Assembly: GCA_035996875.1 (NCBI GenBank)
Contig: DASYJD010000013.1
Span: 114-64,113, forward strand
Direction: 5' to 3'
DNA length: 64,000 nucleotides
Source of the DNA: Thermoanaerobaculia bacterium
Lineage (GTDB): Bacteria > Acidobacteriota > Thermoanaerobaculia > Multivoradales > UBA5704
Shown: piece by piece, positions 1 to 64,000 of the stretch
How positions within the stretch are numbered: the first letter of the stretch is position 1
Layout of the letters: every line of letters begins with the position of its first letter
Notes under the pieces: generated by a model
Databases searched by the model: none
Told to the model about the DNA's origin: nothing
The model's input: the letters and a program-made list of their open reading frames with translations, nothing else
Made by a program: the position numbers and the translations under genes

Positions 1-535
1 TCTCCGTCACCGCCACCGGCGCCACGGCCGCCGGCAACGTAAGGCGGCTCACTCCCTTGCCCACGGCCAGCGGCCCCGTCACCTTGACGGCATAGCGCCC
101 CGGCCCGGGAACGACGAGCTGCAGCTCTCCACTCTTGGCGCCGGCGGTGACTGCGGCCGCGGCGGCCGGGCCGGCGGTGGGAACCGCAACGCCCAGGGTC
201 TTCGTCTCCACCTCCAGGGGGACGCCGGCAATAGGGAGAGACACCGGCCCCTTGGGCTCGCCCTGAACGAGGACCTCGAACTCGGAGGTCACGTCCGCGG
301 TGTCCTCCCGGAGGACGATGCGCAGGCGCTGGGAGACCACCTCGGCCAGCGGCTCCTCGCGCCGAGCCTGCCGCTGGGTGCGCTCACGGTCGAGCCTCTC
401 CACGGTTTCAACCAGCGAAAGGTAATCCTTCAAGGGGAGCATCACCTCCCCCGGACGTGGGCCGTCCGCGGCCCGGAGCACCGGGGACACGGCGATCGAC
501 ATCAATAAGGTCACCGTCAGGACGAGGACTCTCAT
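1..535 (-). CDS. hypothetical secreted protein, N-terminal part only (gene runs off window start)
   Basis: Minus-strand reading frame is open from an ATG (revcomp CAT 533-535) to position 1. N-terminus MRVLVLTVTLLMSIAVSPVLRAADG is signal-peptide-like. Sits 3 nt downstream of the preceding minus-strand gene's stop, suggesting an operon. Confidence 0.4.
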   Translation of the reverse strand, partial: MRVLVLTVTLLMSIAVSPVLRAADGPRPGEVMLPLKDYLSLVETVERLDRERTQRQARREEPLAEVVSQRLRIVLREDTADVTSEFEVLVQGEPKGPVSLPIAGVPLEVETKTLGVAVPTAGPAAAAAVTAGAKSGELQLVVPGPGRYAVKVTGPLAVGKGVSRLTLPAAVAPVAVTE

Positions 536-537
536 CT

Positions 538-2361
538 TCAGAACCATTGTGGTCTCTCCTTCTCCACCTCGGCGCGCAGGACCAGAGGTGCGGGGGTCGC
601 CGAGAGGGCGCTCCAACTGGCGTGGATCTCGGAAAAGCCGGGAGGAGGTGCGAAGAAGGCGGCGACGGAAGCCGGCAGCGGGGAGATGGACAGCGAGGAG
701 TTCACCTGCGCATCCACCTGACGGGCCATGCCGGCGACGGGTTTGCGGGCAGCCGTGCCGGGCGGCGCGGAGATGAGACCGGCGCGGGCGGCGTCGGCCA
801 GCTTGTAGGAGTGGCCGCCAGGGAGGACCACCCGCACCTCGATGCGAGCGGCCGGTGCCGAGAGAGACGGCAGCGGCACCTCCAACGAGCCGTCGTCGCG
901 AGGCAGGGCGAGGCGGAGAAGGCCGCTCAAGTGAACGACCTGTGCCGCTTCCGCCGTGAGGAGAGGGACGGAGAGGCCGCCGCCGGCCGCCGTGCCGGGC
1001 GTCACCGCCGCGCCGTCGCGCTGGGCCGCCGCGAGCTCGAAGCCCCCGGGCATGGCGAACGTGAGCTGCTGGGCGCCGCGGTTTCGCACCTCGGCCCAGA
1101 GCTGGTAGGAGGCCCGCCCTGCCTCGCCGATCACCACGTCCACCAGCAGGCGGTCGATCTGGGAAGCGAGCACCTCCGTGCGCTCGGCCCACTCCGCCGT
1201 CCAGCGGGGAGGACGGGCCGCATCGGCCACGGCGTAGAGCTTGCCTTCGGCCGAGCGCAGCGAAGCGGGGAGCCGCGCCGCATCGGCGTCGCCCGCCGAC
1301 CTCAGCGAGCCGGGTTCGGCGAGGCTCAGAAGCCCGTCGCCCTTCAGCACGGCCTTGGCGAAGAACGCCGTGCGGGCGCTGCCCACGGGCACGAGCAGCG
1401 GCGTCTCGAGGGCGTCCTTTGGCTCGCCCGTCAACTCCAGCTCGACGGCGAAGGCGTCCTCGACGGGAGCCTGCGGCGTGACGACCAGCGTCCTGCCGTC
1501 CATCTTCCAGCCGGCTCCCCCTTGTACCGAGGCGACTTCCAGCCCCGTGGGAACTGGCACCCGCAGCTCCGTGAGGCGTCCCTGGGCGACGCGCGCCTCG
1601 ATCCAGCCGAGCACGCGCAGGCGGGTGCGGGAGAGCACCGCGGCGGTGGCGGACGTCGCCTCCCACCTCAGCGGCAGAAGAGCCCGGGCCGGCAGCGTGG
1701 CCCGGCCCGAGAGCGTCCAGTGCGCGTCCGCTCCGGGAACGGCGACGAAGCTCCAGGGCTTTCCGGCCGGCTTGCCTTCCTGGGGACTCATCTGGCCGGC
1801 ACCGTCGATCTCCACCTCCTCCACCGCCGCCGGCACGGCGATTTGCCCACGCACCACGGCGGCCGGCGGCAGCCCCACGCCGAAGCGCCAAGTCGGGCGG
1901 GTGGCCGTCTCGTCGCGGAACACGGGCACGGCGGATTCGAGCCGCACGTCGTGCCGGCCGCGTCCCCGGACGTGCAGGACCCAACCGGTGCCCGAAGCGG
2001 CCGAGGCGTCCACCCGTCCCTCGACGCCCGCGAGATCGGCGTGGATGAACGAGCCCGGATCGCCCAGCGGCACCGTCTGCCACTTGTCGTCGTAGAGCGT
2101 CAGGCGCAACCGCTGCGCCACCCGGGCGCTCACCGGCCCGACGGTGACGTCGAAGTCGGCCAGTTCCAGAGCGAAGGGGGCGGGGGGTGGCGTCAGCGTC
2201 TCCGGCGCCGGATTGGCGCGGGTCCGCAGGTCTTCGTACTGGGGCAGGGGCAGCGTCACCTGCTGCGCTTGGCCCACGCCCGCCAAGCCGAAAATACCGG
2301 CCAGCAGAGTGACCAGCATCAACAGAATGGCGAGTCCCCCGAATCTCTCGGGTCGTCTCAT
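538..2361 (-). CDS. hypothetical secreted/membrane-anchored protein (607 aa)
   Basis: Long ORF with N-terminal hydrophobic signal/anchor (MRRPERFGGLAILLMLVTLLAGIFGLAGVGQAQ) and protein-like composition. No recognisable catalytic motif. Confidence 0.55.
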   Translation of the reverse strand: MRRPERFGGLAILLMLVTLLAGIFGLAGVGQAQQVTLPLPQYEDLRTRANPAPETLTPPPAPFALELADFDVTVGPVSARVAQRLRLTLYDDKWQTVPLGDPGSFIHADLAGVEGRVDASAASGTGWVLHVRGRGRHDVRLESAVPVFRDETATRPTWRFGVGLPPAAVVRGQIAVPAAVEEVEIDGAGQMSPQEGKPAGKPWSFVAVPGADAHWTLSGRATLPARALLPLRWEATSATAAVLSRTRLRVLGWIEARVAQGRLTELRVPVPTGLEVASVQGGAGWKMDGRTLVVTPQAPVEDAFAVELELTGEPKDALETPLLVPVGSARTAFFAKAVLKGDGLLSLAEPGSLRSAGDADAARLPASLRSAEGKLYAVADAARPPRWTAEWAERTEVLASQIDRLLVDVVIGEAGRASYQLWAEVRNRGAQQLTFAMPGGFELAAAQRDGAAVTPGTAAGGGLSVPLLTAEAAQVVHLSGLLRLALPRDDGSLEVPLPSLSAPAARIEVRVVLPGGHSYKLADAARAGLISAPPGTAARKPVAGMARQVDAQVNSSLSISPLPASVAAFFAPPPGFSEIHASWSALSATPAPLVLRAEVEKERPQWF

Positions 2362-2571
2362 GGTCGTTCCTCCTTAGAACCTTAGACGCAGTCTAGGAGG
2401 AAAAGAACACCACCCCGAAGAAACGGGCGTTCGGCCCCGCGGGGTAGCGGGTGGTCCCGGAGATTGGGGGCAGGACGATCCGGACGTTGGCGGGACTCGG
2501 AGATTTCCGTGCCGGCGATGGCCCCCATCACCCTCGATCCATTGAGCCATCGGATTTTGACCCGTCGGCTG

Positions 2572-2754
2572 CCACTGTAGAGACGCCCCACGGGGAACCC
2601 CGTGGGGCGTCTCATTCGAAGCGTCGGCCTCTCCGTTTTCCGGAACAGTCTGGGGCGGTCTTTTCGTCGGTCTTCAGATCTTCCTGCCGGCTGTGAGGTC
2701 GTTGCCTTCGAGGAGACGCCCCGCGGGGTTCCCCGCGAGGCGTCTCTACAGTGG
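2572..2754. repeat. pair of ~42-bp palindromic hairpin elements in inverted orientation (GAGACGCCCCACGGGG-AA-CCCCGTGGGGCGTCTC and its near reverse complement), 100 bp apart
   Basis: Perfect 16-bp stem palindromes at ~2580-2614 and ~2713-2746, with matching CTGTAGAGACG / CGTCTCTACAG flanks. Located in the upstream region of the 538..2361 gene. Confidence 0.6.
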
Positions 2755-2860
2755 CCGGCAGAGGTAATGAGATTTCCGCCAACTCGGCAAACCGCTCCCT
2801 CTTCTCCCGGCGGGCTGGGTAACGACGCAGCAACAGCAACGCAACCATCTTGGAGCAATG

Positions 2861-3040
2861 CTCCGGCTTAAGCAGCCGTTGCTCCGGCTTGAGCAGTCGT
2901 TGCTCTGGCTTGAGCAGCCATTGCTCCGGCTTGAGCAGCCATTGCTCCGGCTTGAGCAGTCATTGCTCCGGCTTGAGCAGTCGTTGCTCTAGCTTGAGCA
3001 GCCGTTGCTCCGGCTTAAGCAGCCGTTGCTCCCGCTTGAG
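2861..3040. repeat. 21-bp tandem repeat array, ~8.5 copies (unit CTCCGGCTTGAGCAGCCGTTG)
   Basis: Direct head-to-tail copies with point variants and no spacers, so not CRISPR. The same unit recurs as its reverse complement at 21649-21860. Confidence 0.85.
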
Positions 3041-3043
3041 TCT

Positions 3044-3721
3044 TCACCCCGCCTTCGCCGAGCGCCGCTCGGCCATCTTGAGGATGTAGCTCGCGGCGTC
3101 CGGCGTCTTGCAGCCGGTGTCGCCGTGGTCCACCTTCACCTTGCCGATGCGGCCGGCGGCGGCGAGGGCCTTCTTCTGCAGCGCCGGCTTCCTGCCGCCG
3201 ATAGAGATGAGGGCACCGTTCATCTGATGGCGCACCCGGTTCTGGCTGCCGTGGAGATCGCGCTCGATGCGGGCGAGGGCCTCCTCGGCTTCGGCGTCGG
3301 AGAGCTCGCCCTCCGCGACGAGGTGGGAGAGGACGGTCCAGCCGGCCGAGGCGGTCAGCTCCACCGGGGACTCGATCCACCGCTCCATCGCCTCCCGCGC
3401 CACCGAGGACTTCACCGCGAGACCGGCCAGATATCCCGTCTCGATGTAGTTGGCGAGGCTCGCCGCCCAGGCGTCGAGGGTCGCGCCGTCGAGCTTCTTC
3501 GGGTCGGCGACCATCGTCGCCAGGATACGGGCCTCGTGGTTGCCGGAGGCCCACAGCTCTCCCGCCAGCGCGTGGTCTTGTTTGATCTTCTTCCGGAGGC
3601 TCGTGAGGTCCGGCGTGCTGACACCGTAGCAATCCTCGCCCGCGCCATGCCGCCGGTAGGTCTTCCGCGTCTGCTCCTTGCCGGCTGACTTCAGAGAATC
3701 GAGGGTCTGTTGGAGGTTCAT
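3044..3721 (-). CDS. DNA alkylation repair enzyme (AlkD-like HEAT-repeat protein)
   Basis: 225-aa product resembles the DNA alkylation repair (AlkC/AlkD-like) family in size and repeat character, e.g. GELWASGNHEARILATMVADP. Confidence 0.65.
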   Translation of the reverse strand: MNLQQTLDSLKSAGKEQTRKTYRRHGAGEDCYGVSTPDLTSLRKKIKQDHALAGELWASGNHEARILATMVADPKKLDGATLDAWAASLANYIETGYLAGLAVKSSVAREAMERWIESPVELTASAGWTVLSHLVAEGELSDAEAEEALARIERDLHGSQNRVRHQMNGALISIGGRKPALQKKALAAAGRIGKVKVDHGDTGCKTPDAASYILKMAERRSAKAG

Positions 3722-3737
3722 GCCTCGATTCTATCTC

Positions 3738-6482
3738 TCACTCGTCCTCGCTCGCGTTGTCGTACCGTACCAGCGCCACCTTCCAGATTCCCGGCGCCTC
3801 GGTGACGCCCCACTGCCAGACGTCGTGGTCGAACTGCGCGGTCGTGGTGCCGAGAGTGGCGATGGCCTGATCGGTGGTTTTGCCGGCGTTGAAGGCGTCG
3901 AGGAGGCGGTGGATGCCCGCGCGGCCGTAGCGGTGCTCGACGTAATGAAGGGTCCAGCGCGACTCGTCGTAGCCAATGGCGATGAGCGCCGGCGAGAGGC
4001 TGCCGATGGCGGGCTCCAGCAGCGGGAAGCCGAGCAGATTGCTCTTGTCGCGGTAACCCTGGATGGGATTTACATTCTCCTGCACCATCTCGACGTGCTG
4101 TGCCAAGCCCTCCTGGAACCAGTGCGGTGCCCGGTCGCCCGTCCGCTCGGCGATCATGGCGTGGGCCAGCTCGTGGGTGAGGATGCTGACGACGAACGGC
4201 ACGAACCTCGGGGCATCGCCCAGCGGCACGCGGATCTTGCCGTCGTAAAGCCCGAGGATGTCGAGCCCCGGCGAGTAGCCGGCCTGAAAGTCGTCGAAAT
4301 GCAGGATGTGGACCTCGGTGGATTTGGACGAGCTGAGGGGAATCCACGCTTGCAGGCGGCTGCGCTCGGCCTCCAGAATGCGGGCCGCGTCTTTGGCGAA
4401 AGCCTCTCCGCGCAACGGCGGATAGTGGATCTCGAAGTGCGGGCTGCGATAGATCTCGGAGGAGACCGCCAGGCGCTTCTCCATCTGGATCTGCCGGATC
4501 CGCGCGTCGCCTGCCTCGAAGGGAAGCTCCGAGTTGGCCTTGGCCACGAGCTTGAGGGCCGTATCGAAATTCCCCTCGGCGGCCAGCAGATCGGCAAGCT
4601 GGTAGAGCGTCTCGGGGTCCATCCGCTGGCCGGCCTTGTCGCCCTGGACCACCCGCACGAGCAGATCGCGCGCCTCCTTCTCGCGCCCCGCTCGCCGCAG
4701 GGCCTCGGCGCGGAGCCGCAGGAGCCCGGAAGGCAGGCTCGCGACCTCCTGAGAGAGGCTCTCGGTCAGCGTCAGCACCTCGCCCCACCGTTGCCTTCCG
4801 GCCAGGGCTTCCGCGGTGCCCTCCGTCTGGCGCCGTAGAGACGGCTGGGCGAGGGCGCCCGGAGTGCGGGCCGCCGCCTGGAGCGCCGGCAGGCCGGCCA
4901 GCAGCTTCTCCTCCCGCTCGTCGTTCCAGAGGCCGGCATAGTCGACTCTCGTGCCCGGCGGCGCCAGGTCGCAGCCTCCGGGCACTCGCAGCTCTGCCGG
5001 GCCGCGGGTCAGCCGCAGCGTCTGGCCGAGCAGGCGCGCCTCGAAGCCGGCCGGCGGCGACAAGGCGCGGCTGGAGGCTCCCGCGCAGGCCACCACGGGA
5101 TCCGTGGCCGACTCCAGATGCACGAGCCGCCGGATCTGGGCGTCCTGGAACAGGGCGAGCAGCGCCGGCCGGTCCATCACCTCCGAACGTGCGATCGGCT
5201 GCAACTGCCAGGCGATGCGGAAGAGCTCCTCCGCCTCCGCCAACCGATGGTCCCGCACCGCCGTCTCCGCCAGCTCGAGATAGGTGTCCGCCCGCCGCGA
5301 TCCGAGCTCCTGGAGCTGGCGCAGGAACGCCAGGGCGTGACCGCGAAATCCCAGCACCAGGAAGGCCTGGGCGCTTTCCGCCAACAGCCCCTCCTGCGGC
5401 GCTCCCACCGTGGCGGCCCGCTGGTAGGCGGTGGCCGTAGGCAGCTCCTGGAGACGCAGGAACGCCAAGCGGGCCCGCAGCAGCTCGGCCAGCGGAAACC
5501 GTCCCGGCGACGGGAAGCCGGCGAGAAGGCCGTCGACGCCATGGAAGTCCATGCGCCCGAGGAGGTGCTGCGTCCACCAAAGGCTGGCGACGCGCCCGGC
5601 CGTGCCGGGGCCGTGCATGGCGGTCGGCGCCGCCTCCGGCACGGTCCCTCCCGGCTGGGTGAGCGCTTGGCGCAGCGGCAACAGCGAACGCAGCTCGGCG
5701 AAATCCGGTTCTCCGCCGCCCTTCGTTGCGCCGGACGCGCCGGCAGCGCCCCGAGACGCCAGCACCCGCGGCAGGAACACCATCGCCAGCGCTCCGGCCA
5801 CCACCAGCGCTCCGGCGATCCCCAGCCCGAGGGCGACGCCTCGCCGCGGCCGCTGATCCCAGGCCGCCAGCAGAAGGACCAGGCCGATTCCGACGATCCC
5901 ACCGATCATCCACAAGGGCAGCATGCCGAACCGGTGGGCCGTGGCCGCCCGCTTGGCCTCCGGTCCCTCGGGCGATCCGGCGGCGGACGTCACGGATGTC
6001 GCGGACATCGCGGCGCTCGCGGCGCTCGCGGCCACAGGCTCGGCGGAGATCCGCAGCGAGTCGATCTTCCACCCTCCGCCCTCCATCACGAGGCCGAGGA
6101 TCAGGGTGTCGTCGAGCCCCGAAGGGAACTGGAGAGCGAAGACGGCGCCCGAAGCGGAGAGCTCGGGAGCGGCGGCCTGGAGCTCCCACTGCGCCTCGGC
6201 GGGCGAGCCGGCCCGCACCTCGATCTCGGCCAGCGCGGCGTCGCGCCCCAGCCGGCGCAGAGGCGAGGTGCGCGACAGGTGATCCCACCAGGCGGCGGGG
6301 CCCCGCTCCAGGTACTCGGCGGCGAAGACGACGCCCTGCCGCTCGGCGTCGCTGAGCGGCCGCGGTCCGGCGGGTGCCGGAGCCGCGAGGGCGGAGCCGG
6401 CGGCGGTCATCGCACAGAGGAGAGCTGCGGCAACGGCGGCTCGCGTCGTGAGCATCGGTTCGGTTCCTTCCTCGAAATGCAA
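3738..6482 (-). CDS. large membrane protein with TPR-like repeats and C-terminal HExxH zinc-metallopeptidase-like domain
   Basis: 914 aa. N-terminal signal sequence, two internal TM helices (LPLWMIGGIVGIGLVLLLAAW ... LGLGIAGALVVAGALAMVFL), helical repeat region, and a C-terminal SILTHELAHAMIAERTG motif (HExxH). Confidence 0.6.
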   Translation of the reverse strand: MHFEEGTEPMLTTRAAVAAALLCAMTAAGSALAAPAPAGPRPLSDAERQGVVFAAEYLERGPAAWWDHLSRTSPLRRLGRDAALAEIEVRAGSPAEAQWELQAAAPELSASGAVFALQFPSGLDDTLILGLVMEGGGWKIDSLRISAEPVAASAASAAMSATSVTSAAGSPEGPEAKRAATAHRFGMLPLWMIGGIVGIGLVLLLAAWDQRPRRGVALGLGIAGALVVAGALAMVFLPRVLASRGAAGASGATKGGGEPDFAELRSLLPLRQALTQPGGTVPEAAPTAMHGPGTAGRVASLWWTQHLLGRMDFHGVDGLLAGFPSPGRFPLAELLRARLAFLRLQELPTATAYQRAATVGAPQEGLLAESAQAFLVLGFRGHALAFLRQLQELGSRRADTYLELAETAVRDHRLAEAEELFRIAWQLQPIARSEVMDRPALLALFQDAQIRRLVHLESATDPVVACAGASSRALSPPAGFEARLLGQTLRLTRGPAELRVPGGCDLAPPGTRVDYAGLWNDEREEKLLAGLPALQAAARTPGALAQPSLRRQTEGTAEALAGRQRWGEVLTLTESLSQEVASLPSGLLRLRAEALRRAGREKEARDLLVRVVQGDKAGQRMDPETLYQLADLLAAEGNFDTALKLVAKANSELPFEAGDARIRQIQMEKRLAVSSEIYRSPHFEIHYPPLRGEAFAKDAARILEAERSRLQAWIPLSSSKSTEVHILHFDDFQAGYSPGLDILGLYDGKIRVPLGDAPRFVPFVVSILTHELAHAMIAERTGDRAPHWFQEGLAQHVEMVQENVNPIQGYRDKSNLLGFPLLEPAIGSLSPALIAIGYDESRWTLHYVEHRYGRAGIHRLLDAFNAGKTTDQAIATLGTTTAQFDHDVWQWGVTEAPGIWKVALVRYDNASEDE

Positions 6483-6540
6483 TCGGGACTGGGGTCATTA
6501 TAAGATCAACGGCTCACACGAGTGCCTAGGAGGTGAGGAC

Positions 6541-7791
6541 ATGCGACGGAAGCTTCCGCCGGGACTGGCGATTACGCTGCTGGCATTCGCCATGGGTTGT
6601 GGCCGGGATGGCGGCAAGGCGCCGGCCGTCCTGCAGACGACGCCCGAGGCCATTTTCCTCATCCAGGACAACGAGGCGCGCTGCGTCAAGATCGGCCAAG
6701 CCCTCTCCCGGCGCCTGACCCAGGCCGAGGAGGAGATCGCCGACAGGGCGCGGGAGTCGTACAGAGCGGCCAGGAGACCCACGCGTGTGGAGTGGGATCC
6801 CCGCACCGGAAGGGTCTCCAACCCTCAGACCGTGGAGCCGACCTACCCGCCGGAAGAGCCCACGCCTCCCGTTCAGCCCTCGGAAGCCTTCAATCGATAT
6901 CTGGCCGAGGATGCCGTCGGAGAGCTGGCGGCGGTGGACACGGCCAAGGGCGAAATCCAGGATCTGCTCTCGAAGGTCAAAACCGAGGCACCGGCCGACC
7001 TTGCCGGTGCCGTGGCGGCGCTTTCCGGAGCTCACGAGCAGGTGTGCATCGCCATCCGGCGGTCGGCGTGGAGCTCGGCGCAGTATCGAAGGACTCTCGA
7101 GGTCACCGAGGACGCCTACAGGGCCGCCGAGGAGAAGCTGCGCCCCTTGTACACGGTCAGCGAGATGGACTCACAATTCGCCCTCCGCAAGTACGGCCCG
7201 CTCCTGGAGGAGGCCCGAACCGCCGCCCGCAACCGGAACCGCCCCGCCGCGGCCCAGCCTGTCAAGGATTACGAGCGCGACCAGCGGGAGTGGAAGGCGA
7301 CCCAGGAGATCCAAGCCCAGGAGCAGACCGAGCATGAAGTGGCCCTCAAGAAATATTACGTCAAGCGGGACGGGCCCCTGCAGGGGGCGCCGAGGCTGGG
7401 GGTCGTGATCAAGCCCACGCCATCTCCGGAGGAGCGGGCGCAGTCGATGAAGGTCTGGTACCCGCGCTACACGGCCAAGGTCGGCGGGGTCAAGACGGCG
7501 CTCTCCGCGTACCTCCAGTTGCGCAAGGCCGGAGTCACCGGCGAGTCGCTGTTCCAGTCCTGCGAGGCGTTGATGGCCGCCGACGTTCCCCTCCTGAACG
7601 ACCCTGTCGCGCTGGAGCCGCCGGACCCACAGGCCGCGGAGCCCCTGCGCGCCGCGTTCAGCGAGCTGCAGGCCCTGGCCCAAGCCTGCCACGACGGCCA
7701 AACCGCCGAGACCCTCATCCGTCTCGACGCCTTCGAGCGCACTCTCGCGCTGGCGGCCACGGCCCTGCGCCCCTATTCGCTGGCGCCGTAG
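6541..7791 (+). CDS. hypothetical lipoprotein
   Basis: Start MRRKLPPGLAITLLAFAMGCG has a lipobox (LAFAMGC) and is preceded by AGGAGGTGAGGAC. Coiled-coil-rich and proline-rich product. Confidence 0.6.
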   Translation: MRRKLPPGLAITLLAFAMGCGRDGGKAPAVLQTTPEAIFLIQDNEARCVKIGQALSRRLTQAEEEIADRARESYRAARRPTRVEWDPRTGRVSNPQTVEPTYPPEEPTPPVQPSEAFNRYLAEDAVGELAAVDTAKGEIQDLLSKVKTEAPADLAGAVAALSGAHEQVCIAIRRSAWSSAQYRRTLEVTEDAYRAAEEKLRPLYTVSEMDSQFALRKYGPLLEEARTAARNRNRPAAAQPVKDYERDQREWKATQEIQAQEQTEHEVALKKYYVKRDGPLQGAPRLGVVIKPTPSPEERAQSMKVWYPRYTAKVGGVKTALSAYLQLRKAGVTGESLFQSCEALMAADVPLLNDPVALEPPDPQAAEPLRAAFSELQALAQACHDGQTAETLIRLDAFERTLALAATALRPYSLAP

Positions 7792-7823
7792 TTTTATTTG
7801 TCAGATCGCTATCCGAGCCGGGA

Positions 7824-8149
7824 GAAGACCCTCATCACCCCGGCCCTCTTCTCCCATCGCCCTCCCCCCAACCGGGAGACGAGGGAGCAAGGCAAAAACG
7901 CCCCAGGGGTACCCCTCTCCCGGCATAGGCGCTAACTTAACTTGGTCTTGGAGCTTCCCCCACCCAAGACCCTCATCACCCCAGCCCTCTTCTCCCATCG
8001 CCCTCCCCCCAACCGGGAGAAGAGGGAGCAAGGCAAAAACGCCCCAGGGGTACCCCTCTCCCGGTGAGGGGGGGTTGGGAGGGGGCGGGAGAGGGGCAGG
8101 GGTGAGGGTCTTGGGCGGGGGAACCTCCCAGACCACGTTAAGTTAGCGC
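7824..8149. repeat. MITE-like composite repeat: ~97-bp direct repeat x2 plus terminal inverted repeats (GCGCTAACTTAAC...GGTCTTGG / CCAAGACC...GTTAAGTTAGCGC)
   Basis: Two near-identical copies (7826-7922, 7966-8063) and an imperfect complementary G-rich arm (8064-8130). Lies in the convergent intergenic region between the lipoprotein gene and cutA. Confidence 0.5.
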
Positions 8150-8168
8150 ATATGGGGGGAGACCCCCC

Positions 8169-8540
8169 TCAGTCCTCGTAGGCGATCTCTTCGTCTTCCT
8201 CGTCCTCGTCGGCAAAGTCGGCATTCTTGTCGACGCTGCCGGCGAGCCAGTCGAGGAAGCCCTGCTCGCCGCGGGCGACGCCGAAGGAGAGAATCTCGGG
8301 GAGCTCGTAGCTGTGCAGCTCACGGATCGTGGCCGCGACCGCCTCGAATTCCCCCTCCAAGGTCTTGACCAGCAGGAGCAACTCGCCGTCCTTGCAGATC
8401 TTCCCCTTCCAGCGGTAGATCGAACGCATCCCTGGCAGGATATTGACGCAGGCGGCCTGCCGGCGGGCAACGATCTCACGCGCGATCAAATTGGCCTGCT
8501 CTTCGGTTCCGACGGTGGTGACGATGACAATTGCCCCCAT
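8169..8540 (-). CDS. cutA: divalent-cation tolerance protein CutA
   Basis: 123-aa product with the characteristic CutA1 core (IVIVTTVGTEEQANLIAREIVARRQAACVNILPGMRSIYRWKGKI). Confidence 0.85.
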   Translation of the reverse strand: MGAIVIVTTVGTEEQANLIAREIVARRQAACVNILPGMRSIYRWKGKICKDGELLLLVKTLEGEFEAVAATIRELHSYELPEILSFGVARGEQGFLDWLAGSVDKNADFADEDEEDEEIAYED

Positions 8541-8573
8541 GCCGGCGACGTTACTGCACTCGTTTGGAGGGAG

Positions 8574-9185
8574 TCAATCGCGCCACGTCTGCGTTTTGGC
8601 GTCGTACTGAAGCACGTTCACCTTGCCCGTGCGGTCGGACAGCCTCACGACCACCAGGTGCCCGCTGCCGTTGCGCAGGTAGACCGAGCCCGGCGTCGCG
8701 GTGCCGAGCGGGCTGAACGAAGCCAGGTCGGAATCGTTGAAACGGATCGGGTCGTCCAGACGGTCCATCTTCTTGCCGGTGCTGGGATCCCGCGGTGGCG
8801 GCCCCGGCGGGAAACCGAAACCCACGTCGCGGCCCAGGAACTTGAGGCTCTGGGGAGGCATCACCAAGCGGTCCCTTCCGCTGGCGATGTCCTTGTTGAG
8901 GACGCCGTTGCCGTTGCCGTCCCGATAGAGGGCGAAGGTGACGACGCCGTTCGGCTCGGTGTTGAACTTCACCGCCACGTTGGCGTCGTACCGCTGGGCG
9001 AAGCTGCGCGAGCTGCGCAGCACGCCGACGATCTCGCCGGCCGCCATGCGCAGGCGCAAGTCGTCCGAGGTCCGCAGGAGCGGCGGCACTCCCAGAGTCA
9101 GAAGCGTACCCATCAACGCCATCACGACGAGCAGCTCGATCAAGGTGAAGCCCCTATGCAAGAGAATTCTCTGCGCGGGAGTCAT
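8574..9185 (-). CDS. prepilin-type N-terminal cleavage/methylation domain protein (type IV pilin / pseudopilin-like)
   Basis: N-terminus RGFTLIELLVVMALMGTLLTLG is the classic class III signal/methylation motif. Confidence 0.8.
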   Translation of the reverse strand: MTPAQRILLHRGFTLIELLVVMALMGTLLTLGVPPLLRTSDDLRLRMAAGEIVGVLRSSRSFAQRYDANVAVKFNTEPNGVVTFALYRDGNGNGVLNKDIASGRDRLVMPPQSLKFLGRDVGFGFPPGPPPRDPSTGKKMDRLDDPIRFNDSDLASFSPLGTATPGSVYLRNGSGHLVVVRLSDRTGKVNVLQYDAKTQTWRD

Positions 9186-9253
9186 GGCCGGTCTCTGAAG
9201 GCGGAAAGGCGGGAGGCGGGGAGGTAGGGGCTCCCCGCCTCGGGCGCCTGCTG

Positions 9254-9664
9254 CTACCGGCTGTCCCCGGCGTTTTTCTCTTTCTTGGCCTTGCCGGATT
9301 TCGAGCTCTTTCCTTTGCCCTTGCCGGAGCGGCTGCTGCTCACCTTCTCCTTGAGCGTCGTCTCGCCCGAGGTGGCGAGGTAAGGCTTGATGAGCTGAAA
9401 GGTCTTTTCGCCGATCCCCTGCACCAACATCAGGTCCTCGGGTTTCTTGAAAGGACCGTTGTCCTTGCGGTAGTCGACAATGCGGTCGGCGACGCTGGGC
9501 CCCACCCGCGGCAGCATGGAGAGCTGGGAGGAGTCGGCGCTGTTGATGTTGACCCTCTTGGTCACCTCCTTCGGAGCCTCCGGCTTGGCCTGAGCCCGCC
9601 CGGGAGCGGGGATGCAGAGGAGCGCGATGACGAGTCCGGCGACGGTGCGGTAGACGTGCTTCAT
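9254..9664 (-). CDS. comEA: ComEA family helix-hairpin-helix DNA-binding competence protein
   Basis: Signal peptide plus C-terminal HhH motif (VNINSADSSQLSMLPRVGPSVADRIVDYRKDNGPFKKPEDLMLVQGIGEKTFQLIKPY). Confidence 0.8.
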   Translation of the reverse strand: MKHVYRTVAGLVIALLCIPAPGRAQAKPEAPKEVTKRVNINSADSSQLSMLPRVGPSVADRIVDYRKDNGPFKKPEDLMLVQGIGEKTFQLIKPYLATSGETTLKEKVSSSRSGKGKGKSSKSGKAKKEKNAGDSR

Positions 9665-10040
9665 GGTTTTGTTTCCTTTCGTTGATTCCGGCGTTGGATT
9701 TGAAAAACTTCGACAGGTCCTGCGTTTCCCTTTCCGTGTTGTGGCTTGGCCGTCTCTCTCGTCGCCACCTCCTCTCCGTGGTTGACGCGGAGGGGATAGT
9801 TCACGGGGCCTGCCAGCAGCCTTTAGCCAGCAAGCCTTTGAAAATAAACGGCTTGCTGGAGATCAAAAAAGAGGGGAAGGCAGGGGATACGGCGACTGCA
9901 TAGGCTCTGCTCGGACGCAGGGCCTGGCAAAGACAGGCGGAACGGGCGTTCCAAAGGGAAGTTAGGGGCCTGTCAGAGGATTACGGCAGCGAGCGCGATC
10001 TTTTGCGGGCCGGGCCGCTCTCAAGTACAGTAGCCTCACC

Positions 10041-10712
10041 ATGGCAGGAGAACGATCGATCTGGCGGGAGTACGCGGAGGCGCTGATCATCGCCGCGGTA
10101 TTCCTGGCGTTCACCAACACCTTCGTCGTCCAGACCTTCTACATCCCGAGCGGCTCGATGGAGGACACGCTCCTCATCGGCGACCACCTCTTCGTCAACC
10201 GCTTCATCTACGGGCCCGCGACCTTCGAAATCGGAAAGAAGCTGCTCCCCCTGCGCACCGTGCGCCGGGGAGACATCGTCGTCTTCCGGTCGCCCCAGGA
10301 CCCTTCGAAGGATCTGGTGAAACGTGCCGTGGGGGTGGGCGGCGACACGATCCAGCTCATCAACCAGAAGCTCTACGTCAACGACAAAGAGGCCGGCGAC
10401 GCGAGCTTCGCCCTCCACAAGGACCCCAACGGCTTCAACCCGCAACGGGATACCTACGGGCCCTACCTCGTGCCTTCCGGCCACGTCTTCTGCATGGGCG
10501 ACAACCGCGACAACTCCTACGATTCGCGGTTCTGGGGACCGTTGCCCGTCCACCTGCTCAAGGGGCGTGCGCTGCTCGTCTACTGGTCCTACGGCGGCAC
10601 GACCGCGGCCGGCCCCCAGAGCGCGAGAGAGAAAGCCGCGGACCTGTTGGAAACGGCGCTGGGCTTCTTCTCCAAGACCCGCTGGGCGAGGACGTTGCAC
10701 CTGATCCGGTAG
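10041..10712 (+). CDS. lepB: signal peptidase I (paralog 1 of 3 tandem)
   Basis: TM anchor then IPSGSMEDTLLIGDH (catalytic Ser box) and GDNRDNSYDSRFWG (box E). Confidence 0.9.
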   Translation: MAGERSIWREYAEALIIAAVFLAFTNTFVVQTFYIPSGSMEDTLLIGDHLFVNRFIYGPATFEIGKKLLPLRTVRRGDIVVFRSPQDPSKDLVKRAVGVGGDTIQLINQKLYVNDKEAGDASFALHKDPNGFNPQRDTYGPYLVPSGHVFCMGDNRDNSYDSRFWGPLPVHLLKGRALLVYWSYGGTTAAGPQSAREKAADLLETALGFFSKTRWARTLHLIR

Positions 10713-10772
10713 CGGAGCTCGAGCCGCCGTTCTTTGCAGGGCCGGGGCGCTTTCGGGTACAGTAACCGCGCC

Positions 10773-11456
10773 ATGGCGGAAGAACGATCGATCTGGCGGG
10801 AGTACACCGAGGCGTTGATCATCGCCGCCGTTTTCCTGTGGTTCACCAATACCTTCGTCGTCCAGACCTTCTACATCCCGAGCGGCTCGATGGAGGACAC
10901 GCTCCTCATCGGCGATCACCTCTTCGTCAACCGCTTCATCTACGGACCCGCGGCCTTCGAGCTGGGAAAAAAGCTGCTCCCTCTGCGCGCCGCGCAGCGC
11001 GGTGACATCGTCGTCTTCCGGTCGCCGGAGAACCCGCAGCTCGATCTCGTGAAGCGCGCCGTGGGCGTGGCCGGCGACAAGATCCAGGTCATCGACCAGA
11101 AGCTCTACATCAACGACAAGGCGGTCAACGACGCGAGCTACGCTCTGCACAAGGGAACCCCCGCGCCGGCGGGCAGCTTCATCACCCAGCGGGACAACTT
11201 CGGGCCCTACATCGTGCCGGCCGGCCACTACTTCTGCATGGGCGACAACCGCGACAACTCCTACGACTCGCGGTTCTGGGGCCCGCTGCCCGGTCACCTG
11301 CTCAAAGGGCGCGCCCTCTTCATCTATTGGTCCTACGGGGGCAAGACCGCGGCCGGTCCCCAGAGCCCCAGGGAGAAAGCTGCGGACCTGGCGGAAACAG
11401 CGCTGGGCTTCTTCTCCAAGACCCGCTGGGCGAGGACGTTCCGTCTGATCCGGTAA
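10773..11456 (+). CDS. lepB: signal peptidase I (paralog 2 of 3 tandem)
   Basis: Near-duplicate of paralog 1, including ~20 bp of leader sequence. Has the IPSGSMEDTLLIGDH and GDNRDNSYDSRFWG motifs. Confidence 0.9.
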   Translation: MAEERSIWREYTEALIIAAVFLWFTNTFVVQTFYIPSGSMEDTLLIGDHLFVNRFIYGPAAFELGKKLLPLRAAQRGDIVVFRSPENPQLDLVKRAVGVAGDKIQVIDQKLYINDKAVNDASYALHKGTPAPAGSFITQRDNFGPYIVPAGHYFCMGDNRDNSYDSRFWGPLPGHLLKGRALFIYWSYGGKTAAGPQSPREKAADLAETALGFFSKTRWARTFRLIR

Positions 11457-11479
11457 TCGGCCGGCTTACCGCCGTACCC

Positions 11480-12175
11480 ATGCACGAGAAATCGCTGCTC
11501 CGGGAATACCTGGAGGCCCTGCTGATCGCGGTCATCTTCGCGACCTTCGCCCGCACCTGGGTGGTCCAGGCGTTCAAGATCCCCTCGGGCTCGATGGAGA
11601 AGAACCTGCTGATCGGCGACCACATCCTGGTCAACAAGTTCATCTACGGGCCGACGATCTCCCCTCTGGAGGAGAAGCTCCTGCCGGTGCGCAAGGTGCG
11701 GCGGGGCGACGTCGTCGTGTTCAAGTTCCCCGACGACCCTACCCGCGACTTCATCAAGCGCTGCATGGGGCTGCCGGGCGACACCATGAAAATGATCGAC
11801 AAGGACCTGTTCATCAACGGCCGTCACGTCGACGACTCGAAGTACACCTGGTACGCCGACACGCAGTCCTACCCCCGCGAGCTCTACTTTCACCCCAAGC
11901 GGATGCGCGACAACTTCGGTCCCAAGACGGTGCCGCCGGCCAGCTACTTCTGCATGGGCGACAACCGCGACAACTCGAACGACTCTCGATATTGGGGAAC
12001 GGTGCCGGAGAGCTACCTCAAGGGACGGGCCTTCATGATCTATTGGTCGGTCGAAAACGATCCCGATATGGGGGAGTCGCCGGGCTCCGGGGTGCAGTTG
12101 CGGCAGTTGGGCCGCCTGGCCCTTCACTTCTTCTCTTTCACCCGGTGGGACAGAACCTTCCACGTCGTACGTTAA
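11480..12175 (+). CDS. lepB: signal peptidase I (paralog 3 of 3 tandem, more divergent)
   Basis: IPSGSMEKNLLIGDH and GDNRDNSNDSRYWG motifs. Start MHEKSLLREYLEALLIAVIF. Confidence 0.9.
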   Translation: MHEKSLLREYLEALLIAVIFATFARTWVVQAFKIPSGSMEKNLLIGDHILVNKFIYGPTISPLEEKLLPVRKVRRGDVVVFKFPDDPTRDFIKRCMGLPGDTMKMIDKDLFINGRHVDDSKYTWYADTQSYPRELYFHPKRMRDNFGPKTVPPASYFCMGDNRDNSNDSRYWGTVPESYLKGRAFMIYWSVENDPDMGESPGSGVQLRQLGRLALHFFSFTRWDRTFHVVR

Positions 12176-12208
12176 ACTACCCGCAACAGTCCAAGAAGGA
12201 GGGGAGCC

Positions 12209-12580
12209 ATGCTGCGACGGAGGTCCGAACGGGGCGAGGGAAATCTGGGGTGCATCCTCTGGGTGGTCGCACTCGGCCTAGTCGCCCTGATCGCCTGGAA
12301 AGCCATACCGGTCAAGATCCAGAGCAGCGAGCTGTACGACTACATGGACGAGCTCGCGAAGTTCAACTCGGCCCGCACGCCGCCCGAGGAGCTGACCAAA
12401 ATGATCATGGATCGGGCCCATGGGCTCGGGATTCCGATCGAGAAGGGCGACATCAAGGTCGAGCACAACGGCGACAGGATCTTCATGGAGGTCGACTACA
12501 CGGTCCCCCTGGACATCCTCGGGATGGTTTACCGTTGGCACTTCCATCAGAAGCTGGACCGACCGATCTTTATCGTCTGA
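12209..12580 (+). CDS. small membrane-anchored hypothetical protein
   Basis: AAGGAGGGGAGCC RBS before ATG. Single N-terminal TM (ILWVVALGLVALIAW) and a soluble C-terminal domain. Confidence 0.45.
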   Translation: MLRRRSERGEGNLGCILWVVALGLVALIAWKAIPVKIQSSELYDYMDELAKFNSARTPPEELTKMIMDRAHGLGIPIEKGDIKVEHNGDRIFMEVDYTVPLDILGMVYRWHFHQKLDRPIFIV

Positions 12581-12627
12581 CGCGGCGGCAGCTCGCGATC
12601 CTCGGGAGCGGCTTCGCTCCCGGGGCG

Positions 12628-14304
12628 TTGGCGGGCGTCCACCTCGCCGGCCTCATCTTCTTCCTCAACCCCGGGCTCCCCTTCGCGGTGGGCTCGGTGC
12701 TGCGCGGCGTGGCGATCTACGGCACGCTGTTGGGCTTGGTGAGCCTCGCGCTTCACTTCCCTTTCACCCGTCACCATCCGCGCCGCGCCCTGCGGGCGCT
12801 CCCCTGGGGTCTCAGCGCCGCGCTGAGCCTCGCCGCCCTCCTCGACTGGACGCATGCCTCCTATTACGCCTACTACCTGCCGCCGGGCATCAACGACCGC
12901 CTGATCAAAGCGGCGCTCTGGCTCTCGCTGGGGGCGCTCATCGCCTTCTATACGGCCCTGTTGCATTCGCTCCACCGGCGGCGCTACGGCCGGCGCAGCC
13001 GCTGGGGGCTGACGCTGGTCGCGCTGCTCTCGGTCTACGCCATGGTGGAGCGGCGGGAAGCGTTCCATCCCAGGCCGGCCCCGGCGCCCCGCCCGGCGGC
13101 GGTGGAGACCGGCCAGAGGCCGCGGCTGTGGGTGATCGGCGTCGACTCGGCGACGCTCGACGCCATCCTCCCCCTCGCCGGCCAGGGGCGGCTGCCGTTC
13201 CTCGCCTCGGTGTTGCAGAACGGCGCCTATGGGCGCCTCGAATCGCTGTCGCCGGTCCGCCGCGACGCGCTGTGGACGACACTCGCCACCGGCAAGTACC
13301 CGTTCAAGCACGGGGTCACCGGCCAGCGCCCCTATCCGGCCGGGTTCCTCGTTCCCGGTGGAAGGCTGCGGCTGCTGCCCACAGGCCTCTCCTTCCGCCG
13401 CTGGGGCACTCTTGGAGAGGGCCCGTTGCCGGCGCCGGCCCACCCCCGCCAGACTCTGGCGCTGTGGGAGATCCTGCCGCGTCTGGGCGTGCCGGCGGGA
13501 GTCGTCGGCTGGCCGGCGGCCGAGCCCGGCGACGGCGAGGCCGCCTTCGCCTTGGCGGACCGCTTCTTTCAGCCTGTTCCCGAGGCCGGAAGCGCCTGGC
13601 CGGCCGACCTCTCCAACCGCGGCCTGCTGTTTCGCCCCAACGCACGGGACCTCGAAGCCTCACTGCGCGGCCGCTTCGGTCCGCGCCCGCCCCGCAGTCT
13701 CCTCGAATCGCTCGCCGGGGACACCTGGCGGCAGACGTTGGCCCTCGCTCTGGCCGATCAATCGCCGCAGGTGGAGGCGGTCTTCCTCGTTCTCCCCGGG
13801 CTGCGCGAAGCCTCGCTCGAGAACTTCGGCGGTTTCAGCCGGGTGATGTTCGACGGCTCCAAGGGGAGCGCGGCGCGGGCCGCCACGGACCGTGTGGCCA
13901 CGTACTACGCCCAGCTCGACGCCTTCCTGAGCGAGGTCTGGGCTCGCGGGGAGGGAAGGCCGCGCCTCCTCGCCGTGGTCTCGGCCTACGGCGCGAGCCC
14001 CAGAGGAGGGTGGCCCCGGCTCTGGCAGGGAGTCGCGCCCGAGGCGGCGCTGGGGGGAAGCTTCGCGGACGCGCCCGACGGCGTGTTGCTGCTCTACGGC
14101 GAGGGCGTCCTGCCGGGGGCGCTCGTGACCGGCGCCCAGCTCGAGGACCTCGCGCCCACCCTGCTCTACGGTCTCGGCTTCCCAGTGGCCCGGGACTTCG
14201 ACGGCCAAGTGCTCACCTCGGTCTTCGAAAAGAAGTTCCTGGCCAGGCACCCGTTGACGTTTTTTCCCTCGTATGAGGGGCTGGCGAGGGCGGGGAAGCC
14301 TTAA
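12628..14304 (+). CDS. polytopic membrane protein with C-terminal alkaline-phosphatase-superfamily (type I phosphodiesterase/sulfatase-like) domain
   Basis: Several N-terminal TM helices, then LWVIGVDSATLDAIL...GKYPFKHG, typical of AlkP-family metal-binding cores. Start codon uncertain; TTG at 12628 is the first in-frame candidate after the upstream gene. Confidence 0.5.
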   Translation: MAGVHLAGLIFFLNPGLPFAVGSVLRGVAIYGTLLGLVSLALHFPFTRHHPRRALRALPWGLSAALSLAALLDWTHASYYAYYLPPGINDRLIKAALWLSLGALIAFYTALLHSLHRRRYGRRSRWGLTLVALLSVYAMVERREAFHPRPAPAPRPAAVETGQRPRLWVIGVDSATLDAILPLAGQGRLPFLASVLQNGAYGRLESLSPVRRDALWTTLATGKYPFKHGVTGQRPYPAGFLVPGGRLRLLPTGLSFRRWGTLGEGPLPAPAHPRQTLALWEILPRLGVPAGVVGWPAAEPGDGEAAFALADRFFQPVPEAGSAWPADLSNRGLLFRPNARDLEASLRGRFGPRPPRSLLESLAGDTWRQTLALALADQSPQVEAVFLVLPGLREASLENFGGFSRVMFDGSKGSAARAATDRVATYYAQLDAFLSEVWARGEGRPRLLAVVSAYGASPRGGWPRLWQGVAPEAALGGSFADAPDGVLLLYGEGVLPGALVTGAQLEDLAPTLLYGLGFPVARDFDGQVLTSVFEKKFLARHPLTFFPSYEGLARAGKP

Positions 14305-14377
14305 AAGGACCTACACGGAACAGGACCCCGTGTTCGTCCGTGCCAGTCCGTGTTTGTCCGTGTAAGTCCTTTATTTC

Positions 14378-14770
14378 CTATGCTTTCTGTGCCACCAGCT
14401 TCGGCCCCGGCGAGGCCTTGCCGCCGTCGCGATTCATCGAGCAGGTGCCTTCGAAGATGGCACCGTCCTCGATCACCAGGGCGGGCGTGTCGACCTCGGC
14501 AAAGAGCCTTCCCTGGGGAGCGATCTGCACCTTGCGGCTGGCCCGGATAGAGCCGCGAACGGTACCGGAGATGAAGATCTGCCCCACCTTGATCTCGCCG
14601 TCGACTTCGCCGGTCTCGCCCACGATCAGATCGCCGTCGGACTCCACCGTTCCCGTGAGCTTGCCGTCGACGCGGAAGGAGGCGTCGAAGCGAAGCTCGC
14701 CGTGGAGATGGCTGCCCTTGTCGAGAAAGCCGTTGAGGTCGGCGTGCTTGCCCTCCGTTTTGAAGATCAT
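14378..14770 (-). CDS. bactofilin (DUF583 cytoskeletal polymer)
   Basis: 130-aa beta-helical repeat protein (GTVESDGDLIVGETGEVDGEIKVGQIFISGTVRGSI). Start overlaps the parB stop by 4 nt. Confidence 0.85.
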   Translation of the reverse strand: MIFKTEGKHADLNGFLDKGSHLHGELRFDASFRVDGKLTGTVESDGDLIVGETGEVDGEIKVGQIFISGTVRGSIRASRKVQIAPQGRLFAEVDTPALVIEDGAIFEGTCSMNRDGGKASPGPKLVAQKA

Positions 14771-15654
14771 CGATTGTCTCCACGCTCGGTCAGGACATCG
14801 TAAAGCCGCATGAGCTCCTCTTCCGAATGGAAGTGGATCCGCACGAATCCCCCTTTGCCCTGGCGCTTGATCTCCACCCGGGTCTGGAGGCGGCGGGTGA
14901 GCTTCTCCTCCGCGGCGACGGTATGGACCTCGGCCGGACGGTCCGCTTTCTGCTTCGTTTTCGCCGGTTCTTTGGCAGCGGCGGTCAGCCGCTCGAGATC
15001 GCGGGCGGAGAGCCCCTCCCGCACCGCGCGCTCGGCGAGGAGGATCTGCTCGTCGGCATTCTCCAGACCCAACAGGGGACGGGCCTGGCCGGCGGTGAGC
15101 TGCCCCTCGCGCAGCAGCTCCCGCACCTCCTCCGGCAGGCGCAGGAGGCGCAGTGCGTTGGTGACCGTGGTGCGGGCCTTGCCCACCCGGGTGGCCACGG
15201 CTTCCTGGGAAAGGCCGAACTTATCCTGAAGGGCGGCGTAGGCTTCCGCCTCTTCTAGCGGATTCAGGTCGCTGCGCTGAAGGTTTTCCACCAGCGCCAG
15301 CTCCAGCAGCTCGCGGTCGTCCGCCACCTCGCGCACCACCACCGGCACACTCTCCAGCCCGGCCTTGCGGGCCGCCCGCCAGCGGCGCTCGCCCGCGATG
15401 ATTGCCCAGCCTTCCCCCTCGGGAGTGACGACGAGGGGTTGCACGATTCCCTGCGCGCGGATGGAGTCCGCCAGCTCCTCGATTGCCGCATCGGCGAAGT
15501 GGGTGCGTGGCTGGAAGCGGTTCGGTCGCAGGCTGTCGATGGGCAGGGTGCGAATCCCCTCCGGCGGCTTTTCAGGGACGGTTTCGAGCAGGGAATCGAG
15601 GCCGCGGCCCAGACCCCGCTTCTTTGGGGAAGGGGAAGTTGTATTGGGATTCAA
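14767..15654 (-). CDS. parB: chromosome partitioning protein ParB (Spo0J)
   Basis: ParB box GERRWRAA and HTH region. 295 aa. Confidence 0.9.
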   Translation of the reverse strand: MNPNTTSPSPKKRGLGRGLDSLLETVPEKPPEGIRTLPIDSLRPNRFQPRTHFADAAIEELADSIRAQGIVQPLVVTPEGEGWAIIAGERRWRAARKAGLESVPVVVREVADDRELLELALVENLQRSDLNPLEEAEAYAALQDKFGLSQEAVATRVGKARTTVTNALRLLRLPEEVRELLREGQLTAGQARPLLGLENADEQILLAERAVREGLSARDLERLTAAAKEPAKTKQKADRPAEVHTVAAEEKLTRRLQTRVEIKRQGKGGFVRIHFHSEEELMRLYDVLTERGDNR

Positions 15655-16403
15655 GCCGCCCTCCGCAGAAGCTCGCGGGCCACGGCCAGGTAGGCTTCGG
15701 CGCCCCGCGATTTGATGTCGTACTGGAAAATCGGCAGGCCATGGCTCGGCGCCTCGGCCAGGCGGATGTTGCGCGGCACCACCGTCTCGAACACCTTGCC
15801 GGCGAAGTGGGAGCGGATGTCCTCGGCCACGTCCTTCGACAGGTTGGTGCGGTCGTCATACATGGTCAGCAGGATGCCGGCGATGACGAGGCGGGGGTTC
15901 AGGCTGCCCTGCACCCGGCGGACCGTCGTCATCAGCTCGCTGATCCCTTCGAGCGCGAAGTACTCGCACTGCAGGGGAACGAGAACGCCGTCCGCCGCCG
16001 TCAAAGCGCTCACCGTCAGATGTCCAAGGGAGGGAGGGCAGTCGATGAGGATGGTGTCGTAGCGGTCCGCCACCGTCGCGAGGATTCCCTTGAGGCGCCC
16101 CTCCCAGCCGGACTCGCCCACGAACTCCACTTCGATACCCACCAGGTCGCGTTGCGAAGGAACGAGGTCGAGGTTGGGAAAGCCGGAGGGGCGGATCGCC
16201 TCCGCCAGCTGCACCTCGCCGGTCAAGGCGTTGTAGAGGTGCGGCGGGGAAGCCTTGCCGCCCAAGCCGCGGGTGGCATTGCCCTGAGGATCGCAGTCCA
16301 CCAGCAGGACGCGGCGCTCCAAGGCGCCGAGCCCGGCACCGAGGTTGATAGCGGTGGTGGTCTTGCCGACTCCACCCTTCTGATTCGCAATGGCGAGGAT
16401 CAT
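15651..16403 (-). CDS. parA: chromosome partitioning ATPase ParA (Soj)
   Basis: MILAIANQKGGVGKTTTAINL deviant Walker A. The 5' extension of the track ORF was rejected. Confidence 0.9.
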   Translation of the reverse strand: MILAIANQKGGVGKTTTAINLGAGLGALERRVLLVDCDPQGNATRGLGGKASPPHLYNALTGEVQLAEAIRPSGFPNLDLVPSQRDLVGIEVEFVGESGWEGRLKGILATVADRYDTILIDCPPSLGHLTVSALTAADGVLVPLQCEYFALEGISELMTTVRRVQGSLNPRLVIAGILLTMYDDRTNLSKDVAEDIRSHFAGKVFETVVPRNIRLAEAPSHGLPIFQYDIKSRGAEAYLAVARELLRRAA

Positions 16404-16426
16404 GGTCTTTTCGGCTTTCACGGCTC

Positions 16427-17062
16427 TCAAACTTGACGCAGGACCAGAATGCGCCGCCTTTCGCTGCCCGCCAGCTTGACGTCGCCACAGGTCACGAGGT
16501 CCGGCGGCAGACCGGGGTCCTGCTCGCCCACCCAGAGGATGATGCGCCCCCCGTCTCCCAGGCGCCGCGAGAGAGCCCCCCATACATCTGAATCGAGGCG
16601 CAAGGCTCGCGAGGTGATCACGTCGAGGCTCTCGGGCAGGCCGGACGGCAACGGAAGCCGCACTCTAACATTGAGGCATCGGCAGGACAAAGAGGCCCGG
16701 CGCGCGGCGGAGAGAAGGAACGCCCACTTCCGCTCCCGGGCCTCAACCAGGGTCATTTCCAGCTCCGGCCGCGCGGCGGCCAGCACCAGCCCGGGAAACC
16801 CCGCGCCTGATCCTAAATCCAGCCCCGTCTTCGCCCCAGCCGGCAGGAGAGGCAGCGCCGCCAGCGATTCGCCGAAGTGGCGGGCCAGGATTTCCCCGGC
16901 AGTGCCCGGCCCGATCAAGTTGAGCCGCTCGTTCCAGCGCCCCAACTCCTGGTAGTAGGCGTAGAGAGAATCCAACCCCTCAGAGCCCAGAGGCTCAGGG
17001 GAAAAGGGAGCCAGCTCGGAGGCGAAGTCGGCGCGTGAGAGGCGGGGGAGGGGAAAGGGCAT
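16427..17062 (-). CDS. rsmG: 16S rRNA (guanine527-N7)-methyltransferase RsmG (GidB)
   Basis: GidB family SAM-binding motif LDLGSGAGFPGLVLA. Conserved position upstream of parAB. Confidence 0.85.
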   Translation of the reverse strand: MPFPLPRLSRADFASELAPFSPEPLGSEGLDSLYAYYQELGRWNERLNLIGPGTAGEILARHFGESLAALPLLPAGAKTGLDLGSGAGFPGLVLAAARPELEMTLVEARERKWAFLLSAARRASLSCRCLNVRVRLPLPSGLPESLDVITSRALRLDSDVWGALSRRLGDGGRIILWVGEQDPGLPPDLVTCGDVKLAGSERRRILVLRQV

Positions 17063-17138
17063 ATCGGGGACGTTTCACGTGAAACGTAGGCACGCGGACA
17101 GCGGGGACGTTCCACGTGGAACGTCCCCTTTGGAATCT

Positions 17139-18194
17139 CTACGCCGGCCGAACCATGACCCGTTTGAAGTACCCATCGCCCTCGCTCTCGGTGGCGACGC
17201 CGGGGTCGTCCGCGAGGGTGACGTGGATGATCCTGCGGTCGCCGGGGTTCATGGGCTCCAGAATGCGGGGCTTGCCCTGCCGGCGAACCTCTTCCGCGAC
17301 CTTCTGAGCCAGACTGCGCAGCCGCTCCTCGCGGATCTCGTGGAAGTTGTCGCAATCCACTCGCACCGGCACGGGCTCGCCGGACAGGCTGCGGATCATC
17401 CGCGGCAGCAGGTGCTCCACCGCCTGGATCATCTCGCCGTCGTCCGCGAAACACCAATCCACGTCCTCGCCGGAGAGATCGACTTCCAGCCGCTCTTCAC
17501 CCTGGAAGACCTGGGCCTTCAAGTCCAAGCCCGCGATGCGCAGGAGAAGCTCGATGGACTTCGCCGCGGCGTCAGCGGCTGGACCCACGGCCACGGGGTA
17601 GCGGTCGGAGATTCCCCGCGGCTTCTCCGGCAGGGTCACCAATCCCTCGCCGGAACCACCTTCCAGGCGAAAGGGCTCGATGCCCGAGGACGGGCGGTCC
17701 CCGGTCCGGGGCGGACGGCGATCGTCGTCCCGGTGCCGAGGCCGATCATGGCGCTCGCCGCGATCCCCACGGCCGCCGCCGCGAGGCCCACGATCCGGGC
17801 CGCCACGGGAGCCACGGTCAGGACCACGGCCTTCAGGGCGCGCCATCGGAGCGCGCGGGGGGCGGTCTGCCTCCGGCCGGGCGGCGGCGGGAGAGTAGGC
17901 AGGGGGGGGTTCCGCCGCCGGGTGGGGAGCCGTGGGCTCCCGCAGCATGTACCCGGAGGGCGGCGCGGGGGGAGTCGCCCGGACCGTCGCCGGAGCGCTC
18001 ACCGGCGACTCCCGCTTCGGATTGTCGGGGTCGACCTCGATGACCACCTTGCGGCGAGTCTTGAGGAACCCGTGCCGCTTTTCGATGCTCTTGTAAGCCA
18101 CCCAGTCCGGGTCGAGGTTGAAGTAGTTGGCAGCCTGAATGATGGCCTGCTGCAGGCTGTCGCCCGAAAAGAACCGTCGTGTCGCGTCGTTCAT
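17139..18194 (-). CDS. jag: Jag/KhpB RNA-binding protein (Jag_N, KH and R3H domains) with long RG/Pro-rich linker
   Basis: N-terminal Jag_N (MNDATRRFFSGDSLQQAIIQAANYFNLD) and C-terminal R3H region (RILEPMNPGDRRIIHVTLADDPGVATESEGDGYFKRVMV). Lies downstream of yidC. Confidence 0.8.
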   Translation of the reverse strand: MNDATRRFFSGDSLQQAIIQAANYFNLDPDWVAYKSIEKRHGFLKTRRKVVIEVDPDNPKRESPVSAPATVRATPPAPPSGYMLREPTAPHPAAEPPPAYSPAAARPEADRPPRAPMARPEGRGPDRGSRGGPDRGPRGGGRGDRGERHDRPRHRDDDRRPPRTGDRPSSGIEPFRLEGGSGEGLVTLPEKPRGISDRYPVAVGPAADAAAKSIELLLRIAGLDLKAQVFQGEERLEVDLSGEDVDWCFADDGEMIQAVEHLLPRMIRSLSGEPVPVRVDCDNFHEIREERLRSLAQKVAEEVRRQGKPRILEPMNPGDRRIIHVTLADDPGVATESEGDGYFKRVMVRPA

Positions 18195-18229
18195 AGGAAT
18201 CGTCTCTGGGTCCTCCGCTCCAGGCCCCG

Positions 18230-19942
18230 TCATTGTGCCGCCTTCTGCTGACGGTTGTAAACCTGAAGCTGGATGATGGTCAGAATGTTGTTGGTCAGCC
18301 AGTAGATCACCAGGCCGCTGGGAAACCCGAGGAACAGGAAGGTCATGACGATGGGCATGAGCTGGAACATCTTGCGCTGCATGGGATCGCCGGCCTGCGG
18401 CCCCATCCGCACCTGGAGGAACTGGGAGATGCCCATGACGATCGGCAGCACGTAATAGGGGTCGTGCACCGAGAGGTCGTGGATCCAGAGTATCCAGGGC
18501 GCCTTGCGCAGATCGACGGCCGAGCCCAGCAAGCCGTAGAAGGCGAACAGGATCGGCATCTGCAGCAGCAGCGGGAAGCAGCCTCCCGCGGGATTCACCC
18601 CCGCCTCCTTGTAGATGGCCATCACCTCGTCGTTCATCTTTTTCTGCATCTCGAGGTTCGGCCGCCCCTGCTTGTCCTTGAGCTTCGTGCGGTACTTGTC
18701 GCGGATGCCTTGGACCTTGGGGTTGAGCTCCTGCATCCTGCGCATCGACATCGTGCTCTTGTGCGTGATCGGCAGGAGCAGCAGCTTGATCAGCACCGTC
18801 ATCAGAATGATGGCCCAACCATAGTTCTGCACGACGTGGTCGTAGATCCAGTGCAGACCGGCGAGGAGCGGGCGGGCGAGGAAGCTGAACTTCCCCATCT
18901 CCACCGTCCCTTCGAGGCCGAAGGGTAGGGCCTTCAGCCGCTCGTACTCCTTGGAGCCCCAATAGGAGACCAGCGTCAGGCGGTCGCCCGCCGGCTCCAG
19001 CACCATCGAGAACTCCCGCGGCAGATCCTTCTGCTCCTTGGTGATCAGATCCTTGGGCGGCACCGGGGCGAACGTCGCCCCCTCGCCCTTCGTCTCCTGC
19101 ACCATCACCGGCACGAGCACAGCCTTGTCGAGGCCGGTCTGCGGGACCTGGGCGGAGAGGAAATAGGTGTCCGCGAGACCGATCCAGCCGAGCCCCTGAC
19201 CCGCGACCTCGATGGGGTCGAAAGCACCCGCGGCATCGAGCACCTTGACGGCCTCGCCCTGCTTGTAGACCGCGCGGCGGTGCTCGAACCGGCTCTTTAT
19301 TTCCTCCGGCGTCAGATTCCGGATACCAGGTCCCAAAAGAATGCCCCAGTCGGAATGGCCGGGCAGCCGGACGTCGGCCTCCAGCAGGCCGCGCGGATCG
19401 AAGGCGAAACGCTTCTCGGCGACGCCCAAGGGGCCGCTGTAGCGGAAGAGAACAGAGCGGCCGTCGGCGCTCTTCTCTGCGCGGAAGAGCGCGTCGTCGA
19501 GAGGGTGGGGCTTCAGCGCCCTGGTGACCAGGGAGTAGGGGTAGGTGCCGCCAGCCCGCTTGCGCACCAGCTCCAGGCTGCCGCTGTTGCGGCTCGCCTT
19601 CTCCGGCACGATCATGGAGACGAGCTGCGCGCCACGGTTGGTGAAAACGGCTTGGGCGCGCCCGTCCGACAGGGTGACGCGCTCCTCGGCCGTGGCCTGA
19701 ATGGCTTCGGCAGGAGCGGCGGGATTGCCGACGCCCCCTCCGCCGGTGGCCGTCGGGGCCCCGGGAACGGGGGTCTGGCCCGCGGCTGGGGTTTGCGCTG
19801 TCTGCGAGGTCTGGGGTGATTGCGAAGCCAGCGGCGGCTTCGGACTGGGCGGCACGGGCTTGGGTGGCGGGAACAGCCAGAACCAGGCGCCGATGACGAC
19901 CATCGAGAGGAGAAAGGCGAGAAGCAGCCGGCGATTATCCAC
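18230..19942 (-). CDS. yidC: membrane protein insertase YidC
   Basis: 570 aa. N-terminal TM, large periplasmic domain, and conserved C-terminal 5-TM core (YGWAIILMTVLIKLLLLP...GCFPLLLQMPILFAFY). Confidence 0.9.
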   Translation of the reverse strand: MDNRRLLLAFLLSMVVIGAWFWLFPPPKPVPPSPKPPLASQSPQTSQTAQTPAAGQTPVPGAPTATGGGGVGNPAAPAEAIQATAEERVTLSDGRAQAVFTNRGAQLVSMIVPEKASRNSGSLELVRKRAGGTYPYSLVTRALKPHPLDDALFRAEKSADGRSVLFRYSGPLGVAEKRFAFDPRGLLEADVRLPGHSDWGILLGPGIRNLTPEEIKSRFEHRRAVYKQGEAVKVLDAAGAFDPIEVAGQGLGWIGLADTYFLSAQVPQTGLDKAVLVPVMVQETKGEGATFAPVPPKDLITKEQKDLPREFSMVLEPAGDRLTLVSYWGSKEYERLKALPFGLEGTVEMGKFSFLARPLLAGLHWIYDHVVQNYGWAIILMTVLIKLLLLPITHKSTMSMRRMQELNPKVQGIRDKYRTKLKDKQGRPNLEMQKKMNDEVMAIYKEAGVNPAGGCFPLLLQMPILFAFYGLLGSAVDLRKAPWILWIHDLSVHDPYYVLPIVMGISQFLQVRMGPQAGDPMQRKMFQLMPIVMTFLFLGFPSGLVIYWLTNNILTIIQLQVYNRQQKAAQ

Positions 19943-19998
19943 GGGAAATTATGTCCTTTGGGTCGATCGGATCGGGAGGGAATGAGGCCCGCCAAGGC

Positions 19999-20205
19999 CT
20001 AGGGGAGATCGATCCCGCCCGGATGGAACGGCTGGCAGCGCAGGAGCCGGCCGGTGGCCCGCAGCCCCCCGCGCCAGAAGCCGTATTTGAGAAGCGCCAG
20101 CCGGGCATACTCCGAACAGGTCGGAGTGAACCGGCAGGCGCGAGGGAGCAGGGGAGAGAGGCGGCGCTTGTAGACGCCGAGCAGGTACACCAGGAGACGA
20201 GTCAA
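19999..20205 (-). CDS. yidD: membrane protein insertion efficiency factor YidD
   Basis: LLGVYKRRLSPLLPRACRFTPTCSEYARLALLKYG matches the YidD (haemolytic domain) consensus. Putative TTG start overlaps the rnpA stop (TTGA). Confidence 0.7.
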   Translation of the reverse strand: MTRLLVYLLGVYKRRLSPLLPRACRFTPTCSEYARLALLKYGFWRGGLRATGRLLRCQPFHPGGIDLP

Positions 20206-20600
20206 GCCGCCGGCCCTCGCCGCTCCCGCAGGCCGGAGAACAGCCGCAGCAGCTCCGTCCGCAGCGAGGGGAAGTCGCTGCCCCGGGCCTCGGGCTTGAG
20301 GTGGATCACCAGGTCCAACGCAGGAAGCTGGCTGCGGTGCGGCCATCGCCGGTAGATCTCTTTGATCCTGCGCTTGAGCCGCTGGCGGACGACGGCCTTG
20401 CCGACCTTGCGGCTGGCGGTGATTCCGAGGCGCGGCCCCTCGAGCTGGTTCGGTACGAAATAGAGAATCGCCAGCGAGCCATGCCGCCGGCGTCCCGTCC
20501 GGTAACACCTGAGGTAGTCCTTCCGCTGCCGGAGCCGCTCTTCGGCCGACAGCCGTTCCGTGCCGGAGGCAGAGCGCGGGTGGCGCTCCTCGTCCGGCAT
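20202..20600 (-). CDS. rnpA: ribonuclease P protein component RnpA
   Basis: LRQRKDYLRCYRTGRRRHGSLAILYFVPN...ASRKVGKAVVRQRLKRRIKE. ATG overlaps the rpmH stop (TGATG). Confidence 0.8.
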   Translation of the reverse strand: MPDEERHPRSASGTERLSAEERLRQRKDYLRCYRTGRRRHGSLAILYFVPNQLEGPRLGITASRKVGKAVVRQRLKRRIKEIYRRWPHRSQLPALDLVIHLKPEARGSDFPSLRTELLRLFSGLRERRGPAA

Positions 20601-20734
20601 CAGACGCTCAGGCGCTTGCGTCCCTTCCGGCGCCGCCGGGCGATCACTGCCTGGCCGTGGCGGGTGCGCATCCGCACCAGGAATCCGTGCGTCCGCTTGC
20701 GGCGACGGTTGTTGGGCTGAAAAGTCCGTTTCAC
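20600..20734 (-). CDS. rpmH: 50S ribosomal protein L34
   Basis: Manual translation from a GTG start gives [44 protein letters not shown]. Not in the ORF track because it is under 60 aa. Confidence 0.85.
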
Positions 20735-20882
20735 TTGAGACCGCCTTCTTCCAAGTCGTGGTCATGATTTGCGGGATCGCCGGTCCTCCGGGGACCGCCC
20801 GCCGCGTCGAACGAAACCAATAAGGTAGATCACCTGGAGCTCGGGCGTCAAGAACCGCCCGTCCCGTACGAGTCGAAAGCGA

Positions 20883-20972
20883 ATGGCGGAGAGGGTGGGA
20901 TTCGAACCCACGGACCGGTTGCCCGGTCAACGGTTTTCGAGACCGTCCCATTCGACCGCTCTGGCACCTCTC
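20883..20972 (-). tRNA. tRNA-Ser (anticodon CGA), long variable arm
   Basis: Reverse complement GGAGAGGTGCCAGAGCGGTCGAATGG...GGTTCGAATCCCACCCTCTCCGCCA. Anticodon loop CT-CGA-AA, T-loop GGTTCGAATCC, encoded CCA. Confidence 0.8.
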
Positions 20973-20994
20973 CGGTAATTTGTCTGTCGAGATC

Positions 20995-21084
20995 GTGGCG
21001 GAGAGAGTGGGATTCGAACCCACGGTAGAGTTTCCCCTACACACGCTTTCCAAGCGTGCTCCTTAAGCCACTCGGACATCTCTC
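20995..21084 (-). tRNA. tRNA-Ser (anticodon GGA), long variable arm
   Basis: Reverse complement GGAGAGATGTCCGAGTGGCTTAAGGAGCACGCTTGGAAAGCGTG...GGTTCGAATCCCACTCTCTCCGCCA. Anticodon loop TT-GGA-AA. Confidence 0.8.
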
Positions 21085-21108
21085 CCGATCCTGCAAAGAA
21101 CCTTGTCG

Positions 21109-21546
21109 TCAAGGCTTTCGCCGCAACGACGCAAAGAAGCCGCGCAACAGCGCGGCGCTCTCACTTTCGAGCACGCCCGCCGTCACCTCCAGCCGGTGAT
21201 TCAGCCGCGGATCCTGGACCAGGTTGCCCAGGGTGCCGCAGTAGCCGGCCTTAGGATCCGGCGCCCCGTAGACCAGCCGCTCGATGCGGCTGTTCACGAG
21301 GGCTCCGGCGCACATCGGGCACGGCTCCAGGGATGCGTACAGCGTGCAACCCGTCAGCCGCCAGCCACCCATCCGCCGCGCCGCCTCCCGGATGGCCAGG
21401 ATCTCGGCATGAGCCAGCGGATCGCCGTCGAGCTCCCGGCGGTTGTGGCCCCTCCCCAACACCTCCCCCTCCCGAACCACCACCGCCCCGATGGGGACTT
21501 CCCCCAACTCGCCGGCGCGTCGTGCCTCGGCGAGGGCTTCCAACAT
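21109..21546 (-). CDS. tadA: tRNA-specific adenosine deaminase TadA
   Basis: HAEILAIREAA ... PCPMCAGAL zinc-binding deaminase motifs. The upstream ORF extension is a translation of the 21-bp repeat array and was rejected. Confidence 0.85.
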   Translation of the reverse strand: MLEALAEARRAGELGEVPIGAVVVREGEVLGRGHNRRELDGDPLAHAEILAIREAARRMGGWRLTGCTLYASLEPCPMCAGALVNSRIERLVYGAPDPKAGYCGTLGNLVQDPRLNHRLEVTAGVLESESAALLRGFFASLRRKP

Positions 21547-21648
21547 CCAGAGAGGGTCTTCTGGTCTCTCCAAGGCAAGCCTCCGCCCGAGCGGAACGCG
21601 TATGTTACCCGAGAAGGGCTCAAGCGCAAAGCCCGAGGCTTGACCAAA

Positions 21649-21860
21649 CTCAAGCCGGAGCAATGACTGCTCAAGCCGGAGCAACGGCTGCTCAAGCCAG
21701 AGCAACGGCTGCTCAAGCCGGAGCAACGGCTGCTCAAGCCGGAGCAACGACTGCTCAAGCCGGAGCAACGACTGCTCAAGCCGGAGCAACGACTGCTCAA
21801 GCCGGAGCAATGGCTGCTCAAGCCGGAGCAATGGCTGCTCAAGCCAGAGCAACGGCTGCT
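21649..21860. repeat. 21-bp tandem repeat array, ~10 copies (unit CAACGGCTGCTCAAGCCGGAG, reverse complement of the 2861-3040 array)
   Basis: Head-to-tail copies with point variants (CAATGACTG / CAACGACTG / CAATGGCTG), directly upstream of the tadA start. Confidence 0.85.
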
Positions 21861-21988
21861 CTAACAGCGGTAGCGGCACCATGCCCTAAGAGTCCCCCTC
21901 TCCACCTTCGGGCACAACCTCTATATAGAGGCGGCGGGCTCCGCCGGCGTTTCCGCTGTCCGAGACCCGCCCCCAGAGGAGCCGCACC

Positions 21989-22267
21989 ATGCTCAGCTAC
22001 AGGCTGCGCCGCAGCCTTCCCGTCCTCATCCTCCTCGCCGGGCTCGTCCTCCCCCTCACCCCGGCCTCTGCCTTTTCGCTCTCCTCCGCGGTCAACCACC
22101 CGTCCTCCAGAGGCTTTAGCTCGTCCGTCTGGGCCTGGCTGTCCCACTTCTTCCAAGGGGCCTTTGAGAAAAACGGGATGACGATCGACCCCGATGGCCA
22201 GTCTGCTCCGACGGCTCCTCCTGGGCCACATGGGACCAATGGGTTGATGCCCGATCCCAACGGCTAA
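21989..22267 (+). CDS. small secreted hypothetical protein (92 aa)
   Basis: Signal-peptide-like N-terminus (RRSLPVLILLAGLVLPLTPASA) and a strong intrinsic terminator immediately downstream. Confidence 0.4.
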   Translation: MLSYRLRRSLPVLILLAGLVLPLTPASAFSLSSAVNHPSSRGFSSSVWAWLSHFFQGAFEKNGMTIDPDGQSAPTAPPGPHGTNGLMPDPNG

Positions 22268-22284
22268 ATCGGGGAAGCCCAAAG

Positions 22285-22317
22285 GGCCCGGCGCCACTCC
22301 GGGCCTCCCTTTTTTTC
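22285..22317 (+). terminator. rho-independent terminator
   Basis: GGCCCGGCGCCACTCCGGGCC hairpin followed by TCCCTTTTTTT. Confidence 0.55.
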
Positions 22318-22390
22318 CTCTCGGCGTGCCCTCTATTGCTTCTCCCCACGCCGTAGTACAATAAATACCGTTCCGTAGGACCAAGTTCTC

Positions 22391-23686
22391 TTGGAGCAGA
22401 AAGGAGATGTCGTGGGAGAGGGACATCCGTCGTTGGAGACGCTGGCGCGCTGGCTGGCCGGTGAGTTGGAGCACGAAGACGTCCTACGGGAGGTGGTTCC
22501 CCACCTGATCGAGACTTGTTCCACTTGCCGGCTCAACGAGGAGGAGATCCGGCGTCTGCTGGAGGAGTCCGGCCACTGGAGCGAGACGGTCGCTGTCTTC
22601 GAGACGCGCGAAGCCCCAGAGCTGGCGCGGCTCCTCGAAGGCCGGCCCCACGAAGAGCAGATGCGGCTCGCGGAGGAAAACGAAGACTTGCACACCTGGG
22701 GCCTCTGCCAGTATCTCCTCAAGAAGACCCAGGAAACCGTCTTCGAGAATCCGGCCGAGGCAGTGGAAACGGCCTTCCTCGCCATCCGTCTCGCCGGGCA
22801 CCTCGGTGAGGACTACCACCCCGGCTGGGTCCTCGACCTGCAGGCGCGCGCCCTCGCTTATCTCGGGAATGCCCTGCGTGTGACGGGCGAGCTGAAAGCG
22901 GCGGACTACGCCTTTCTCCGGGCAGAAGAGAAGCTTGGAAGGAGCGGAACAGGAAACACCAAACTGGAGGCGGAGGTGCTTCGTTTGAGGGCCTCTCTGA
23001 AGCTCGACCAGAGGCTGTTCGATCAAGCGCGCGAAAACCTGAATCGTTCTTTGACGCTCTATCGGCAGGCCCAAGACTTGTCGGGAATCGCCGCGATTCT
23101 TCTCAAAAAGGTCAAGCTCGTCAAGGCCGAGGGGGACATTGACGCCTCGATCAAGCTCCTGCGGGAAGCGCTTGGCGAGATCGAAGCCGCCAAACAGCCA
23201 CGTCTTCATGCGTACGCTCTGCAGAGTCTCCTGGCCTCTTTGACGCTTGCCGGCAGGAACGAGGAGGCAGCGGACCTCTTGCCCGCCGTCCGTGAGCTCT
23301 TCCGGGAAACGGCCGAGCCTCTCGACTGGCTCCGCCTGCGCTGGACCGAGGCCAGCATCGCCCAGGGTCTGGGGCGGACCGGCGAAGCCGAGGCCGCCTA
23401 CCGGGAGGTCCAGAGAAAGTTCCTGGAGCTGGGGAAGAGCTACGACGTGGCCCTGGTCTCGCTCGATCTCGCGACGCTTCTCGCCGGGCAGGGACGGACC
23501 GAGGAGCTGAAGGGGATCGCGGCCGAGATCCTGCCGGTCTTCGAATCGCGCGAGGTCCAACAGGAGGCGACAGCCGCCCTGCTCCTCTTCCAGCGGGCCT
23601 GCGCCGAAGAGAGGGCCACCGTCGAGCTGTTGCGGCATATCGCCGCGATCCTGCGCCGAGACCGCCGGGGAAACGGAGGCTCCTGA
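22391..23686 (+). CDS. TPR-repeat protein with N-terminal anti-sigma-factor-like zinc finger (HxxxCxxC)
   Basis: N-terminal LETLARWLAGEL...HLIETCSTCR resembles the zf-HC2 anti-sigma N-domain. The remainder is TPR-like helical repeats. Start may be the GTG at 22412, which follows AAGGAG. Confidence 0.55.
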   Translation: MEQKGDVVGEGHPSLETLARWLAGELEHEDVLREVVPHLIETCSTCRLNEEEIRRLLEESGHWSETVAVFETREAPELARLLEGRPHEEQMRLAEENEDLHTWGLCQYLLKKTQETVFENPAEAVETAFLAIRLAGHLGEDYHPGWVLDLQARALAYLGNALRVTGELKAADYAFLRAEEKLGRSGTGNTKLEAEVLRLRASLKLDQRLFDQARENLNRSLTLYRQAQDLSGIAAILLKKVKLVKAEGDIDASIKLLREALGEIEAAKQPRLHAYALQSLLASLTLAGRNEEAADLLPAVRELFRETAEPLDWLRLRWTEASIAQGLGRTGEAEAAYREVQRKFLELGKSYDVALVSLDLATLLAGQGRTEELKGIAAEILPVFESREVQQEATAALLLFQRACAEERATVELLRHIAAILRRDRRGNGGS

Positions 23687-23932
23687 TCTATGGAATGCCT
23701 GCCCGCCCCCGCCTGTTGTTCCAGATCCCGGACTCCGGGCTACGTTCTTTACTTCCCTGATCCCACGACGTAGCATGAGCAGCCTTAGGACAGTGGCCCA
23801 CGAAGGGTTCGGGTCCTGTGCATCGGCCGATACCGAACCTCGTCAGGCCCGGAAGGGAGCAGCGATAAGGTATCCGGACGAGTGCCGCAGATTCACCGGA
23901 ACCCTTCGTTGACCACTGCCGGCAAAACACCC

Positions 23933-25657
23933 ATGGCGTATCAAGTCCTGGCGCGCAAGTGGCGCCCACAGAACTTTTCCAGCCTCGTCGGCCAGGAACC
24001 GATCGTCACCGCCCTGCGCAACGCTCTGCGGGAGGGACGGATCGCCCAGGCCTACCTCTTCTCGGGCATCCGCGGCGTCGGTAAGACGACCGCGGCCCGC
24101 GTCCTCGCCAAGGCTCTCAACTGCGAGCGCGGCCCCGCCGCCGATCCCTGCAACGAGTGCTCGCCCTGCATCGAGATCACCCGCGGCTCGGACATCGACG
24201 TCATCGAGGTCGACGCCGCCACCTACTCCAAAGTGGAGCAGGTGCGCGAGCTCACCGAGAGCCTGCGCTACGGCCCCGCCCGCGACCGCTACAAGGTGGT
24301 GGTGCTGGACGAGATCCACCGCCTCTCGCGACAGGCCTTCGACGCCCTGCTGAAGATCGTCGAGGAGCCGCCCCGGCACCTGGTCTTCATCTTCGCCACC
24401 ACCGAGATCGACGCGGTGCCGGCCACCATCCTCTCCCGCTGCCAGGAGTTCCACTTCCGGCGCGTGCCCTCGCACGATCTCGCCGCCTACCTGCGGACGA
24501 TCACTGAAGCCGAGAACATCAAAGCGAGCGACACGGCCTTGCGGCTCATCGCCCGCGCCGGCGAGGGGAGCGTGCGCGATTCGGTCGCCCTTCTCGACCA
24601 GCTCGCCACCTTCGGCTCCGGCAGTATCGCGGACGAGGACACGGTGCGGCTGCTGGGCGGGCTGGACACGGCCCTCTTCCAGACGCTCCTCACGGGCATT
24701 CTGGCAGGCGATGCCCAAGCTGTCGCCGCCGCCGTGCGCCGTATCGAAGAGGAAGGGTGGGACCCGCGCCACGTCTACGGGCAGTTCCTCGCCTTCAGCC
24801 GCGACGCCCTGCACCTCGCCATGGGCGGCGCACCCGAGCAGATCGACCTGCCCGGTGAAGAAGCCCACGCCCTGGCGGCCACGGCCAAGGCGAGCGGCTA
24901 CGAGAACCTGCTGAGGCTGCTGAGCCAGCTCCTCGCCAGCGAGAACATCGTGCGGCGAAGCGACACCGGCGCCCTGGCCGTGGAGATCGCCTGGCTGCGG
25001 GCCGCCGAGCTGCCGAAGCTGATCCGCGTCGAGGAGATCCTCGCCGGCACGTATCAGCCGGGAGCCGCTCCCGCGGCGAGGCCGGCAGCCGCCGCGCCCC
25101 GGCCGGCCCCCCCGGCGCCGGCACCGCCGCCTCGGAGCGCGCCACCGCCCGAGATGGCACCCCGGGCGAGCGCTCCACCAACTCCCGCGACTCCCTCAGC
25201 GCGCCCGGCCCCGAGCCCCGAGCCTTCAGCAGCTCCGGTATCGGCGCCAAGTATGGCGGCGCCCATCGCGTCGGCGGGACGATCGAGCGATCCCGTCACC
25301 GCCTTCAAGGAAGAGACCGCCAAGCGCAAGCCGAACTTGGGCGGATTTCTGGACGCGGTGGAGGATCTCCGATTCGAGGACGGCAGGGTTACACTCCTGG
25401 CGCCGAATGGAGACAGCTATCTCCGCTCGCGCCTGGAAGCCAATCGGCCTATCCTGGAGGAGGCGGCGGCAGCCGTCTGGGGACAAGGGACCCGGCTCGA
25501 AGTCCGGGAGAGCAAGGGGGCGCCGCCAGCCGCCGCCGAAGCGGCGAAGCCGGCGCGGGCCACGGAAGTCGAGCCGGCCGTCCAGGCCGTCCTGGAGATC
25601 TTCCAGGGCAGCCGGGTCGAAGCCGTCGAAGAGCACGGTACCTACACGGAGGATTGA
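23933..25657 (+). CDS. dnaX: DNA polymerase III subunits gamma/tau
   Basis: MAYQVLARKWRPQNFSSLVGQEP...GIRGVGKTTAARVLAKALNCE (Walker A, zinc Cys cluster), then a Pro/Ala-rich tau linker. Confidence 0.9.
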   Translation: MAYQVLARKWRPQNFSSLVGQEPIVTALRNALREGRIAQAYLFSGIRGVGKTTAARVLAKALNCERGPAADPCNECSPCIEITRGSDIDVIEVDAATYSKVEQVRELTESLRYGPARDRYKVVVLDEIHRLSRQAFDALLKIVEEPPRHLVFIFATTEIDAVPATILSRCQEFHFRRVPSHDLAAYLRTITEAENIKASDTALRLIARAGEGSVRDSVALLDQLATFGSGSIADEDTVRLLGGLDTALFQTLLTGILAGDAQAVAAAVRRIEEEGWDPRHVYGQFLAFSRDALHLAMGGAPEQIDLPGEEAHALAATAKASGYENLLRLLSQLLASENIVRRSDTGALAVEIAWLRAAELPKLIRVEEILAGTYQPGAAPAARPAAAAPRPAPPAPAPPPRSAPPPEMAPRASAPPTPATPSARPAPSPEPSAAPVSAPSMAAPIASAGRSSDPVTAFKEETAKRKPNLGGFLDAVEDLRFEDGRVTLLAPNGDSYLRSRLEANRPILEEAAAAVWGQGTRLEVRESKGAPPAAAEAAKPARATEVEPAVQAVLEIFQGSRVEAVEEHGTYTED

Positions 25658-25662
25658 GAGAT

Positions 25663-25959
25663 ATGAGCAGCATGCAGAAGTTGATGAAACAGGCCCAGGA
25701 AATGCAGGAGCGCCTCCAACGTGAGCTCGCCGAGACCATCGTCGAAGCCAGTGTCGGCGGCGGCATGGTGACCGTGCGGCTGAGCGGCCACAAGCAGCTC
25801 GTCTCGGTGAAGATCGAGCCCGAGGCCATGGACCCCAAGGATCCCTCGATGCTCGAGGATCTCATCGTCGCCGCCGTCAACGAGGCCGGACGCAAGCTCG
25901 AGGAGACGATGCAGGGAAAGGCCGGCGCCATGATGTCCAGCATGCCGGGGCTGTTCTAG
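25663..25959 (+). CDS. ybaB: nucleoid-associated protein YbaB/EbfC
   Basis: Conserved dnaX-ybaB-recR order. MQKLMKQAQEMQERLQ...GGGMVTVRLSGHKQLVSVKI. Confidence 0.85.
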   Translation: MSSMQKLMKQAQEMQERLQRELAETIVEASVGGGMVTVRLSGHKQLVSVKIEPEAMDPKDPSMLEDLIVAAVNEAGRKLEETMQGKAGAMMSSMPGLF

Positions 25960-25975
25960 GGGCCCCGGGGAGCCG

Positions 25976-26560
25976 ATGTCCGAACCACTGGCCCGGCTGA
26001 TCGGTGAGCTGTCCCGGCTGCCGGGCATCGGCCCCAAGACCGCGGCTCGCCTCGCCCACTACCTTCTCAAGGTGCCGGCGGCGGAGGCTCAAGCCCTGTC
26101 CGAGGCCATCCTCGAGGTCAAGGCGAAGCTCTTCCACTGCTCGGTCTGCAACTCCATCACCGCCGTCGATCCCTGCCGCTACTGCTCCGATCCGCAGCGG
26201 GACCGCGCCTGCATCTGCGTCATCGAAGAGGCCTTCAACCTTGAGCCCATCGAGCGCACGGGCGAGTTCCACGGCCTCTACCACGTGCTGATGGGCGCCC
26301 TCTCGCCGCACCGGGGGATTGGCCCGGACCGCCTGGCCATCCCCGGCCTCCTGGAACGCCTGGAGGGGATCGAGGAGATCGTCCTCGCCACCAACCCCAA
26401 CGTCGAGGGAGAGGCGACGGCCCTCTACCTCGCTCGCCTGCTGAAGTCCCGGGGAATCAAGATCACCCGCCTCGCCTTCGGCATGCCGGTGGGCGGCGAC
26501 ATCGAATACACCGACGAGGTCACGCTCGGCCGGTCGCTCGCCGGCCGGCGGGAGATGTGA
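25976..26560 (+). CDS. recR: recombination protein RecR
   Basis: LPGIGPKTAARLAHYLL HhH, C4 zinc finger CSVCNSITAVDPCRYC, and Toprim region. Confidence 0.9.
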   Translation: MSEPLARLIGELSRLPGIGPKTAARLAHYLLKVPAAEAQALSEAILEVKAKLFHCSVCNSITAVDPCRYCSDPQRDRACICVIEEAFNLEPIERTGEFHGLYHVLMGALSPHRGIGPDRLAIPGLLERLEGIEEIVLATNPNVEGEATALYLARLLKSRGIKITRLAFGMPVGGDIEYTDEVTLGRSLAGRREM

Positions 26561-27879
26561 GCTTCGGCGACGAGCTTCCCCAGATCGTCGTCCCGCCGCC
26601 GGGGCCGCGGTCCCGGGCGCTGTCGGCGGACCTGCGCGAGCTGGAGGCGCCGGGGGTCAACACCCTCCCGACGCTGCCTGAGGGTTCTCCACTTCCCTCC
26701 TCCATCCTCTGGGAGGAGGCCCGGGGGGCGAACGTCCGGGATGTCGACGGCAACATCTATATAGACCTCACGGCGGGATTCGGCGTCGCCGCCGTCGGGC
26801 ACCGCCATCCGCGGGTCGTTGAAGCGGTGCGGCACCAGGCAGGAGAGCTCCTCCACGCTCTGGGAGATGTTCACGCCCACCCCCAACGGGTCGAGCTGGC
26901 GCGGCGGCTGGTGGCCCTCGTCCCGGTGGACGACGCCCAGGTGTTCTTCGCGGTCTCTGGAGCCGAAGCGGTGGAGATCGCCCTCAAGACGGCGCTCGGC
27001 GCCACGGGCCGGCCCGGCGTTCTGGCGTTCGATCCCTCCTACCACGGCATGACGCTGGGCGCGCTGGCGGTGACCTCCCGCCCCGAGTTCCGCGACCCCT
27101 TCGTGGCCCATCTCCACGAGCACGTCCGCCGTCTCCCCTTCGGCGCCGGCCTCGACCGGGTCGATGAGGCCCTGGCCGGAGGCGAGGTGGGCGCGGTGAT
27201 CGTGGAGCCCGTTGTCGGCCGCGAGGGAGTGCTGATCCCCCCGGCCGGCTGGCTCGCCGGATTGGCGGAGATCTGCCGCCGACGGGGCGCGCTGCTCATC
27301 GCGGACGAGATCTTCACCGGCTTCGGCCGCACGGGCCGCCTCTTCGCCGTGGACCATGAGAGAGTCCGGCCGGACATCCTTTGCTGCGGCAAGGCGATGG
27401 GAGGCGGGCTGCCCATAGCCGCCGTGATCGCCCGGCGCGACCTCTTCCGTTGCTGGGAGACTTCAGGAGAAGCAAGGCACACAGCGACCTTCATCGCCAA
27501 CCCGCTCGCCTGCGCCGCCGCTCTCGCCGCCGTGGCCGTAATTCAGGAGAGCGATCTCCCTACCCGCGCGGCCCGGCTGGGAGAGGAACTGGGGTATCGC
27601 CTCGCCGATTGGCCCCAGAGGTTCCCCGCCGTCGAAGAAGTCCGCGGCCGGGGTCTCCTATGGGGAATCCAATTCAGCACCGCCGTGGGCGCCAAAAAAT
27701 GGATGCTCGCCGCCTGGTCCCGTGGAATCCTGCTCCTCGCGGGGGGCCCGGAGGGCCGGGTGGCGCAGATCGTGCCGCCGTTGACGATCCTGGAGGAGCA
27801 ATTGGAAGCGGCGGTGGGGATTCTGGAGGAGGAGATGGCGGGCCTTCAGATCGCACCTATGCGCGACCACCGAACATGA
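26557..27879 (+). CDS. class III PLP-dependent aminotransferase family protein
   Basis: ADEIFTGFGRTGRLFA and CCGKAMGGGLPIAAV (PLP-lysine region) are typical of acetylornithine/GABA aminotransferase-type enzymes. GTG start overlaps the recR stop (GTGA). Confidence 0.8.
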   Translation: MSFGDELPQIVVPPPGPRSRALSADLRELEAPGVNTLPTLPEGSPLPSSILWEEARGANVRDVDGNIYIDLTAGFGVAAVGHRHPRVVEAVRHQAGELLHALGDVHAHPQRVELARRLVALVPVDDAQVFFAVSGAEAVEIALKTALGATGRPGVLAFDPSYHGMTLGALAVTSRPEFRDPFVAHLHEHVRRLPFGAGLDRVDEALAGGEVGAVIVEPVVGREGVLIPPAGWLAGLAEICRRRGALLIADEIFTGFGRTGRLFAVDHERVRPDILCCGKAMGGGLPIAAVIARRDLFRCWETSGEARHTATFIANPLACAAALAAVAVIQESDLPTRAARLGEELGYRLADWPQRFPAVEEVRGRGLLWGIQFSTAVGAKKWMLAAWSRGILLLAGGPEGRVAQIVPPLTILEEQLEAAVGILEEEMAGLQIAPMRDHRT

Positions 27880-27907
27880 AGTAAAGTAACGAGTGAGGGA
27901 ATCAATC

Positions 27908-28339
27908 ATGGCCACAGCGCATGACATTGCTGCTTACATCCTGCAACAGAGGGGTGAGCTGACGGCGATGAAGCTTCAGAAACTGGTGTACTACTCCCAG
28001 GCGTGGTCTCTGGTCTGGGATGAAGAGCCTCTGTTTCCCGAGGAGATCCAGGCATGGACGAACGGACCGGTGGTGCCGGAGCTCTATAAGGCCCATCGCG
28101 GTCTGTTCCGGGTTCGTGACTGGCCGCAGGGCAAACCCGGATGCCTGACCAAGGGGCAACGCAAGACGGTCGACGCGGTGCTCGACTACTACGGCGACAA
28201 GACCTCTCAGTGGCTGAGCGACTTGACCCATCGGGAAGCCCCTTGGCTTGAAGCCCGAAAGGGGCTTGATCCCGGTGATCCCGGTCGCCGAATCATCACC
28301 CACGCCTCCATGGCCGAGTACTACAGCAATCCGTACTAG
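27908..28339 (+). CDS. Panacea-domain (DUF4065, SocA-like) putative antitoxin, copy 1
   Basis: KLQKLVYYSQAWSLVWDEEPLF...WTNGPVVPELY matches the DUF4065/Panacea core. GAGGG RBS. A paralog lies at 61528-61959. Confidence 0.75.
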   Translation: MATAHDIAAYILQQRGELTAMKLQKLVYYSQAWSLVWDEEPLFPEEIQAWTNGPVVPELYKAHRGLFRVRDWPQGKPGCLTKGQRKTVDAVLDYYGDKTSQWLSDLTHREAPWLEARKGLDPGDPGRRIITHASMAEYYSNPY

Positions 28340-28488
28340 ACCTCGTGGGTAAACGATCCCGCCATAAGTCATCCCAACCTGCCGACAGGATTCCTCAGAG
28401 AGCCCAGGTTCCCGAGCAGCAGCGGGTTCCCAGGGCTGTCGCCGGCACGAGCTATCACAGCCTCCGGCCCTCCTGGCGGGTTGGAAGG

Positions 28489-28809
28489 ATGGAGATGGTC
28501 GACCCCTTTGGCTGGCACAGGGTCGACGGTCCCACGATCCTGTACGTCCGGTCGCGATTGGCTCACTTCGAGTCGATGACCTGGACGGAGATCCTGGTCC
28601 AGGCGAAGAAGCAGAACCACTCCATCAGGGTTGAGGACATCTGCTCCACTGCTCAGCAGCGACTCGAAGCCCTTGGTCTGCTGCTCGACGACGTGGTTTC
28701 TCTGCGCTTATCGGGGAGGGAGAGAGTCTACGGTTACCTAGAGAACGGCGTTCTCATCCTTCTCTGGTGGGACCCGCTACACCAGATCTGTCCTTCCCTG
28801 AGGGAGTAG
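28489..28809 (+). CDS. putative toxin partner of Panacea antitoxin, divergent RelE/ParE-like fold, copy 1
   Basis: C-terminal SLRLSGRERVYGYLENGVLILLWWDPLH follows the RelE/ParE/YoeB hallmark (LRxSGxYRhhY...hhhL.hhHR). Conserved with its paralog at 62082-62444. GGAAGG RBS. An alternative upstream GTG at 28345 is possible. Confidence 0.5.
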   Translation: MEMVDPFGWHRVDGPTILYVRSRLAHFESMTWTEILVQAKKQNHSIRVEDICSTAQQRLEALGLLLDDVVSLRLSGRERVYGYLENGVLILLWWDPLHQICPSLRE

Positions 28810-28828
28810 CTGCCCTACAATCCCCTCC

Positions 28829-29404
28829 ATGCTGCCCGCCACCCGTCTCAAGATTGCCTTCATCGGCTCCCACGGGGTGGGAAAGACAACGCTGTGCTAC
28901 GGCCTGGCGGCGCGGCTCAAGCGGCGGGACGTGGGGGTCGAGGTGGTGCATGAGGTGGCGCGGCGGTGTCCGCTGCCGATCAACCAGGAGACGTCGATCG
29001 CCGCCCAGTCGTGGATCCTGCACTCGCAGATCGCCGAGGAGCTGGTGGCCCAGGCCCGCTATCCGGTGGTGGTCTGCGACCGTAGCGTGCTCGACAATTA
29101 CGTCTATCTCCTTCTCGCCGCCGGCCGGCAGGAGGGGCCTGAGGGGCTGGTCGAGTACTGGCTCCGGGGCTATGACCTGCTGGTCCACGTCCCCATTGTC
29201 GAGCAACCCAGCCCGGACGGCGTGCGCTCGGCCGACCCCGGGTTCCAGCGCGCCGTGGAAGAGAAGCTCTGCCGTGAGCTGATCGAGCGCAGCCTCGTCG
29301 CCCTCCATCTCGATCCCGCGGCGAGGCCGGATTGGCTCGACGCGGTGGAGCGGACCGTCTGGGAGCGCCTGCGCCCCGCCCAGCTCAATCTCCCATCCTT
29401 ATAG
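28829..29404 (+). CDS. P-loop NTPase (AAA_28 / NadR-kinase-like ATPase)
   Basis: IAFIGSHGVGKTTL Walker A at the N-terminus. 191 aa. Confidence 0.55.
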   Translation: MLPATRLKIAFIGSHGVGKTTLCYGLAARLKRRDVGVEVVHEVARRCPLPINQETSIAAQSWILHSQIAEELVAQARYPVVVCDRSVLDNYVYLLLAAGRQEGPEGLVEYWLRGYDLLVHVPIVEQPSPDGVRSADPGFQRAVEEKLCRELIERSLVALHLDPAARPDWLDAVERTVWERLRPAQLNLPSL

Positions 29405-29416
29405 AAAGGCCTCGCG

Positions 29417-30112
29417 ATGCCCTCGTTCGAAGGACTGCTCCTCGCCGGTCTTCTCGTCCTGCTCGCCGTGGGAGCCTATGCGGCGTGGGCCACTCTGCGC
29501 CAGCCCGCGGCGGGTGGCGCGGCGCAGCGGGCTCTCGGCGAAGGCCGGTTCGCGGACGCCTTGGCCGCCGCCAGAACCGATGCGCGGGCGAGCCGCGACC
29601 AGCTCTATACCGCCGCCGTGGCCGCCCGGCACCTGCTGGAGCTGGACCGCGCCCGAGGCCTGCTCGACCGCATCCTCGCCCAAGACCCCATGGACGGCGA
29701 GGCCTGGTTGGAGCGCGGCCTGACGGCGGCCTGGGCCGGCGACTTCGATGAGGCCGAGCAGGCGTTCCAAAAGGCCGGCGCTCTGCGCTCGGACCTCCTG
29801 GAGTCGCTCACCCTCCACCGCGCCTGGCTGGCCCTGCGGCGCGGCGACCGCCAGGGAGCACGCCGCCTGTTCAGCGAGGTCGAGGCGCCGCTCGAAAACA
29901 AGCTCCGCTCCGATCTGGGCAGCGGCGAGCCGCTGTTCGCCGAGTGGTTCCTGCAGGCTGCCGATCTATGGGCGGACGCCGGCGACGAGGAGCGGGCGGC
30001 CTGGGCGTGGCGCGAGGGGCGGGCCTCGGCTCCCGAAAGCCGATTGATCGAGCCTGCCCAGCACGCCAAGCGGGAAAATAGGGGCGCAGAGGCCCAACCT
30101 CCGCTACAATAA
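29417..30112 (+). CDS. membrane-anchored TPR-like hypothetical protein
   Basis: N-terminal TM (LLLAGLLVLLAVGAYAAWA) followed by a helical-repeat region. Confidence 0.45.
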   Translation: MPSFEGLLLAGLLVLLAVGAYAAWATLRQPAAGGAAQRALGEGRFADALAAARTDARASRDQLYTAAVAARHLLELDRARGLLDRILAQDPMDGEAWLERGLTAAWAGDFDEAEQAFQKAGALRSDLLESLTLHRAWLALRRGDRQGARRLFSEVEAPLENKLRSDLGSGEPLFAEWFLQAADLWADAGDEERAAWAWREGRASAPESRLIEPAQHAKRENRGAEAQPPLQ

Positions 30113-30125
30113 ACCCGCCTTGAAC

Positions 30126-31118
30126 ATGGAAGACACCCTTCGGCGGTGGGACATCTTCTCCCACTTCACGGATGAGCAGCTCGCGCAGCTCGCCGCGTGC
30201 GCCACGTTCATCCATTATCCGGACGGCACCACGATCGTCCAGGAAGGCGAGCCGAGCCAGGAGGCCTACCTCATCGAGAGCGGCAGCGTGCGCATCAAGC
30301 GTAAGACGCCCTATGGCCTCTTCAACCTGGCGGCCCTCATGCCGGGCACACTGTTCGGCGAGACGGCCTTCGTGGATCGCATCCCCCGCTCGGGGAGCGC
30401 CGTGGCCTCCGGCGAGACCGAGCTCATCTCGCTGAACCCCGAGGCGCTCGCCGCCCTCATGGAGCAGGATCCGCGCTTCAAGCTCGCCCTCTACTGGGCC
30501 TTCTGGAAGAGCCTCTCCTCCAAGCTCCGGCAGACCAACGAGAACCTTTCCCAGTTCTTCTCGGAAACCGGCAAGCCGCCCAGCACCGCGGCGGCCACGC
30601 CCTTGGAGTCCACGGGGGAGTTTCACGTCGACCTCGCCTCGAAGCGCAAGCTCTTCCAGGAGCAGAAGCTCTCGAACCTGGAGATCAACTTCCTCACCTC
30701 GCTCTCCAAGGAGAGGAAGTACGGCCCCAACCAGGTGATCTTCCGCGAGGGGGAGCTGGGCAACGAGATGTACGTAGTGCTTGAAGGGCGGGTGATGATC
30801 AGCAAGTACATCCCCGGCGCCGGCGAAGAGGCGCTCGCCTTCCTCGACCGCGGCGGCTACTTCGGCGAGATGGCCCTGATCGACAACGAGACCCGCTCGG
30901 CCGACGCCAAGGCCCACGACGGCGGCGCCGTGGTGCTGGTCATCCCCGGCGAGGTGCTGGAAGGAATTCTGGACATCCACAAGGTGTCGTCGATCCGCCT
31001 GCTGACCATCCTCTGCAACCTGGTGGCGAGCCGGCTGCGAGAGCTGGACGACAAGATCATCGGCTGGTTCATCATCGCCGGCGGCTCGGGGATCTCCTGG
31101 CCCATTCCACCAGGGTAG
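30126..31118 (+). CDS. protein with two cyclic-nucleotide-binding (cNMP/CAP effector) domains
   Basis: Two copies of the GxxFGExA...R(S/T)A-type cNMP-binding signature (GTLFGETAFVDRIPRSGSAVA and GGYFGEMALIDNETRSADAKA). Confidence 0.75.
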   Translation: MEDTLRRWDIFSHFTDEQLAQLAACATFIHYPDGTTIVQEGEPSQEAYLIESGSVRIKRKTPYGLFNLAALMPGTLFGETAFVDRIPRSGSAVASGETELISLNPEALAALMEQDPRFKLALYWAFWKSLSSKLRQTNENLSQFFSETGKPPSTAAATPLESTGEFHVDLASKRKLFQEQKLSNLEINFLTSLSKERKYGPNQVIFREGELGNEMYVVLEGRVMISKYIPGAGEEALAFLDRGGYFGEMALIDNETRSADAKAHDGGAVVLVIPGEVLEGILDIHKVSSIRLLTILCNLVASRLRELDDKIIGWFIIAGGSGISWPIPPG

Positions 31119-31127
31119 ATCGCCGGG

Positions 31128-32171
31128 CTAAAGCGCCGCCAGCACCTTCCCTACCAGCGACGACAGCGGCAACGCCGCGCGGCCGGCGGCGTCGAACCAG
31201 CCGGCGGCCCACCCTTCCCGCACCTCCCCGCCCCAGGAGAGGGATGCCGGGTGAACATCCACCTCCAGGTCGCGATAGGTGATGCCGTGGCGAACGCCGG
31301 CGGCCCGGGGACCCAAAGTCCAATGGCCGCCGTAGCGAGCGGAGAGAGCGGCCTCGGGCGCCTCCTCTTCCGGCACGCCATTCACCTCTACGGTCACCCA
31401 AGGCAGCTCCCAGGTGCCGGCCAAAAGGGCACTGTCCTCCGGACGGCGAAAGAGGAGCACGCCGCCGCCCCTCTCCACCACCGCCACCGCGAGGCGGTGG
31501 CGCTCCCCCTCCCGCTTCACCCGGGCTCTCGGATACCGCTCGGGATCGCCCTCGCGCGCCGCGCGGCAACCGGGCCGGAGGGGACAGAGGAGACATTTGG
31601 GCCGGCGCGGCGAGCAGAGAGTCGCCCCCAGCTCCATGAGTGCCTGGTTGCTATCGCCCGGCCGGCTCAGATCCAGCAGCTCGGCCGCCGCGGCGAGGAG
31701 CTGCCGGCGGGCGCCGCTGGACTTCGGGTCCGCCTCCAGGGCGAGACAACGAGAGAGGACTCGCTCGACGTTGCCGTCCATCACGGGAGTCGCCACGCCG
31801 AAAGCGATGCTCGCCACCGCCGCCGCCGTATAGGCGCCAATCCCCGGGAGGGCCAGGAGGCCTTCGAGGGTGGCGGGGAAGGACCCCAGCTCCGTGATCT
31901 TCTGCGCTGCGGCGTGAAGTTGCCGCGCCCGCCGGTAGTAGCCGAGGCCGGACCACAGGGTCAGAACCTCCTCGATGCCGGCCCGCGCCAGATCCTCGAC
32001 GGTGGGAAATCTTTCCAGGAAGCGATTGTAGAAAGGAAGAACGGCCTCGACCCGGGTCTGCTGGAGCATCACCTCGGAGAGCCAGATGGCGTAGGGGTCG
32101 TGGGTCCGGCGCCAGGGCAGGTCCCGGCGGTGAAGGTCGAACCAGGCGAGAAGATCCTCGGAGCGCCGCAC
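31128..32171 (-). CDS. mutY: A/G-specific adenine DNA glycosylase MutY
   Basis: HhH-GPD region (LPGIGAYTAAAVASIAFG), 4Fe-4S cluster cysteines (CSPRRPKCLLCPLRPGC), and C-terminal NUDIX-like domain. Confidence 0.85.
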   Translation of the reverse strand: MRRSEDLLAWFDLHRRDLPWRRTHDPYAIWLSEVMLQQTRVEAVLPFYNRFLERFPTVEDLARAGIEEVLTLWSGLGYYRRARQLHAAAQKITELGSFPATLEGLLALPGIGAYTAAAVASIAFGVATPVMDGNVERVLSRCLALEADPKSSGARRQLLAAAAELLDLSRPGDSNQALMELGATLCSPRRPKCLLCPLRPGCRAAREGDPERYPRARVKREGERHRLAVAVVERGGGVLLFRRPEDSALLAGTWELPWVTVEVNGVPEEEAPEAALSARYGGHWTLGPRAAGVRHGITYRDLEVDVHPASLSWGGEVREGWAAGWFDAAGRAALPLSSLVGKVLAAL

Positions 32172-32328
32172 CGCGTCATTCTAACCGCGCCGCCCTGGCA
32201 TGAGGGCCAAAATGACTGTCAAATTGGCAGAGGCCCTAAATGAAAACAGCTCCCGACTTTCGTCGGGAGCCGATATTCAGGGGGGGAGACCCCATCTCTC
32301 CGGTGGGCTTTGTGGCTGTACCCCTGTG

Positions 32329-32735
32329 CTTAGGGGAATCAGGTAGGGTTCAAAGAGGGTGAGATCTTACGATCTCGTTATCAGGTAGGACAAAGTTGGT
32401 TGGTGTGGCGCCTCCCCCTCGTTGTGTCCTGTCTTCCCTTGTTGCAACAGCCGTGCCTGGTTTCCCATTCCGCCTTCCGCTCTCCACTCCCATTCTCCAA
32501 TCAACGGCTCCCTAAAAAAACGAAGCCCCCGGGAAGGGGGCTCAGGGGGGAGGTTCCTCGGGTCTGGATGGGAATCTTGGTTGGATCTACCCCTGTCCAG
32601 GGGATGAGGAAGGGCTTTCAAAGACGAGATCGCTTAGGATCTCGGTTGAAGGATGGATGAAACGTTTGGCTGGATGGAATCTCCCCCTCGTCTACGTCGT
32701 TATTGAGTGCCCTACCCCTGTGCAATCTCTGTGCC
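32329..32735. repeat. duplicated ~120-bp structured intergenic element (2 full copies plus a partial one), candidate sRNA/REP-like family
   Basis: Copies begin at ~32329, ~32588 and ~32713 with TACCCCTGT(G/C)...(A)GGGG. Each has an internal palindrome GAGATC...GATCTC and ends ...TCCCCCTCGT. Confidence 0.35.
32511..32541 (-). terminator. rho-independent terminator for a minus-strand transcript
   Basis: Minus strand reads GCCCCCTTCCCGGGGGC hairpin then TTCGTTTTTTT. No protein gene reads into it, which suggests a ncRNA or antisense transcript. Confidence 0.5.
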
Positions 32736-32900
32736 CAGATGACTCACGGTCTTAGAAGCCCGTTGAAATATGGTTTTTCGCCCATCCGGGGCGGTTCAGG
32801 GCCGGCTTTCCCAGGGTCGCGGCCTTTTCGTTCGTACAAATGCGCTCGTCTGTATTTGGCATTTCTACAGAGTTCGACGGGCGGGGAGGGACGATAGAGC

Positions 32901-33419
32901 GTGTCGGAATTTCGCGAGAACCGGCTGGTGGGCTGGAAGGAGTACCTGGACCTCCCGGAGCTCGGCGTCTTCCGCCTCAAGGCCAAGGTGGATACCGGCG
33001 CCCGCACCTCGACCCTGCATGTCGACCGTCTGGAGGTGCTGGATGCTTTTCCAGACGGCTCGGAATGGGTGGAGATCTCGCTACGCCCCGACCGCCGCCG
33101 GCCCGAGCACGTGGTGACCACGCGGGTGAAGGTGCTGCGGCGAATCCGCGTCACTGACTCCGGCGGTCATCCGGAGGTGAGGCCGGTCATCGAGACCGAG
33201 ATGGTGCTCGGGCCGGTGCGCAAGCGTATCCTCCTCACTCTGGCCGACCGCTCCGGCATGCTCTTTCGCATGATCCTCGGGCGCAAGGCCCTGGAGGATG
33301 ACTTCCGCGTGGACGTCGCGAGCAAATACCGGTTGCGCCGCTGGCACCGGCGGCCGTCCTCTGGGAGGTCGCCCGGCAGCCGGCGGCAACCTCCGGGGTC
33401 GCCAGAGAGAGAGAGCTAG
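32901..33419 (+). CDS. RimK-associated ATP-dependent zinc protease family protein (retropepsin-like, DUF785)
   Basis: GWKEYLDLPELGVFRLKAKVDTGARTSTLH matches the RimK-partner protease family. Immediately upstream of rimK. Confidence 0.7.
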   Translation: MSEFRENRLVGWKEYLDLPELGVFRLKAKVDTGARTSTLHVDRLEVLDAFPDGSEWVEISLRPDRRRPEHVVTTRVKVLRRIRVTDSGGHPEVRPVIETEMVLGPVRKRILLTLADRSGMLFRMILGRKALEDDFRVDVASKYRLRRWHRRPSSGRSPGSRRQPPGSPERES

Positions 33420-33426
33420 GCCGCGG

Positions 33427-34332
33427 ATGAAGATCGCCATTCTGTCGCGCAAGGCGACCCTGTATTCGACCCGGCGCCTCGTCGAGGCCTGCGGGCAGCG
33501 GGCCGCGGAGGTCCAGGTGCTCGACCCGCTGCAGTGCGTGGTCAAGTTGTCGAAGAAACGGCCCGAGGTGTTCCACGACAACGAGCGAGTGACCGGCCTC
33601 GACGGCGTGGTGCCACGGATCGGCGCCTCCGTCACCTTCTACGGCTTGGCCGTGCTGCGCCAGTTCGAGATGATGGGGGTCTTCCCGGCCAACGAGAGCC
33701 AGGCTATCTCCCGCAGCCGCGACAAGCTGCGCAGCCTTCAGCTCCTGTCGCGTCACGACATCGGCATCCCGCCCACGGCGTTCGCCTGGCGGCGCGAGGA
33801 CGTCCGCTCGGCCATCCGGCGGGTGGGCGGCGCGCCGGTCATCCTCAAGCTGCTCGAAGGAACGCAGGGCAAGGGTGTCATTCTGGCCGAGTCGGTCAAA
33901 TCGGCGGAGTCGGTCCTCGACGCCATGAGCTCTCTGCGCCAGAACATCCTCATCCAGGCCTTCGTCGCGGAGGCGCAGGGGACGGACTACCGCGCCATCG
34001 TCGTCGGCGGCCAGGTGGTGGCCGCCATGTCGCGCCGGGCCGGCGAGGGGGAGTTCCGCAGCAATCTCCACCGCGGGGGCACGGCGGAAGGCGTCGAGCT
34101 TCCCGCCGACTACGTGTCCACGGCTCTGCACGCCGCCGAGGTGCTGGGCCTGAACATCGCCGGGGTGGATTTGATCCCCTCGAAGGACGGACCGATGGTG
34201 CTCGAGGTCAACAGCTCCCCGGGCCTGGAGGGGATCGAGAAGGCCACCGGCGTCGACGTGGCGGGCCACATGATCGACTTCGTCCTCGCGCACGCCTCGC
34301 GTGGTCATCCCACCACCCGGGGACGAGGGTGA
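33427..34332 (+). CDS. rimK: ribosomal protein S6--L-glutamate ligase RimK (ATP-grasp)
   Basis: MKIAILSRKATLYSTRRL...VILKLLEGTQGKGV...NIAGVDLIPSKDGPMVLEVNSSPGLEGIE. Confidence 0.9.
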   Translation: MKIAILSRKATLYSTRRLVEACGQRAAEVQVLDPLQCVVKLSKKRPEVFHDNERVTGLDGVVPRIGASVTFYGLAVLRQFEMMGVFPANESQAISRSRDKLRSLQLLSRHDIGIPPTAFAWRREDVRSAIRRVGGAPVILKLLEGTQGKGVILAESVKSAESVLDAMSSLRQNILIQAFVAEAQGTDYRAIVVGGQVVAAMSRRAGEGEFRSNLHRGGTAEGVELPADYVSTALHAAEVLGLNIAGVDLIPSKDGPMVLEVNSSPGLEGIEKATGVDVAGHMIDFVLAHASRGHPTTRGRG

Positions 34333-34363
34333 GCCGGCCCGGAGCCGGCGGAAGGGCTCTCCG

Positions 34364-36073
34364 ATGAAAAAGCTGCTGCTGATCTTCGTCGCACTGCTGG
34401 GGATCGCGGTCCTTGCCACCCTCGGCGGCATCCTGGCGAGCCGCAGAGGCCAGGCTGCCCGCGACGGCGCCACGGTCCTCGTCTGGAAGCTGGACGGTCC
34501 GGTGCTGGAGCAGGAGGTGCCGCGCCTCCCCTTCTCCAGCGTCGCCGAGCCCGACAGCATCGCGCAGCTCTATCCAGCCTTCCGGGCCGCCCGCCTGGAT
34601 CCCGGGATCAAAGGGCTCGCCGTCTACATCCAGAGCGCCGAGCTCGGCCTCGCCAAGGCGCAGGAGCTGCGGCGGCAGATGATGGCCCTGCGCCGAGCCG
34701 GCAAGTTCGTCGAGTGCTACGTGGAGACTGCCGGCGAGGGATCGAACGGTACCCTGGCCTACTACCTGGCCACGGCCTGCGAGCATATCCACCTCTCGCC
34801 GGCGGGCGACCTCAATCTGCTGGGCCTCTCCTGGGAGACCCGGCTGCTGCGCGGCACGCTGGACAAGCTGAAGATCGACCCTCAATTCAACCGCGTGGGC
34901 CGCTACAAGAGCGCCGTCGAGACCTACACCCAAACCCGGCTCACCCCTGAAGCCCAGGAGGCCGTCGCGGCGCTGCTCGACGGCTACTTCTCCCAGATCG
35001 TCTCGGCGGTGGCCGAAGCCCGCAAGAAGAGCGAGCCGGAAGTCCGCGCGCTGGTCGACGCCGCGCCGTATGACGCGGAGACGGCGCTCAAGCGGGGCCT
35101 GGTCGACGACCTCCTCTATCCGGACCAGTTCCTCGACCTCCTAAGAAAGCGCCTGGGCCGCAAGCCCACGCTGCTGCCGATCGAGGAGTACCGGCCCGAG
35201 CCCACCTTCGCCGCCAAACAGGTCGCCATCGTCTTCGCCCTCGGCACCATCGTGCGGGGAGGAGGAGGCAGCGCGCCCTGGACGGAGGAGAGCTACCTCG
35301 GCTCGGACAAGATGGCCGAGGTGCTCCGCGACCTGCGCGAGGACGATTCGGTGGCCGCCGTCGTGCTGCGCATCGACAGCCCCGGCGGCTCGGCGCTGGC
35401 CTCGGACCTCATCCTGCGCCAGGTGGAGAAGCTCAAGCAGAGGAAGCCTGTCGTCGTCTCGATGTCCGACGCGGCCGCCTCCGGCGGTTACTACATCGCC
35501 GCCAAGGCCACCAAGATCGTCGCCGAGCCCGCGACACTCACCGGCTCGATCGGCGTCTTCGGCGGCAAGTTCGTCACCCGCCGCCTGGAAGAGGAGATCC
35601 TGGGGATCAGCCACGACTCCCAGAAGCGGGGAGCCAACGCCGACATCTACTCCGAGCTGCAGCCCTACACGCCCCAGCAGGAGGCCCTCGTGCAGCAGCT
35701 CCTCGACCGCACCTATGCCGCCTTCGTCGGCCACGTCGCCAGCGGCCGCAAGATGAGCCGTGCGGCAGTGGAAGTGGTGGCGAGCGGCCGGGTCTGGACG
35801 GGCGCCGCGGCCCAGAAGATCGGTCTGGTCGACGAGCTCGGCGGACTCGATCGGGCCGTGGAGCTGGCCCGGTCGGAAGCCGGGATCGGCCCGCGCGAGA
35901 CGATGGCCGTCGACTTCTATCCCGCCCCTCCGACCTGGCTCGACATCTTCCTCGCGAAACGCGAGCCGCGCCTCCCGGGAGCCCTGGCGGAGATCGTAAA
36001 GGGGCTTGAAATGACTCCGCCCCGCCTGCTCGAGCTACCTCCTGAGCTGGCCCGCCTGAGCCGCCCCTTCTGA
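34364..36073 (+). CDS. sppA: signal peptide peptidase SppA (protease IV, 67K type)
   Basis: N-terminal TM, two ClpP/crotonase-like S49 domains, and catalytic serine context MSDAAASGGYYIA. Confidence 0.85.
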   Translation: MKKLLLIFVALLGIAVLATLGGILASRRGQAARDGATVLVWKLDGPVLEQEVPRLPFSSVAEPDSIAQLYPAFRAARLDPGIKGLAVYIQSAELGLAKAQELRRQMMALRRAGKFVECYVETAGEGSNGTLAYYLATACEHIHLSPAGDLNLLGLSWETRLLRGTLDKLKIDPQFNRVGRYKSAVETYTQTRLTPEAQEAVAALLDGYFSQIVSAVAEARKKSEPEVRALVDAAPYDAETALKRGLVDDLLYPDQFLDLLRKRLGRKPTLLPIEEYRPEPTFAAKQVAIVFALGTIVRGGGGSAPWTEESYLGSDKMAEVLRDLREDDSVAAVVLRIDSPGGSALASDLILRQVEKLKQRKPVVVSMSDAAASGGYYIAAKATKIVAEPATLTGSIGVFGGKFVTRRLEEEILGISHDSQKRGANADIYSELQPYTPQQEALVQQLLDRTYAAFVGHVASGRKMSRAAVEVVASGRVWTGAAAQKIGLVDELGGLDRAVELARSEAGIGPRETMAVDFYPAPPTWLDIFLAKREPRLPGALAEIVKGLEMTPPRLLELPPELARLSRPF

Positions 36074-36240
36074 CCGAGACACCGGCCCTAAACATTTGAG
36101 GACAAAGCGGTTCTTTGCTGTAATCCGGGGATTTCACCGGCCAGCTCTTTGGGGGCTTGCGGGACGTTTCGGGTGTTGCTATGATGGCTGCCGTCGAAGT
36201 CAGTCACTCAAACCGCTCCAGCAGCACTCCTCGGCCGAGG

Positions 36241-36273
36241 ATTTCCACAATCTGTGGAATTTCTGTGGAAAAA
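36241..36273. promoter_or_regulatory. three DnaA-box-like motifs upstream of dnaA (ATTTCCACA, TGTGGAATT, TGTGGAAAA)
   Basis: 7-8 of 9 matches to TTATCCACA / TGTGGATAA, clustered 40-70 bp upstream of the dnaA ATG. Confidence 0.45.
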
Positions 36274-36309
36274 TAGCGTCCGTTCCACCTGAGGTCCCAT
36301 AGGTTTTCA

Positions 36310-37596
36310 ATGCCGTCCCTCTGGTCTCTTCTTCAAAGGCAGTTACAACAACAACTCGACCCCGAGGAGTTCGCCACCTGGTTTCGCCCGTTGAAGGTGG
36401 GCGACGAGAACGGCGGCCGGCTCGTGCTCCTGGCGCCGAACTCGCGGTTCCTGCACACTCTGGAGGAGAGCTACCGGCCCGCCGTGGACCGGGCGGTCGC
36501 CGGCCTCGCGGGACCGGGTTTCGAGGTTCTGTTCTCCCTCGAAGACGAGTTGGTGCCTGACGACGAGCCGCTGATCACACCCTCGCGCTTCAACCCGAGA
36601 TATTTGTTCGCCAACTTCGTCAAGGGAAAGTCGAACGAGCTCGCCGAGGCGGCGGCGCGGCGGGTGGCCGAGAACCCGTCCCTCTCCTACAACCCGCTCT
36701 TCATCTATGGTGGAGTCGGCCTGGGAAAGACCCACCTGCTGCACGCCATCGGGCACGAGATCCAGCGCAGCCGGCCACAGCTCCGGGTGCTGTACCTGTC
36801 CGCCGAGCAGTTCACCAACGAGCTCATCAACTCCATCCGCTTCGACCGCATGCCGGCATTCCGGGAGCGCTACCGCACGATCGACGTCCTCATGATCGAC
36901 GACGTGCAGTTCCTGGCCAGCAAGGAACGGACGCAGGAGGAGTTCTTCCACACCTTCAACACTCTCTACACGAGCCAGAAGCAGATCATCATTTCCTCCG
37001 ACGCGCCGCCGCGCAACATTCCGACGCTGGAGGAACGGCTGCGCAGCCGCTTCGAGTGGGGGTTGATCGCCGACATCCAGCCGCCGGACCTCGAGACCAA
37101 GATGGCGATCCTGCAGGGTAAGGCCGCCCTCGAAGGATCGAGTCTCCCCGAGGAGGTCGCGGAGTTCATTGCCCTGCAGGTGAGGTCCAACGTCCGCGAG
37201 CTCGAAGGGCACCTCAACCGCGTGCTCGCCTTCGCCGAGCTGACGGGAAAGCCCCTCAACCTGGCCCTGGCGCGGGAGACCCTGAAGGACATCCTGCCGG
37301 AGGAGGGCAAAAAGCCCGCCGCGGCCGAGATCATCAAGTTCGTGGCCCGGCACTACGACCTCAAGGTGTCGGAGATCAAGAGCAAGAGCAACTCGCGGCA
37401 GATCGTCATCCCCCGCCAAGTGGCGATGTTCCTCTGCAAGCGCCTGACGGACCTCTCCTACCCGGAGATCGGCAAGCTCTTCAACGACAAGCACCACTCG
37501 ACGGTCATGTACTCCGTCGAGACGGTCGACAAGAAGCGCGAAGCCGACCCGGACTTCGACCGCACCTTGAAGAGCCTCGAGGCGCACTTCACTTGA
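36310..37596 (+). CDS. dnaA: chromosomal replication initiator protein DnaA
   Basis: GGVGLGKTHLLHAIG Walker A, sensor motifs, and C-terminal DNA-binding domain (VARHYDLKVSEIKSKSNSRQIVIPRQVAMFLCKRLTDLSYPEIG). Confidence 0.95.
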   Translation: MPSLWSLLQRQLQQQLDPEEFATWFRPLKVGDENGGRLVLLAPNSRFLHTLEESYRPAVDRAVAGLAGPGFEVLFSLEDELVPDDEPLITPSRFNPRYLFANFVKGKSNELAEAAARRVAENPSLSYNPLFIYGGVGLGKTHLLHAIGHEIQRSRPQLRVLYLSAEQFTNELINSIRFDRMPAFRERYRTIDVLMIDDVQFLASKERTQEEFFHTFNTLYTSQKQIIISSDAPPRNIPTLEERLRSRFEWGLIADIQPPDLETKMAILQGKAALEGSSLPEEVAEFIALQVRSNVRELEGHLNRVLAFAELTGKPLNLALARETLKDILPEEGKKPAAAEIIKFVARHYDLKVSEIKSKSNSRQIVIPRQVAMFLCKRLTDLSYPEIGKLFNDKHHSTVMYSVETVDKKREADPDFDRTLKSLEAHFT

Positions 37597-37852
37597 GAGG
37601 GCCGCAGGGGAAAGCCTGTGGAACCGCTTCGGAGGCCCTGTGGAGGATCTGCGGAATTTTTTCCGGCCTTCGGTGTTTTCCTCCGCCTCCTCAAGACCTC
37701 CACAGGTTCTCCGCAACCCGGGGTGGGGAACCTAAACTTCCTCCCGTCTGGCACTTAGACCCCTTTTCCCCGTTTCCGCAGCCCCTATGTACTACTACGT
37801 CTATGCTATATTCAGGTGTCCTCTGGTAGAGGTAGCAGACGGAGAAGAGTGA
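37597..37852. promoter_or_regulatory. candidate oriC (dnaA-dnaN intergenic): DnaA-box-like motifs plus AT-rich putative unwinding element
   Basis: CTGTGGAAC, CTGTGGAGG and CCTCCACAGG motifs, plus the AT-rich TATGTACTACTACGTCTATGCTATATTC (~37785-37815) in an otherwise 68% GC genome. Confidence 0.5.
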
Positions 37853-38953
37853 ATGGAAATCCGCGTCACCCGTAGTGAGTTTCTGGCCGAGCTGGCCCCC
37901 ATGCAGGGTATCGTCGAGCGCAAGACCACCATCCCGGTCCTTTCCCACCTGCTGCTCACCGCCCGCGAGGACAAGCTCCATCTGGCAGCGACCGACCTGG
38001 ACGTCTCCCTCACCTCCTGGTGCGATGCCGACGTGAAGCGCGAAGGCGGCATCGCCGTCCAGGCCAAGAAGTTGATGGAGATCATCCGCTCGCTCACCGG
38101 GGAAGAGGTCCTCATCGTCCAGGAGGACCCCAGAGTCCTCACCATCCGGGCCGGCAAATCGCGCTTCAAGATCCACGGCCTGTCGCCGGACGACTTTCCG
38201 ACGCTTCCGTCCGTCGACGATGGCCGGAAGGTCGAGATTCCCTTCTCCGACTTCCGCCGCATGGTCACCAAGATCCTCTTCGCCGTCTCGGCCGAGGAAT
38301 CGCGCTTCCAGTTGAACGGCGCCCTCCTGAAGCTCAAGGACGGTTCGCTGGAGATGGTGGCGACCGACGGCCACCGCCTCGCGCTGGTGGAGGGTGGCCT
38401 TGGAGGGAACAACGGCAGCGAAGACTCGGTCCTGGTGCCCCGCAAGGCCTTGCAGGAGCTTCAGCGCCTGGAGGGGGACGGCAACCTCCTCTATGGCCGT
38501 GGCGAGCACCACCTCTCCTTTAGCCTCGGCCGGCGCGAGTTGATTTGCCGCATCCTCGAAGGGACCTTTCCAGACTACGAGCGGGTTATCGCCAAGGACA
38601 ACGACAAGAAGGTCCTCTTCGACCGCAAGAATCTGGTGGACGCCGTCCAGCGCGCCGCTCTCATGACGGGAGACCGGGCTCGGGCCGTGCGCCTCCAGTT
38701 CTCCCCGGAGCAAATGGTGATCTCGGCCGTCAACTCCGACCTCGGCGAGGCCATGGAAGAGGTACCCTGCGATTACGACGGGCCGGAGTTCCGGGTGGGA
38801 ATCAACCCGGACTACCTGACCCAGTTCCTGCGGGAAGTGGAAACCGAGAAGGTCCGCCTGGAGCTCAAAGACGAGAACACCCAGTGCGTCGGCTATCCGC
38901 ACGAGGGTCCGGACACCCGGTACCTCTGCGTCATCATGCCGATGCGCATCTGA
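37853..38953 (+). CDS. dnaN: DNA polymerase III beta sliding clamp
   Basis: MEIRVTRSEFLAELAPMQGIVERKTTIPVLSHLLL. 366 aa. Conserved dnaA-dnaN order. Confidence 0.95.
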   Translation: MEIRVTRSEFLAELAPMQGIVERKTTIPVLSHLLLTAREDKLHLAATDLDVSLTSWCDADVKREGGIAVQAKKLMEIIRSLTGEEVLIVQEDPRVLTIRAGKSRFKIHGLSPDDFPTLPSVDDGRKVEIPFSDFRRMVTKILFAVSAEESRFQLNGALLKLKDGSLEMVATDGHRLALVEGGLGGNNGSEDSVLVPRKALQELQRLEGDGNLLYGRGEHHLSFSLGRRELICRILEGTFPDYERVIAKDNDKKVLFDRKNLVDAVQRAALMTGDRARAVRLQFSPEQMVISAVNSDLGEAMEEVPCDYDGPEFRVGINPDYLTQFLREVETEKVRLELKDENTQCVGYPHEGPDTRYLCVIMPMRI

Positions 38954-38971
38954 CCGGATCAAAACCGACCG

Positions 38972-40039
38972 CTGCTCACCCGGCTCACCGCCCGCGACTT
39001 CCGAAACCTGGAGCCCCTCACCTGGGAGCCCGGTGCCGGCTCCCACCTCCTCCTGGGGGGCAATGGCGCGGGCAAGACCAGCCTCCTCGAAGCCATCTAC
39101 GTCGCGGCCACCACGCGTAGCTTTCGCGCCGCCCAGATCGCCGACTGCACGCGTCACGGCGCGGGTTCCTTCCATGTTCAGGCGGACGCCGAGACTGACC
39201 ACCGTTCCACCCTCGAAGTCGGCTGGATGGACGGCCAGCGGCTGCGGCTCCTCAACGGCAAGGCGACCCCCCTCTCCGAGCACCTCTCAGCCCTGCCTGT
39301 AGTGGCCTGGACCGCGGCGGCCGAGGCCGAGGTGTTGGTTGGCACACCCAAAGCTCGCCGGCGCTTCATGGACCGCGGGCTGGTGGGTATCCACCCCGCG
39401 GCCCTGGAGCTGCTGGGCCGCTACCGCGAGGCTCTGCGCCAGAAGCGCGGGCTTTTGCTGGGAGATGGTGCAGGCCTCGAGATCTGGAACGAGCTGCTTG
39501 GCGCCACCGCGGCGGACGTAATCGCCCAGCGGCACCGCTACGTCGAGCTCCTCAAGGTGCAGCTCGCGGGGATTCTTGTGGACTCAGGCCTGCCGTTCCC
39601 ACCCATTGAGCTTCACTACCGTCCCTCCCCGGCCAACGGCCTCGAGGGCCCGGAGGCCATCGCCGACGCTCTCGACCGCATCGCCGACCGCGAGCGCCGC
39701 CGCCAACTCCCACTGCTCGGGCCCCACCGCGACGAGCTCGAAATCCTCTGGGATGGCCATGAGATCCGCAGGGTCGCGTCCGCTGGCGAGCGCAAGAGCC
39801 TGTCTCTCATGCTGTTGGCCGCCCACGGCCGGGTCATGGAAGAAGGAGGGAGGACCCCGGTCTACCTTCTGGACGACACCGACGCCGAGCTGGCGCCGTC
39901 GACCGTGGCCGCCGTCTGGAGCGTGTTTCGTCACGCCGGCCAGCTCCTGGCGACCTCGAACCGTCCGCAGGTCTGGTTGACTCTGGAGGTGGGCCGGATC
40001 TGGGAGATGGAAAAAGGGGTTCTGCAGCTCATTTCCTGA
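38972..40039 (+). CDS. recF: DNA replication and repair protein RecF
   Basis: LTRLTARDFRNLEPLTW...GGNGAGKTSLLEAIY Walker A and C-terminal signature. No ATG/GTG/TTG lies between the dnaN stop and the Walker A, so the start is probably the CTG at 38972 or otherwise non-canonical. Confidence 0.8.
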   Translation: MLTRLTARDFRNLEPLTWEPGAGSHLLLGGNGAGKTSLLEAIYVAATTRSFRAAQIADCTRHGAGSFHVQADAETDHRSTLEVGWMDGQRLRLLNGKATPLSEHLSALPVVAWTAAAEAEVLVGTPKARRRFMDRGLVGIHPAALELLGRYREALRQKRGLLLGDGAGLEIWNELLGATAADVIAQRHRYVELLKVQLAGILVDSGLPFPPIELHYRPSPANGLEGPEAIADALDRIADRERRRQLPLLGPHRDELEILWDGHEIRRVASAGERKSLSLMLLAAHGRVMEEGGRTPVYLLDDTDAELAPSTVAAVWSVFRHAGQLLATSNRPQVWLTLEVGRIWEMEKGVLQLIS

Positions 40040-40072
40040 AGCCATCCACGGCGGCTGGAAAATCAAGGCTAA

Positions 40073-42643
<2,571 letters not shown>

Positions 42644-42670
42644 AGCGAAATAGTAAAGATCCGGAGAGCT

Positions 42671-45307
42671 ATGAGCGATAACAACGACGAGATCCTTCCC
42701 TTCGAGCAGCCGATTCCCGTCGGCATCGAAGATGAGATGAAGCGCAGCTACCTCGATTACGCGATGAGCGTGATCATCGGCCGCGCATTGCCGGACGTGC
42801 GCGACGGCTTGAAACCCGTGCACCGCCGCGCCCTCTATGGCATGTGGGAGAGCGGCAACCGCTCGGACCGGCCGTACAAGAAGTCCGCCCGCATCGTCGG
42901 CGACGTCATGGGTAAATATCACCCCCATGGCGACTCCGCGATCTACGACACCGTGGTGCGCATGGCTCAGGATTTTGCCATGCGCTATCCGCTGGTGGAC
43001 GGCCAGGGCAACTTCGGCTCGCTCGACGGCGACAACCCCGCGGCCATGCGGTACACCGAGGTCCGCCTCACCAAGCTCGCCGAGGAGATGATCCGCGAGG
43101 ACATCGACAAGGAGACCGTGGACTGGGGGCCGAACTACGACGGCTCGGAAACCGAGCCTCTGGTGCTGCCGGCCCGCGTTCCCAACCTGCTGGTCAACGG
43201 CAGCTCGGGCATCGCGGTCGGCATGGCGACCAATATTCCGCCGCACAACATCGGCGAGGTGATCGATGCCCTGCTGGTGATGATCGACAACCCGGACGTG
43301 AGCATCGCCGAGCTGATGACCAAGCTGCCCGGTCCGGACTTTCCCACCGCCGGCTTCATTCATGGATTGGACGGGATTCGGTCAGCCTACACCACGGGCC
43401 GCGGCATCATCCAGCTCCGCGCGCGCTCCGAGATCGAGGTCCACGCCAAGAGCGAACGGCAATCGATCATCGTCACGGAGATTCCGTATCAGGTCAACAA
43501 GAAGAAGCTCGTCGAGCACATCGCCGCCCTGGTGCGCGAGAAGAGGATCGAAGGGGTTTCCGACCTGCGCGACGAGTCGGACCGCGACGGCATCCGCATC
43601 GTCGTCGACGTGAAGAAGGACGCCATTCCGGAGATCATCCTGAACTCGCTGTACAAGATGACTCCCATGCAGACCACCTTCGGCATCATCCTGCTGGCCA
43701 TCGTGGACAACCAGCCGAAGGTGATGACGCTCAAGGAGCTGCTCTATCACTTCCTCAACCATCGCAAGACGGTCATCATCCGGCGCACCCGTTACGATCT
43801 GCGCAAAGCGGAGGAACGGGCCCATATTCTGGAAGGCATCCTCAAGGCCCTCGATCACCTGGACGAGGTGATCTCGACCATCCGCGCCAGCCAGACGCCG
43901 ACCGACGCGCGCGCCAACCTGATCGCCCGCTTCGAGTTCACCGAGGTGCAGGCGCAGGCCATCCTCGACATGCGCCTGCAGCGCCTGACCGGCCTTGAGC
44001 GCGACAAGGTGGTCGAGGAATATAAAGACCTGATGGTGCTGATCGAACGGCTGCGGTCGATCCTCGGTTCGGATCAGCTCGTGCTGGAGGAGATCAAGCG
44101 CGAGCTGGGAGAGCTGCGCGAAACCTATTCTGACAAGCGGCGCACCGAGATCATCCCCGAGACGAACGACATCTCGATCGAGGACATGATCGCCGACGAG
44201 CCGATGGTGATCACGGTCACCCAGTCCGGCTACATCAAGCGCTCGCCGCTGACGCTCTACCGGGCGCAGGCGCGCGGCGGCAAGGGCCGCACGGGGATGG
44301 TCACCAAGGACGACGACTTCGTCGAGCATCTTTATGTCGCCACGGCTCACAGCTACATCCTGGTCTTCACCGAGAGCGGCCGGGTCTACTGGCTGAAAGT
44401 CCATGCGATTCCTGAGACGGGACCGGCGGCGAAGGGCAAGGCGATCGTCAACCTGCTCAATCTGGAACCGAGCGAGCGGCTGGCGACGACGGTGGCGGTG
44501 CGGGAGTTCCGCGAGGATCGCTATCTCGTATTTGCCACCGCCAACGGCACGGTGAAGAAGACCGAGCTGGCCGCCTACGCCAATCCGCGTGTCGGCGGCA
44601 TCATCGGCATCAACATCGACGAGGGCGACAAGCTGCTCGCCGTGCGCGAGACGGACGGCAAGAAGGACATCCTCTTCGCCACCGCCAAGGGTTTCTCCGT
44701 GCGCTTCCCCGAAAGCGACGTGCGGTCCATGGGCCGGGCCACCTACGGCGTCAAGGGCCTCGTGCTGCGGCAGGGCGACCGCGTCGTGGCTATGGAGGAG
44801 CTCGATCCCCACGGCCAGGTGCTGACGGTGACCGAGCGTGGCTATGGCAAGCGGACTCCCGTCGCGGACTACCGGCTGCAGGGGCGCGGCGGGCTCGGCA
44901 TCATCAACCTCAAGGTCTCGGCGAAGACGGGTGAGGTCGTCGGCGTCCGCTACGTGACGCCCGACGAGGGGCTGATGCTCATCACCCAGGAGGGGATGAT
45001 CATCCGGCTCAACGTCTCCGGCGTCCGTGAGGTCGGCCGCTCGGCTCAGGGGGTCAAGCTGATGAACCTGGACGAGGACGACTGCATCGTGGCCGTCGCC
45101 AAGCTCGCCGAGAAGGACGAGGAGACCGAGATCGAGCTCGCCAAGAGCGAGAGCGGCCCCGAGCTGGAGCTCGAGGCGGCTGACCTCGACGGCATGGACG
45201 ATACCGACGAGATGGACGAGTTGACGGTGCTCGATACCGCGGTCTTTGAGGACGATGATGAGGATCCGGACGGAGGCGAAGGCGGCCCTGACGAGACCGT
45301 GCACTGA
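42671..45307 (+). CDS. gyrA: DNA gyrase subunit A
   Basis: [28 protein letters not shown]...active-site Tyr region (AAMRYTE), six C-terminal beta-pinwheel repeats, and an acidic tail. Confidence 0.95.
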
Positions 45308-45382
45308 GATCCCGGGGTGCTAACCTAGTCAGGCCCGCCACTGAGGTGGGGCTCAACGGACGCATACGAGGAGGGGAAACCC

Positions 45383-46042
45383 ATGGAGTTCTTTCTCGAC
45401 ACCGCGGAAATCAAAGAGATCGAGACCGGCCTCGAATGGGGCATGGTCGACGGCGTCACCACCAACCCGTCGCTGATCGCCAAGTCGGGCCGGCCCTATC
45501 TGCCGACCGTGCAGGCCATCGCCAAGCTGGTACCGGGGCCGGTCTCCGGCGAGGTCCTGGCGACTGAATATGAAGAGATCCTCAGCCAGGGCCGCCGCTT
45601 GGCGGGCCTGGCGGAGAACGTCGTCGTGAAGGTGCCGCTGACGCCGGCCGGCCTGCGGGCCGTGGCCACCTTCAAGAAGGAAGGCATTCGCAACAACGTG
45701 ACCCTCTGCTTCTCCGCCGCCCAGGCGTTGCTGGCCGCCAAGGTCGGCGCGGCCTACATTTCACCCTTCATCGGCCGGCTCGACGACGTCGGCGAGGAGG
45801 GGATGGAGCTGATCGAACAGGTGGTCACCATCTACCAGAACTACGGCTACGACACGAAGGTCCTCGTCGCCTCGGTCCGCAGCCCCATCCACGTCATCCA
45901 GGCGGCAATGCTGGGCGCGGACGTGGCCACGATTCCGTTCAAGGTGCTGGAGCAGCTCTACAAGCACCCGTTGACCGACGTGGGGCTCGACCACTTCCTT
46001 GCCGACTGGAAGAAGACGGGCAAGAGCTTCGACGAGTCCTAG
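45383..46042 (+). CDS. tal: transaldolase / fructose-6-phosphate aldolase family (short TalC/Fsa type)
   Basis: [13 protein letters not shown]...NPSLIAKSG...[11 protein letters not shown]...[31 protein letters not shown] (Schiff-base lysine context). Confidence 0.85.
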
Positions 46043-46044
46043 GG

Positions 46045-46635
46045 GTGGAGCCAGGCCGGCTGTATCGTTTCGCGTGGGGTCTTTACCTCTTCCTGGCCGT
46101 GGCCGGGGCGATCTGGATCGGTTTCCAGCGGGGAGTCATTCCCCTCTCGTTGTTCCTGGACACGCGGCACTGGTGGCTCGACCTCGGACTGGGACTGGGA
46201 GCGGGCCTGCTGCTCCTGGGCCTCTGGGCGGCGGCCGAACGGATCTTTCCCCTCGCCCGCGATCTGGAGGCGAAGCTCGCCCAGGCGCTCGGTCCCCTCT
46301 CCGGCTCCGAATCCCTCGCCCTGGCCCTGCTCTCCGGTTTCGCTGAGGAGCTTTTCTTCCGCGGCGCCGTTCAGGGGACTCTGGGTCTGGTGGGAGCCAC
46401 GCTCCTCTTCGGCCTGTTGCACAGCGGGCCGGGCAAGGAGCTCCGGTTGTGGACGGTGTTCGCCCTTCTGGCCGGAGGCGTCCTCGGGCTCCTGATGGTC
46501 TGGCGGGGAAACCTTCTTGGGCCGGTCGCCGGCCACTTTCTGGTCAACGCCGTGAACCTGCGGCGCTTGGCAGGCCAGGCTAGGGACTCTGCTAAACTGG
46601 CACCGAGCGAGACTCAGAGCGACAAGGAGATCTGA
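46045..46635 (+). CDS. CPBP family intramembrane glutamic endopeptidase (CAAX protease / Abi)
   Basis: Multi-TM protein with EELFFRG and downstream FGLLH...HFLVN motifs. Confidence 0.7.
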   Translation: MEPGRLYRFAWGLYLFLAVAGAIWIGFQRGVIPLSLFLDTRHWWLDLGLGLGAGLLLLGLWAAAERIFPLARDLEAKLAQALGPLSGSESLALALLSGFAEELFFRGAVQGTLGLVGATLLFGLLHSGPGKELRLWTVFALLAGGVLGLLMVWRGNLLGPVAGHFLVNAVNLRRLAGQARDSAKLAPSETQSDKEI

Positions 46636-46640
46636 AACGG

Positions 46641-48023
46641 ATGGCTAGCGATTCAAAAGACGTGCTTGCGCGCATCGACTCCGAGAAGGAGCGGTATCTC
46701 GAGGAGCTGAAGGACTACATCCGCATCCCCTCCATCTCGACGGATCCGGACTTCAAGGCCGACGTCCTGCGGGCGAGCGAGTTCCTGGTGGGCAAGCTGC
46801 GCGAGGCGGGCCTCCAGGCGGAACGGATTGATACGGCGGGCCATCCTCTGGTCTACGCCGAGTGGCTGGGAGCGCCGGGCAAGCCGACGGTCCTCTTCTA
46901 CGGGCACTATGACGTGCAGCCGGTGGACCCCATCGAGCTGTGGCGCAACCCGCCGTTCGAGCCGACGGTGGAGGGCGACAAGCTGGTGGCCCGCGGCTCG
47001 ACGGACGACAAGGGGCAGTCGTACGCCCACGTCAAGGCGGTCGCGGCCCTGCTCGCCGAGCGCGGCAAGCTGCCGGTGAACGTCAAGTTCCTGGTCGAAG
47101 GCGAGGAAGAGGCCGGCGGAGCGGCGATCGAAGAGTACGTCAAGCAGGACGGCGGCAAGCGGCTGAAGGCCGACGCCGTGGTCATCTCGGACTCGTCGCT
47201 CTTCGCGCCGGGCCAGCCGTCGCTGATCTACGGCCTCAAGGGGCTGTGCTACACGGAGATCAAGGTCACCGGTCCCAACCGGGACCTGCACTCCGGCACC
47301 TACGGCGGCGCGGTATGGAATCCGCTCAACGCCCTCGGCCATATCATCGCCGGCCTGCGCGACGCCAAGACGGGGAAGATCCTCATCCCGGGTTTCTACG
47401 ACGACGTGCGGCCCCTCGAGGATTGGGAGCGCGCGGAGTGGGCCAAGCTGCCGTTCGACGAAGAGGAGTACCGGGTCGACCTTGGAGTGCCCGAGCTGTT
47501 CGGCGAGGAGGGTTACACCACCCGCGAGCGGACCTGGGGACGCCCCACCTGCGACGTCCACGGGGTCTTCGGCGGCTACATGGGCAAGGGCGCGAAGACG
47601 GTGCTCCCCTCGTGGGGCGGCGCCAAGATCTCCATGCGCCTGGTGCCCGACCAGGACGCGCACAAGATCGGCCAGCTGTTCACCGAGCACGTCCAGGCGA
47701 TCGCCCCCAAAGGCGTGACCGTCGAGGTGCAGAGCCTGCACGGCGGGCCGGCGGTGGTGGTCGAGGTCCAGGGGCCGATCGTCGACGCGGCGCTGGACGC
47801 GATGCAGGAGATCTGGGGCGCGCGGCCGGTGCGCATCCGCGAGGGCGGCTCGATCCCGATCGTCTCGACCTTCTCGTCCGTCCTCAAGAGTCCGGTCCTG
47901 CTGCTCGGCTTTGGCCTCAACGACGACGGCCTGCACTCGCCCAACGAGAAGTTCAACATCAGCCACTTCTATAATGGCATCCGGTCCGTGGCGCGGCTGC
48001 TGGATCGCCTGGGCGATCTATGA
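46641..48023 (+). CDS. M20 family metallopeptidase (dipeptidase / ArgE-DapE-like)
   Basis: HYDVQPVDP...GSTDDKGQ...FLVEGEEEAGG...HSPNEKF metal-ligand motifs of the M20 family. Confidence 0.8.
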   Translation: MASDSKDVLARIDSEKERYLEELKDYIRIPSISTDPDFKADVLRASEFLVGKLREAGLQAERIDTAGHPLVYAEWLGAPGKPTVLFYGHYDVQPVDPIELWRNPPFEPTVEGDKLVARGSTDDKGQSYAHVKAVAALLAERGKLPVNVKFLVEGEEEAGGAAIEEYVKQDGGKRLKADAVVISDSSLFAPGQPSLIYGLKGLCYTEIKVTGPNRDLHSGTYGGAVWNPLNALGHIIAGLRDAKTGKILIPGFYDDVRPLEDWERAEWAKLPFDEEEYRVDLGVPELFGEEGYTTRERTWGRPTCDVHGVFGGYMGKGAKTVLPSWGGAKISMRLVPDQDAHKIGQLFTEHVQAIAPKGVTVEVQSLHGGPAVVVEVQGPIVDAALDAMQEIWGARPVRIREGGSIPIVSTFSSVLKSPVLLLGFGLNDDGLHSPNEKFNISHFYNGIRSVARLLDRLGDL

Positions 48024-48571
48024 GGAGCAAGGACAATTTCGAGCGCGAGATCAAGTTTCCCCACGTCGAGCTGGACAAGCTGCGGGACCGCCTGATCGAG
48101 CTCGAGGCGGAACGCTCCGGCCCCTCGGCCTTCGAGGACAACTGGATCCTCGACCGCAACGAGGAGTTGCTCTCCACCGACCGAATCCTGCGCCTGCGCA
48201 CCGACGGCGGCCGGGCGCGCCTGACCTTCAAAGGCCCCATGCATATCGAGGGCAACGTCAAGGTGCGCGAGGAGCGGGAGATCGAGGTGGGGAGCGCGGA
48301 GGACGCCCGGATTCTGTTCGAGAACCTGGGCTTCACCCTGGTGCGCCGCTATCAGAAGATGCGGGAGGAGTGGCAGTTGGGCGGCGTGACGATCGCCCTC
48401 GACCACACCCCGATCGGCGACTTCGCCGAGTTCGAGGGCGACGGCGCGGAGACCGTGGCCAAGCGTTGCGGCTTCGATCCCGACAAGGCCGAGCGCCGCT
48501 CCTACCTGCGTCTCTACGAGGATTACCTGACGAAAAACCCTGACGCGCCACCGGAGATGGTGTTCCGGTAG
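48020..48571 (+). CDS. CYTH domain protein (class IV adenylyl cyclase / triphosphatase-like)
   Basis: N-terminal EREIKF (ExExK) motif and overall ~180-aa size match a CYTH tunnel-fold protein. Start overlaps the preceding gene by 4 nt. Confidence 0.6.
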   Translation: MRSKDNFEREIKFPHVELDKLRDRLIELEAERSGPSAFEDNWILDRNEELLSTDRILRLRTDGGRARLTFKGPMHIEGNVKVREEREIEVGSAEDARILFENLGFTLVRRYQKMREEWQLGGVTIALDHTPIGDFAEFEGDGAETVAKRCGFDPDKAERRSYLRLYEDYLTKNPDAPPEMVFR

Positions 48572-48596
48572 GCGCGGGCCGCCCCCCTGAAACGTC

Positions 48597-49670
48597 ATGC
48601 AGGTTCGACGTATCCGCGCGCTGGTGCTGGCGGCGGGCCTGGGGACGCGCCTGCGCCCATTGACGGAGCAGCTCCCGAAGCCTTTGCTGCCGGTGCGCGG
48701 CGTTCCCATCCTAGGCCATACCTTGACGCAGCTCGCCGCCTTCGGTTGCGAGGCGGCGGCGGTCAATCTCCATTATCTGGGAGAGCCGATCCGCGAGCGC
48801 TTCGGCGATTCGCACGCCGGCATGGCCCTCACCTGGTCGGAGGAGCCGGAGATCCTCGGTACGCTCGGGGCTCTCCACCCGCTGAAAGAGTTTTTCGCGC
48901 CGGCCGACCTCGTGCTGCTGATCAACGGCGACAGCCTCTGCCGGTGGCCACTGCGCAAGCTGGTCCGCCGGCACCTGGCGGCGGCAGCGCGGGCGACTCT
49001 CCTCCTCGCCTCGCGGCCCGACCCCGCCGAATTCGGCGGCGGCGTGGGAGTGGACCCTGCGGGGCATATTCAGTCTTTCCGGCCGGGAGATCCTGAGCGC
49101 GGGCCGGTGGTTCACCGGTACGTTTTTGCCGGCGCCCACGTGATCTCTCCGGAGCTCCTGGCCCGCATCGAACCTGGCAAGGCCGACATCGTGCGCGGCC
49201 TCTATGGCCCCATGTTGGCCTCGGGAGAGCCGATCGCCTCGGAGTCGTTCGCCGGCCGTTGGCACGACCTGGGAACGCCGCAGCGCTTCCTCGACGCCAC
49301 GCTCGATTGGGCGCGGGCCGAGGGGCCGGAGCGGCTCTGGCGCCGTTCGTGGATCTCGCCCGAGGCGGGGGTGGGACCGGGCGCGCGGGTGAGAAGCGTC
49401 TCCATCGAGGCCGGTGCGCGAGTCGGCGACGGGGCGCGGGTCGAGCGGTCGATCCTGATGCCGGGATCGAGGATCGGCAAGGGGAGCGTCGTGCGCGAGT
49501 CCATCCTCGGTTTCGGCGCCGCGGTGCCGCCTGGAACCTGGGTGGAGCGGCGGATCATCATGCCCCAGCTTGCTGGACTTGTCCCCGGGCTCGACGACTC
49601 CGTGGTAGGCGGCGCGGTCTACACGCCCTTTGGCAGCGACCGCCGCGAGGCCTCGAACGCGAAAGGTTGA
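48597..49670 (+). CDS. sugar-phosphate nucleotidyltransferase with C-terminal left-handed beta-helix domain
   Basis: ALVLAAGLGTRLRPLTEQLPKPLLPV N-terminal NTP-transferase signature, with a C-terminal hexapeptide-repeat-like region. Confidence 0.7.
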   Translation: MQVRRIRALVLAAGLGTRLRPLTEQLPKPLLPVRGVPILGHTLTQLAAFGCEAAAVNLHYLGEPIRERFGDSHAGMALTWSEEPEILGTLGALHPLKEFFAPADLVLLINGDSLCRWPLRKLVRRHLAAAARATLLLASRPDPAEFGGGVGVDPAGHIQSFRPGDPERGPVVHRYVFAGAHVISPELLARIEPGKADIVRGLYGPMLASGEPIASESFAGRWHDLGTPQRFLDATLDWARAEGPERLWRRSWISPEAGVGPGARVRSVSIEAGARVGDGARVERSILMPGSRIGKGSVVRESILGFGAAVPPGTWVERRIIMPQLAGLVPGLDDSVVGGAVYTPFGSDRREASNAKG

Positions 49671-49706
49671 ACGCGCGGCTCCCCTCTGTCATCATCGGTG
49701 GGCGGG

Positions 49707-50420
49707 ATGTTCCGTCCCCTGTCTACTCTCTCCACCATGCCTGCCGACCTCGCACAGTTCCGACTTCTCGTCTTCGATTGGGACGGGACGCTGATGGATT
49801 CCATCGGCACCATCGTCGCCTGCACCCAGAGCGCCATCCGCGAGCTGGAGCTGGGGGAGCTGCCCGAGGAGACGATCCGCAACACCATCGGCCTGGGCCT
49901 GCGGGAGACGATCGAGATCCTCAGCCCGGGCTGCGGCGAGGAGCTCTTCGGCCGCATCCTGGAGTGCTACCGCAAGCATTGGATCTCCACCTATCGCGAT
50001 GCGCCTTTTCTTTTCGCGGGCGTGCCGGAGATGCTGCGCGAGCTGGCGGACTCCGGATATCTCCTGGCCGTGGCCACCGGCAAGAGCCGGCGCGGGCTCG
50101 ACTACGCCCTGGAGCAGACGGGCCTTCGGGATCTTTTCCAGGTCACGCGCACGGCCGACGAGGCCTTCTCGAAGCCTCACCCGCAGATGCTCCTGGAGAT
50201 TCTGGACGAGCTGGGCGTGAAGCCCGCGGATGCGGTGATGATCGGCGACACCACCTATGACCTGGAGATGGCCCGGAGCGCCAGGACGCACGCGGTGGGC
50301 GTCTGCTCCGGCGGGCACGACCGGGAGGAGCTGCTGCGCTTCGAGCCCATCGCCTGCCTCGACCAGGTGGTGGACCTGGTGCCCTGGCTGGCGGAGCGGG
50401 GCATCGCGGTGCCGGCGTAG
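49707..50420 (+). CDS. HAD-superfamily hydrolase (phosphoglycolate phosphatase-like)
   Basis: LLVFDWDGTLMDS (motif I), ATGKS (motif II), IGDTTYD (motif IV). ATG at 49707 follows GGTGGGCGGG; the alternative ATG at 49737 is also possible. Confidence 0.75.
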   Translation: MFRPLSTLSTMPADLAQFRLLVFDWDGTLMDSIGTIVACTQSAIRELELGELPEETIRNTIGLGLRETIEILSPGCGEELFGRILECYRKHWISTYRDAPFLFAGVPEMLRELADSGYLLAVATGKSRRGLDYALEQTGLRDLFQVTRTADEAFSKPHPQMLLEILDELGVKPADAVMIGDTTYDLEMARSARTHAVGVCSGGHDREELLRFEPIACLDQVVDLVPWLAERGIAVPA

Positions 50421-50459
50421 CTCGTCCTGCGACGGTCCACGCCGGCTGTTATCTGCTGC

Positions 50460-51317
50460 CTATCCCTTCTTCCAATCCGCGATCATCCCCTCCAGATCCT
50501 TGATCTGCTGAGGATTCGGTGGCTGCTTCGCAGTTTTCGCCGCCGCCAGCGCCTTCTCGCCATAGGAGACGGCACCCTTGGCATCCTTCTTCTTGGCGAG
50601 GAGGAGGGCCTTGGCCCGCAGGTTGGAGAAGGTCTCCTGCTGAGCGATCGAGGCGTCGACCCAGCGCGTGGCGTCGTCCAGGCAGGTGTTGTTCTGGATG
50701 CACCAGCCGGCCGCCTGGAGTTGCGATTTGGCGTCCGCGTTCGCTTTGCCCACCAGCAGCTTCGTCGTATCCACCTCGACGGTGAAGGGAACCTTGAGCT
50801 TCTCCCAGTGGAGCACGACCTTGGCTGAGTTGTCCGTCACGTCGTCGAACTCGTAGGCCATGCGCTCCAGCATCTCGGCCGGGTGGGGCTTCGCCTGCAC
50901 GCGCAGCGCATCGTCCGCCTGCTTATAGCTGTAGGCGCCCCATTCGTTGGCGTCCTTGCTGAAGATGATGGTCCAGTCGCCCGCGGTGGGAATGGTCTGG
51001 AAGCCGTAGGTGCCGGCGGCCAGCTCATGACCCTCGACCTTCACCGGCGTGCTGAAGGTGATGGTGGTGTTCTCGTTGGCGCCCGAGCGCCAGACCTCGC
51101 CATAGGGCACGAGGTCGCCCCAGATCTTCCGTCCCTTCACGCCGGGCCGGCTGTAGGTGATGGAGATCTTGGTCACTCCCACCATCTGGGCGGCCCAGGC
51201 GTTGGGGCTGGGACGGGGCAGATCGAGCTGCTGCTGCGCGAAGGCGGCGCCTGCCGCGAGGTGGAGCGCCACGGCGCCGGCGAGGCCGGCCATGACGCGG
51301 ATTCCTGACATTCTCAT
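50460..51317 (-). CDS. secreted DUF2911-like hypothetical protein
   Basis: Signal peptide (MAGLAGAVALHLAAGAAFAQ) and a GANENTTITFS beta-rich domain. Family assignment is from memory and tentative. Confidence 0.5.
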   Translation of the reverse strand: MRMSGIRVMAGLAGAVALHLAAGAAFAQQQLDLPRPSPNAWAAQMVGVTKISITYSRPGVKGRKIWGDLVPYGEVWRSGANENTTITFSTPVKVEGHELAAGTYGFQTIPTAGDWTIIFSKDANEWGAYSYKQADDALRVQAKPHPAEMLERMAYEFDDVTDNSAKVVLHWEKLKVPFTVEVDTTKLLVGKANADAKSQLQAAGWCIQNNTCLDDATRWVDASIAQQETFSNLRAKALLLAKKKDAKGAVSYGEKALAAAKTAKQPPNPQQIKDLEGMIADWKKG

Positions 51318-51394
51318 CTCGGATTCTCCTTTTTAGCTTGCAACTGAGGCCTTCTCGGCCGGAATTTACCAGAGGGAGGCCCCGCCGGGGGTAA

Positions 51395-52510
51395 TCAATC
51401 TGTAAAAGCAGTTTTCATCGACTCTGCCCGCCGCCGGGACTCCGCAGCCTCCCGCTTCACCGCCTCCTCGTTCCACTCGGCGGGCGACTGTACCCATCCC
51501 TGGAGGTTGCGGTGGACCAGGTCGGCGATGACGCGAATGTGGTCCGGCCGGTCGTTCAGGGCGGGGATGTAGCGGTAGCGCTCGCCTCCGGCGTGGACGA
51601 AGACCTCCCGGTTCTCCTGGTCGATCTCCTCGATGGTTTCCAGGCAATCGGCCGAGAAGCCGGGGCAGGCGACGTCGAGCTTCCGGAGGCCGGATTTCGC
51701 CAACGCGATAATCGTCTCGTTCGTGTAGGGTCTCAGCCACTCCTCCTTGCCGAAAAGCGACTGAAAGGATACCTGCCACTGCTCGGGGGGAAGCTGCAGC
51801 TCCTCGGCGGCCAGCCGGGCGAGCTTGTGGCACTCGCAGAAGTAGGGGTCGCCCGCCAGGAAATAGCGCTTGGGAATACCGTGGAAAGAGAAGAGGAGCT
51901 TCTCCGGCGGTCCTTCGCGGTCCCAAAGCTCGCGGATGCTCGCCGCCAGCGCCCGGATGTAGGCGGGATCGTCGTGGTAATGATGGATGGTGCGGATCTC
52001 CGGCACCCACCGCCAGGTCGTCAGCTCGGCGGCCACGGCATCGATCGTCGAGCCGGTCGTCACCGCCGCGTACTGGGGATAGAGCGGCAGCACCAGAAGG
52101 CGGCGGCAGCCCTTGGCGGCGAGCTCGCGCAACGCCGCTCGCACCGAAGGGTTGCCGTAGCGCATGCCGACCGCCACGTGGACCGGCGTGCCGATCTCCC
52201 GCCGCAGCATCTCCTGAAGCGCCGCCGCCTGTCGGTTGGTGATGACGAGGAGTGGCGAGCCCTCCGCCGTCCAGACCTTTTTATAGAGCGCCGCCGACTT
52301 GGGCGGCCGGGTGGTGAGAATGAACAAATGGAGGATCAGCCACCAGAGCACCCGCGGCAGCTCGATGACCCGCGGATCGAGAAGGAACTCGCGAAGATAG
52401 CGCCGCAGCGCCGGCGAATCCGGCGCGTCGGGCGTCCCCAGATTGGCCAGGAGAACGCCCACCGCAGGCACCTCCCCATGCTGGAAGTCGGGTTGACCGA
52501 AGTACTTCAT
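51395..52510 (-). CDS. hemH: ferrochelatase
   Basis: VGVLLANLGTPDAPDSPALRRYLREFLLDPRV...LPLYPQYAAVTTGS...FSFHGIP matches the HemH consensus. The upstream extension of the track ORF was rejected. Confidence 0.9.
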   Translation of the reverse strand: MKYFGQPDFQHGEVPAVGVLLANLGTPDAPDSPALRRYLREFLLDPRVIELPRVLWWLILHLFILTTRPPKSAALYKKVWTAEGSPLLVITNRQAAALQEMLRREIGTPVHVAVGMRYGNPSVRAALRELAAKGCRRLLVLPLYPQYAAVTTGSTIDAVAAELTTWRWVPEIRTIHHYHDDPAYIRALAASIRELWDREGPPEKLLFSFHGIPKRYFLAGDPYFCECHKLARLAAEELQLPPEQWQVSFQSLFGKEEWLRPYTNETIIALAKSGLRKLDVACPGFSADCLETIEEIDQENREVFVHAGGERYRYIPALNDRPDHIRVIADLVHRNLQGWVQSPAEWNEEAVKREAAESRRRAESMKTAFTD

Positions 52511-52530
52511 GGCGGGGGTGAGTCTACCCC

Positions 52531-53736
52531 CTACCGCCGACTGTCCAGCAATCCGAACACCTCCCCCACCTGTTCCCACCCGATCCGCATCAGGAAGGTG
52601 TTGTTCCTGCCGTAGGACTTGCTGCCGAGGATGAAGAAGCCGGGCTCGGGGTTGGTGAGGGTGTCGGCTCCGTGGGTGGTCTGGGTCAGGCAGTCCGAGC
52701 TGCCCGCCCCCAGGAGGGCTCCGGAGAGCTTGATGGGTCCGCAGGTGGCGTAGCACTCGTGGACCTGAAGCTGGCGGTAGAGCCCGTGGTCGCCCACCGC
52801 GCCGGTGAGAGAGAGGATGCGGTCCACCTCGATGGATTCGGGGCCCGAGTCGTTCCTTAGAACGACGTGGAACCGGCCATTCGGCTTCGAGACCTCCTCG
52901 ACCGCCGCGCCGCGCCGGACCTCGAAGGCCGGCGAGGTCCCTGCCGCCAGCGCGGCAGCCTCGGCGGCGAGGCCCGCCCGCTCCGGAAGCGGATCGCCCG
53001 GATGAGTGCCCCAGCTCGGCTTGGGATTGCGCAGCAGCCAGATCACCTCGGTGCCCGGCGCCTCCTGCGCCAACCGGGCGAGATCGCGGGCGGCGGTCTG
53101 CGCCGAGTGACCGGCACCGGCGAGGAGAATGCTCTTGCCGGCCCAGTCGGCCGCTTCCCGCTCAAAGTCGGGGATATTGCGCCGGATTTCGCCCTCGAAG
53201 CTGCGCTCGCCGGGGGCGGGGATGCCGGCGTCGCCCAGGGTGTTGGGATGTCCCCACGAGCCGGTCGCGTCGATCACCAGGTCCGCCGTCTCCGTCCATT
53301 CCCGACCGGAGTCATCCGAGAGAAGCAGGCGGAAGGGCCGTCGGCCGCGCTCGGCCGTCGCGATCTCCTCGTGTTTGAGCAGTCCCTCGCGGCCGATCCC
53401 GAGCACGCGGGTGCCAAGCCGCAGTCGGGGGGCGACCTCCGGCAGCCCTGCGAGGGGCTCCAACAGCCGCTCAGCGAGCTCGCGTCCGGTGGGGCACTCG
53501 GCGCCGTCCGGCGTCTCGATGCCCGCCGCGGCAAGATGGCTGCGCATGCGGGCGGATACGTTCATCTCCCAGGGGGTGAAAAGGCGGACGTGCCCCCAGG
53601 CGCGGACGTTGCCGGCGACACCGGGCGCCGCCTCGTAGACCGTGAACGGATATCCCGCTTCGGCGGCGGCGAGGGCGGCTTCGAGGCCGGTGGGGCCGGC
53701 TCCCAGGATGGCGATATGGGGCTTGGAGTCACTCAT
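52531..53736 (-). CDS. FAD/NAD(P)-binding oxidoreductase (flavin monooxygenase-like)
   Basis: IAILGAGPTGLEAAL dinucleotide-binding fold at the N-terminus and a second GAGHSA motif. 401 aa. Confidence 0.6.
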   Translation of the reverse strand: MSDSKPHIAILGAGPTGLEAALAAAEAGYPFTVYEAAPGVAGNVRAWGHVRLFTPWEMNVSARMRSHLAAAGIETPDGAECPTGRELAERLLEPLAGLPEVAPRLRLGTRVLGIGREGLLKHEEIATAERGRRPFRLLLSDDSGREWTETADLVIDATGSWGHPNTLGDAGIPAPGERSFEGEIRRNIPDFEREAADWAGKSILLAGAGHSAQTAARDLARLAQEAPGTEVIWLLRNPKPSWGTHPGDPLPERAGLAAEAAALAAGTSPAFEVRRGAAVEEVSKPNGRFHVVLRNDSGPESIEVDRILSLTGAVGDHGLYRQLQVHECYATCGPIKLSGALLGAGSSDCLTQTTHGADTLTNPEPGFFILGSKSYGRNNTFLMRIGWEQVGEVFGLLDSRR

Positions 53737-53759
53737 GTCGTCTCTCCTCATTCCTTGTC

Positions 53760-54722
53760 TCAAAAGCGGGAAGCCGCGCGCTCGCGGGCGGGCAGGATCT
53801 CCAGGCAGGTGGTCCACCAACCGGTGAGGACGGTCTCGACGAACTCTTCGGGTAGGCTTTCTCCGCGCATCTCGGCGGCCAACCCCTGATGATCGTAGCG
53901 CAAGGGCAAAAGCTCGACGCCCAAGCCTTCCTCGCGGGCCTCCAGCATCGCGAACCAGACGTTGGTGTTGCCGTCGTTGGCGGGCCGGCCAATCACGCCG
54001 ACGTTGATCAGGTCCCGGCCGGAGGGGAGGCGCCGGTGCCACTGCAGCCCGGTATGTGTGCAGAGGATGCCATCGCAGCGGTTCTGATCCAGTAAGACTT
54101 CCAGGAACGGCACCGGCGAGGTGCTTTGGAAGAGGAACTCGTTGATCCGCCGCGGCGAACCGTGAACCAGCAGCAGCTCCCGGTTCCCCAACCGCACCCG
54201 TCGCCGGCGGGGGAGCGTCCCCATCCAGGCTTTATACTCCGGCGAGCTGTTCCGTGCGGTGTAGCGGTAGGAGATCTCGGCGAAGTGGTTGTCCCGCGGG
54301 TCGGTGTAGCCGCAGTTGCAGTCCTCGCGGCCCGAGGCGAGGGACTCCTCGTAGTTGCCTTGAATGGCGAGCACCTCCCCGCGGACGAGGAGCGGCCACA
54401 CCTTTTCTGGATTGGGGCCAAAGGCACCTAGATCGCCGAGGCAGTAGACGGCCTCGGCACCCCGCCTCGCCGCCTCTGCCAGCACCTCCGTTAGCGCCAG
54501 GTGATTGCTGTAGACGCCGCCGAAGACGGCGATGCGGGAGTACGGCCCCTCGACCGGGGTAGGGTCGAAAACCGGCGTCCCGTAGGTCCGCAAGGCCGCC
54601 TCGCGCTCCTCGGGAGTCTGCGTCAAGCCGGCCTCCGCCGCCGCTTGGCGGAACGTGGCGAGGGGAACCAGCCTCTCTCCCCAGGTTGCCAAGCCCCGAT
54701 GGACGGTCAGCTTTTCCGGCAT
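53760..54722 (-). CDS. metallophosphoesterase (calcineurin-like phosphoesterase) family protein
   Basis: IAVFGGVYSNHLAL...CLGDLGAFGPNP...GNYEE...LLVHGSP metal-binding motif series. Confidence 0.65.
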   Translation of the reverse strand: MPEKLTVHRGLATWGERLVPLATFRQAAAEAGLTQTPEEREAALRTYGTPVFDPTPVEGPYSRIAVFGGVYSNHLALTEVLAEAARRGAEAVYCLGDLGAFGPNPEKVWPLLVRGEVLAIQGNYEESLASGREDCNCGYTDPRDNHFAEISYRYTARNSSPEYKAWMGTLPRRRRVRLGNRELLLVHGSPRRINEFLFQSTSPVPFLEVLLDQNRCDGILCTHTGLQWHRRLPSGRDLINVGVIGRPANDGNTNVWFAMLEAREEGLGVELLPLRYDHQGLAAEMRGESLPEEFVETVLTGWWTTCLEILPARERAASRF

Positions 54723-54731
54723 CTGGCTCTC

Positions 54732-55592
54732 TCAGGTCCGGCAGCTCACGCCGTAGACGTGACACGTCCAGCAAGCCGGGTGCTCCAGCGGGAAGGCGCC
54801 CAGCGTGTCGGCGAGAGTCTCGCCCATCTTCGCCGTGGGCTCGTTGACCAGGATAGGGCAGACCCAGACGCCCTGGTCGGTGACCATCCGGCACCCGCTG
54901 CACTGGAGGTGGTCCCAGCCTCCCTCGGGCGCGTCGCCCTCCTTCAGTCGCTGCCAGCTCTCGTAGGAGCCGGCGCGCTCGGCCTCGGCGCCGATCTGGA
55001 AGACGGGCAGCACCTTGAGCCGCGGCCGCTCGATTCCCATCGACCGCAGCAGCGCGAAGAACCTCTCCTTGCCTGCGTCGGTCGTGGCCTCCCGGCAGAC
55101 CTCCGTCACCGTGATCACGGGGTTCAGGCCGGCATCGTGCAGGTTGCGCACGCCGGCCAGGATGCGCTCGAAGGTTCCGGCGCCGCGGACGGGATCGTTG
55201 CTCTCGGCGTCGTAGCCGTCCATGGAGACCCGGAGATCGAGCGAGTACTCGGTGGCATCGGCGAACGTCTTGAGGCGGGCGCAACGGGCTGGGTCGAGCA
55301 GCAGGCCGTTGGTCAGCACCGTGGCAGGACCCACGGCGAGCGTCGCTTCCAGGATGGCCTCCATCTCGGGGTTGAGGAACGGCTCGCCGCCGGTGAAGTA
55401 GTACTCGCGCACGCCGAGCCGCGACGCCTCAGCCAGATACCGCTGCACCTCGGCCAGGCTCAGAAACTCGTGCGTGTGATTGGTGGGCGAGCAGGAGACG
55501 AAGCAGTGGGTGCAGGCCAGGTTGCAGACCGTGCCGCCCACCTGGAACCACAAGGTGTCGAGCGATTTCAGGGTGACTTCAGGGACGTTCAT
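54732..55592 (-). CDS. radical SAM protein with C-terminal Cys-rich (SPASM/twitch-like) region
   Basis: CNLACTHC (CxxxCxxC) near the N-terminus. Additional cysteines in CSGCRMVTDQGVWVCPILV...CWTCHVYGVSC. Confidence 0.8.
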   Translation of the reverse strand: MNVPEVTLKSLDTLWFQVGGTVCNLACTHCFVSCSPTNHTHEFLSLAEVQRYLAEASRLGVREYYFTGGEPFLNPEMEAILEATLAVGPATVLTNGLLLDPARCARLKTFADATEYSLDLRVSMDGYDAESNDPVRGAGTFERILAGVRNLHDAGLNPVITVTEVCREATTDAGKERFFALLRSMGIERPRLKVLPVFQIGAEAERAGSYESWQRLKEGDAPEGGWDHLQCSGCRMVTDQGVWVCPILVNEPTAKMGETLADTLGAFPLEHPACWTCHVYGVSCRT

Positions 55593-55648
55593 GCGTTCAA
55601 GAGGATATACGGTCCTTCCCCGTGCCGCGGTTCAGGGCGGTCCGTCCG

Positions 55649-56092
55649 ATGAATGGCTTGCGCTATGATCGGCGAACCTTGAAACGCTTTCTCGCCTTCT
55701 CCGTGCCGCTTCTCCTTCTTGCCATGGCTCTCGACCGATTTGTCCTCGAAGCGGTCGGCCGGGCTCCCGACCCTTCCGCGCTCTCTCCCTCCGGAGTGAC
55801 GCGGTTACTGCCGGGCTGGGTCCTGCTCGCCACCTGGGTGCTGGAGGCCGTGGCCCTCTCGGCCCTCTACCTCCTCATTCAAGGACGGGGCGGAACGCGT
55901 TGGCTCAACGGCCTGCTCACCGGCTGGATCGCCTGGGTCTTCCGCGGCCCTCTGCTGGTGGTGACCGTGGTGGGAATGGCCGGCCTGCCTCATGGCCCCT
56001 GGTGGGCAATGGCCTTCTCCTGGCTCGTGCTCTACACCTTCTGCGGCCTTATCCTCGGTGGCGCCGCGGCTGCGTCGGGCCTCCAGTCCTGA
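55649..56092 (+). CDS. hypothetical integral membrane protein
   Basis: Four predicted TM segments. Directly upstream of the PKS cluster. Start uncertain (GTG 55622 or ATG 55649). Confidence 0.4.
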   Translation: MNGLRYDRRTLKRFLAFSVPLLLLAMALDRFVLEAVGRAPDPSALSPSGVTRLLPGWVLLATWVLEAVALSALYLLIQGRGGTRWLNGLLTGWIAWVFRGPLLVVTVVGMAGLPHGPWWAMAFSWLVLYTFCGLILGGAAAASGLQS

Positions 56093-56142
56093 ACCTCGCT
56101 CGGGTCCCCGGGGACTCACCTCCCCGGACGCTGGCAAGCATT

Positions 56143-57246
56143 GTGCTAGATTCCTTGCGGATTGAGCTTAGAGTCTTTTTGAACTTGAGAATAGCCGCCG
56201 TCGGGAGGGCGCTCCCACCTCACTACTACGACCAGGAGACGCTTCTCGCGGCTCTTCGGCAGCGTTGGTCGGACCGCTACTTCAATCTCGACCGCCTGGA
56301 GCGCCTGCACAAGAACGTCCTGGTTGGCGGACGCCACTTGGCCCTGCCGATCGATGAGTACGACTCCCTGACCACCTGGGGGAAGGCGAACGACGCCTGG
56401 ATCCGGGTAGCTCAGGAGGTCGGGGCCCGGGCGGTGCTGGACGGCCTGGCCAAGGCCGGGCTCTCCACCGCTGACGTGGACGCCCTGATCTTCGTCACCG
56501 TCACCGGCGTCGCCACCCCCTCGATCGACGCCCGCCTGATGAACATTCTGGGGCTGCGGTCCCGGGTCAAGCGGATGCCCATCTTCGGCCTCGGCTGCGT
56601 CGCCGGCGCCGCCGGCATCGCCCGGGCGGCCGACTACGTCCGCGCCTTCCCGGATCAGGTCGCCGTGCTCCTCTCCGTCGAGCTTTGCTCCCTTACCCTG
56701 CAGCCGGAGGATCTCTCCATTCCCAACCTCATCGCCTCGGGCCTCTTCGGCGATGGCGCGGCGGCGGCGGTGGTCACCGGCGCGGACCGACCGTCGACCG
56801 AGCCATCGAGCGGGCCGCGGATCGTGGACAGCCGATCGGTCTTCTATCCAGATACCGAGCGGGTGATGGGCTGGGACATCTCCGAGACGGGGTTCAAAAT
56901 CGTCCTCTCGGCGGACGTCCCCCTGGTGGCACGGGACCGGCTGCGCCCGGACGTCGACTCGTTCCTGGCCGAGCACGGCCTCACTGTTTCCGACATCGGA
57001 TCCTGGGTCTGCCACCCCGGAGGCCCCAAGGTGCTGGAAGCCATGCAGGAGTCGCTGGACCTCCCGCCCGGAGCGCTGGACGTGACTTGGCGCAGCCTCC
57101 AGGAAGTGGGAAACCTCTCCTCGACCTCGGTGCTGATGGTGCTGGCCGAGACCCTGGAGAACCACCGCCCGCCGCCGGGCAGCTACGGTGTCCTGCTCGC
57201 CATGGGCCCGGGCTTCTGCTCCGAGCTGGTGCTGCTCCAGTGGTGA
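56143..57246 (+). CDS. type III polyketide synthase (chalcone/stilbene synthase superfamily; alkylresorcinol/alkylpyrone synthase-like)
   Basis: RIAAVGRALPPH N-terminus, active-site Cys context PIFGLGCVAGAAG, and C-terminal WVCHPGGPKVL and GPGF motifs. Start uncertain (GTG 56143, TTG 56179 or TTG 56185). Confidence 0.85.
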   Translation: MLDSLRIELRVFLNLRIAAVGRALPPHYYDQETLLAALRQRWSDRYFNLDRLERLHKNVLVGGRHLALPIDEYDSLTTWGKANDAWIRVAQEVGARAVLDGLAKAGLSTADVDALIFVTVTGVATPSIDARLMNILGLRSRVKRMPIFGLGCVAGAAGIARAADYVRAFPDQVAVLLSVELCSLTLQPEDLSIPNLIASGLFGDGAAAAVVTGADRPSTEPSSGPRIVDSRSVFYPDTERVMGWDISETGFKIVLSADVPLVARDRLRPDVDSFLAEHGLTVSDIGSWVCHPGGPKVLEAMQESLDLPPGALDVTWRSLQEVGNLSSTSVLMVLAETLENHRPPPGSYGVLLAMGPGFCSELVLLQW

Positions 57247-57818
57247 GCGACACCCGCATTCTCTACACCCTGCTGGTGGCGCTGGTCGCCGTGGGCCGCC
57301 TCTTCGAGCTGCGGATCGCGTCCCGCAACCGCCGGCACCTCCTGGCGCGGGGCGGTGTCGAGGTGGCGCCCGGGCACTACCCGTGGATGGTGGCGCTCCA
57401 CACCGCGCTCATCGTCTCGTGCCCTTTGGAGGTCTGGTTTCTTCGACGGCCGTTTGTGCCCCTCCTCGCCGGGGCGATGTTCTTCCTTCTAGTAGTCGCC
57501 GCGGCGCTGCGGTGGTGGGTGATCTCGACACTCGATGGCCGCTGGACCACCCGCATCGTCGTCCTGCCGGGCGTGCCTCCGGTCACCGGCGGCCCTTATC
57601 GTTTCCTGCGCCACCCCAACTACCTCGCCGTGATTCTGGAGATCTTCTCGCTGCCGATGATTCACACCGCCTGGCTCACGGCGTTCGTCTTCAGCCTGGC
57701 AGACGCCTTGCTTCTCCGAGTGCGGATTCGAGCTGAGGAAGCGGGGCTCTCCCAGGTCTCCGGTTACGAGGCCGCTTTCGCGGACCGGTCGCGATTGATC
57801 CCAGGGGGAGGAGGGTAA
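57243..57818 (+). CDS. isoprenylcysteine carboxyl methyltransferase (ICMT) family membrane methyltransferase
   Basis: Multi-TM protein with C-terminal GPYRFLRHPNYLAVILEIFSLP, the ICMT/PEMT SAM-binding signature. GTG start overlaps the PKS stop. Confidence 0.75.
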   Translation: MSDTRILYTLLVALVAVGRLFELRIASRNRRHLLARGGVEVAPGHYPWMVALHTALIVSCPLEVWFLRRPFVPLLAGAMFFLLVVAAALRWWVISTLDGRWTTRIVVLPGVPPVTGGPYRFLRHPNYLAVILEIFSLPMIHTAWLTAFVFSLADALLLRVRIRAEEAGLSQVSGYEAAFADRSRLIPGGGG

Positions 57819-58060
57819 TGAGCGATGAGGTGATTCTGGCCGGGATCGGCGAGGTGGCCCGAGTGCATCTCGGGTGGGAGGGGATCGTCACGCCGGAGCT
57901 GCGCCTGATCGAGGACCTGCGGCTCGATTCCATCCGTCTCCTCACCCTGGCGGCCGAGGTAGAAAACCGCTTTCGTGTCCTCCTCGACGAGGGAGACGAG
58001 GCGGGAATTGAGACTGTGGGCGACCTGGTCGCCGTCGTGCGGGGAAAGCTCGATGCCTGA
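57818..58060 (+). CDS. acyl carrier protein
   Basis: 80 aa with LRLDSIRLLTL (phosphopantetheine-attachment DSL-type motif). ATG overlaps the upstream stop (TAATG). Confidence 0.7.
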   Translation: MSDEVILAGIGEVARVHLGWEGIVTPELRLIEDLRLDSIRLLTLAAEVENRFRVLLDEGDEAGIETVGDLVAVVRGKLDA

Positions 58061-59768
58061 GACGCCTGACATGCCTGAAACATCCGAAGGCATCCTCGAC
58101 TGGCTGGAGCAGGCCGGCCGCCGCCCGGAAGGAGGGCTGCGCTTCATCGACCGGGCCGAGAAGGCCACCTGGTTCGGCTGGGCCGAGGTCCGCGCGCGGG
58201 CTCTCGCCGCGTGCGGCGGCCTGCAGGCGCTGGGTGTCGAGCGCGGCGACCGCGTGGCCCTGGTCTTCCCCACCGGCATCGACTTTTTTACCGCCTTCTT
58301 CGGCGCCCTGCTGGCCGGCGCCGTGCCGGTGCCCCTCTACCCGCCGGCGCGCCTGGGCCGCACCGAGGAGTATCTACGCCGCACGGCGAGGATGTTGGAG
58401 CGCTCCGGCGCCCGGCTCGTCCTGGCCGAATCCCGCGTCTGCCGGAAACTCGGCGGGGCCGTTGAACCGGCGCTGGGCTGCCGGGCGCTGACGGACCTCC
58501 CCTTGGGAACGGCGCGGCCGGTCCAAGCCTTCCCTGCGGATCTCGCCCTGATCCAGTTCTCCTCCGGCACGACGGTCGATCCCAAACCCGTGGCGCTCAG
58601 TCACCGTGCCGTCGCGGCCCAGGCGGAGATCCTCGCCAGCTTCTGGCCCGACACGACGGAGCTGCGCCAGAGCTGCGTCTCCTGGCTGCCGCTCTACCAC
58701 GACATGGGATTGATCGGCTGCGTCTTCCCGGCCCTGGCGCGGGATGCGGGCCTGACGCTCTTCGCCCCGGAGCTGTTCGTCGCCCGCCCGGCCCTCTGGC
58801 TGCGGACCCTCTCGCGTTACCGTGCCACGATCTCGCCGGCCCCCAACTTTGCCTATAGCCTCTGCCTGACCCGGATCTCGGACGCCGAAATGGAGGGAGT
58901 GGACCTCTCCGGCTGGCAGACGGCCCTCAACGGCGCCGAGTCGATCTCGCCTGCGGTATTACGGGCGTTCTGCAACCGTTTCGCCAGCTGGGGTTTTCGG
59001 CCCGAGGCCATGACACCCGTCTATGGATTGTCGGAAGCGGCTCTCGCCGTCACCTTCTCGGACCTCGGCCAGCCGTTTCAAGTCACTCGCTTCGACCGCG
59101 AAGAGCTGGCCCGCGAGGGTCGGGCTCGGGCTTCGGCCGAAGGGAGGGAGATCGTCTCGGTGGGCCGGCCGGTCCCCGGGTTCCGCCTGCGGATCGTGGA
59201 CTCAGGAGGGCACGATCTGCCCGCCGGGGCCGTAGGCCGCGTCTGGATTCAAGGCCCATCCCTAATGGAAGGCTACCTCGGTGATCCGGAAGGTACGGAG
59301 CGCGCCCTGCGGGATGGCTGGCTGGACACGGGCGACCTGGGATTCCTGCACGACGGGGAGCTCTATCTGGCAGGCCGCGCCAAGGATGCCGTCATCCTGC
59401 GCGGCCGCAACCACGCACCCGAGGAGATCGAGCGGGCGGTGGACGAGGTGTCGGGGCTGCGCGCCGGGAGCGTCGTCGCCGTGAGCTGGCTGCCGGAGGA
59501 CGCTCCCGGCGAGGTGCTGGCCCTCTTCGTCGAAGCCACCCGGGAGGCGACGCCGGAGGAGCTCGCGGCCCTGCCCGACGCCTGCCGCGAAGCCGTCCTC
59601 GGCGCGACCGGACTCGCCGTGGACCGCCTCGAAGTACTGACGCCCGGTGCCCTGCCCCGCACCTCGTCGGGCAAGCTGCGCCGGGGGGAGACCCTGCGCC
59701 TCTACCTTGCTGGCGAGCTCGCCCTCCTGGAGCCCGCGGCCTCCCTGCTGATGGGAGCCCTGGCGTGA
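58053..59768 (+). CDS. fatty acyl-AMP ligase (FAAL) / long-chain acyl-CoA synthetase family
   Basis: FSSGTTVDPKPV (AMP-binding motif I), YGLSEA, TGDLG...GR.KD motifs. An insertion-containing architecture typical of FAALs that load ACPs. Confidence 0.8.
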   Translation: MPETPDMPETSEGILDWLEQAGRRPEGGLRFIDRAEKATWFGWAEVRARALAACGGLQALGVERGDRVALVFPTGIDFFTAFFGALLAGAVPVPLYPPARLGRTEEYLRRTARMLERSGARLVLAESRVCRKLGGAVEPALGCRALTDLPLGTARPVQAFPADLALIQFSSGTTVDPKPVALSHRAVAAQAEILASFWPDTTELRQSCVSWLPLYHDMGLIGCVFPALARDAGLTLFAPELFVARPALWLRTLSRYRATISPAPNFAYSLCLTRISDAEMEGVDLSGWQTALNGAESISPAVLRAFCNRFASWGFRPEAMTPVYGLSEAALAVTFSDLGQPFQVTRFDREELAREGRARASAEGREIVSVGRPVPGFRLRIVDSGGHDLPAGAVGRVWIQGPSLMEGYLGDPEGTERALRDGWLDTGDLGFLHDGELYLAGRAKDAVILRGRNHAPEEIERAVDEVSGLRAGSVVAVSWLPEDAPGEVLALFVEATREATPEELAALPDACREAVLGATGLAVDRLEVLTPGALPRTSSGKLRRGETLRLYLAGELALLEPAASLLMGALA

Positions 59769-60868
59769 CCGATCTGTTGACGGATCTTTTGGTGGTCGGT
59801 GGCGGCCCCGCGGGGCTGGCGACCGCCATCCGCGCGCGCCTCGCCGGACTCAACATCACCGTGATCGACCGCGCCCGGCCGCCTATCGACAAGGCCTGCG
59901 GCGAGGGCTTGATGCCCGACGCCGTAGCGCGCCTGCGGGAGATCGGCGTCGAGCCGCGGGGCTTCCCCTTCCGCGGCATCCGCTATGTCGACGGCGACCT
60001 CCAGGCCGAGGGGCACTTTCCCGGCTCCGGCGGCCTCGGCGTACGCCGCACCGAGCTCCACGCCGCCCTCGTCCGCCGGGCGCAGGAAGTCGGCGTCGAT
60101 CTCCGCTGGGGCGTGAAGGCCGAGGGGCTTGACGCCGAAGGCATCCGGACAGACCAGGGGGCCCTCGCCGCCCGCTGGATCGTGGGAGCGGACGGCCTGC
60201 GCTCCCAGGTGAGGCGTTGGGCTGGGCTCGACGGGAGGTTGAGCGCGCTGCGACGCTTCGGCGTCCGCCGGCATTTCGCCGTGGCTCCCTGGAGCGACTG
60301 CGTCGAGGTCCACTGGGGGCCGGAATGTGAGGCCTATGTAACCCCGGTGGGCGGCGACGAAGTGGGGATCGCCATCCTCTGGAGCAGGCGGAAGGCCGGC
60401 TTCGACAATCTCCTGGAGAGCTTTCCAACCCTGAGGGAGAAGGTAGGGAACGCCCCAATCGCCTCCCGCGACCGCGGCACCGGCCCCCTCCGGCAGCAGG
60501 CGAGCGCGGTATCTAAGGGTCGCGTGGCCCTGGTGGGCGATGCCGCCGGGTATCTCGACGCCATCACCGGCGAAGGCTTGGCCGTCACTCTCCACGAGTC
60601 GGCGGCCCTGGTCGAGGCCCTCGCGGCGGGCGATCTCTCCCGCTACGCCGCCGCCCACCGGCGCATCAACCGTCTGCCCAACTTCATGACGTCGATGGTG
60701 CTTGCCCTGGAGCGGCGTCCCCGGCTGCGCCGCCGCGCCCTTCGCGCCCTCGCCGCCGAGCCCGCTCTCTTCGCCCGCCTTCTGGGCATCCACGCCCGCA
60801 CCTTGCCGCCCCGAGATTTTGGGTTCGACGGAGCCCTTCGGCTGGCCTGGAGACTGGTTGCAGCTTAA
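59765..60868 (+). CDS. FAD-dependent monooxygenase (UbiH/geranylgeranyl-reductase-like)
   Basis: VVGGGPAGLATAI (GxGxxG) and GADGLRSQVRR (GADGxxS) motifs. GTG start overlaps the FAAL stop. Confidence 0.75.
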   Translation: MTDLLTDLLVVGGGPAGLATAIRARLAGLNITVIDRARPPIDKACGEGLMPDAVARLREIGVEPRGFPFRGIRYVDGDLQAEGHFPGSGGLGVRRTELHAALVRRAQEVGVDLRWGVKAEGLDAEGIRTDQGALAARWIVGADGLRSQVRRWAGLDGRLSALRRFGVRRHFAVAPWSDCVEVHWGPECEAYVTPVGGDEVGIAILWSRRKAGFDNLLESFPTLREKVGNAPIASRDRGTGPLRQQASAVSKGRVALVGDAAGYLDAITGEGLAVTLHESAALVEALAAGDLSRYAAAHRRINRLPNFMTSMVLALERRPRLRRRALRALAAEPALFARLLGIHARTLPPRDFGFDGALRLAWRLVAA

Positions 60869-60884
60869 ACAAGGAGAACTCGCA

Positions 60885-61478
60885 ATGCTCTGCCGCAGGA
60901 TCGCTCTCGCCCTCGTGTCCATGTTGGCCTTCGTTTCGATCCTCCCCGCCGAGCCGGTGACTTTCGAGCTCGACGCCGCAGCCACCACCATCGAGTTCAC
61001 CTTCGGCGCCACCCTCCACACGGTCGACGGCACGATACGCGTCAAGGAAGGATCGATTCATATCGATCCCGAAACCGGCACCGCCAGCGGCCGCATCGTC
61101 ATCGACGCCATCAGCGCCAAGACCGGCAACGACCGTCGAGACCGCAAGATGCACGAGAAGATCCTCGAGAGCCAGCGCTATCCCGAGATGATCTTCGAGA
61201 TCGAGCGGCTGAGCGGCAAGCTCAACCCTGTGGGCCAGAGCGAGATCGAGCTTCACGGCACCCTGGAGATGCACGGCACCCGCCGGCCCCTCGCCCTGCC
61301 GGCGACCGTCATGACCTCCGACGGCAAGACGGTGACCGGCACCGGCATGCTCATCCTCTCCTATCGGGATTGGGGGCTCGCCGATCCGAGCGTCTTCATC
61401 TTGCGGGTGGAGAAGGAGGTGCACGTGACCGTGAAGGCCGTGGGGCGGATCTCGGACGGGACTTCGCCTGGGGAGTAG
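60885..61478 (+). CDS. YceI-family polyisoprenoid/lipid-binding protein
   Basis: AAGGAG RBS, signal peptide, and the YceI beta-barrel signature (ATTIEFTFGATLHTVDGTI...GNDRRDRKMHEKILESQRYPEMIFE). Confidence 0.8.
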   Translation: MLCRRIALALVSMLAFVSILPAEPVTFELDAAATTIEFTFGATLHTVDGTIRVKEGSIHIDPETGTASGRIVIDAISAKTGNDRRDRKMHEKILESQRYPEMIFEIERLSGKLNPVGQSEIELHGTLEMHGTRRPLALPATVMTSDGKTVTGTGMLILSYRDWGLADPSVFILRVEKEVHVTVKAVGRISDGTSPGE

Positions 61479-61527
61479 GGAATTTCTCGCGCCTTCCGGG
61501 TGTAGAATAAGGGCGAGGATTTCACTG

Positions 61528-61959
61528 ATGACGACTGTACATAACGTAGCGGCCTACATCCTGCAAAAGCAGGGTGAAATGACCGCTATGAAGCTCCAGA
61601 AGCTCGTCTATTACTCTCAAGCCTGGTCGCTCGTCTGGGATGAGGAGCCTCTGTTTGCCGAACGGGTCGAAGCCTGGGCCAATGGTCCCGTGGTTCCCGA
61701 TCTCTACCGTGAGCACAAAGGGCAGTTCAAGGTCGGTTCATGGCCGCGAGGAAACCCCGAGGCCTTGTCGGCAGTCCATCGCGAGACGATCGACTCCGTG
61801 CTTGGCTACTACGGAGACAAGGCTTCCCAGTGGCTCAGCGACCTGACGCACCGGGAAGATCCCTGGCTCGACGCCCGCCGCGGCCTTGCGCCCGGCGAAA
61901 GAGGCTCGACGGAGATCTCCCATGCCGCGATGGCAGAATATTACGGGAGCCTGACGTAG
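61528..61959 (+). CDS. Panacea-domain (DUF4065, SocA-like) putative antitoxin, copy 2
   Basis: KLQKLVYYSQAWSLVWDEEPLF...WANGPVVPDLY. Roughly 80% nucleotide and 75% amino-acid identity to copy 1 in the core. Confidence 0.75.
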   Translation: MTTVHNVAAYILQKQGEMTAMKLQKLVYYSQAWSLVWDEEPLFAERVEAWANGPVVPDLYREHKGQFKVGSWPRGNPEALSAVHRETIDSVLGYYGDKASQWLSDLTHREDPWLDARRGLAPGERGSTEISHAAMAEYYGSLT

Positions 61960-61970
61960 GCCCCCCGTTC

Positions 61971-62444
61971 ATGCCGAAGCAGCCGCGACAGAGAAGCTCT
62001 CCCTCCAGTCTCAAGCAGCCGGTCGCAGGGAAGGCCGTAAAGTCCTCCAAGGAGCCCAGGATCACCGCTGGGGAAGATCCCATGCGAGAGAGTCCCGCGT
62101 GGCACATCTCGACCCTGGAGACAGTGGACCCCTTCGGCTGGCACCGGATCGACACCGAGAAGCTGGGAGAGGTCCGCAGGAAGATCGGCGACTTCGAATC
62201 TATGACCTGGAATGAGATTCTCGTCGTCGCGAGTCACAGAAACCACGCGGTCTCCGTGGACCGGCTCTGCAAGGCCGCGCAGGATCGGTTGGAAGAGATC
62301 GGCCAGGGAGATGTCGACGAATTGGTCTCGCTACGGCTCTCCGGCCCGGAACGAATCTGGGGAATCCGCGCCGGCCGCATTTTGAAGATCCTGTGGTGGG
62401 ACCCGGAGCACGCGGTCTGCCCCGCCCTATTGAGACATACCTGA
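61971..62444 (+). CDS. putative toxin partner of Panacea antitoxin, divergent RelE/ParE-like fold, copy 2
   Basis: VDPFGWHRID...FESMTWNEILV...SLRLSGPERIWGIRAGRILKILWWDPEH is conserved with copy 1. A Lys/Pro-rich N-terminal extension is present only if the ATG at 61971 is used. The alternative ATG at 62082 gives a 120-aa product. Confidence 0.5.
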   Translation: MPKQPRQRSSPSSLKQPVAGKAVKSSKEPRITAGEDPMRESPAWHISTLETVDPFGWHRIDTEKLGEVRRKIGDFESMTWNEILVVASHRNHAVSVDRLCKAAQDRLEEIGQGDVDELVSLRLSGPERIWGIRAGRILKILWWDPEHAVCPALLRHT

Positions 62445-62462
62445 GGCATACTTGAAGAAGCC

Positions 62463-64000
62463 ATGAAGAAGCCCACCCACGACTGGTCCCCTTTTCTTGC
62501 CGACGAACGTCCGGTGGAGCGGTTCTCGCCCCATGGGCGGTACCGGCTGGCTCTGGCGTATGCCAACAGCTACCACATCGGCATGTCGAGCCTGGGGTTC
62601 CAGCGCGTCTACGAGCTGGTTCACCAACGGCCGGACTGGTCGTGCGAGCGCCTCTTCACGGACGGCATCGGCATGCCGGTCTCACTCGAGACCCGGCGAT
62701 CGATGAACGACTTCGGCTGCATCGCCTTCTCCGTCTCCTTCGAAGAGGACTACGTCAACCTCCTCCAGATGCTCGACCGCGCCCGCATCCCCTTGCGCCG
62801 GCGCGACCGCGGCCCGTGGGACCCGGTGATCGTCCTCGGCGGCTCTTGCGCCGCGATCAATCCGCTGCCGATGTCGGAGTTCGTCGACGTCTTCACCCTC
62901 GGCGCCGCCGAGAACGTCCTCCCTCACCTTCTCGACGCCCTGGAAGGCGAGGAAGGGCGGGAGGCGGTGATCGAGCGTCTGGCCGCTCTGGACGGCTTCT
63001 ACGTTCCCGCCTTCCATCATCCGGAGGACGAGGGGGACGAGCTGCCCAAGCTCAACAAGCTGGAGCTCACCGAAGAGCAGATGAAGCAGACGGGAAACCT
63101 GCCGACCACCTGCATCGTCACGCCGCGCACCGAGTTCTCCGAGAAGTTCCTCATCGAGATGTCCCGCGGCTGCCCCGAGAAGTGCCGCTACTGCTGGGCG
63201 ACCTTCGGCATGGGGCGCTTCCGCTGGCACCCGACGGACGAGATCCTCGCCGCGCTGGAGCGGGCCAAGCCCATCACCAACCAGCTCGGCTTCGTGGCCA
63301 CGGCCGTCGGCGACCATCCGGACATCGAACCCATTCTCCGCGAGGCCAACAAGCTCGGCTTCCGCACCTCGGTCTCGTCGATCCGCATCCCGGCGGTCAC
63401 CGAGGGCGTGCTCGAAGCCCTCCACGCCTCGGGCGACCGCTCCATCACCCTCGCGCCCGAAACCGGCACGGACGAGCTGCGGGTGAAGATGGGCAAGCCG
63501 ATCAAGAACGAGTTCCTGCTGGAGAAGATTCGCCTCATCTTCCGCCACGGCTTCACCCAGCTCAAGCTCTACTTCCTGATCGGCCTGCCGGGCGAGACCA
63601 TGGAGGACATCCAGGGCATCCTGGACCTCGCCGCCCGCGCCCGCGCCGTGATGCTCGACGAGCTGCCGAAGAAGGGGATGATCGGCAACATCCACCTCGG
63701 CACCAACGTGCTGGTGCCGAAGCCCTACACCCCCTGGCAGCGCGAGCCGATGGACGACGAGCGGAGCCTCAAGGAAAAGATCGCCGTCCTGAAGAAGGGC
63801 GTCTCCCGCATGCCCAACATCTCCCTGGGCTCCATCTCCGTCCGCCAAGCCATCTGGCAGACCTACATCAGCAAAGCCGGAAGCGGCGCCGCCGACGCCA
63901 TCGAAGCCGCCGCCCGGGGAGAATCGATCAGCTCCCTCCTCCACCGCTTCGCACCCCAGATCCAGCCGGAGGTCTATCAGCGGCTGGAGGGGGATTTACG
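62463..64000 (+). CDS. B12-binding-domain radical SAM protein (partial, runs off window end)
   Basis: IEMSRGCPEKCRYCW (CxxxCxxC) preceded by an N-terminal B12-binding-like domain (VIVLGGSCAAINPLPMSEF). The frame is open to the end of the window. Confidence 0.8.
   Translation, partial: MKKPTHDWSPFLADERPVERFSPHGRYRLALAYANSYHIGMSSLGFQRVYELVHQRPDWSCERLFTDGIGMPVSLETRRSMNDFGCIAFSVSFEEDYVNLLQMLDRARIPLRRRDRGPWDPVIVLGGSCAAINPLPMSEFVDVFTLGAAENVLPHLLDALEGEEGREAVIERLAALDGFYVPAFHHPEDEGDELPKLNKLELTEEQMKQTGNLPTTCIVTPRTEFSEKFLIEMSRGCPEKCRYCWATFGMGRFRWHPTDEILAALERAKPITNQLGFVATAVGDHPDIEPILREANKLGFRTSVSSIRIPAVTEGVLEALHASGDRSITLAPETGTDELRVKMGKPIKNEFLLEKIRLIFRHGFTQLKLYFLIGLPGETMEDIQGILDLAARARAVMLDELPKKGMIGNIHLGTNVLVPKPYTPWQREPMDDERSLKEKIAVLKKGVSRMPNISLGSISVRQAIWQTYISKAGSGAADAIEAAARGESISSLLHRFAPQIQPEVYQRLEGDL

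Follow-up and report, generated by a model that had tools for sequence, protein, structure and literature searches.

Non-coding satellite families that occupy several loci are known in bacteria but are rare (PMC6749651). In the MIRU-VNTR loci of Mycobacterium tuberculosis and the transposed non-coding satellites of Leptospira interrogans (PMC6749651), head-to-tail arrays lie between genes, several loci can carry one and the same unit, near-identical strains differ by whole units, and turnover is rapid. The repeats described here share these properties; however, their unit is 21 bp long, compared with 40-100 bp for MIRU and 37-69 bp for Leptospira, and, unlike those units, it has a dyad-symmetric core and is replaced while position and period are kept class-wide. 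REP/BIME elements are likewise GC-rich palindromic intergenic units found at several loci, and the present arrays resemble them further in that one of the two directly follows the 3' end of a gene and that other REP-like hairpins are close by (2571-2755 and 7825-8157). REP units, however, stand singly or alternate with variable linkers, whereas here 8-12 units of 21 bp follow one another strictly head to tail. No terminal GTAG or CGTC tag was evident by eye in the unit consensus, and no RAYT transposase gene was found among the Pfam-scanned flanking ORFs or the precomputed annotations of related loci.

Iterons and plasmid centromeres offer a second set of comparisons. The R6K gamma origin carries seven 22-bp iterons and the lambda origin four dyad-symmetric sites of ~19 bp; like the present arrays, iterons are direct repeats, 4-12 in number, that recur roughly every two turns of the helix, with an internal dyad in the lambda type. 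In contrast, the arrays described here are chromosomal, lie at two loci, have no similarity to PLSDB plasmids and are not kept in sequence among close relatives, and they have no adjacent initiator (Rep/O) gene, AT-rich unwinding region or DnaA-box cluster. Among plasmid centromeres, F sopC consists of 12 units of 43 bp, each with an inverted repeat, and R1 parC of 10 units of 11 bp. The likeness lies in tandem units containing an inverted repeat and in the position of array B near a parAB operon. CRISPR arrays, finally, are also built of short, partly palindromic repeats with a regular period, but here the pentamers are just 5-6 nt apart and the intervening nucleotides recur as well; neither cas genes nor a leader were found.

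The window, as we call the whole 64,000-nt stretch of DNA that was analyzed, comes from an uncultured member of the Thermoanaerobaculaceae (Acidobacteriota). Its features of interest are the following.

538-2319, minus strand: gene for a 593-aa signal-peptide protein, the first gene downstream of array A and ~540 nt from it; the Pfam scan gave no family
2571-2755, no strand assigned: hairpin pair, GC-rich palindromes of ~35 nt inverted relative to each other, in the interval separating array A from the 593-aa gene
2859-3040, minus strand: array A, 8.7 units (TRF: period 21, 90% matches, no indels)
3044-3721, minus strand: AlkD-like DNA alkylation repair gene (Pfam PF08713, E=4.9e-21), its 3' end adjoining array A
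7825-8157, no strand assigned: composite REP-like element in which a 99-bp sequence is present twice in direct orientation (7825-7923, 7966-8064)
17071-17123, no strand assigned: canonical parS-like palindrome pair, CGTTTCACGTGAAACG and CGTTCCACGTGGAACG, between rsmG and jag
21109-21546, minus strand: tadA (tRNA adenosine deaminase), its real start at MLEALAEA and not beyond array B
21560-21625, minus strand: block between array B and tadA, beginning cttctcgggtaacatacgcgttccgctcgggcgg, kept in relatives
21649-21861, plus strand: array B, 10.1 units (TRF: period 21, 95% matches, no indels)
21918-21931, no strand assigned: 14-bp perfect palindrome CCTCTATATAGAGG, ~55 nt upstream of the small-protein start, kept in orthologous loci
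21989-22267, plus strand: gene for a 92-aa small secreted protein with a signal peptide and the motifs NGMTIDPDG and MPDPNG
22391-23686, plus strand: gene for a 431-aa TPR protein with an N-terminal H-x3-C-x2-C, co-oriented with the small-protein gene

The two inverted arrays of one 21-bp tandem repeat are real features of this soil acidobacterial genome. Searching the window for CTCAAGCCGGAGCAACGGCTG with up to 3 mismatches returned 18 matches, all within the arrays (eight on the minus strand in array A, ten on the plus strand in array B), against a shuffle expectation of 0.01. As the original prediction had it, the arrays are reverse-complement copies of one unit: the inverted arms at 2856-3041 and 21648-21833 span 186 nt, are 91% complementary and lie 18,606 nt apart. 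Its placement of the arrays was also correct, with array A beginning 3 nt past the stop codon of the alkD-like gene and array B in the interval that separates tadA from the divergent gene for the small secreted protein, ~100 nt upstream of where tadA really starts. Local GC at the arrays is 64-66%, and both border variable, island-like DNA. Each unit has the layout xAGCA-N5-TGCTx-N6, that is, two inverted pentamers per two helical turns followed by a variable 6-nt spacer; read on the minus strand, the unit of array A is GAGCA-AYGRC-TGCTC-AAGCCG. The likeness between arrays A and B (92-95%) is on par with that between units inside each array. They have 14 exact stretches of at least 25 bp in common, the longest of 64 bp, and share three variant positions in the same order. 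This common haplotype and the 64-bp stretch point to recent copying or gene conversion between the two arrays.

We favor, at a probability of roughly 55%, the reading that arrays A and B belong to a lineage-restricted family of non-coding minisatellites (VNTRs) that evolves by slippage and inter-locus conversion. The units are non-coding and arranged head to tail, their number varies by whole units, and related arrays occupy several loci, the last point being judged on arrays A and B alone, within the window. The unit count of array B is 10.1 in the window and 12.1 in contig 9 of a JGI assembly that is 99.9% identical elsewhere, the copy number of array A is identical in JGI contig Ga0372940_0000056, and at the alkD site one of the two relatives L045 and L046 has exactly 2 units more than the other; these comparisons rest on short-read assemblies, so that the differences could partly reflect assembly collapse. 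Whole units would be gained and lost by slipped-strand mispairing or unequal exchange, with the hairpin-prone dyad units probably promoting slippage, and the array sequence would turn over fast by concerted evolution. The arrays are a clear case, from an uncultured lineage of acidobacteria, of a non-coding satellite that occupies several loci, a situation reported as rare in bacteria (PMC6749651).

Comparison with relatives bears on both the turnover and the direction of copying. At the site between tadA and the small-protein gene, 21-bp arrays of 6-13 units are present in the window and in L036, L019, L044, L041/42, L038-40, L015, L007, L010, L009, L011 and L021. At least four unrelated cores are found there: AGCA-N5-TGCT, CCCTCGCGA, GGAGCGCTCC and TCCGGC-N5-GCCGGA. 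The 3' site of alkD holds 20-bp arrays of the AAGCTT type in L045, L046 and L047, whereas L049 lacks an array there. Identity between flanking proteins is 70-96%, so array turnover is far faster than gene turnover. Since the unit at the alkD site is a different one in relatives, copying appears to have run from B to A; array A was probably copied from, or converted by, an older array at the tadA site in the recent past. Both arrays lie in intergenic intervals where many Thermoanaerobaculia have an array of 20-21-bp period, and we infer that their sequence as such has no specific function.

Both arrays had been called intergenic and non-coding, and a period unfit for coding had been given as the reason. 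The verdict stands; the reason does not, as 21 bp is exactly 7 codons. The repeat could on this count encode a heptad peptide, for example LEQPLLR as an N-terminal extension of TadA, and an ORF at 21109-21882 does run open from an ATG through array B and in frame into tadA, which the JGI metagenome gene call renders as a 271-aa fusion. However, six-frame translation, applied to 15 arrays in all, gave stops in 5 of 6 frames of array A; the frame that is open in array B is interrupted by a TAG in array A and by 3 stops in the orthologous array of L019. The linker between array and tadA has one reading frame in the window and another in L015 and is not kept in frame among relatives, the ORF context having been examined in L019, L015 and L009, and in L019, L039 and L041 another gene intervenes between array and tadA. 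The 145-aa form of TadA moreover covers the Pfam profiles from position 8-9, with its domains already complete. With no open frame kept across copies and relatives, we reject the extension and consider a coding role for the repeat scarcely credible. The array loci are a known hazard for gene callers, as the fusion of array B to tadA in a public annotation illustrates.

The arrays had further been said to bracket an 18.6-kb segment containing parAB, rsmG, yidC and rnpA and to be capable of driving its inversion. The genes are indeed present: Pfam-checked parB, parA, rsmG, R3H/jag, yidC, yidD and rnpA lie between the arrays, together with two tRNA-Ser genes and tadA. The linkage is another matter. 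In the independent, 99.9% identical JGI assembly, arrays A and B are on different contigs (56, Ga0372940_0000056, and 9, Ga0372940_0000009). The window corresponds to contig 56, on the array A side, up to ~8069 and to contig 9, on the array B side, from ~7986, and the switch falls inside the REP-like dispersed repeat, with the junction at 7924-8157. A search for this junction among the indexed contigs found it in none of them, and in nine relatives as well as in JGI contig 9, cutA is followed by a Cys/Met-metabolism gene or by IF-2B. The 18.6-kb bracket is accordingly a doubtful feature: the junction in the dispersed repeat is either strain-specific or an assembly chimera, and the apparent bracket should be read with the warning that it may represent an assembly join at a repeat.

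In favor of the arrays as substrates for RecA-mediated inversion of this origin-proximal segment, arms of 186 nt and 91% complementarity with exact stretches of up to 64 bp exceed the minimal homologous length usual for RecA recombination in E. coli. The comparison of relatives nevertheless argues against such events. The order and orientation of genes from cutA to recR are unchanged in ~15 relatives, none of which has the bracketed segment inverted. An inversion would also flip yidC-parAB relative to dnaA (36310), an arrangement that was not seen. The bracket itself was not recovered elsewhere: the near-identical assembly has the arrays on separate contigs, nine relatives have a different gene next to cutA, and the junction is absent from every indexed contig. 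A device that inverts the parAB-yidC segment is not supported by these comparisons, and we rate inversion as very improbable. The arrays as described here have no bearing on origin biology or chromosome inversion.

A second suggestion, that the arrays could be sites for a partition protein, was also not borne out. A parS scan gave 4 strand-matches versus 0.28 expected, namely the palindrome pair at 17071-17123, and the 21-bp unit has no similarity to the 16-bp parS palindrome of the TGTTNCACGTGAAACA type. Array sequences are unrelated in relatives whose ParB is 86-96% identical. As a ParB site the repeat was rejected for these two reasons, the canonical parS pair elsewhere and an array sequence not kept with ParB. 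The arrays differ from plasmid centromeres in that canonical parS sites are present for the chromosomal ParB, that relatives whose ParB is nearly identical carry other unit sequences, and that array A is unlinked to parAB in other assemblies.

Several other candidates were considered. An iteron-type replication origin was ruled out by the neighboring genes (alkD, tadA, small secreted protein and TPR protein) and by the lack of DnaA-box enrichment; matches to DnaA boxes were no more frequent than chance, with none at the arrays, and dnaA at 36310 lies 14.5 kb away. A plasmid or phage origin was likewise set aside, with no match in PLSDB and two pattern hits in IMG/VR that are unrelated low-GC coding repeats. 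The earlier statement that the arrays are not CRISPR is correct, with contiguous units, no unique spacers and no cas domains in flanking ORFs by Pfam. Spacings did not fit a sigma-54 or ECF promoter array on inspection, and the sigma-70 scan was empty. A literature search on 21-bp intergenic repeats and helically phased repeats returned nothing specific.

The distribution of the arrays sits less easily with a wholly passive repeat. Throughout a bacterial class the same two intervals continue to hold an array, its period stays close to two turns of the helix, its length varies little (130-280 bp), and nearly every unit type has a dyad-symmetric core. A satellite evolving in a purely neutral way would not obviously be expected to show all this, and it is an unusual pattern in that position, period and length persist while the unit sequence is replaced. 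If persistence reflects selection, the arrays may be a cis-element that depends on shape or phase; failing that, the array loci are at least useful as strain-typing (VNTR) markers.

Two elements next to array B have a probable regulatory role. The block at 21560-21625 is kept as DNA sequence in relatives, whereas its reading frame is not, and it is likely the tadA promoter or 5' leader. The palindrome CCTCTATATAGAGG is likely a promoter or operator of the small-protein gene. The arrays might be helically phased, operator- or iteron-like protein-binding arrays with one dimer per dyad core, the 21-bp spacing aligning the dimers along a single face of the double helix. The nucleoprotein filament so formed would lie, at array B, immediately upstream of the promoters of tadA and the divergent small-protein gene and, at array A, immediately upstream of the 593-aa secreted-protein operon, and the number of units would tune expression. 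Dyad cores are found in all unit families and the period is 20-21 bp everywhere. In the AGCA-N5-TGCT family, positions 2-5, 8, 10-14 and 18-19 are kept across six lineages and the spacer is variable, a pattern that looks like a binding site plus spacer. The array adjoins the kept block upstream of tadA and stands 70-220 nt upstream of orthologues of the 92-aa protein in 8 lineages, and its orientation to the neighboring gene is not fixed (L003), as would suit a symmetric site read at the DNA level.

Set against this, the core changes completely while neighboring proteins, including the TPR protein, remain 80-90% identical; no DNA-binding gene is common to both array contexts; and the close relatives L012-14, L017, L018 and L030 have neither array nor island at the tadA site. 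Consensus scans found no sigma-70-like promoter and likewise no terminator. The adjacent TPR protein was dropped as a specific binder: its N-terminus is nearly identical in the window and in L015 although the arrays differ completely, which speaks against a specific binder that is encoded by the adjacent gene and co-evolves with the array. A bound array is on balance possible, yet clearly the less probable reading. A bolder variant appears unlikely: Thermoanaerobaculia would keep exchangeable cassettes of helically phased (20-21 bp) dyad repeats at defined intergenic sites, with presence, period and length under selection and sequence free, so that shape or phase is read in cis and unit number serves as an expression dial. 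The reader of such cassettes could be a nucleoid-associated protein, or the cassette could act as a supercoiling or promoter insulator between divergent genes; unit number would then be a rapidly mutable dial for the small secreted peptide and its TPR partner.

Action at the level of RNA was weighed through folding. A transcribed array might fold into a single long, imperfect hairpin, serving as a stabiliser or as a substrate of RNase III, or into ~10 small stem-loops with a conserved AYGRC loop that titrate an RNA-binding protein. The tadA-sense strand of array B folds to -148.8 kcal/mol (z = -7.2) and the other strand to -118.8 kcal/mol (z = -4.8). Across the array set, for which z-scores were computed against mononucleotide shuffles, all AGCA-N5-TGCT arrays reached -3.5 to -12, whereas TCGCGA and GGAGCGCTCC arrays at the same site were no better than shuffles (z -0.7 to -4). 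Base changes occur on both sides of the outer stem (G/C in the window, T/A in L041, C/G in L039), but in L044 the outer pair is broken in 7 of 11 units. Non-Watson-Crick pentamer pairs are of the G·U type 25 versus 8 times between strands, counts that are not independent events, and the strand so favored is the opposite of the best-folding one. Array B lies 5' of both its neighbors and array A 3' of one, leaving no common transcript position, and the promoter and terminator scans were empty. No Rfam model matched at gathering thresholds; the best sub-threshold hits were generic long-hairpin models at 25-35 bits versus 100-137, led by MIR7526 (34.5 bits versus a 110-bit threshold), with isrG at 29 versus 100. 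A functional RNA is improbable on these grounds. Mimicry of a TadA substrate was also considered, the loop ACGAC containing ACG. TadA, however, requires a 7-nt loop containing UACG, and the strand that carries ACG is antisense to tadA; the idea was dropped.

The favored minisatellite reading describes a family restricted to its lineage. The exact unit had 0 matches in 185,579 species-representative genomes, a collection without the source genome. In JGI metagenomes it occurs on one 1.2-kb contig, at the contig end, beside a paralogous small-protein gene.

The two inverted arrays were recovered at the following positions in the window, with the other features relevant to them.

Features of the window (array B in inverted orientation to array A)
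2859-3040: array A, 8.7 copies of 21 bp, 90% matches, no indels (TRF)
7825-8157: REP-like composite element, whose two 99-bp direct copies lie at 7825-7923 and 7966-8064
17071-17086 and 17108-17123: canonical parS palindromes, between rsmG and jag
21649-21861: array B, 10.1 copies of 21 bp, 95% matches (TRF)
36310-37596: dnaA, 14.5 kb from array B

With up to three mismatches allowed, the consensus 21-mer was matched 18 times in the 64-kb window (0.01 expected from shuffling), and all matches were confined to arrays A and B, on opposite strands. Each inverted arm spans 186 nt, the two show 91% complementarity, and 18,606 nt lie between them. The original prediction of two inverted 21-bp arrays was therefore borne out, as were its placement of array A just 3' of an alkD-like gene (the array starts 3 nt past the AlkD-like stop codon) and its account of the bracketed genes, identified by Pfam as encoding ParB, ParA, RsmG, R3H/Jag, YidC, YidD and the RNase P protein. 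The bracketed segment also holds two tRNA-Ser genes, followed by tadA. A bactofilin gene lies directly after parB, and positions 9981-12163 hold a tandem run of three signal peptidase I (Peptidase_S26) paralogues with ~80-85% DNA identity, an identification that rests on the JGI annotation of L004 (JGI contig Ga0372940_0000009), 7490-9624.

The arrays had been called non-coding on the ground that their period does not fit a coding repeat. That argument was wrong, since 21 bp is exactly seven codons, while the conclusion holds: arrays A and B are non-coding. One frame of array B (LEQPLLR) reads without interruption from an ATG into tadA. A coding reading was rejected, as stops occur in five of the six frames of array A, three stops interrupt the tadA-phased frame in the array orthologue of relative L019, another gene lies between array and tadA in several relatives, the array-tadA linker is kept as DNA yet its frame differs among relatives, and deaminase profiles are already covered by the 145-aa TadA. 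The public JGI gene call at L036 5092-5907 (the JGI strain's array B locus; window 21109-21882 region) merges array B and tadA into one product of 271 aa whose N-terminus carries the LEQPLLR repeat, an annotation artefact that arises because the 21-bp period preserves frame. Not all 21-bp arrays in these genomes are non-coding, since the repeats at L012 11253-11345 and L021 4002-4127 encode an Arg/Glu/Gly-rich linker of Jag/KhpB downstream of yidC.

The source organism is an uncultured member of the Thermoanaerobaculaceae (Acidobacteriota), with best YidC matches 85-92% identical. Short Logan contigs of run SRR11678566 (L002, L005) match the window at 100% identity, and two separate contigs of JGI metagenome 3300035671 match it at 99.9%: Ga0372940_0000056 (contig 56), carrying alkD and array A, and Ga0372940_0000009 (contig 9), which spans cutA to recR, includes array B and continues to dnaA. 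Contig 56 is matched up to ~8069 and contig 9 from ~7986, so that the switch falls within an ~85-bp core identical in both. This core is part of the REP-like element, the sole sequence common to the two contigs, in which each 99-bp copy carries a CCCTCTTCTCCC...GGGAGAAGAGGG hairpin and the whole is bounded by inverted arms gcgctaacttaac / gttaagttagcgc. A related motif adjoins array A at 2794-2808. The Logan contigs end at this element and within both arrays, and its position at the switch suggests a possible assembly chimera. What follows cutA in contig 9 and in nine related genomes is a Cys/Met-metabolism gene or IF-2B, not the array A side, and searching with the exact CutA protein brought up no contig that contains the junction seen in the window. 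Either a strain-private rearrangement or chimeric joining at a repeat therefore accounts for the 18.6-kb bracket.

Inversion of the bracketed segment and, for the arrays, binding of a partition protein had been proposed, and neither role is supported. The order recR-ybaB-dnaX ... tadA-rnpA-yidD-yidC-jag-rsmG-parA-parB ... comEA-pilin-cutA is collinear and equally oriented in ~15 relatives, and no inversion was seen. Recombination between arrays A and B would be physically possible, because they have exact matches as long as 64 bp in common; nothing in the sequences points to its occurrence. The canonical parS sites lie outside the arrays, and relatives with 86-96% identical ParB have arrays of unrelated sequence. 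No enrichment of DnaA boxes was found.

At the tadA site, many lineages carry a 21-bp array of 6-13 units in the equivalent interval, adjoining tadA's conserved upstream block and/or lying 70-220 nt upstream of the gene for a conserved 90-aa secreted protein, with a TPR protein gene next.

Unit types at the tadA site (L handles are related loci)
AGCA-N5-TGCT: window, JGI strain, L019, L044, L041/42, L038-40, L003
CCCTCGCGA: L015, L010, L007
GGAGCGCTCC: L009, L011
TCCGGC-N5-GCCGGA: L021

In the AGCA-N5-TGCT family, positions 2-5, 8, 10-14 and 18-19 are conserved over six lineages and the remainder is variable. L012-14, L017, L018 and L030 have no array and no small-protein/TPR island, and dnaX is adjacent to tadA. 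In the window, this island (21989-23686) encodes a 92-aa small secreted protein with NGMTIDPDG and MPDPNG motifs, then a TPR protein of 431 aa whose N-terminus has the form H-x3-C-x2-C. It is a variable island located between ffs/dnaX and tadA, present in ~10 lineages and missing from six close relatives, and the pairing resembles, by analogy, a secreted peptide with its TPR receptor.

Conservation of array position and period is intriguing but unproven. A phased protein-binding or structural cis-element would fit the persistence of the array at two specific intervals, the period fixed near two helical turns, the similar total length and the dyad core in nearly all unit types; we consider it rather unlikely. 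A sequence-specific regulator would not easily fit the finding that the core is wholly replaced between lineages with 80-90% identity in their flanking proteins, and the N-terminus of the adjacent TPR protein is almost unchanged despite that replacement.

Read toward the small-protein gene, every copy in the window has the form GAGCA-AYGRC-TGCTC-AAGCCG, two inverted pentamers, one per helical turn, with 5- and 6-nt gaps alternating. The pentamers are nearly invariant, and variation, transitions only, is confined to the two spacers. Because of this dyad, both strands of array B fold far better than shuffled sequence (tadA-sense, -148.8 kcal/mol, z = -7.2; opposite, -118.8 kcal/mol, z = -4.8). 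Action of the arrays as RNA is nevertheless weakly supported: G·U substitutions favour a strand other than the best-folding one, L044 has a broken outer stem pair, the remaining unit families barely fold, and arrays A and B differ in position relative to their genes. An Rfam search of the arrays matched no family.

After the alkD stop codon, relatives carry 20-bp AAGCTT-type arrays (~22 units in L045/L046, ~6 in L047) or, in L049, no array; the sequence to the right of this interval (GGTTGCGTTG...) can be recognised as the orthologue of that in the window. At this site, therefore, the window lineage has a unit of the tadA-site type. Arrays A and B share an identical three-unit haplotype, and their similarity equals that between units inside one array; from these sequences we infer a recent copy or gene conversion, which would have run from B to A. 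In the assemblies compared, all short-read, which bears on copy numbers as on the junction, array B counts 10.1 units in the window and 12.1 in the JGI strain (a clean two-unit insertion), the L045 and L046 alkD-site arrays differ by two units, and array A is of equal length in the window and the JGI assembly. The simplest account is a minisatellite/VNTR family whose evolution would proceed by slippage and unequal exchange as well as by inter-locus conversion. Bacteria are known to carry non-coding satellites of one family at more than one locus, though rarely (PMC6749651), and the arrays are a new case within this known class.

The exact unit was absent from 185,579 representative genomes and occurred once among JGI metagenome contigs. 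In the same organism as the window, a third intergenic array of 21-bp period lies past the window's junction on contig 9 (L004 15132-15306). It has ~8 units with 63-65% matches, and its dyad core differs (CGCCGG-CA-CCGGCG). Past the 3' end of alkD in a relative, L045 4708-5164 and L046 4705-5120 each comprise two adjoining 20-bp sub-arrays, AAGCTTATCCGGCTGGCAAC and GAGAAGCTTGCTGGACGGCT, approximately reverse complements and so head-to-head over ~450 bp, with a DUF559 endonuclease-like gene inserted downstream. Between array A and a 593-aa gene, two ~35-nt GC-rich palindromic hairpins (2571-2631 and 2695-2755; TGTAGAGACGCC..GGCGTCTC), inverted and 82% complementary, look like a REPIN-like pair.

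Follow-up and report, generated by a model that had tools for sequence, protein, structure and literature searches.

The window analyzed here, which is the whole 64,000-nucleotide stretch of Thermoanaerobaculia DNA under study, carries two copies of a two-gene cassette in which a stand-alone Panacea gene (panA) is followed by a gene encoding a small protein, hereafter referred to as the partner. We read this cassette as a type II PanAT toxin-antitoxin module consisting of a RelE-superfamily RNase toxin and an inhibiting PanA, and we put the probability of this reading at about 0.6. The cassette is an annotation fix and not a new kind of system, because the partner belongs to a large, already catalogued and uncharacterized group of Panacea partners.

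In copy 1, panA (27908..28339, + strand) encodes a 143-aa stand-alone Panacea protein (DUF4065/SocA-like) that is a predicted antitoxin or regulator. The partner gene (28345..28809, + strand; stop codon at 28807-28809) encodes 154 aa including the GTG start, and its product is predicted to be an RNase of the RelE/YafQ-like type (BECR fold) and, putatively, a PanT toxin. Between the TAG stop codon of panA (28337-28339) and this GTG lies a junction of 5 nt (28340..28344, + strand). The sequence-only reading had given the partner ~106 aa and a position 150 bp downstream of panA; both values have to be replaced, since the gene really starts at GTG 28345. The public annotation of copy 1 likewise gives 106 aa and lacks the N-terminal tail. 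Across phyla, the protein sequence encoded by the 48 codons that precede ATG 28489 is conserved (motifs K-x-P, K-x-P, and P-S-W-R), and codons 1-48 of the partner show a dN/dS of 0.14 at a dS of 0.61 relative to the closest relative. Moreover, part of the first beta-strand in the confident structure model is encoded upstream of ATG 28489, and an in-frame start occurs 2-17 nt past the PanA stop in almost all of the homologous junctions (~45 printed). The motifs GWHRVD, FESMTW, and LLWWDPLH, pointed out earlier, are indeed present in the ORF ending at 28809, on the same strand as panA. The description of the partner as basic holds for the full protein (pI 9.8), owing only to its N-terminal tail (pI 12), and does not hold for the 106-aa part, which is acidic (pI 5.8). 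Longer family members (184-251 aa) were considered as possible fusions and rejected; no Pfam domain was found in them, and their ORFs appear to have been called too long.

The second copy of the pair, also anticipated, was located at 61528-61959 and 61971-62444. Its panA (61528..61959, + strand; HEV7503973.1) encodes 143 aa and was found by tblastn together with NCBIfam and PHROG matches; its partner gene (61971..62444, + strand) encodes 157 aa from an ATG 11 nt past the panA stop. In the databases, partner copy 2 has 157 aa according to JGI and a shortened 120 aa according to NCBI, and public records label the partner ‘hypothetical’. The start codon bears directly on whether such pairs are recognized. 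Kurata et al. (2022) counted genes as a pair when they lay on the same strand and ≤100 nt apart. With the corrected starts, copy 1 has a same-strand gap of 5 nt and copy 2 one of 11 nt, so that both lie within this spacing; with the NCBI start, the gap of copy 1 becomes 149 nt and the pair falls outside it. Start calls that are too short inflate the gap to ~150 nt, so pipelines requiring ≤100 nt can miss pairs, and the rule of Kurata et al. would miss pairs of the window type because the partner start is mis-annotated. There is no obvious Shine-Dalgarno sequence in the copy 1 junction, which makes translational coupling likely. A sequence scan revealed no operator-like palindrome or sigma-70 promoter upstream of the cassette, and scans for promoters, terminators, and inverted repeats upstream of both copies returned nothing.

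The SocA/Panacea identity proposed for the ORF at 27908-28339 was borne out by Pfam, where PanA copy 1 matched PF13274 (SocA_Panacea) over residues 23-113 (E = 8e-18; 65.8 bits vs a gathering cut-off of 25.7). It also matched phrog_1281 (E = 3e-35), and PanA copy 2 gave SocA-model and phrog_1281 matches like those of copy 1. No HTH or other extra domain was found in PanA copy 1. The corresponding NCBI record, HEV7503941.1, reads ‘type II toxin-antitoxin system antitoxin SocA domain-containing protein’. The dN/dS of panA is 0.10 against its homolog at locus L007, and the two copies of the cassette share 67% identity in PanA and 43% in the partner (whole length, tail included). The two genes are genuine and conserved, and strong purifying selection acts on both.

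Copy 1 lies between genes for a class-III aminotransferase and an AAA_28 ATPase (Pfam), as the sequence-only reading had it, and no mobile-element gene was found near the cassette among the inspected ORFs (~24-33 kb and 59.5-64 kb of the window), again in line with that reading. The AAA_28 ATPase was considered as a third component and dropped, since it is conserved in one closely related genome only. The GC content of the cassette is 60% vs 68-70% in the flanks, and its GC3 is 0.72-0.79 vs 0.83-0.91. Each copy is syntenic in one related genome (for copy 2, that of locus L049). The cassette is thus compositionally foreign yet inherited vertically within this Thermoanaerobaculia lineage.

The partner family comprises 256 confirmed genomic loci and 1836 clusters at 50% identity, and its features are therefore far beyond chance. 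PanA lies directly upstream of the partner in 75 of 80 species-level genomes, which belong to Acidobacteriota, Cyanobacteria, Nitrospirales, Chloroflexi, and other phyla; this conserved bicistron upholds both the earlier claim of a toxin-antitoxin-like cassette and the expectation that homologous loci keep the DUF4065-partner pairing. There is no conserved third gene, the largest cluster of neighbors being seen in 6 of the 80 loci. The flanks differ between loci, and integrases or transposases adjoin some of them. At three loci the partner stands by itself in one way or another: in L036 it is intact beside a PanA with an in-frame stop; in L041 it is apparently intact with no adjacent PanA; and in L057 it is apparently intact, with an inverted PanA ~750 nt upstream and none adjacent on the same strand. 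A partner whose PanA is broken or absent is awkward for a toxin that is always lethal. A tblastn search of 50,697 phage records with the partner gave one weak match, and a broader profile search aimed at an NsnC sequence returned short proteins only among the matches listed.

The structure model divides the partner into two parts. Residues 1-41 (28345..28467, + strand) form the tail, which is disordered (pLDDT 54-69), very basic, and rich in Lys and Pro; in the columns of a 203-sequence alignment, K15-x-P17, P23, and K27-x-P29 are conserved. We propose that this tail may serve as a PanA-docking or RNA-binding element. Residues 42-150 (28468..28794, + strand) form the folded core, with defined secondary structure and pLDDT >90. 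Its elements in the AlphaFold2 (AF2) model are strands 43-53 and 56-59, helices 62-75 and 80-86, strand 92-95, helix 101-109, and strands 116-123, 126-133, and 136-143, followed by WWDPxH. Four core residues stand out as a candidate active site by column conservation: E76 (codon 28570-28572; conserved in 200 of 203 sequences), H92 (28618-28620; 195 of 203), R127 (28723-28725; 203 of 203), and H146 (28780-28782; 199 of 200), all on the + strand.

The C-terminal strand signature of RelE/ParE/YoeB that had been read from the sequence stood in part. Three antiparallel strands are indeed seen in the AF2 model for the segment SLRLSG...LLWWDPLH, but neither Pfam nor Foldseek supplied a significant match to go with them. 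A Foldseek search of the PDB with the model, from which a RelE/ParE-like fold had been expected, gave no significant match (best E 0.7), and a Foldseek search of viral structures gave nothing. None of the Pfam models for RelE, ParE, HigB, YoeB, or YafQ matched any of 34 family members at E ≤ 1; sequence searches of the PDB with the partner found no match; and hhalign of the partner family against E. coli YafQ gave a probability of 0.1%. RelE, HigB, YoeB, and YafQ rank above ParE. We consider the evidence for a RelE-like fold of the partner moderate.

Profile comparisons link the partner to three other sets of proteins. First to be named is NsnC of Menshen (NsnABC), a validated antiphage system (NAR 2025, gkaf357; PMC12065111), whose C-terminal PB-BECR1 effector, a predicted RNase, was presented as a BECR RNase domain of the YafQ-like kind, with an H-R-H triad (PMC12065111). 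The PADLOC NsnC model PDLC03891 matches 29 of 34 members of the window family (best E 5e-7), with partner residues 71-148 aligned to model positions 207-280; in both window copies it runs to position 280 of 284, i.e., in the C-terminal part of the profile. The NCBIfam model NF046006 (‘MAG6450 family protein’) matches 33 of 34 members at E ≤ 0.1 (best E 4e-7), but all scores listed are below its curated cut-off of 40, including those of the window copies (17.2 and 21.7 bits). In Mycoplasma agalactiae, MAG6450 adjoins MAG6440, which is annotated ‘prophage protein ps3’; we take this to be an older name for DUF4065 proteins, and MAG6440/MAG6450 are probably the same kind of pair. The remaining link is to orf161 of Salmonella phage vB_SemP_Emek, whose family aligns with the partner family by hhalign (probability 96.2%, E = 2e-9, 110 columns). 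This protein is a member of T1 and is labelled a predicted ‘mRNase’ (PMC8832971, Dataset S1), T1 being the first and apparently the largest partner cluster in the table of Kurata et al. (2022; PNAS 119:e2102212119; PMC8832971). We identified orf161 with T1 entry YP_006560566, and the overlap of -62 nt agrees with Dataset S1. The suggestion that the partner represents an undescribed PanT family therefore finds no support, since it is homologous to a protein listed in T1. The members of the Emek-type subfamily also match the PADLOC NsnC model (18 of 18; best E 3.5e-9). The window subfamily is tied to T1 by homology to this listed member, and its placement there by the clustering of Kurata et al. 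would be tentative: for Dulcicalothrix PCC 7102, the one shared genome examined, Dataset S1 gives an accession that differs from the locus found here.

On the type II reading, the partner core would be a divergent RelE/YafQ-type (BECR superfamily) endoribonuclease that cleaves RNA, probably via H92, R127, and H146 with E76, and so stops translation. The stand-alone PanA encoded upstream would bind this RNase and hold it inactive, the two proteins would be translated as a coupled bicistron across the 5-nt gap, and the disordered basic tail may act as the handle for PanA or as an RNA/ribosome contact. Support for this reading comes from the Panacea domain of the first gene, the long form of the partner and its confidently modeled core, the profile links to NsnC and Emek orf161, the conserved H92, R127, and H146, the linkage to PanA, the variable flanks with integrases or transposases at some loci, and the foreign base composition; published work also has PanA in complexes with its toxins and a stand-alone Panacea neutralizing directly (PMC8832971, PMC10440598). 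Counting against it are the lack of toxicity in E. coli of the two tested T1 relatives, whose subfamily, however, lacks counterparts of E76, R127, and H146, the lack of significant Foldseek and of Pfam or PDB sequence matches, the loci where PanA is broken or absent, and the absence of an operator-like palindrome or sigma-70 promoter upstream.

Some of these same observations fit a latent defense effector, i.e., an RNase that is inactive or harmless alone and is switched on only by PanA, once PanA has sensed phage infection or another trigger. The module would then be an abortive-infection system with the effector domain of Menshen NsnC. Neither of the two T1 proteins that were tested, one from E. 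coli MOD1 and one from phage Emek, was toxic when expressed alone in E. coli (PMC8832971); the window and Emek-type subfamilies share homology with the effector domain of NsnC, which comes from a validated antiphage system (PMC12065111); and Ernits et al. favor a sensory role for Panacea. The loci where an intact partner stands next to a PanA that is broken or missing point the same way, as do the strong purifying selection on the cassette and its stable vertical inheritance at two chromosomal sites. However, no defense genes were identified in the examined flanks and no gene family recurs beside the pair, and the choice of host may account for the absence of toxicity in E. coli, the tested proteins being only ~15-20% identical to the window family. 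We regard this explanation as possible but doubtful. The T1 results would also suit a module that is no toxin system at all, such as a conserved two-gene housekeeping or regulatory unit (e.g., an RNA-binding protein and its partner) with a merely toxin-antitoxin-like architecture. Both copies sit among housekeeping genes, each syntenic in one related genome, and their dN/dS is like that expected of core genes. Against this, the pair is patchy across phyla, occurs in variable contexts that adjoin integrases or transposases at some loci, is found in prophages, and has a base composition foreign to the genome, and its conserved residues of catalytic type point to an enzyme; such a module is unlikely.

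Two further explanations keep the toxin and change how it is controlled or what it attacks. Instead of inhibiting the partner by binding, PanA could be a proteolytic adaptor that delivers it to ClpXP, as in the type VI SocAB system; the tail would then be a degron or the place where the adaptor docks. In favor of this, SocA and Panacea are names of one domain, the NCBIfam SocA model covers the N-terminal 50 residues of PanA (E = 4e-11), and the disordered tail of the partner is conserved and under purifying selection; nevertheless, the SocA equivalog NF047745 scores the two copies at 42.9 and 44.2 bits, far below its cut-off of 190, the partner is unrelated to SocB, and the PanAT pairs that Kurata et al. 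studied gave stable complexes and were assigned to type II (PMC8832971), which makes this explanation quite improbable. Alternatively, the partner could have the RelE/ParE fold and act as a non-nuclease that poisons DNA gyrase or binds another target. The higher ranking of RelE, HigB, YoeB, and YafQ, the invariant or near-invariant His/Arg/His/Glu set, which suits an RNase site, and the homology to the NsnC domain, itself a predicted RNase, all speak against a ParE-like protein, and we consider it very improbable.

The type II reading leaves the known picture of PanAT systems unchanged, and the toxicity of the window partner is putative. What the cassette adds concerns a very large family (>1800 clusters at 50% identity) that has no Pfam model: the profile links join the window family, the T1 partners, the MAG6450 family, and the NsnC effector into one predicted RNase domain family, and H92, R127, H146, and E76 offer a catalytic hypothesis for what is apparently the most common, uncharacterized Panacea partner. 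More speculatively, the Panacea-held partner and the NsnC C-terminal effector may be one RNase module; the partner would be a latent effector, not an addiction toxin with constant toxicity, and the tail would be the handle of Panacea and Panacea the infection sensor. If so, this would explain why the T1 partners scored as non-toxic in E. coli, and it would mean that many pairs have been missed, with partner start codons systematically called too far downstream.

Among known systems, SocAB of Caulobacter (type VI) resembles the window pair in that a SocA/Panacea antitoxin is encoded first, but its toxin is the DnaN-binding SocB, to which the partner is unrelated. The likeness to RelE, YafQ, HigB, and YoeB lies in the three-stranded C-terminal sheet, the conserved basic and His residues on the strands, the conserved His near the C-terminus (as in the ...DYH of HigB and H87 of YafQ), and the position of the gene downstream of its antitoxin. 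The partner differs from RelE/YafQ toxins in having an N-terminal hairpin, an inserted strand and helix, and a 40-residue tail, and its antitoxin is a Panacea protein instead of RelB, DinJ, HigA, or YefM. With NsnC it shares the effector domain, which in the window cassette is free-standing and Panacea-paired; the H-R-H triad of NsnC would be paralleled by the candidate residues H92, R127, and H146. However, the partner lacks the inPIN N-terminal domain of NsnC, having only the disordered tail, and the pair lacks the Menshen neighbors NsnA (DUF262/ParB) and NsnB (ABC ATPase). In T1 PanAT systems, exemplified by Emek orf149/orf161 and E. coli MOD1 WP_089622957/WP_077635758 (PMC8832971), the gene order is that of the window, a stand-alone Panacea gene directly followed by the partner gene, and the partners are proteins of ~140-160 aa in which a basic N-terminal tail precedes the same core (P-x-[FW]-S/R... 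TW.EI... H... [SA]xR... G... LW[WL]D). The identity between the Emek-type and window subfamilies is only ~15-20%, and in the hhalign alignment E76, R127, and H146 have no E, R, or H counterpart in the Emek-type subfamily, which has invariant residues of its own, namely K136, R142, Y159, and H161.

The pairing of a Panacea protein with a small downstream protein, proposed as a toxin-antitoxin cassette by the sequence-only reading, is real and occurs twice in the window. In copy 1, panA (27908-28339, plus strand) is a 143-aa ORF whose product carries, as claimed, a Panacea/DUF4065 domain, here as a stand-alone protein; it scores 65.8 bits with Pfam PF13274 (E 8e-18), whose cut-off is 25.7, and also matches phrog_1281 (E 3e-35). 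Its N-terminal part matches the NCBIfam SocA model at 42.9 bits, far under the equivalog threshold of 190; NCBI names this protein of a Thermoanaerobaculia MAG 'type II toxin-antitoxin system antitoxin SocA domain-containing protein' (HEV7503941.1). The second cassette, 33.6 kb away, comprises panA (61528-61959) and a 157-aa partner (61971-62444), both on the plus strand. Between the copies PanA is far better kept (67% identity) than the partner (43%). Toxins of type II systems are usually better conserved than their antitoxins, and these paralogues show the reverse.

The partner had been read as a protein of about 106 aa beginning about 150 bp downstream of panA, which is also the NCBI call (HEV7503942.1, 106 aa, start ATG 28489, 149 nt from panA). 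Five lines of evidence instead put the start of the copy 1 gene (28345-28809, plus strand, in another frame than panA) at GTG 28345, 5 nt past the panA stop; the gene runs to the stop at 28807-28809 and encodes 154 aa. The two window partners align along the whole 151 residues, the part upstream of ATG 28489 included. This part is kept in homologues of several phyla: it opens with a basic M-G-K-K-P-K, contains K-x-P motifs and includes an almost invariant P42-x-W44 (P-S-W-R). In the comparison with the closest relative (L007, a related Thermoanaerobaculia locus), codons 1-48 have a dN/dS of 0.14 at a dS of 0.61, and the core a dN/dS of 0.06. The first beta-strand of the AlphaFold2 model covers residues 43-53 and so begins ahead of the ATG 28489 start, with pLDDT >90 from about residue 41. 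Finally, almost all of the ~45 homologous junctions inspected have an ATG, GTG or TTG in frame at 2-17 nt past the PanA stop, and the conserved region begins at a median of ~15 nt after that stop across 75 paired loci. The protein had also been called basic, which holds for the full 154 aa (pI 9.8) through its tail (pI 12), the 106-aa part being acidic (pI 5.8). The copy 2 partner is called as 157 aa by JGI and 120 aa by NCBI; the NCBI calls omit 28345-28488 and 61971-62081. With the NCBI start, the copy 1 gap of ~150 nt exceeds the 100-nt limit of the published PanAT survey, so pairs of this kind may be systematically under-counted there.

The partner family comprises 1836 clusters at 50% identity at E <= 1e-3 (995 at E <= 1e-10), with 256 confirmed loci in species-representative genomes. 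Pairing was counted in the best 80 of these 256 loci, from Acidobacteriota, Cyanobacteria, Nitrospirales, Chloroflexi, Verrucomicrobia, delta-proteobacteria and others. A same-strand Panacea ORF lies directly upstream of the partner in 75 of the 80, bearing out the expectation that the pairing is conserved at homologous loci. In the remaining five, the partner is truncated or IS-disrupted (L033, L065, L082), PanA is inverted (L057) or the partner is an orphan near a RelE-like pair (L041). The pair also recurs in unrelated metagenomic contexts, two of them beside integrases. No third gene is conserved among the neighbours of the best 80, the largest neighbour cluster being present at just 6 of these loci.

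Several loci deserve a separate description. At L082 (1696-2938), a transposase-like ORF pair is inserted between the PanA gene and a partner truncated at its C-terminus, and at L057 (1740-2976) an unrelated 176-aa ORF separates the inverted PanA from the partner; both are decay or rearrangement of the cassette. L041 (2221-3423) and L065 (2860-3381) carry partner copies without any Panacea gene and with WWDA(G/E)H in place of the nearly invariant WWDPxH, and the L041 partner is just 3' of a separate small antitoxin-like ORF and a RelE/ParE-like ORF (...GYRLVYQVESPTNVLLLTIYSKSDR...). At L036 (2477-2971; Dulcicalothrix desertica PCC 7102, NZ_RSCL01000009.1), the partner is intact (WP_127082463.1) and the Panacea gene has an in-frame stop in place of a conserved Trp (QAWSLV*DEEPLF). 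Either the gene has become a pseudogene or the sequence contains an error; a genuine stop would mean that the partner is tolerated in the absence of its PanA.

Gene order around both window cassettes is matched in related Thermoanaerobaculia: recR, aminotransferase, panA, partner, AAA_28, TPR for copy 1 (in L007), and FAD oxidoreductase, YceI, panA, partner for copy 2 (in L049). Selection on both genes is strongly purifying (dN/dS 0.10 for PanA, 0.08 for the partner). Cassette GC is 60-61% versus 68-70% in the flanks, and GC3 is 0.72-0.79 versus 0.83-0.91, which fits an old horizontal acquisition. Scans upstream of both copies detected no promoter, terminator or operator-like palindrome. The AAA_28-family P-loop NTPase gene (28829-29404) begins 19 nt past the partner stop; it was rejected as a module component, since it is syntenic in L007 only and missing from all other partner loci. 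Its PADLOC matches are marginal (LeoA, E 0.0065; VakA, E 0.037).

Elsewhere in the window, the dnaX, ybaB and recR genes are directly preceded by a bacterial small SRP RNA (23807-23905; Rfam RF00169, 70 bits). Because the longest mechanical ORF for dnaX (GTG 23882) reaches into the 3' end of this RNA, the genuine start codon of dnaX probably lies further 3'. On the minus strand, two tRNA genes of 87 nt each lie side by side (20887-21085; RF00005, 56-57 bits each), a length that suggests long-variable-arm tRNAs. The ~730 nt at 32172-32900, between a long minus-strand ORF (31128-32171) and a Zn-protease-family gene (PF05618), hold only short mechanical ORFs (<=86 aa); Rfam gave no match there, even with the threshold relaxed to E <= 0.1.

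The partner matched no Pfam family, and no PDB relative was found by sequence. Its AlphaFold2 model (34 sequences; mean pLDDT 83, core >90) has the element order b-b-a-a-b-a-b-b-b, and the C-terminal signature SLRLSG/RERVYGYLEN/GVLILLWW forms the last three strands, as had been anticipated. In fold comparison, the RelE/ParE superfamily accounts for all of the first 6 hits and for 15 of the first 22, including HigB, M. tuberculosis RelE1, P. horikoshii RelE, YoeB, HigB2, YafQ, E. coli RelE and ParE; Foldseek gave no significant hit, with RelE, YoeB and HigB recurring in its list. The predicted RelE/ParE-like fold is therefore only moderately supported by structure comparison, as the best assignment available for the model. 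Independent sequence evidence strengthens it. The PADLOC model of NsnC, a Menshen antiphage protein with a predicted C-terminal RNase effector domain and a published H-R-H triad, is matched by 29 of 34 partner-family members (best E 5e-7), and both window partners match its C-terminal third, up to profile position 280 of 284. Over 203 family members, H92 (195/203), R127 (203/203) and H146 (199/200; copy 1 numbering) are conserved, and E76, W80, R106, G130 and the W-W-D-P motif are also invariant or nearly so. We infer that H92, R127 and H146 correspond to the NsnC/YafQ triad.

Kurata et al. (2022) defined PanAT systems with 88 partner clusters; T1 heads their Dataset S1, is the largest judging by table extent, and ranges over Chloroflexi, Mollicutes, Acidobacteria, Cyanobacteria, Proteobacteria and phages (PMC8832971). 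We linked the partner to T1 via the pair of Salmonella phage Emek, with an alignment built for the orf161 family. In Emek, a Panacea domain is encoded by orf149 (E 8e-25), and the 62-nt overlap of orf161 with this gene equals the Dataset S1 value. Profile-profile comparison of the two families gave 96.2% probability and E 2e-9 over 110 columns spanning the whole core. NsnC is matched by 18/18 orf161-family members (best E 3.5e-9), and NCBIfam NF046006 (the MAG6450 family) is matched, under its cut-off, by 33 of 34 partner-family members; in M. agalactiae, MAG6450 adjoins a gene annotated 'prophage protein ps3'. Given these matches, the partner is not the undescribed PanT family once suspected; by profile similarity, it appears to be a divergent subfamily (~15-20% identity) of a superfamily whose members are already on record as Panacea partners.

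The toxin-antitoxin and RelE-like reading is reasonable; the claim of novelty is not upheld. We put the probability of a type II PanAT module with a RelE/YafQ-type RNase partner at about 0.6. In such a module, panA and the partner would share a transcript, with their translation probably coupled across the 5-nt gap, which has no clear SD, and the partner, a predicted RNase, would arrest translation; a ParE-like non-nuclease is less likely, as is a role outside toxin-antitoxin function. The stand-alone Panacea protein would neutralise the partner by binding it directly, a mode shown for other stand-alone PanAs (PMC10440598), and a SocA-like proteolytic adaptor logic is less likely. The disordered, basic, conserved tail may be what Panacea grips, Ernits et al. 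having predicted Panacea contacting the unstructured N-terminus of another PanT (PMC10440598), or it may contact RNA or the ribosome.

The main rival, a latent effector activated via PanA upon phage infection, seems unlikely. It draws on partners that are intact where PanA is broken or absent, on the domain common to the partner and Menshen, and on the non-toxicity of T1 relatives: the two tested members, from E. coli MOD1 and phage Emek, are labelled 'mRNase' and 'not toxic' (PMC8832971). In the hhalign alignment, however, the Emek-type T1 subfamily has no equivalents of partner E76, R127 and H146 and has its own invariant K136, R142, Y159 and H161; its non-toxicity therefore carries over poorly to the partner family. 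Along with a corrected gene structure and a catalytic-residue hypothesis, the analysis links T1-type Panacea partners, the MAG6450 family and the NsnC effector domain.

Follow-up and report, generated by a model that had tools for sequence, protein, structure and literature searches.

The 256-bp spacer between dnaA and dnaN in the 64,000-nt stretch of DNA analysed here (the window) very probably holds the unwinding module of the chromosomal oriC, an origin of the common dnaA-dnaN type; we put the probability of this reading at about 85%. The locus carries clustered DnaA-box motifs in a conserved geometry, together with DNA of low duplex stability. An initial annotation had proposed a dnaA-dnaN oriC with DnaA boxes and a DUE, and this proposal is strengthened by the significance of the box cluster, by its coincidence with the least stable DNA of the window and by a conserved module resembling the basal unwinding system (BUS), which was described in Bacillus subtilis and is predicted in most bacteria. 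The locus adds one more ordinary case to a well-known arrangement.

Gene neighbourhood and the DnaA boxes upstream of dnaA

The genes and signals that frame the locus are as follows.

36157-36185, + strand, likely dnaA promoter: -35 TTGCGG (36157-36162), 17-nt spacer, extended -10 TGcTATGAT (36177-36185)
36241-36249, + strand, DnaA box U1 ATTTCCACA, 18.8 bits, second-best matrix match in 64 kb
36253-36261, - strand, DnaA box U2 AATTCCACA (TGTGGAATT on the top strand), 12.1 bits
36264-36272, - strand, DnaA box U3 TTTTCCACA (TGTGGAAAA on the top strand), 20.0 bits, best match in 64 kb
36310-37596, + strand, dnaA CDS, 428 aa (TIGR00362, 517 bits, E 3e-155)
37853-38953, + strand, dnaN CDS, 366 aa (TIGR00663, 291 bits)

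The gene order is dnaA-dnaN-recF-gyrB-gyrA, with recF, gyrB and gyrA to the right of dnaN, and a further origin-proximal set (rpmH, rnpA, yidC, parA and a parS-like palindrome) lies 15-21 kb to the left of dnaA; the candidate therefore sits beside dnaA/dnaN amid origin-proximal genes, as is expected of oriC. Gene calls place the spacer at 37597-37852, which reproduces the 256 bp first reported, and rpmH (approximately 20630-20764) and rnpA (20202-20630) were indeed found on the minus strand, about 15.5 kb from dnaA. Among 74 relatives, the dnaA-dnaN spacer is consistently long (approximately 250-500 bp). The Shine-Dalgarno sequence of dnaN is GGAG at 37841-37844, and both this element and the start are kept in relatives. 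An Rfam scan of positions 36000-37900 matched no RNA family.

The classical box TTATCCACA, searched with a tolerance of 2 mismatches, is not enriched across the window (51 matches versus 45.8 expected), and a clade-derived matrix was therefore used in its place. This matrix was built from 79 Acidobacteriota relatives and has the consensus TTTTCCACA, which was derived independently from these relatives and is the top enriched 8-mer in both of their intergenic regions. The DnaA-box signal is visible only through clustering and through this clade-specific consensus: total counts of TGTGGAA and CTGYGGA in the window are near expectation, and yet all five copies of TGTGGAA fall within 36243-37623 and six of the seven copies of CTGTGGA are located in the two intergenic regions flanking dnaA. 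Three or more DnaA boxes spaced by less than 100 bp on average, the criterion for a box cluster quoted in PMC7561715, are present both upstream of dnaA and in the spacer. A matrix threshold had been named as a way to refute the initial annotation, and the upstream boxes and the spacer cluster pass it. The matrix scan found no comparable cluster elsewhere in the 64 kb, the surroundings of rpmH and parA included; alternative origins beside rpmH, tadA or parA were rejected for want of a box cluster. The recognition helix of DnaA shows a phylum-wide Asp-to-His change (KHH[S/T]TV instead of RDHTTV), which may underlie the preference for TTTTCCACA as well as the tolerated TCCGCA box beside the trios described below.

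The three upstream boxes, all with at least 12 bits, lie inside 32 bp and 38-69 nt upstream of the dnaA ATG, where three box-like 9-mers had been noted at 40-70 bp. U3 is a perfect match to the clade consensus, and the start of U2 is 11 nt, or one helical turn, ahead of that of U3. The head-to-head layout of U1 and U2 is conserved in relatives, and the triple arrangement is kept at 30 of 80 relatives' loci, distant classes included, compared with 3 matches in 1.34 Mb of control sequence.

Ahead of U1-U3 lies a likely extended -10 promoter, and after them comes the dnaA start codon. A TGCTAnnAT-type element is found about 50-60 nt ahead of the triple box in relatives, and 5 of the 11 window copies of TGNTANNNT are intergenic and upstream of a gene. 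A sigma-70 consensus scanner called no promoter in the region, missing the likely one of dnaA because its -35 is weak; the terminator matches of the scanner were rejected, since they are box pairs that mimic hairpins. In E. coli and B. subtilis, dnaA is autoregulated through DnaA boxes between its promoter and its start codon. U1-U3 resemble these operators in their position, approximately 55-90 nt past the likely -10 and ahead of the ATG, and differ in that the head-to-head plus tandem triple layout is clade-specific and in that promoter and repression are here predicted from sequence. The upstream boxes had been considered probably autoregulatory, and this remains plausible: most likely, U1-U3 repress dnaA transcription as an autoregulatory operator, and they may also represent a distal DnaA reservoir or loading cluster.

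Box array and unwinding module in the dnaA-dnaN spacer

The spacer carries about eight further boxes.

37617-37625, - strand, S1 GGTTCCACA, 3.5 bits (initially noted as CTGTGGAAC at 37616)
37639-37647, - strand, S2 TCCTCCACA, 5.8 bits (initially noted as CTGTGGAGG at 37638)
37650-37658, - strand, S3 AATTCCGCA, 8.2 bits (TGCGGAATT at 37650)
37676-37684, + strand, S3b TTTTCCTCC, 10.1 bits
37696-37704, + strand, S4 ACCTCCACA, 6.2 bits (initially noted as CCTCCACAGG at 37696)
37707-37715, + strand, S5 TTCTCCGCA, 9.2 bits
37764-37772, + strand, S6a TTTTCCCCG, 2.2 bits, degenerate, abutting S6b
37772-37780, + strand, S6b GTTTCCGCA, 8.4 bits, 2 mismatches to TTTTCCACA

Although singly weak (2.2-10.1 bits), these boxes form the densest cluster of the window, with five matches at or above 6 bits in a span of about 135 bp compared with 0.36 expected, a density reached by none of 2000 shuffles. 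All three spacer motifs of the initial annotation are present and part of this cluster, but two of them score below 6 bits on their own. Box starts are spaced by multiples of 11 nt. S1-S3 all face away from the unwinding site, with start spacings of 22 and 11 nt, while S3b, S4 and S5 all face it, the starts of S4 and S5 being 11 nt apart; inspection of the sequence downstream of the leftward-pointing S1-S3, and of U1-U3, revealed no second trio block. The block formed by S2 and S3 (CCCTGTGGAGGnTCTGCGGA) is one arm of a 26-nt imperfect inverted repeat, the other arm being S4/S5, and is nearly identical in the relative L004, which also keeps the TCCACAG and TCCnCAA cores of the S3b/S4/S5 group. 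At the trio-proximal box pair, TTCCGCAG is invariant between the window and L004, and the abutting geometry of the pair, TTTTCCACA followed by TTTCCACAG, is found in many relatives.

Downstream of this pair lie the remaining elements of the candidate unwinding module.

37781-37785, GC cluster GCCCC, between box and trios
37786-37803, - strand, DnaA-trio region (top strand TAT GTA CTA CTA CGT CTA)
37804-37812, + strand, TGcTATATT, AT-rich end of the unwinding region and likely extended -10 of the dnaN promoter
37785-37834, lowest duplex stability, candidate DUE (rank 1 among the 50-mers of the window)

The AT-rich stretch is thus made up of the box pair (TTTTCCCCG, TTTCCGCA), the GC cluster, the DnaA-trios and TGcTATATT. 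A stretch of about 30 bp had been reported to stand out for its AT content, and in fact positions 37786-37813 have a GC content of about 32% in a genome of about 67% GC, and nearest-neighbour energies identify 37785-37814 as the least stable 30-mer in 64 kb (-33.5 kcal/mol versus a mean of -46.6). By these energies an AT-rich, unstable element lies beside the boxes, as expected of a DUE, although it is short; it looks like mostly DnaA-trios plus an apparent dnaN extended -10 rather than a classical long DUE. A plain promoter -10 is another possible reading of the AT-rich patch.

The search rules of Pelliciari 2021 for BUS were applied to the locus. S6b has 2 mismatches to TTTTCCACA, within the 2 allowed relative to the species motif, and TTTTCCACA, the consensus derived here, is also the motif used for Acidobacteria in the published BUS table; against TTATCCACA, S6b has 3 mismatches and would fail. 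A TTATCCACA-type box and CTA repeats are found on one strand with the box upstream, in the top-strand order GTTTCCGCA-gcccc-TAT GTA CTA CTA, an orientation that agrees with the Koribacter and B. cereus BUS entries and with the C. difficile trio. The GC cluster ahead of the trios, which is part of the published BUS description, is kept in L004 and L003, and GC-rich equivalents are present in L002 and L005-L008. For a permitted distance of 0-16 bp from box to first trio, S6b is 5 nt from 37786 and 8 nt from the first NAN trio (37789), and S6a is 13 nt from 37786; the published mode is 12-13 from the better upstream box (Pelliciari 2021).

Read 3' to 5', the bottom strand of the trio region is ATA CAT GAT GAT GCA GAT, with three consecutive NAN trios (3'-CAT GAT GAT-5', 37789-37797), then GCA and one further GAT; this run is exactly the minimum of at least three consecutive NAN trios that the rules demand. 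Under a stricter definition (3'-[G/A]A[T/A]-5' more than three times after the GC cluster, PMC7561715), the region falls short, with two consecutive trios (GAT GAT) and one separate GAT. Because L004, the closest relative, has four GAT trios at the homologous place, the trio module in the window is apparently eroded rather than absent. The weakness of the spacer boxes, the degeneracy of S6a, the minimal trio run and the shortness of the AT-rich patch do count against reading the locus as oriC.

The box and trios together score 13, matched by 3 of 3000 shuffles, and TACTACTAC is present exactly once in 64 kb; the sole other box and trio-like match, at 22313, was rejected as a terminator T-tail followed by a promoter. 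CTA repeats occupy the corresponding position in L004, L002, L005-L008 and many distant Acidobacteriota. Phylum-wide, box plus CTA repeats are found in the forward orientation only, with scores of at least 14 at 27 of 68 loci compared with 3 of 57 in reverse. L004, with a DnaA at 82% identity, matches the window exactly over about 45 nt that span the box, the trios and the -10. TGcTATATT itself is identical in L004 and L003 and reads TGCTATATT in L002; TGaTAnnnT equivalents are found in L001 and L008-L011, and TGnTATAAT in several Terriglobia. In the window, extended -10 motifs of this type show an intergenic bias and lie upstream of genes, suggesting that TGcTATATT is likely the extended -10 of the dnaN promoter.

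DnaA binding, unwinding and origin firing are predicted from these features, as are both promoter roles. DnaA would bind the phased box array in the spacer, and from the box pair at 37764-37780, which faces dnaN, ATP-DnaA would oligomerise onto the bottom-strand trios at 37786-37803. The oligomer would stretch and open the duplex at its weakest DNA, from 37785 to about 37834, providing the helicase entry site. U1-U3 (36241-36272) would act in dnaA repression and possibly in distal DnaA loading; in the latter role dnaA would be looped out and the origin would be bipartite. TGcTATATT, where the unwinding region ends in AT-rich DNA, probably serves as the dnaN promoter as well.

Comparison with known origins

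No experimental study of oriC in Acidobacteria turned up in the literature search. In B. subtilis, the incC/BUS region of oriC (Richardson 2016/2019, Pelliciari 2021; PMC6669920, PMC8287927) is likewise located in the dnaA-dnaN spacer, in the order DnaA-box#6/#7, GC cluster, DnaA-trios, AT-rich DUE and dnaN (PMC6669920, PMC8287927). Both loci have an abutting proximal box pair that faces the trios, a GC cluster of 4-5 nt, top-strand CTA repeats (3'-GAT-5' on the bottom strand) and AT-rich DNA before dnaN, as well as further distal boxes upstream and a second cluster ahead of dnaA. The locus departs from B. subtilis in its box consensus (TTTTCCACA instead of TTATCCACA), in its degenerate proximal boxes (TTTTCCCCG, GTTTCCGCA) and in a run of only three NAN trios in succession. 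Its AT-rich part measures about 10-25 nt, compared with a 27-mer in B. subtilis, and the upstream cluster has 3 boxes as opposed to the large incA/incB arrays. Moreover, the B. subtilis BUS has been studied experimentally, whereas the module described here is known from its sequence.

A BUS has also been predicted for Candidatus Koribacter versatilis Ellin345, a member of the same phylum (DoriC ORI20010193; Pelliciari 2021 supplementary file 3), with the same standard box (3'-AAAAGGTGT-5', equal to TTTTCCACA), a second box TTTCCGCA as in the pair of the window, and, immediately following dnaA (1616-1658), two boxes, a short spacer and trios in the order seen here. In Koribacter the first box is better (1 mismatch) and the trios number 7; by comparison, the first box in the Holophagae/Thermoanaerobaculia-like lineage of the window is weaker, the trios are fewer, and they are followed immediately by a conserved TGcTATATT. 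The module is already listed for this acidobacterium, and the candidate origin is of a known kind. In the bipartite oriC of Clostridioides difficile (oriC2 in the dnaA-dnaN spacer, PMC7561715), boxes are found directly upstream of a trio block (5'-CACCTACTACTATTACTACTATGA-3'), as here, and in both the DUE lies downstream of the trios with dnaN next and a second cluster ahead of dnaA (PMC7561715). C. difficile differs in its low GC content, in having many more boxes (9-19 and 5-9), in unwinding shown by P1 nuclease and in the location of rpmH, which adjoins dnaA there and is 15.5 kb away here.

Alternative readings and implications

In some bacteria, such as E. coli and Caulobacter, oriC is located away from dnaA; the rearrangement in E. 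coli is noted in PMC8287927. It is conceivable, though improbable, that the boxes are solely transcriptional operators, with DnaA repressing its own promoter at U1-U3 and regulating a dnaN promoter at the spacer boxes, that the AT-rich element is the dnaN -10 and that the true oriC lies outside the window. The location of U1-U3 between the likely promoter and the dnaA start would fit this, as would the match of TGcTATATT to an extended -10 motif found upstream of genes. Skew within the window lends no support to a switch at 37.7 kb either: GC skew and GC3 skew follow gene orientation and codon bias, and the cumulative minimum falls near 44-45 kb, on a scale of 64 kb at which skew is uninformative. 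Gene orientation gave a mixed result, with 74% of coding DNA co-oriented to the right of the locus and 43% to the left, where the genes over about 10 kb are mostly on the + strand and would be head-on to a leftward fork. A promoter, however, leaves unexplained the CTA-repeat block, which is kept phylum-wide at a fixed distance and orientation from the box and has exactly the design of BUS modules validated by experiment. Eight phased boxes also exceed the needs of an operator, the least stable DNA of the window lies exactly at this site, and the long spacers of the 74 relatives speak against operators alone as well. That the motifs arose by chance in intergenic DNA of higher AT content and have no DnaA-related function, as the near-expected window-wide counts of TGTGGAA, CTGYGGA and TTATCCACA (up to 2 mismatches) might suggest, is effectively refuted by conservation and shuffle tests: the motifs are extremely clustered, they recur at homologous positions in dozens of relatives, and composition-matched shuffles do not reproduce them.

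A dnaA-dnaN oriC is compatible with a more specific and tentative proposal, which refines it and which we consider possible but doubtful, namely that U1-U3 (oriC1) are obligatory and loop to the spacer (oriC2) rather than serving as a mere operator. Two box clusters are split by dnaA (U1-U3 upstream; S1-S6, trios and AT-rich DNA, with the DUE, downstream), the highest-affinity sites are in the upstream one, and the triple layout recurs among relatives, even in distant classes, against 3 matches in the control sequence; in B. subtilis, the proximal BUS receives DnaA from distal boxes via a loop (PMC6669920). On the other hand, the upstream cluster has three boxes only, with no adjoining AT-rich element or trios, its position in the 5' leader is accounted for well enough by autorepression, and the spacer has distal boxes of its own (S1-S5). 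It also seems unlikely, if less so than an origin outside the window, that in this lineage a single conserved sequence is both unwinding element and dnaN promoter, with the trios at the -35 region and TGcTATATT as the extended -10. If this were true, RNA polymerase, in forming its open complex, would meet the DnaA filament on the same 30 bp, in competition or in cooperation, and dnaN transcription would be coupled to origin opening.

The reading of the locus as a dnaA-dnaN oriC leaves the understanding of origins unchanged. It fixes the probable replication start for an uncultured or poorly studied acidobacterial lineage, which can help to orient the assembly, to estimate growth rates from metagenomic coverage and to analyse strand bias. 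Moreover, it provides a high-GC example of how the box/trio unwinding module apparently survives, in eroded form, across Acidobacteriota.

DnaA boxes on either side of dnaA

The genome behind the window belongs to the Acidobacteriota. When 80 related dnaA loci, each with flanks of up to 10 kb, were compared, the closest DnaA was found in a Holophagales MAG (L004; 82% over a partial match), followed by Multivoradales/Acidobacteria MAGs (65-67%) and then Thermoanaerobaculia (54-55%). The gene coordinates agree with the 256 bp initially given for the dnaA-dnaN spacer, and dnaN is kept downstream of dnaA in 74 of the 80 related loci, mostly with a spacer of 250-500 bp.

Genes at the dnaA locus
34301-36073, plus strand, sppA
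36310-37596, plus strand, dnaA
37853-38953, plus strand, dnaN
about 38954-40039, plus strand, recF, followed by gyrB and gyrA, both plus strand

The commonest 8-mers in the relatives, in dnaA upstream regions and spacers alike, were TGTGGAAA, GTGGAAAA and CTGTGGAA. An iterated DnaA-box matrix built from 366 sites in these relatives has the consensus TTTTCCACA, which is the same as the Acidobacteria motif in the table of basal unwinding systems (BUS; DnaA box, GC cluster and DnaA-trios) of Pelliciari 2021. The three 9-mers that the initial annotation had noticed upstream of dnaA were recovered as U1 to U3, and U3 followed by U1 are the top two matrix matches in the 64 kb.

DnaA boxes upstream of dnaA and further boxes in the spacer
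36241-36249, U1, ATTTCCACA, 18.8 bits
36253-36261, U2, TGTGGAATT, 12.1 bits
36264-36272, U3, TGTGGAAAA, 20.0 bits
37650, spacer box TGCGGAATT
37676, spacer box TTTTCCTCC
37707, spacer box TTCTCCGCA
37764, spacer box TTTTCCCCG
37772, spacer box GTTTCCGCA

Single spacer boxes are weak against the clade matrix (2.2-10.1 bits); the three spacer motifs first proposed are all present, but two of them score below 6 bits. The spacer nevertheless contains five matches of at least 6 bits, with 0.36 expected, a number equalled by none of 2000 dinucleotide shuffles, and is the densest 300-bp box interval of the window. Despite the fact that a plain scan of the whole window for TTATCCACA with up to two mismatches showed no enrichment (51 vs 45.8 expected), the clustering of DnaA-box motifs around dnaA is extreme; all five copies of TGTGGAA in the 64 kb fall in 36243-37623, and the intergenic regions on the two sides of dnaA hold six of the seven copies of CTGTGGA. 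Boxes S1-S3 of the spacer are oriented toward dnaA and S3b-S6b toward dnaN, together forming a 26-nt imperfect inverted repeat, and box starts inside these sub-arrays are spaced by 11, 22, 11 and 11 nt, which places the boxes on one helical face.

The upstream triple (box, 1-5 nt, inverted box, 3-8 nt, box) was found in 30 of 80 loci, extending to Aminicenantia, Vicinamibacterales and one Methylomirabilota MAG, and matched only 3 times in 1.34 Mb of control sequence. Within dnaA itself, a box-like TCTTCCACA (36944-36952, 10.2 bits) falls on the codons for the conserved EEFFHTFN motif, so the encoded protein probably accounts for it rather than a regulatory role.

A conserved, probable unwinding module at the 3' end of the spacer

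Aligned with relatives, the AT-rich stretch is part of a conserved composite at the 3' end of the spacer.

Elements of the composite
37764-37780, top strand, abutting box pair TTTTCCCCG then TTTCCGCA
37781-37785, top strand, GC cluster GCCCC
37786-37803, top strand, triplets TAT GTA CTA CTA CGT CTA (bottom strand 3'-ATA CAT GAT GAT GCA GAT-5')
37804-37812, top strand, TGcTATATT

The composite just fits the BUS search rules of Pelliciari 2021 (no more than 2 mismatches between box and species motif, a spacer of 0-16 bp and three or more NAN trios), having exactly three consecutive NAN trios, and it has fewer [G/A]A[T/A] trios than a stricter manual definition, which asks for over three (PMC7561715). 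An equal box and trio score was reached in only 3 of 3000 spacer shuffles, and TACTACTAC occurs once in the window. The only further box and trio match in the 64 kb, at 22313, proved on inspection to be the T-tail of a terminator with a promoter after it. The predicted BUS of Koribacter versatilis (3'-AAAAGGTGA AAAGGCGT TCTG GATGAC...-5', 1616-1658; Pelliciari 2021) lies directly after dnaA in the same orientation and shares its second box, TTTCCGCA, with the composite. The Bacillus cereus entry of the same study has the same layout, and the C. difficile trio block CACCTACTACTATTACTACTATGA (PMC7561715) agrees in orientation.

Comparison with L004, the closest relative, revealed about 45 identical nt, from TTCCGCAG through TATGCTATATTCAG, while the remaining spacer is patchy except for a conserved S2 and S3 block and the S4/S5 cores. 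Among 68 loci, the best box and trio score averaged 12.25 in the forward direction vs 8.8 in reverse, and scores of at least 14 were found in 27/68 loci forward vs 3/57 reverse; a textbook module, TTTTCCACA-TTTCCACAG-gca-CTACTACTACTA, is present in many relatives. Two related spacers carry repeats of their own: L001 has a direct duplication of aagtagctatccggccaagaa (two copies) and at least six TCCACAG boxes, and the L007 spacer starts with a long inverted repeat (ggtttcatcctgagcgaagcgaaggatct... / ...agatccttcgc...ctcaggatgaaacc), a repeat type also found upstream of L007 dnaA that resembles a small mobile palindromic element.

By nearest-neighbour energies, the least stable 30-mer and 50-mer of the window are 37785-37814 and 37785-37834, and in the 30-mer ranking the upstream box cluster comes fifth. 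The extended -10-like TGNTANNNT has 11 copies in the 64 kb, five of them intergenic (36177, 37804, 40121 and 45318, plus strand; 51363, minus strand), with non-coding DNA making up roughly 16%; all five lie immediately upstream of a gene in the correct orientation. TGcTATGAT at 36177 precedes dnaA and TGcTATATT at 37804 precedes dnaN. In relatives, a conserved TGCTAnnAT-type element precedes the upstream triple box at a distance of about 50-60 nt, and a TGnTAnnnT element directly follows the trios. A strict sigma-70 scanner called neither the candidate dnaA promoter nor the candidate dnaN promoter. This placement and conservation suggest that U1-U3 fall within the 5' leader of dnaA, a classical place for autoregulation, and that the putative unwinding region could, at its AT-rich end, double as the dnaN promoter. 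The copy at 40121, TGGTATAAT, suggests a gyrB start downstream of the TTG at 40130.

Genomic neighbourhood and probable location of the origin

The rpmH-rnpA cluster was confirmed on the minus strand (20202-20764), 15.5 kb from dnaA, with rpmH at about 20630-20764 (GTG start). The interval contains two tRNAs, tadA, SRP RNA, dnaX, mutY, rimK, sppA and others, with features also at 20887-21085 and 23807-23905. In L005-L011 the rpmH-rnpA-yidC block adjoins dnaA, with rpmH directly next to it and divergent; a further relative, L003, also has sppA upstream of dnaA, so the rearrangement beside the proposed origin is old. Of the coding DNA, 74% is co-directional right of the spacer and only 43% left of it, due to the roughly 15 kb of mostly plus-strand genes between dnaA and the rpmH-rnpA-yidC block. 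A parS-like palindrome, CGTTTCACGTGAAACG (17071-17086; two mismatches to TGTTTCACGTGAAACA, at outer positions), is the sole such site in the 64 kb (0.02 expected). Its position, immediately upstream of a minus-strand ORF (16427-17074) and the ParA-family gene that comes next (15651-16664), agrees with an origin-proximal neighbourhood.

Between rpmH and dnaA, a 21-nt unit, CTCAAGCCGGAGCAACGGCTG, is repeated in 10.1 tandem copies with 95% matches (21649-21861), in frame with the minus-strand tadA ORF (21109-21882). With the ATG at 21882 as the start codon, the array would add an N-terminal LEQ(P/S)LLR heptad run to TadA; otherwise it is an intergenic repeat upstream of tadA.

The box cluster, the BUS module, conservation and the lowest duplex stability support the proposed oriC of the dnaA-dnaN type, and we put the probability that origin unwinding takes place in the spacer at roughly 0.85. 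The remaining probability falls mainly on purely regulatory boxes with an origin elsewhere. Over these 64 kb, GC skew is noisy, with a cumulative minimum near 44-45 kb, and GC3 skew follows gene orientation; the matrix scan found no other DnaA-box clusters in the window.

The recognition helix of DnaA domain IV (37480-37500, residues about 391-397) reads KHH(S/T)TV here and in 78 of the 79 relatives where the motif was found, while the corresponding sequence in solved DnaA structures (B. subtilis, E. coli, M. tuberculosis, A. aeolicus) is (R/K)DHTTV. This Asp-to-His change, aligned with E. coli D433, is phylum-wide and may be related to the preference for TTTTCCACA and TCCGCA boxes.

A literature search found no experimental oriC study in Acidobacteria; the dnaA-dnaN kind of oriC is well known and was already predicted in this phylum, in Koribacter versatilis (Pelliciari 2021). 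The evidence supports an ordinary oriC of the dnaA-dnaN type whose BUS module is recognisable and somewhat eroded, and the conserved upstream triple box, a putative operator in the dnaA leader, may also serve as a distal DnaA cluster.

Follow-up and report, generated by a model that had tools for sequence, protein, structure and literature searches.

Our results support a model in which the seven genes at positions 55649–61478 on the plus strand of the window, a 64,000-nucleotide stretch of DNA from a Thermoanaerobaculia bacterium, contain an ftp-type phenolic-lipid operon that probably makes long-chain phenolic lipids or quinones. Its five-gene core consists of a type III polyketide synthase (PKS), an ICMT-type methyltransferase, a stand-alone acyl carrier protein (ACP), a fatty acyl-AMP ligase (FAAL) and an FAD monooxygenase. 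According to published descriptions, ftpABCDE of Myxococcus xanthus has the same genes in identical order (Hayashi et al. 2011, ChemBioChem 12:2166; PMC5707447, PMC10896814, PMC5006271, PMC6836626). The core repeats the M. xanthus pathway and is a further example of it, not a new class of system. A sequence-only reading of this DNA had called the product unknown, which overstates the novelty because ftpABCDE has been characterised and an ftp-like cluster has already been reported in an acidobacterium.

All seven genes lie where that reading had placed them, with the domains it had named (Pfam and reading of the sequence). The identities of the PKS, methyltransferase, ACP, FAAL, FAD enzyme and YceI protein are borne out by Pfam and NCBIfam matches and by an independent JGI gene call, which lists an identical gene set on the source contig (3300035671 Ga0372940_0000009, 316 kb). 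There is indeed a gene at 55649, the proposed start of the cluster, but it encodes a small membrane protein (55649–56092, 147 aa, four predicted transmembrane helices) directly 5′ of the PKS gene and not the PKS itself, which begins after a 92-nt gap at a TTG at 56185 (56185–57246, 353 aa). Another in-frame TTG lies at 56179; the start at 56185 is backed by the JGI call, and the aligned codon in homologues is TTG, GTG or ATG. The PKS gene meets the gene for the ICMT-family integral membrane methyltransferase (57243–57818, 191 aa) at a GTGA overlap, with a second in-frame GTG 3 nt upstream at 57240. The methyltransferase and ACP genes (ACP 57818–58060, 80 aa) meet at a TAATG overlap, and a strong GGAGGAGGG sequence lies upstream of the ACP gene. 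The ACP gene overlaps both of its neighbours; its junction with the FAAL gene (58053–59768, 571 aa) is ATGCCTGA, an 8-nt overlap that becomes a 10-nt gap if the FAAL starts at its second ATG (58071, 565 aa), as in the JGI call. A GTGA overlap at the FAAL stop leads into the gene for the FAD-dependent oxidoreductase, a putative ring hydroxylase (59765–60868, 367 aa). The gene for the YceI-family lipid-binding protein (60885–61478, 197 aa) follows without overlap behind a 16-nt spacer with AAGGAGA, and therefore five genes, from the PKS to the FAD enzyme, are tightly coupled, not six as first proposed. Co-transcription, on which the operon had been said to depend, is probable given the overlapping genes. 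Consensus scans, which are uninformative here, gave no promoters inside the cluster and 5 terminator-like sites against 3.3 expected, no support for internal terminators. The intergenic region between the membrane protein and PKS genes is not conserved among relatives and gave no indication of a conserved promoter or regulatory RNA.

The PKS (Pfam Chal_sti_synt_N/C, 6e-21 and 4e-18) has close relatives in at least 590 species-level genomes, and the solved structure that it matches best is that of M. tuberculosis PKS11 (4jao; E 1e-108, 51% identity). The sequence-only reading had left the Cys-His-Asn triad to an alignment, in which Cys138, His277 and Asn310, together with Trp230, match PKS11 with identical numbering; the position of the catalytic cysteine is fixed by the PKS11 C138S mutant entry (4jat). 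A Trp at position 230 has been tied to resorcinol formation and cyclisation (PMC5916927, PMC9927152). The deposited annotation of PKS11 is alpha-pyrone synthase, so sequence does not settle the ring type, and the JGI family name is 'alkylresorcinol/alkylpyrone synthase'. Both points speak for a pathway to alkylpyrones like that of PKS11 or of Bacillus BpsA/BpsB, in which tri- or tetraketides would be lactonised and the ICMT enzyme would give pyrone methyl ethers and no quinone; BpsB is likewise an ICMT-type methyltransferase. We nonetheless consider this pathway quite improbable: the resorcinol-linked Trp230 is conserved (PMC5916927), the translationally coupled FAD enzyme would have no role in making pyrone methyl ethers, and the Myxococcus counterpart yields alkylresorcylic acid (PMC6836626).

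The enzymes encoded with the PKS also favour a phenolic-lipid operon. The methyltransferase (Pfam ICMT, 6.6e-28) has about four hydrophobic segments and can be aligned with the Ma-ICMT structure (4a2n) over the region of the G.Y...RHP.Y motif, and its gene is directly 3′ of the PKS gene in 41 of the best 80 related genome loci. The FAD enzyme (Pfam FAD_binding_3, 1.9e-17) carries GGGPAG at residue 12, GADG at 141 and GDAAG at 258, and its PDB matches are weak: class A flavin monooxygenases at 1.5e-9 and the geranylgeranyl reductase 3oz2 at 4e-8. In NCBIfam, the enzyme scores highest against the GG-reductase family, with 109 bits where 158.8 are required, and MenJ reaches 67 bits, also below cut-off. 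Together with 3oz2, these scores would fit a GG-reductase- or MenJ-type reductase that saturates the alkyl chain or acts on another lipid, the product then being a methylated alkylresorcinol and not a quinone. However, the reductase-family scores fall far below the family cut-offs, and the top PDB matches are aromatic hydroxylases. GG reductases carry a YxWxFP motif, which was not found on reading the translation by eye. The gene also occupies the hydroxylase slot of srs, pkq and ftp operons, which in the Myxococcaceae clusters is that of the 'monooxygenase'. A reductase here seems to us even less probable than an alkylpyrone pathway, and we retain a ring hydroxylase as the putative function.

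The ACP is a borderline match to Pfam PP-binding (1.7e-4; 22.2 bits, barely above the 20.8 cut-off) and scores up to 39 bits against NCBIfam ACP models, below their cut-offs; its positional counterparts in related loci share 44–92% identity with it, and Ser38, in LDSI, is the phosphopantetheine serine. The ligase matches Pfam AMP-binding (4e-60), and its top NCBIfam match is NF006624, 'fatty acyl-AMP ligase' (433 bits, below the 600 cut-off). Among its PDB matches, FAALs and FAAL-like loading domains fill the first 18 places, with E. coli FAAL 3pbk at 4e-85, and no CoA ligase scores better than 6e-30. Aligned with a comparator of the CoA-ligase type, the ligase shows a FAAL-specific insertion of 27 residues, and the FAALs of Myxococcaceae also carry an insertion at this point. 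Judged by its sequence, the operon ligase is a FAAL and not a CoA ligase. The idea that the FAAL and ACP would supply the PKS starter is sound by analogy with M. xanthus ftp, where FtpA uses acyl-ACP produced by the FAAL FtpD (PMC5707447). An M. xanthus FAAL–ACP pair, which may or may not be FtpD/FtpC, transfers acyl chains in vitro (PMC8460268). Published FAALs feed many PKS and NRPS pathways (PMC8460268), but it is hardly credible that the pair feeds another acceptor (lipopeptide, lipid A or ornithine lipid) and adjoins the PKS by chance, given that its codons overlap between the methyltransferase and FAD enzyme genes, that this position is kept in 34 of the 80 loci and two phyla, and that the flanks, out to ~10 kb each way, contain neither an NRPS nor a type I PKS gene. 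In related genomes the pair is always part of the PKS cluster, flanked by the methyltransferase and FAD enzyme genes, and never in the lipid A or lipopeptide context that the earlier reading had raised as an objection to itself.

The order PKS–ICMT–ACP–FAAL(–FAD enzyme) recurs in 34 of the 80 loci, from Thermoanaerobaculia, Holophagales, Vicinamibacterales and Myxococcota. Two Myxococcaceae-type contigs (L035 and L082) carry the PKS, methyltransferase, ACP, FAAL and FAD enzyme genes in this order, again overlapping, and encode proteins 41–64% identical to those of the window. These metagenome homologues, taken with published descriptions of gene order, suggest orthology to FtpA–E; the 120 matches listed with the L035 PKS as query were all metagenomic, and none was attributed to M. 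xanthus. The window differs from M. xanthus ftpABCDE in its host, a Thermoanaerobaculia-like acidobacterium, and in encoding two further proteins, a secreted YceI protein behind the core and a four-helix protein ahead of it, both absent from L035 and L082. Within the Acidobacteria, a type III PKS cluster of subgroup 22 'Mor1' was reported in 2016 whose sequences and gene order correspond to those of the alkylresorcylic acid cluster of M. xanthus, with identities of 58% (PKS), 54% (methyltransferase), 54% (ligase) and 47% (monooxygenase) (PMC5006271). Mor1 belongs to another acidobacterial lineage than the window; its description does not mention YceI or the four-helix protein, and its product was not detected (PMC5006271). 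Separately, an upstream Pyr_redox_2 gene (52531–53736, minus strand) was considered as a cluster-linked quinone reductase, but this link was dropped because its NCBIfam matches are only weak and generic flavoprotein ones and because conservation of the block does not extend beyond close relatives.

Other phenolic-lipid systems resemble the window in part. The comparison with srsABC drawn in the sequence-only reading is well founded: a PKS, a methyltransferase and a hydroxylase yield alkylbenzoquinones in Streptomyces and Mycobacterium (PMC9927152), and the window shares with Streptomyces griseus srsABC and Mycobacterium smegmatis pkqABC the core of PKS, methyltransferase and FAD hydroxylase, its ICMT methyltransferase and FAD enzyme being in one operon with a PKS that keeps the resorcinol Trp230. 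In contrast, srsABC and pkqABC are three-gene operons for which FAAL and ACP go unmentioned (PMC9927152), whereas here the methyltransferase and FAD enzyme genes are separated by those for an ACP and a FAAL. The window system works like srs and pkq but has another architecture. Cyanobacterial hidABC and the planctomycetal operons also combine an alkylresorcinol-synthase type III PKS with a methyltransferase and an FAD oxidoreductase, but in reversed order with the PKS last (methyltransferase–oxidoreductase–PKS in planctomycetes) and with no FAAL or ACP reported; in 'Saltatorellus ferox' the operon further encodes a lipid/isoprenoid-binding protein (PMC10896814). The type III PKSs of Azotobacter vinelandii ars (ArsB/ArsC) likewise use an ACP-bound long-chain starter, but one that comes from fatty acid synthesis (PMC5707447) and not from a FAAL and stand-alone ACP as in the window. 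The comparison with ars holds only by analogy because a type I FAS is absent here; neither an FAS nor a type I PKS gene was found in the 20-kb locus. In Azotobacter, ArsA/ArsD form a type I FAS dedicated to this starter, and we know of no methyltransferase or hydroxylase in the ars cluster.

In the pathway that we propose, the domain identities, catalytic residues, FAAL insertion, gene overlaps and conserved order are observed, and loading, extension, methylation and hydroxylation are modelled on homologous published systems. The FAAL would use ATP to activate a free long-chain fatty acid and load it onto the phosphopantetheine arm of ACP Ser38. Cys138 of the PKS would take the acyl chain from acyl-ACP, and the enzyme would add three malonyl units (possibly one methylmalonyl) and close the ring by aldol condensation, giving an alkylresorcylic acid or alkylresorcinol. 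The ICMT-family enzyme would then O-methylate the ring, possibly with decarboxylation, as in the case of SrsB. Finally, the FAD enzyme would hydroxylate the ring to a hydroquinone, which would oxidise to a methoxy-alkylbenzoquinone, and in M. xanthus, FtpA products are oxidised to alkylquinones (PMC10896814).

In the literature that we found, the YceI and four-helix accessories go beyond published descriptions of ftp-type operons. The YceI protein (Pfam YceI, 5.8e-23) has a signal-like N-terminal hydrophobic segment (residues 1–27) and a single PDB match, Thermus TT1927b (1wub, 4e-8). Its gene comes after the FAD enzyme gene at 5 loci that carry the complete cluster, and likewise at 18 loci from Terriglobia, where the layout is PKS–FAD–YceI. 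The four-helix protein has no Pfam or NCBIfam match, and its 322 homologues are all 'hypothetical'. In a profile search of 1.84 billion proteins, no more than 71 clusters (50% identity) were retrieved, and ten of these, the longest included, have no Pfam domain except one sub-threshold DUF3995 match. The protein has two conserved motifs, GLLTGWIAWVFRGPLLVV and PWW..FSWW.LY..CGL, and its AF2 model has four helices at low confidence (pLDDT 63.8, pTM 0.37). Its gene lies 5′ of the PKS gene on the same strand in 22 of the 80 loci, also where the divergent radical SAM gene is missing. From gene association alone, we tentatively suggest, at somewhat less than even confidence, that the two proteins handle the lipid: secreted YceI may bind it in the periplasm, and the four-helix protein may pass it across the membrane or hold it there.

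A broader view, which we hold to be rather unlikely, is that Acidobacteriota have built the ftp/pkq chemistry out into a make-and-deliver system in which YceI and the four-helix family move a polyketide quinone or phenolic lipid from the cytoplasmic membrane to the periplasm or outer membrane. If so, the lipid could be an envelope lipid or an alternative electron carrier, and YceI would be specifically dedicated to the lipids of type III PKSs, a partnership that fits because YceI recurs in two independent layouts, PKS–ICMT–ACP–FAAL–FAD–YceI and PKS–FAD–YceI. In summary, our analysis adds a well-supported and probably functional ftp-type operon to the Thermoanaerobaculia, a largely uncultured soil lineage, and indicates that such operons are common across Acidobacteriota and Myxococcota. 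The linkage of YceI and a lineage-restricted four-helix protein to PKS operons offers a testable lead on lipid handling or export and on the ligands of YceI proteins.

We consider it probable that the cluster at 55649-61478 encodes a route to a lipid quinone in which a fatty acyl-AMP ligase (FAAL) and an ACP would supply a type III PKS, followed by an ICMT-family methyltransferase and a FAD enzyme; judged against characterized systems, this is the likeliest pathway. The gene set was drawn from mechanical ORF lists and a reading of the junction sequences, in a stretch of 68% G+C. A small membrane protein of 147 aa (55649-56092), which has no Pfam or NCBIfam match, precedes six genes whose products do: the PKS (56185-57246; 353 aa), methyltransferase (57243-57818; 191 aa), ACP (57818-58060; 80 aa), FAAL (58053-59768; 571 aa), FAD enzyme (59765-60868; 367 aa) and a YceI protein (60885-61478; 197 aa), all seven on the forward strand. 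The membrane protein gene is identical in JGI contig 3300035671 Ga0372940_0000009 (316 kb; one gene compared), and independent gene calls on that contig give the same cluster genes, differing only in nearby in-frame starts of the ICMT, FAAL and YceI genes.

The sequence-only reading had described translational coupling across six genes, and the overlaps that it cited are present: GTGA at PKS/ICMT, TAATG at ICMT/ACP and GTGA at FAAL/FAD enzyme. The ACP and FAAL genes overlap by 8 nt, or are separated by 10 nt when FAAL starts at its second ATG. The remaining junctions needed correction. Position 55649 opens the membrane protein gene and not the PKS; the PKS begins at TTG 56185, 92 nt past that gene, where homologues have an aligned TTG, GTG or ATG. 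YceI, supposed to overlap as well, instead follows a 16-nt spacer and has its own AAGGAGA site. No obvious Shine-Dalgarno sequence lies upstream of TTG 56185. Among homologues, the spacer between the membrane gene and the PKS ranges from 9 to 480 nt and its sequence is not conserved.

The PKS shares 51% identity with Mycobacterium tuberculosis PKS11 (E = 1e-108), and its Cys138, His277 and Asn310 carry the same residue numbers as their PKS11 counterparts, the catalytic Cys being fixed by a deposited C138S mutant. Database relatives of the PKS number more than 8000, and those nearest to it are labelled "alkylresorcinol/alkylpyrone synthase" or come from Thermoanaerobaculia or Acidobacteria MAGs. 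The window enzyme also conserves Trp230 in an MGWD motif; this Trp is reported to be essential for resorcinol formation by ArsB and is conserved in FtpA, SrsA, PKS10 and PKS11 (PMC5916927; PMC9927152). An alkylpyrone product, which the database labels would accommodate, is a minor alternative beside the retained Trp.

FAALs and loading domains of FAAL type make up the 18 top PDB matches of the ligase (E. coli FAAL, 4e-85), whereas the best CoA ligase reaches 6e-30. In an alignment with two Myxococcaceae homologues and the CoA-ligase-type enzyme of a related locus (L032), the window ligase carries a 27-residue insertion (FQVTRFDREELAREGRARASAEGREIV) where the FAAL-specific insertion sits, and both Myxococcaceae ligases have a 25-residue insertion at the identical site. 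The ACP is divergent, clearing the Pfam cut-off of 20.8 with a score of 22.2 bits, and retains Ser38 within LDSI. The methyltransferase aligns to an archaeal ICMT structure over the cofactor-binding region. The FAD enzyme, with GGGPAG, GADG and GDAAG motifs, is poorly placed by sequence alone: its matches to aromatic hydroxylases (1.5e-9) and geranylgeranyl reductases are weak, and all fall below family cut-offs. That it is a reductase, as the second group of matches would have it, is a minor possibility next to the ring hydroxylase expected from comparable gene sets.

These comparable sets are the Streptomyces griseus srsABC and Mycobacterium smegmatis pkqABC clusters, which share the PKS-methyltransferase-hydroxylase logic of the window and yield alkylbenzoquinones ("polyketide quinones") (PMC9927152). 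The five-gene core, from PKS to FAD enzyme, matches the arrangement given for Myxococcus xanthus ftpABCDE in published accounts, which name alkylresorcylic acid as the FtpA product (PMC6836626) and describe oxidation of the pathway product to alkylquinones (PMC10896814). The pathway logic is to that extent already known. A M. xanthus FAAL-ACP pair (UniProt Q1CXX0/Q1CXW9) that may be FtpD/FtpC, in a paper silent on that identity, transfers acyl chains in vitro (PMC8460268), and a genome of Acidobacteria subgroup 22 had earlier yielded an ftp-like cluster by antiSMASH (PMC5006271). By its Myxococcaceae homologues and published gene orders, rather than the FtpA-E sequences themselves, the window cluster is a predicted member of the ftp group.

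By analogy with these characterized homologues, from which the chemistry is taken, FAAL would adenylate a fatty acid and load it onto the ACP; the acyl-ACP would prime the PKS for three extensions, with aldol condensation closing the ring. The ICMT enzyme would then O-methylate the ring, and the FAD enzyme would hydroxylate it to a hydroquinone that is oxidized to the quinone. Support for the phenolic-lipid interpretation first offered for this cluster comes from direct observation of its domains, catalytic residues, gene coupling and synteny.

A scan of species-representative genomes gave at least 590 confirmed PKS relatives, and the window proteins were compared by tblastn with the best 80 loci. 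Thirty-four of these 80 show the order PKS-ICMT-ACP-FAAL, in most cases with the FAD enzyme next; they come from Thermoanaerobaculia, Holophagales, Vicinamibacterales and Myxococcota, and most exceptions are truncated at contig ends. The five overlapping genes recur in two Myxococcaceae-type contigs (L035, L082), with L035 proteins 64/48/44/52/41% identical to those of the window. A different, self-contained unit, PKS-FAD-YceI, appears in 18 of the 80, mostly Terriglobia (Acidobacteriaceae, Bryobacterales), and within 9 kb downstream of it no homologue of the methyltransferase, ACP or FAAL was detected; in one (L050, 8004-10777) it lies between unrelated opposite-strand genes. That the FAAL/ACP pair serves some other pathway is a minor possibility.

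Just past YceI lie a SocA/Panacea-domain antitoxin gene (61528-61959, forward) and an adjoining 157-aa partner (61971-62444, forward), with a GC fraction of 0.61-0.63 against 0.68. Homologues of neither were detected in the best 80 loci, and the closest relative (L001) passes from YceI directly to the next gene; 61528-62444 looks like a strain-specific toxin-antitoxin insertion. A Radical_SAM_N2 plus Radical_SAM protein (520 aa; 62463-64000, forward, running past the window end) follows, as it does the cluster in L001-L006, L011 and L028. Upstream, a divergent reverse-strand block (51395-55592) encodes a radical SAM protein (top NCBIfam match "Rv1681 family", far below cut-off), a metallophosphoesterase, a Pyr_redox_2 flavoprotein and ferrochelatase. 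Only close relatives in Thermoanaerobaculia have this block beside the cluster, at times 2-5 kb away, and domains, family matches and related loci gave no sign that the two are functionally linked. A pair of neighbouring tRNA-Ser genes (20884-21085, reverse; anticodons CGA and GGA) and a small SRP RNA (23807-23905, forward) are ordinary housekeeping genes unrelated to the cluster.

The complete seven-gene layout is confined, among the best 80 loci, to five close relatives (L001, L002, L007, L008, L011). The membrane protein gene lies directly upstream of the PKS in 22 of the 80, some of them without the divergent radical SAM gene, and thus tracks the PKS. Its family comprises 322 homologues, all unnamed, and a search of 1.84 billion proteins gave just 71 clusters at 50% identity; Trp/Pro-rich motifs are strongly conserved, the AF2 model has four helices at low confidence, and a search for informative domain fusions found none. 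The YceI protein has a signal-like N-terminus, and Thermus TT1927b, a polyisoprenoid-binding protein, is the one relative of it with a solved structure. YceI goes unmentioned in the literature ranking top for YceI with type III PKS or alkylresorcinol. Recurrent gene association suggests that the YceI and four-helix proteins may bind or traffic the lipid. What is modestly new here is the recurring YceI partnership, together with a small, lineage-restricted membrane protein family.
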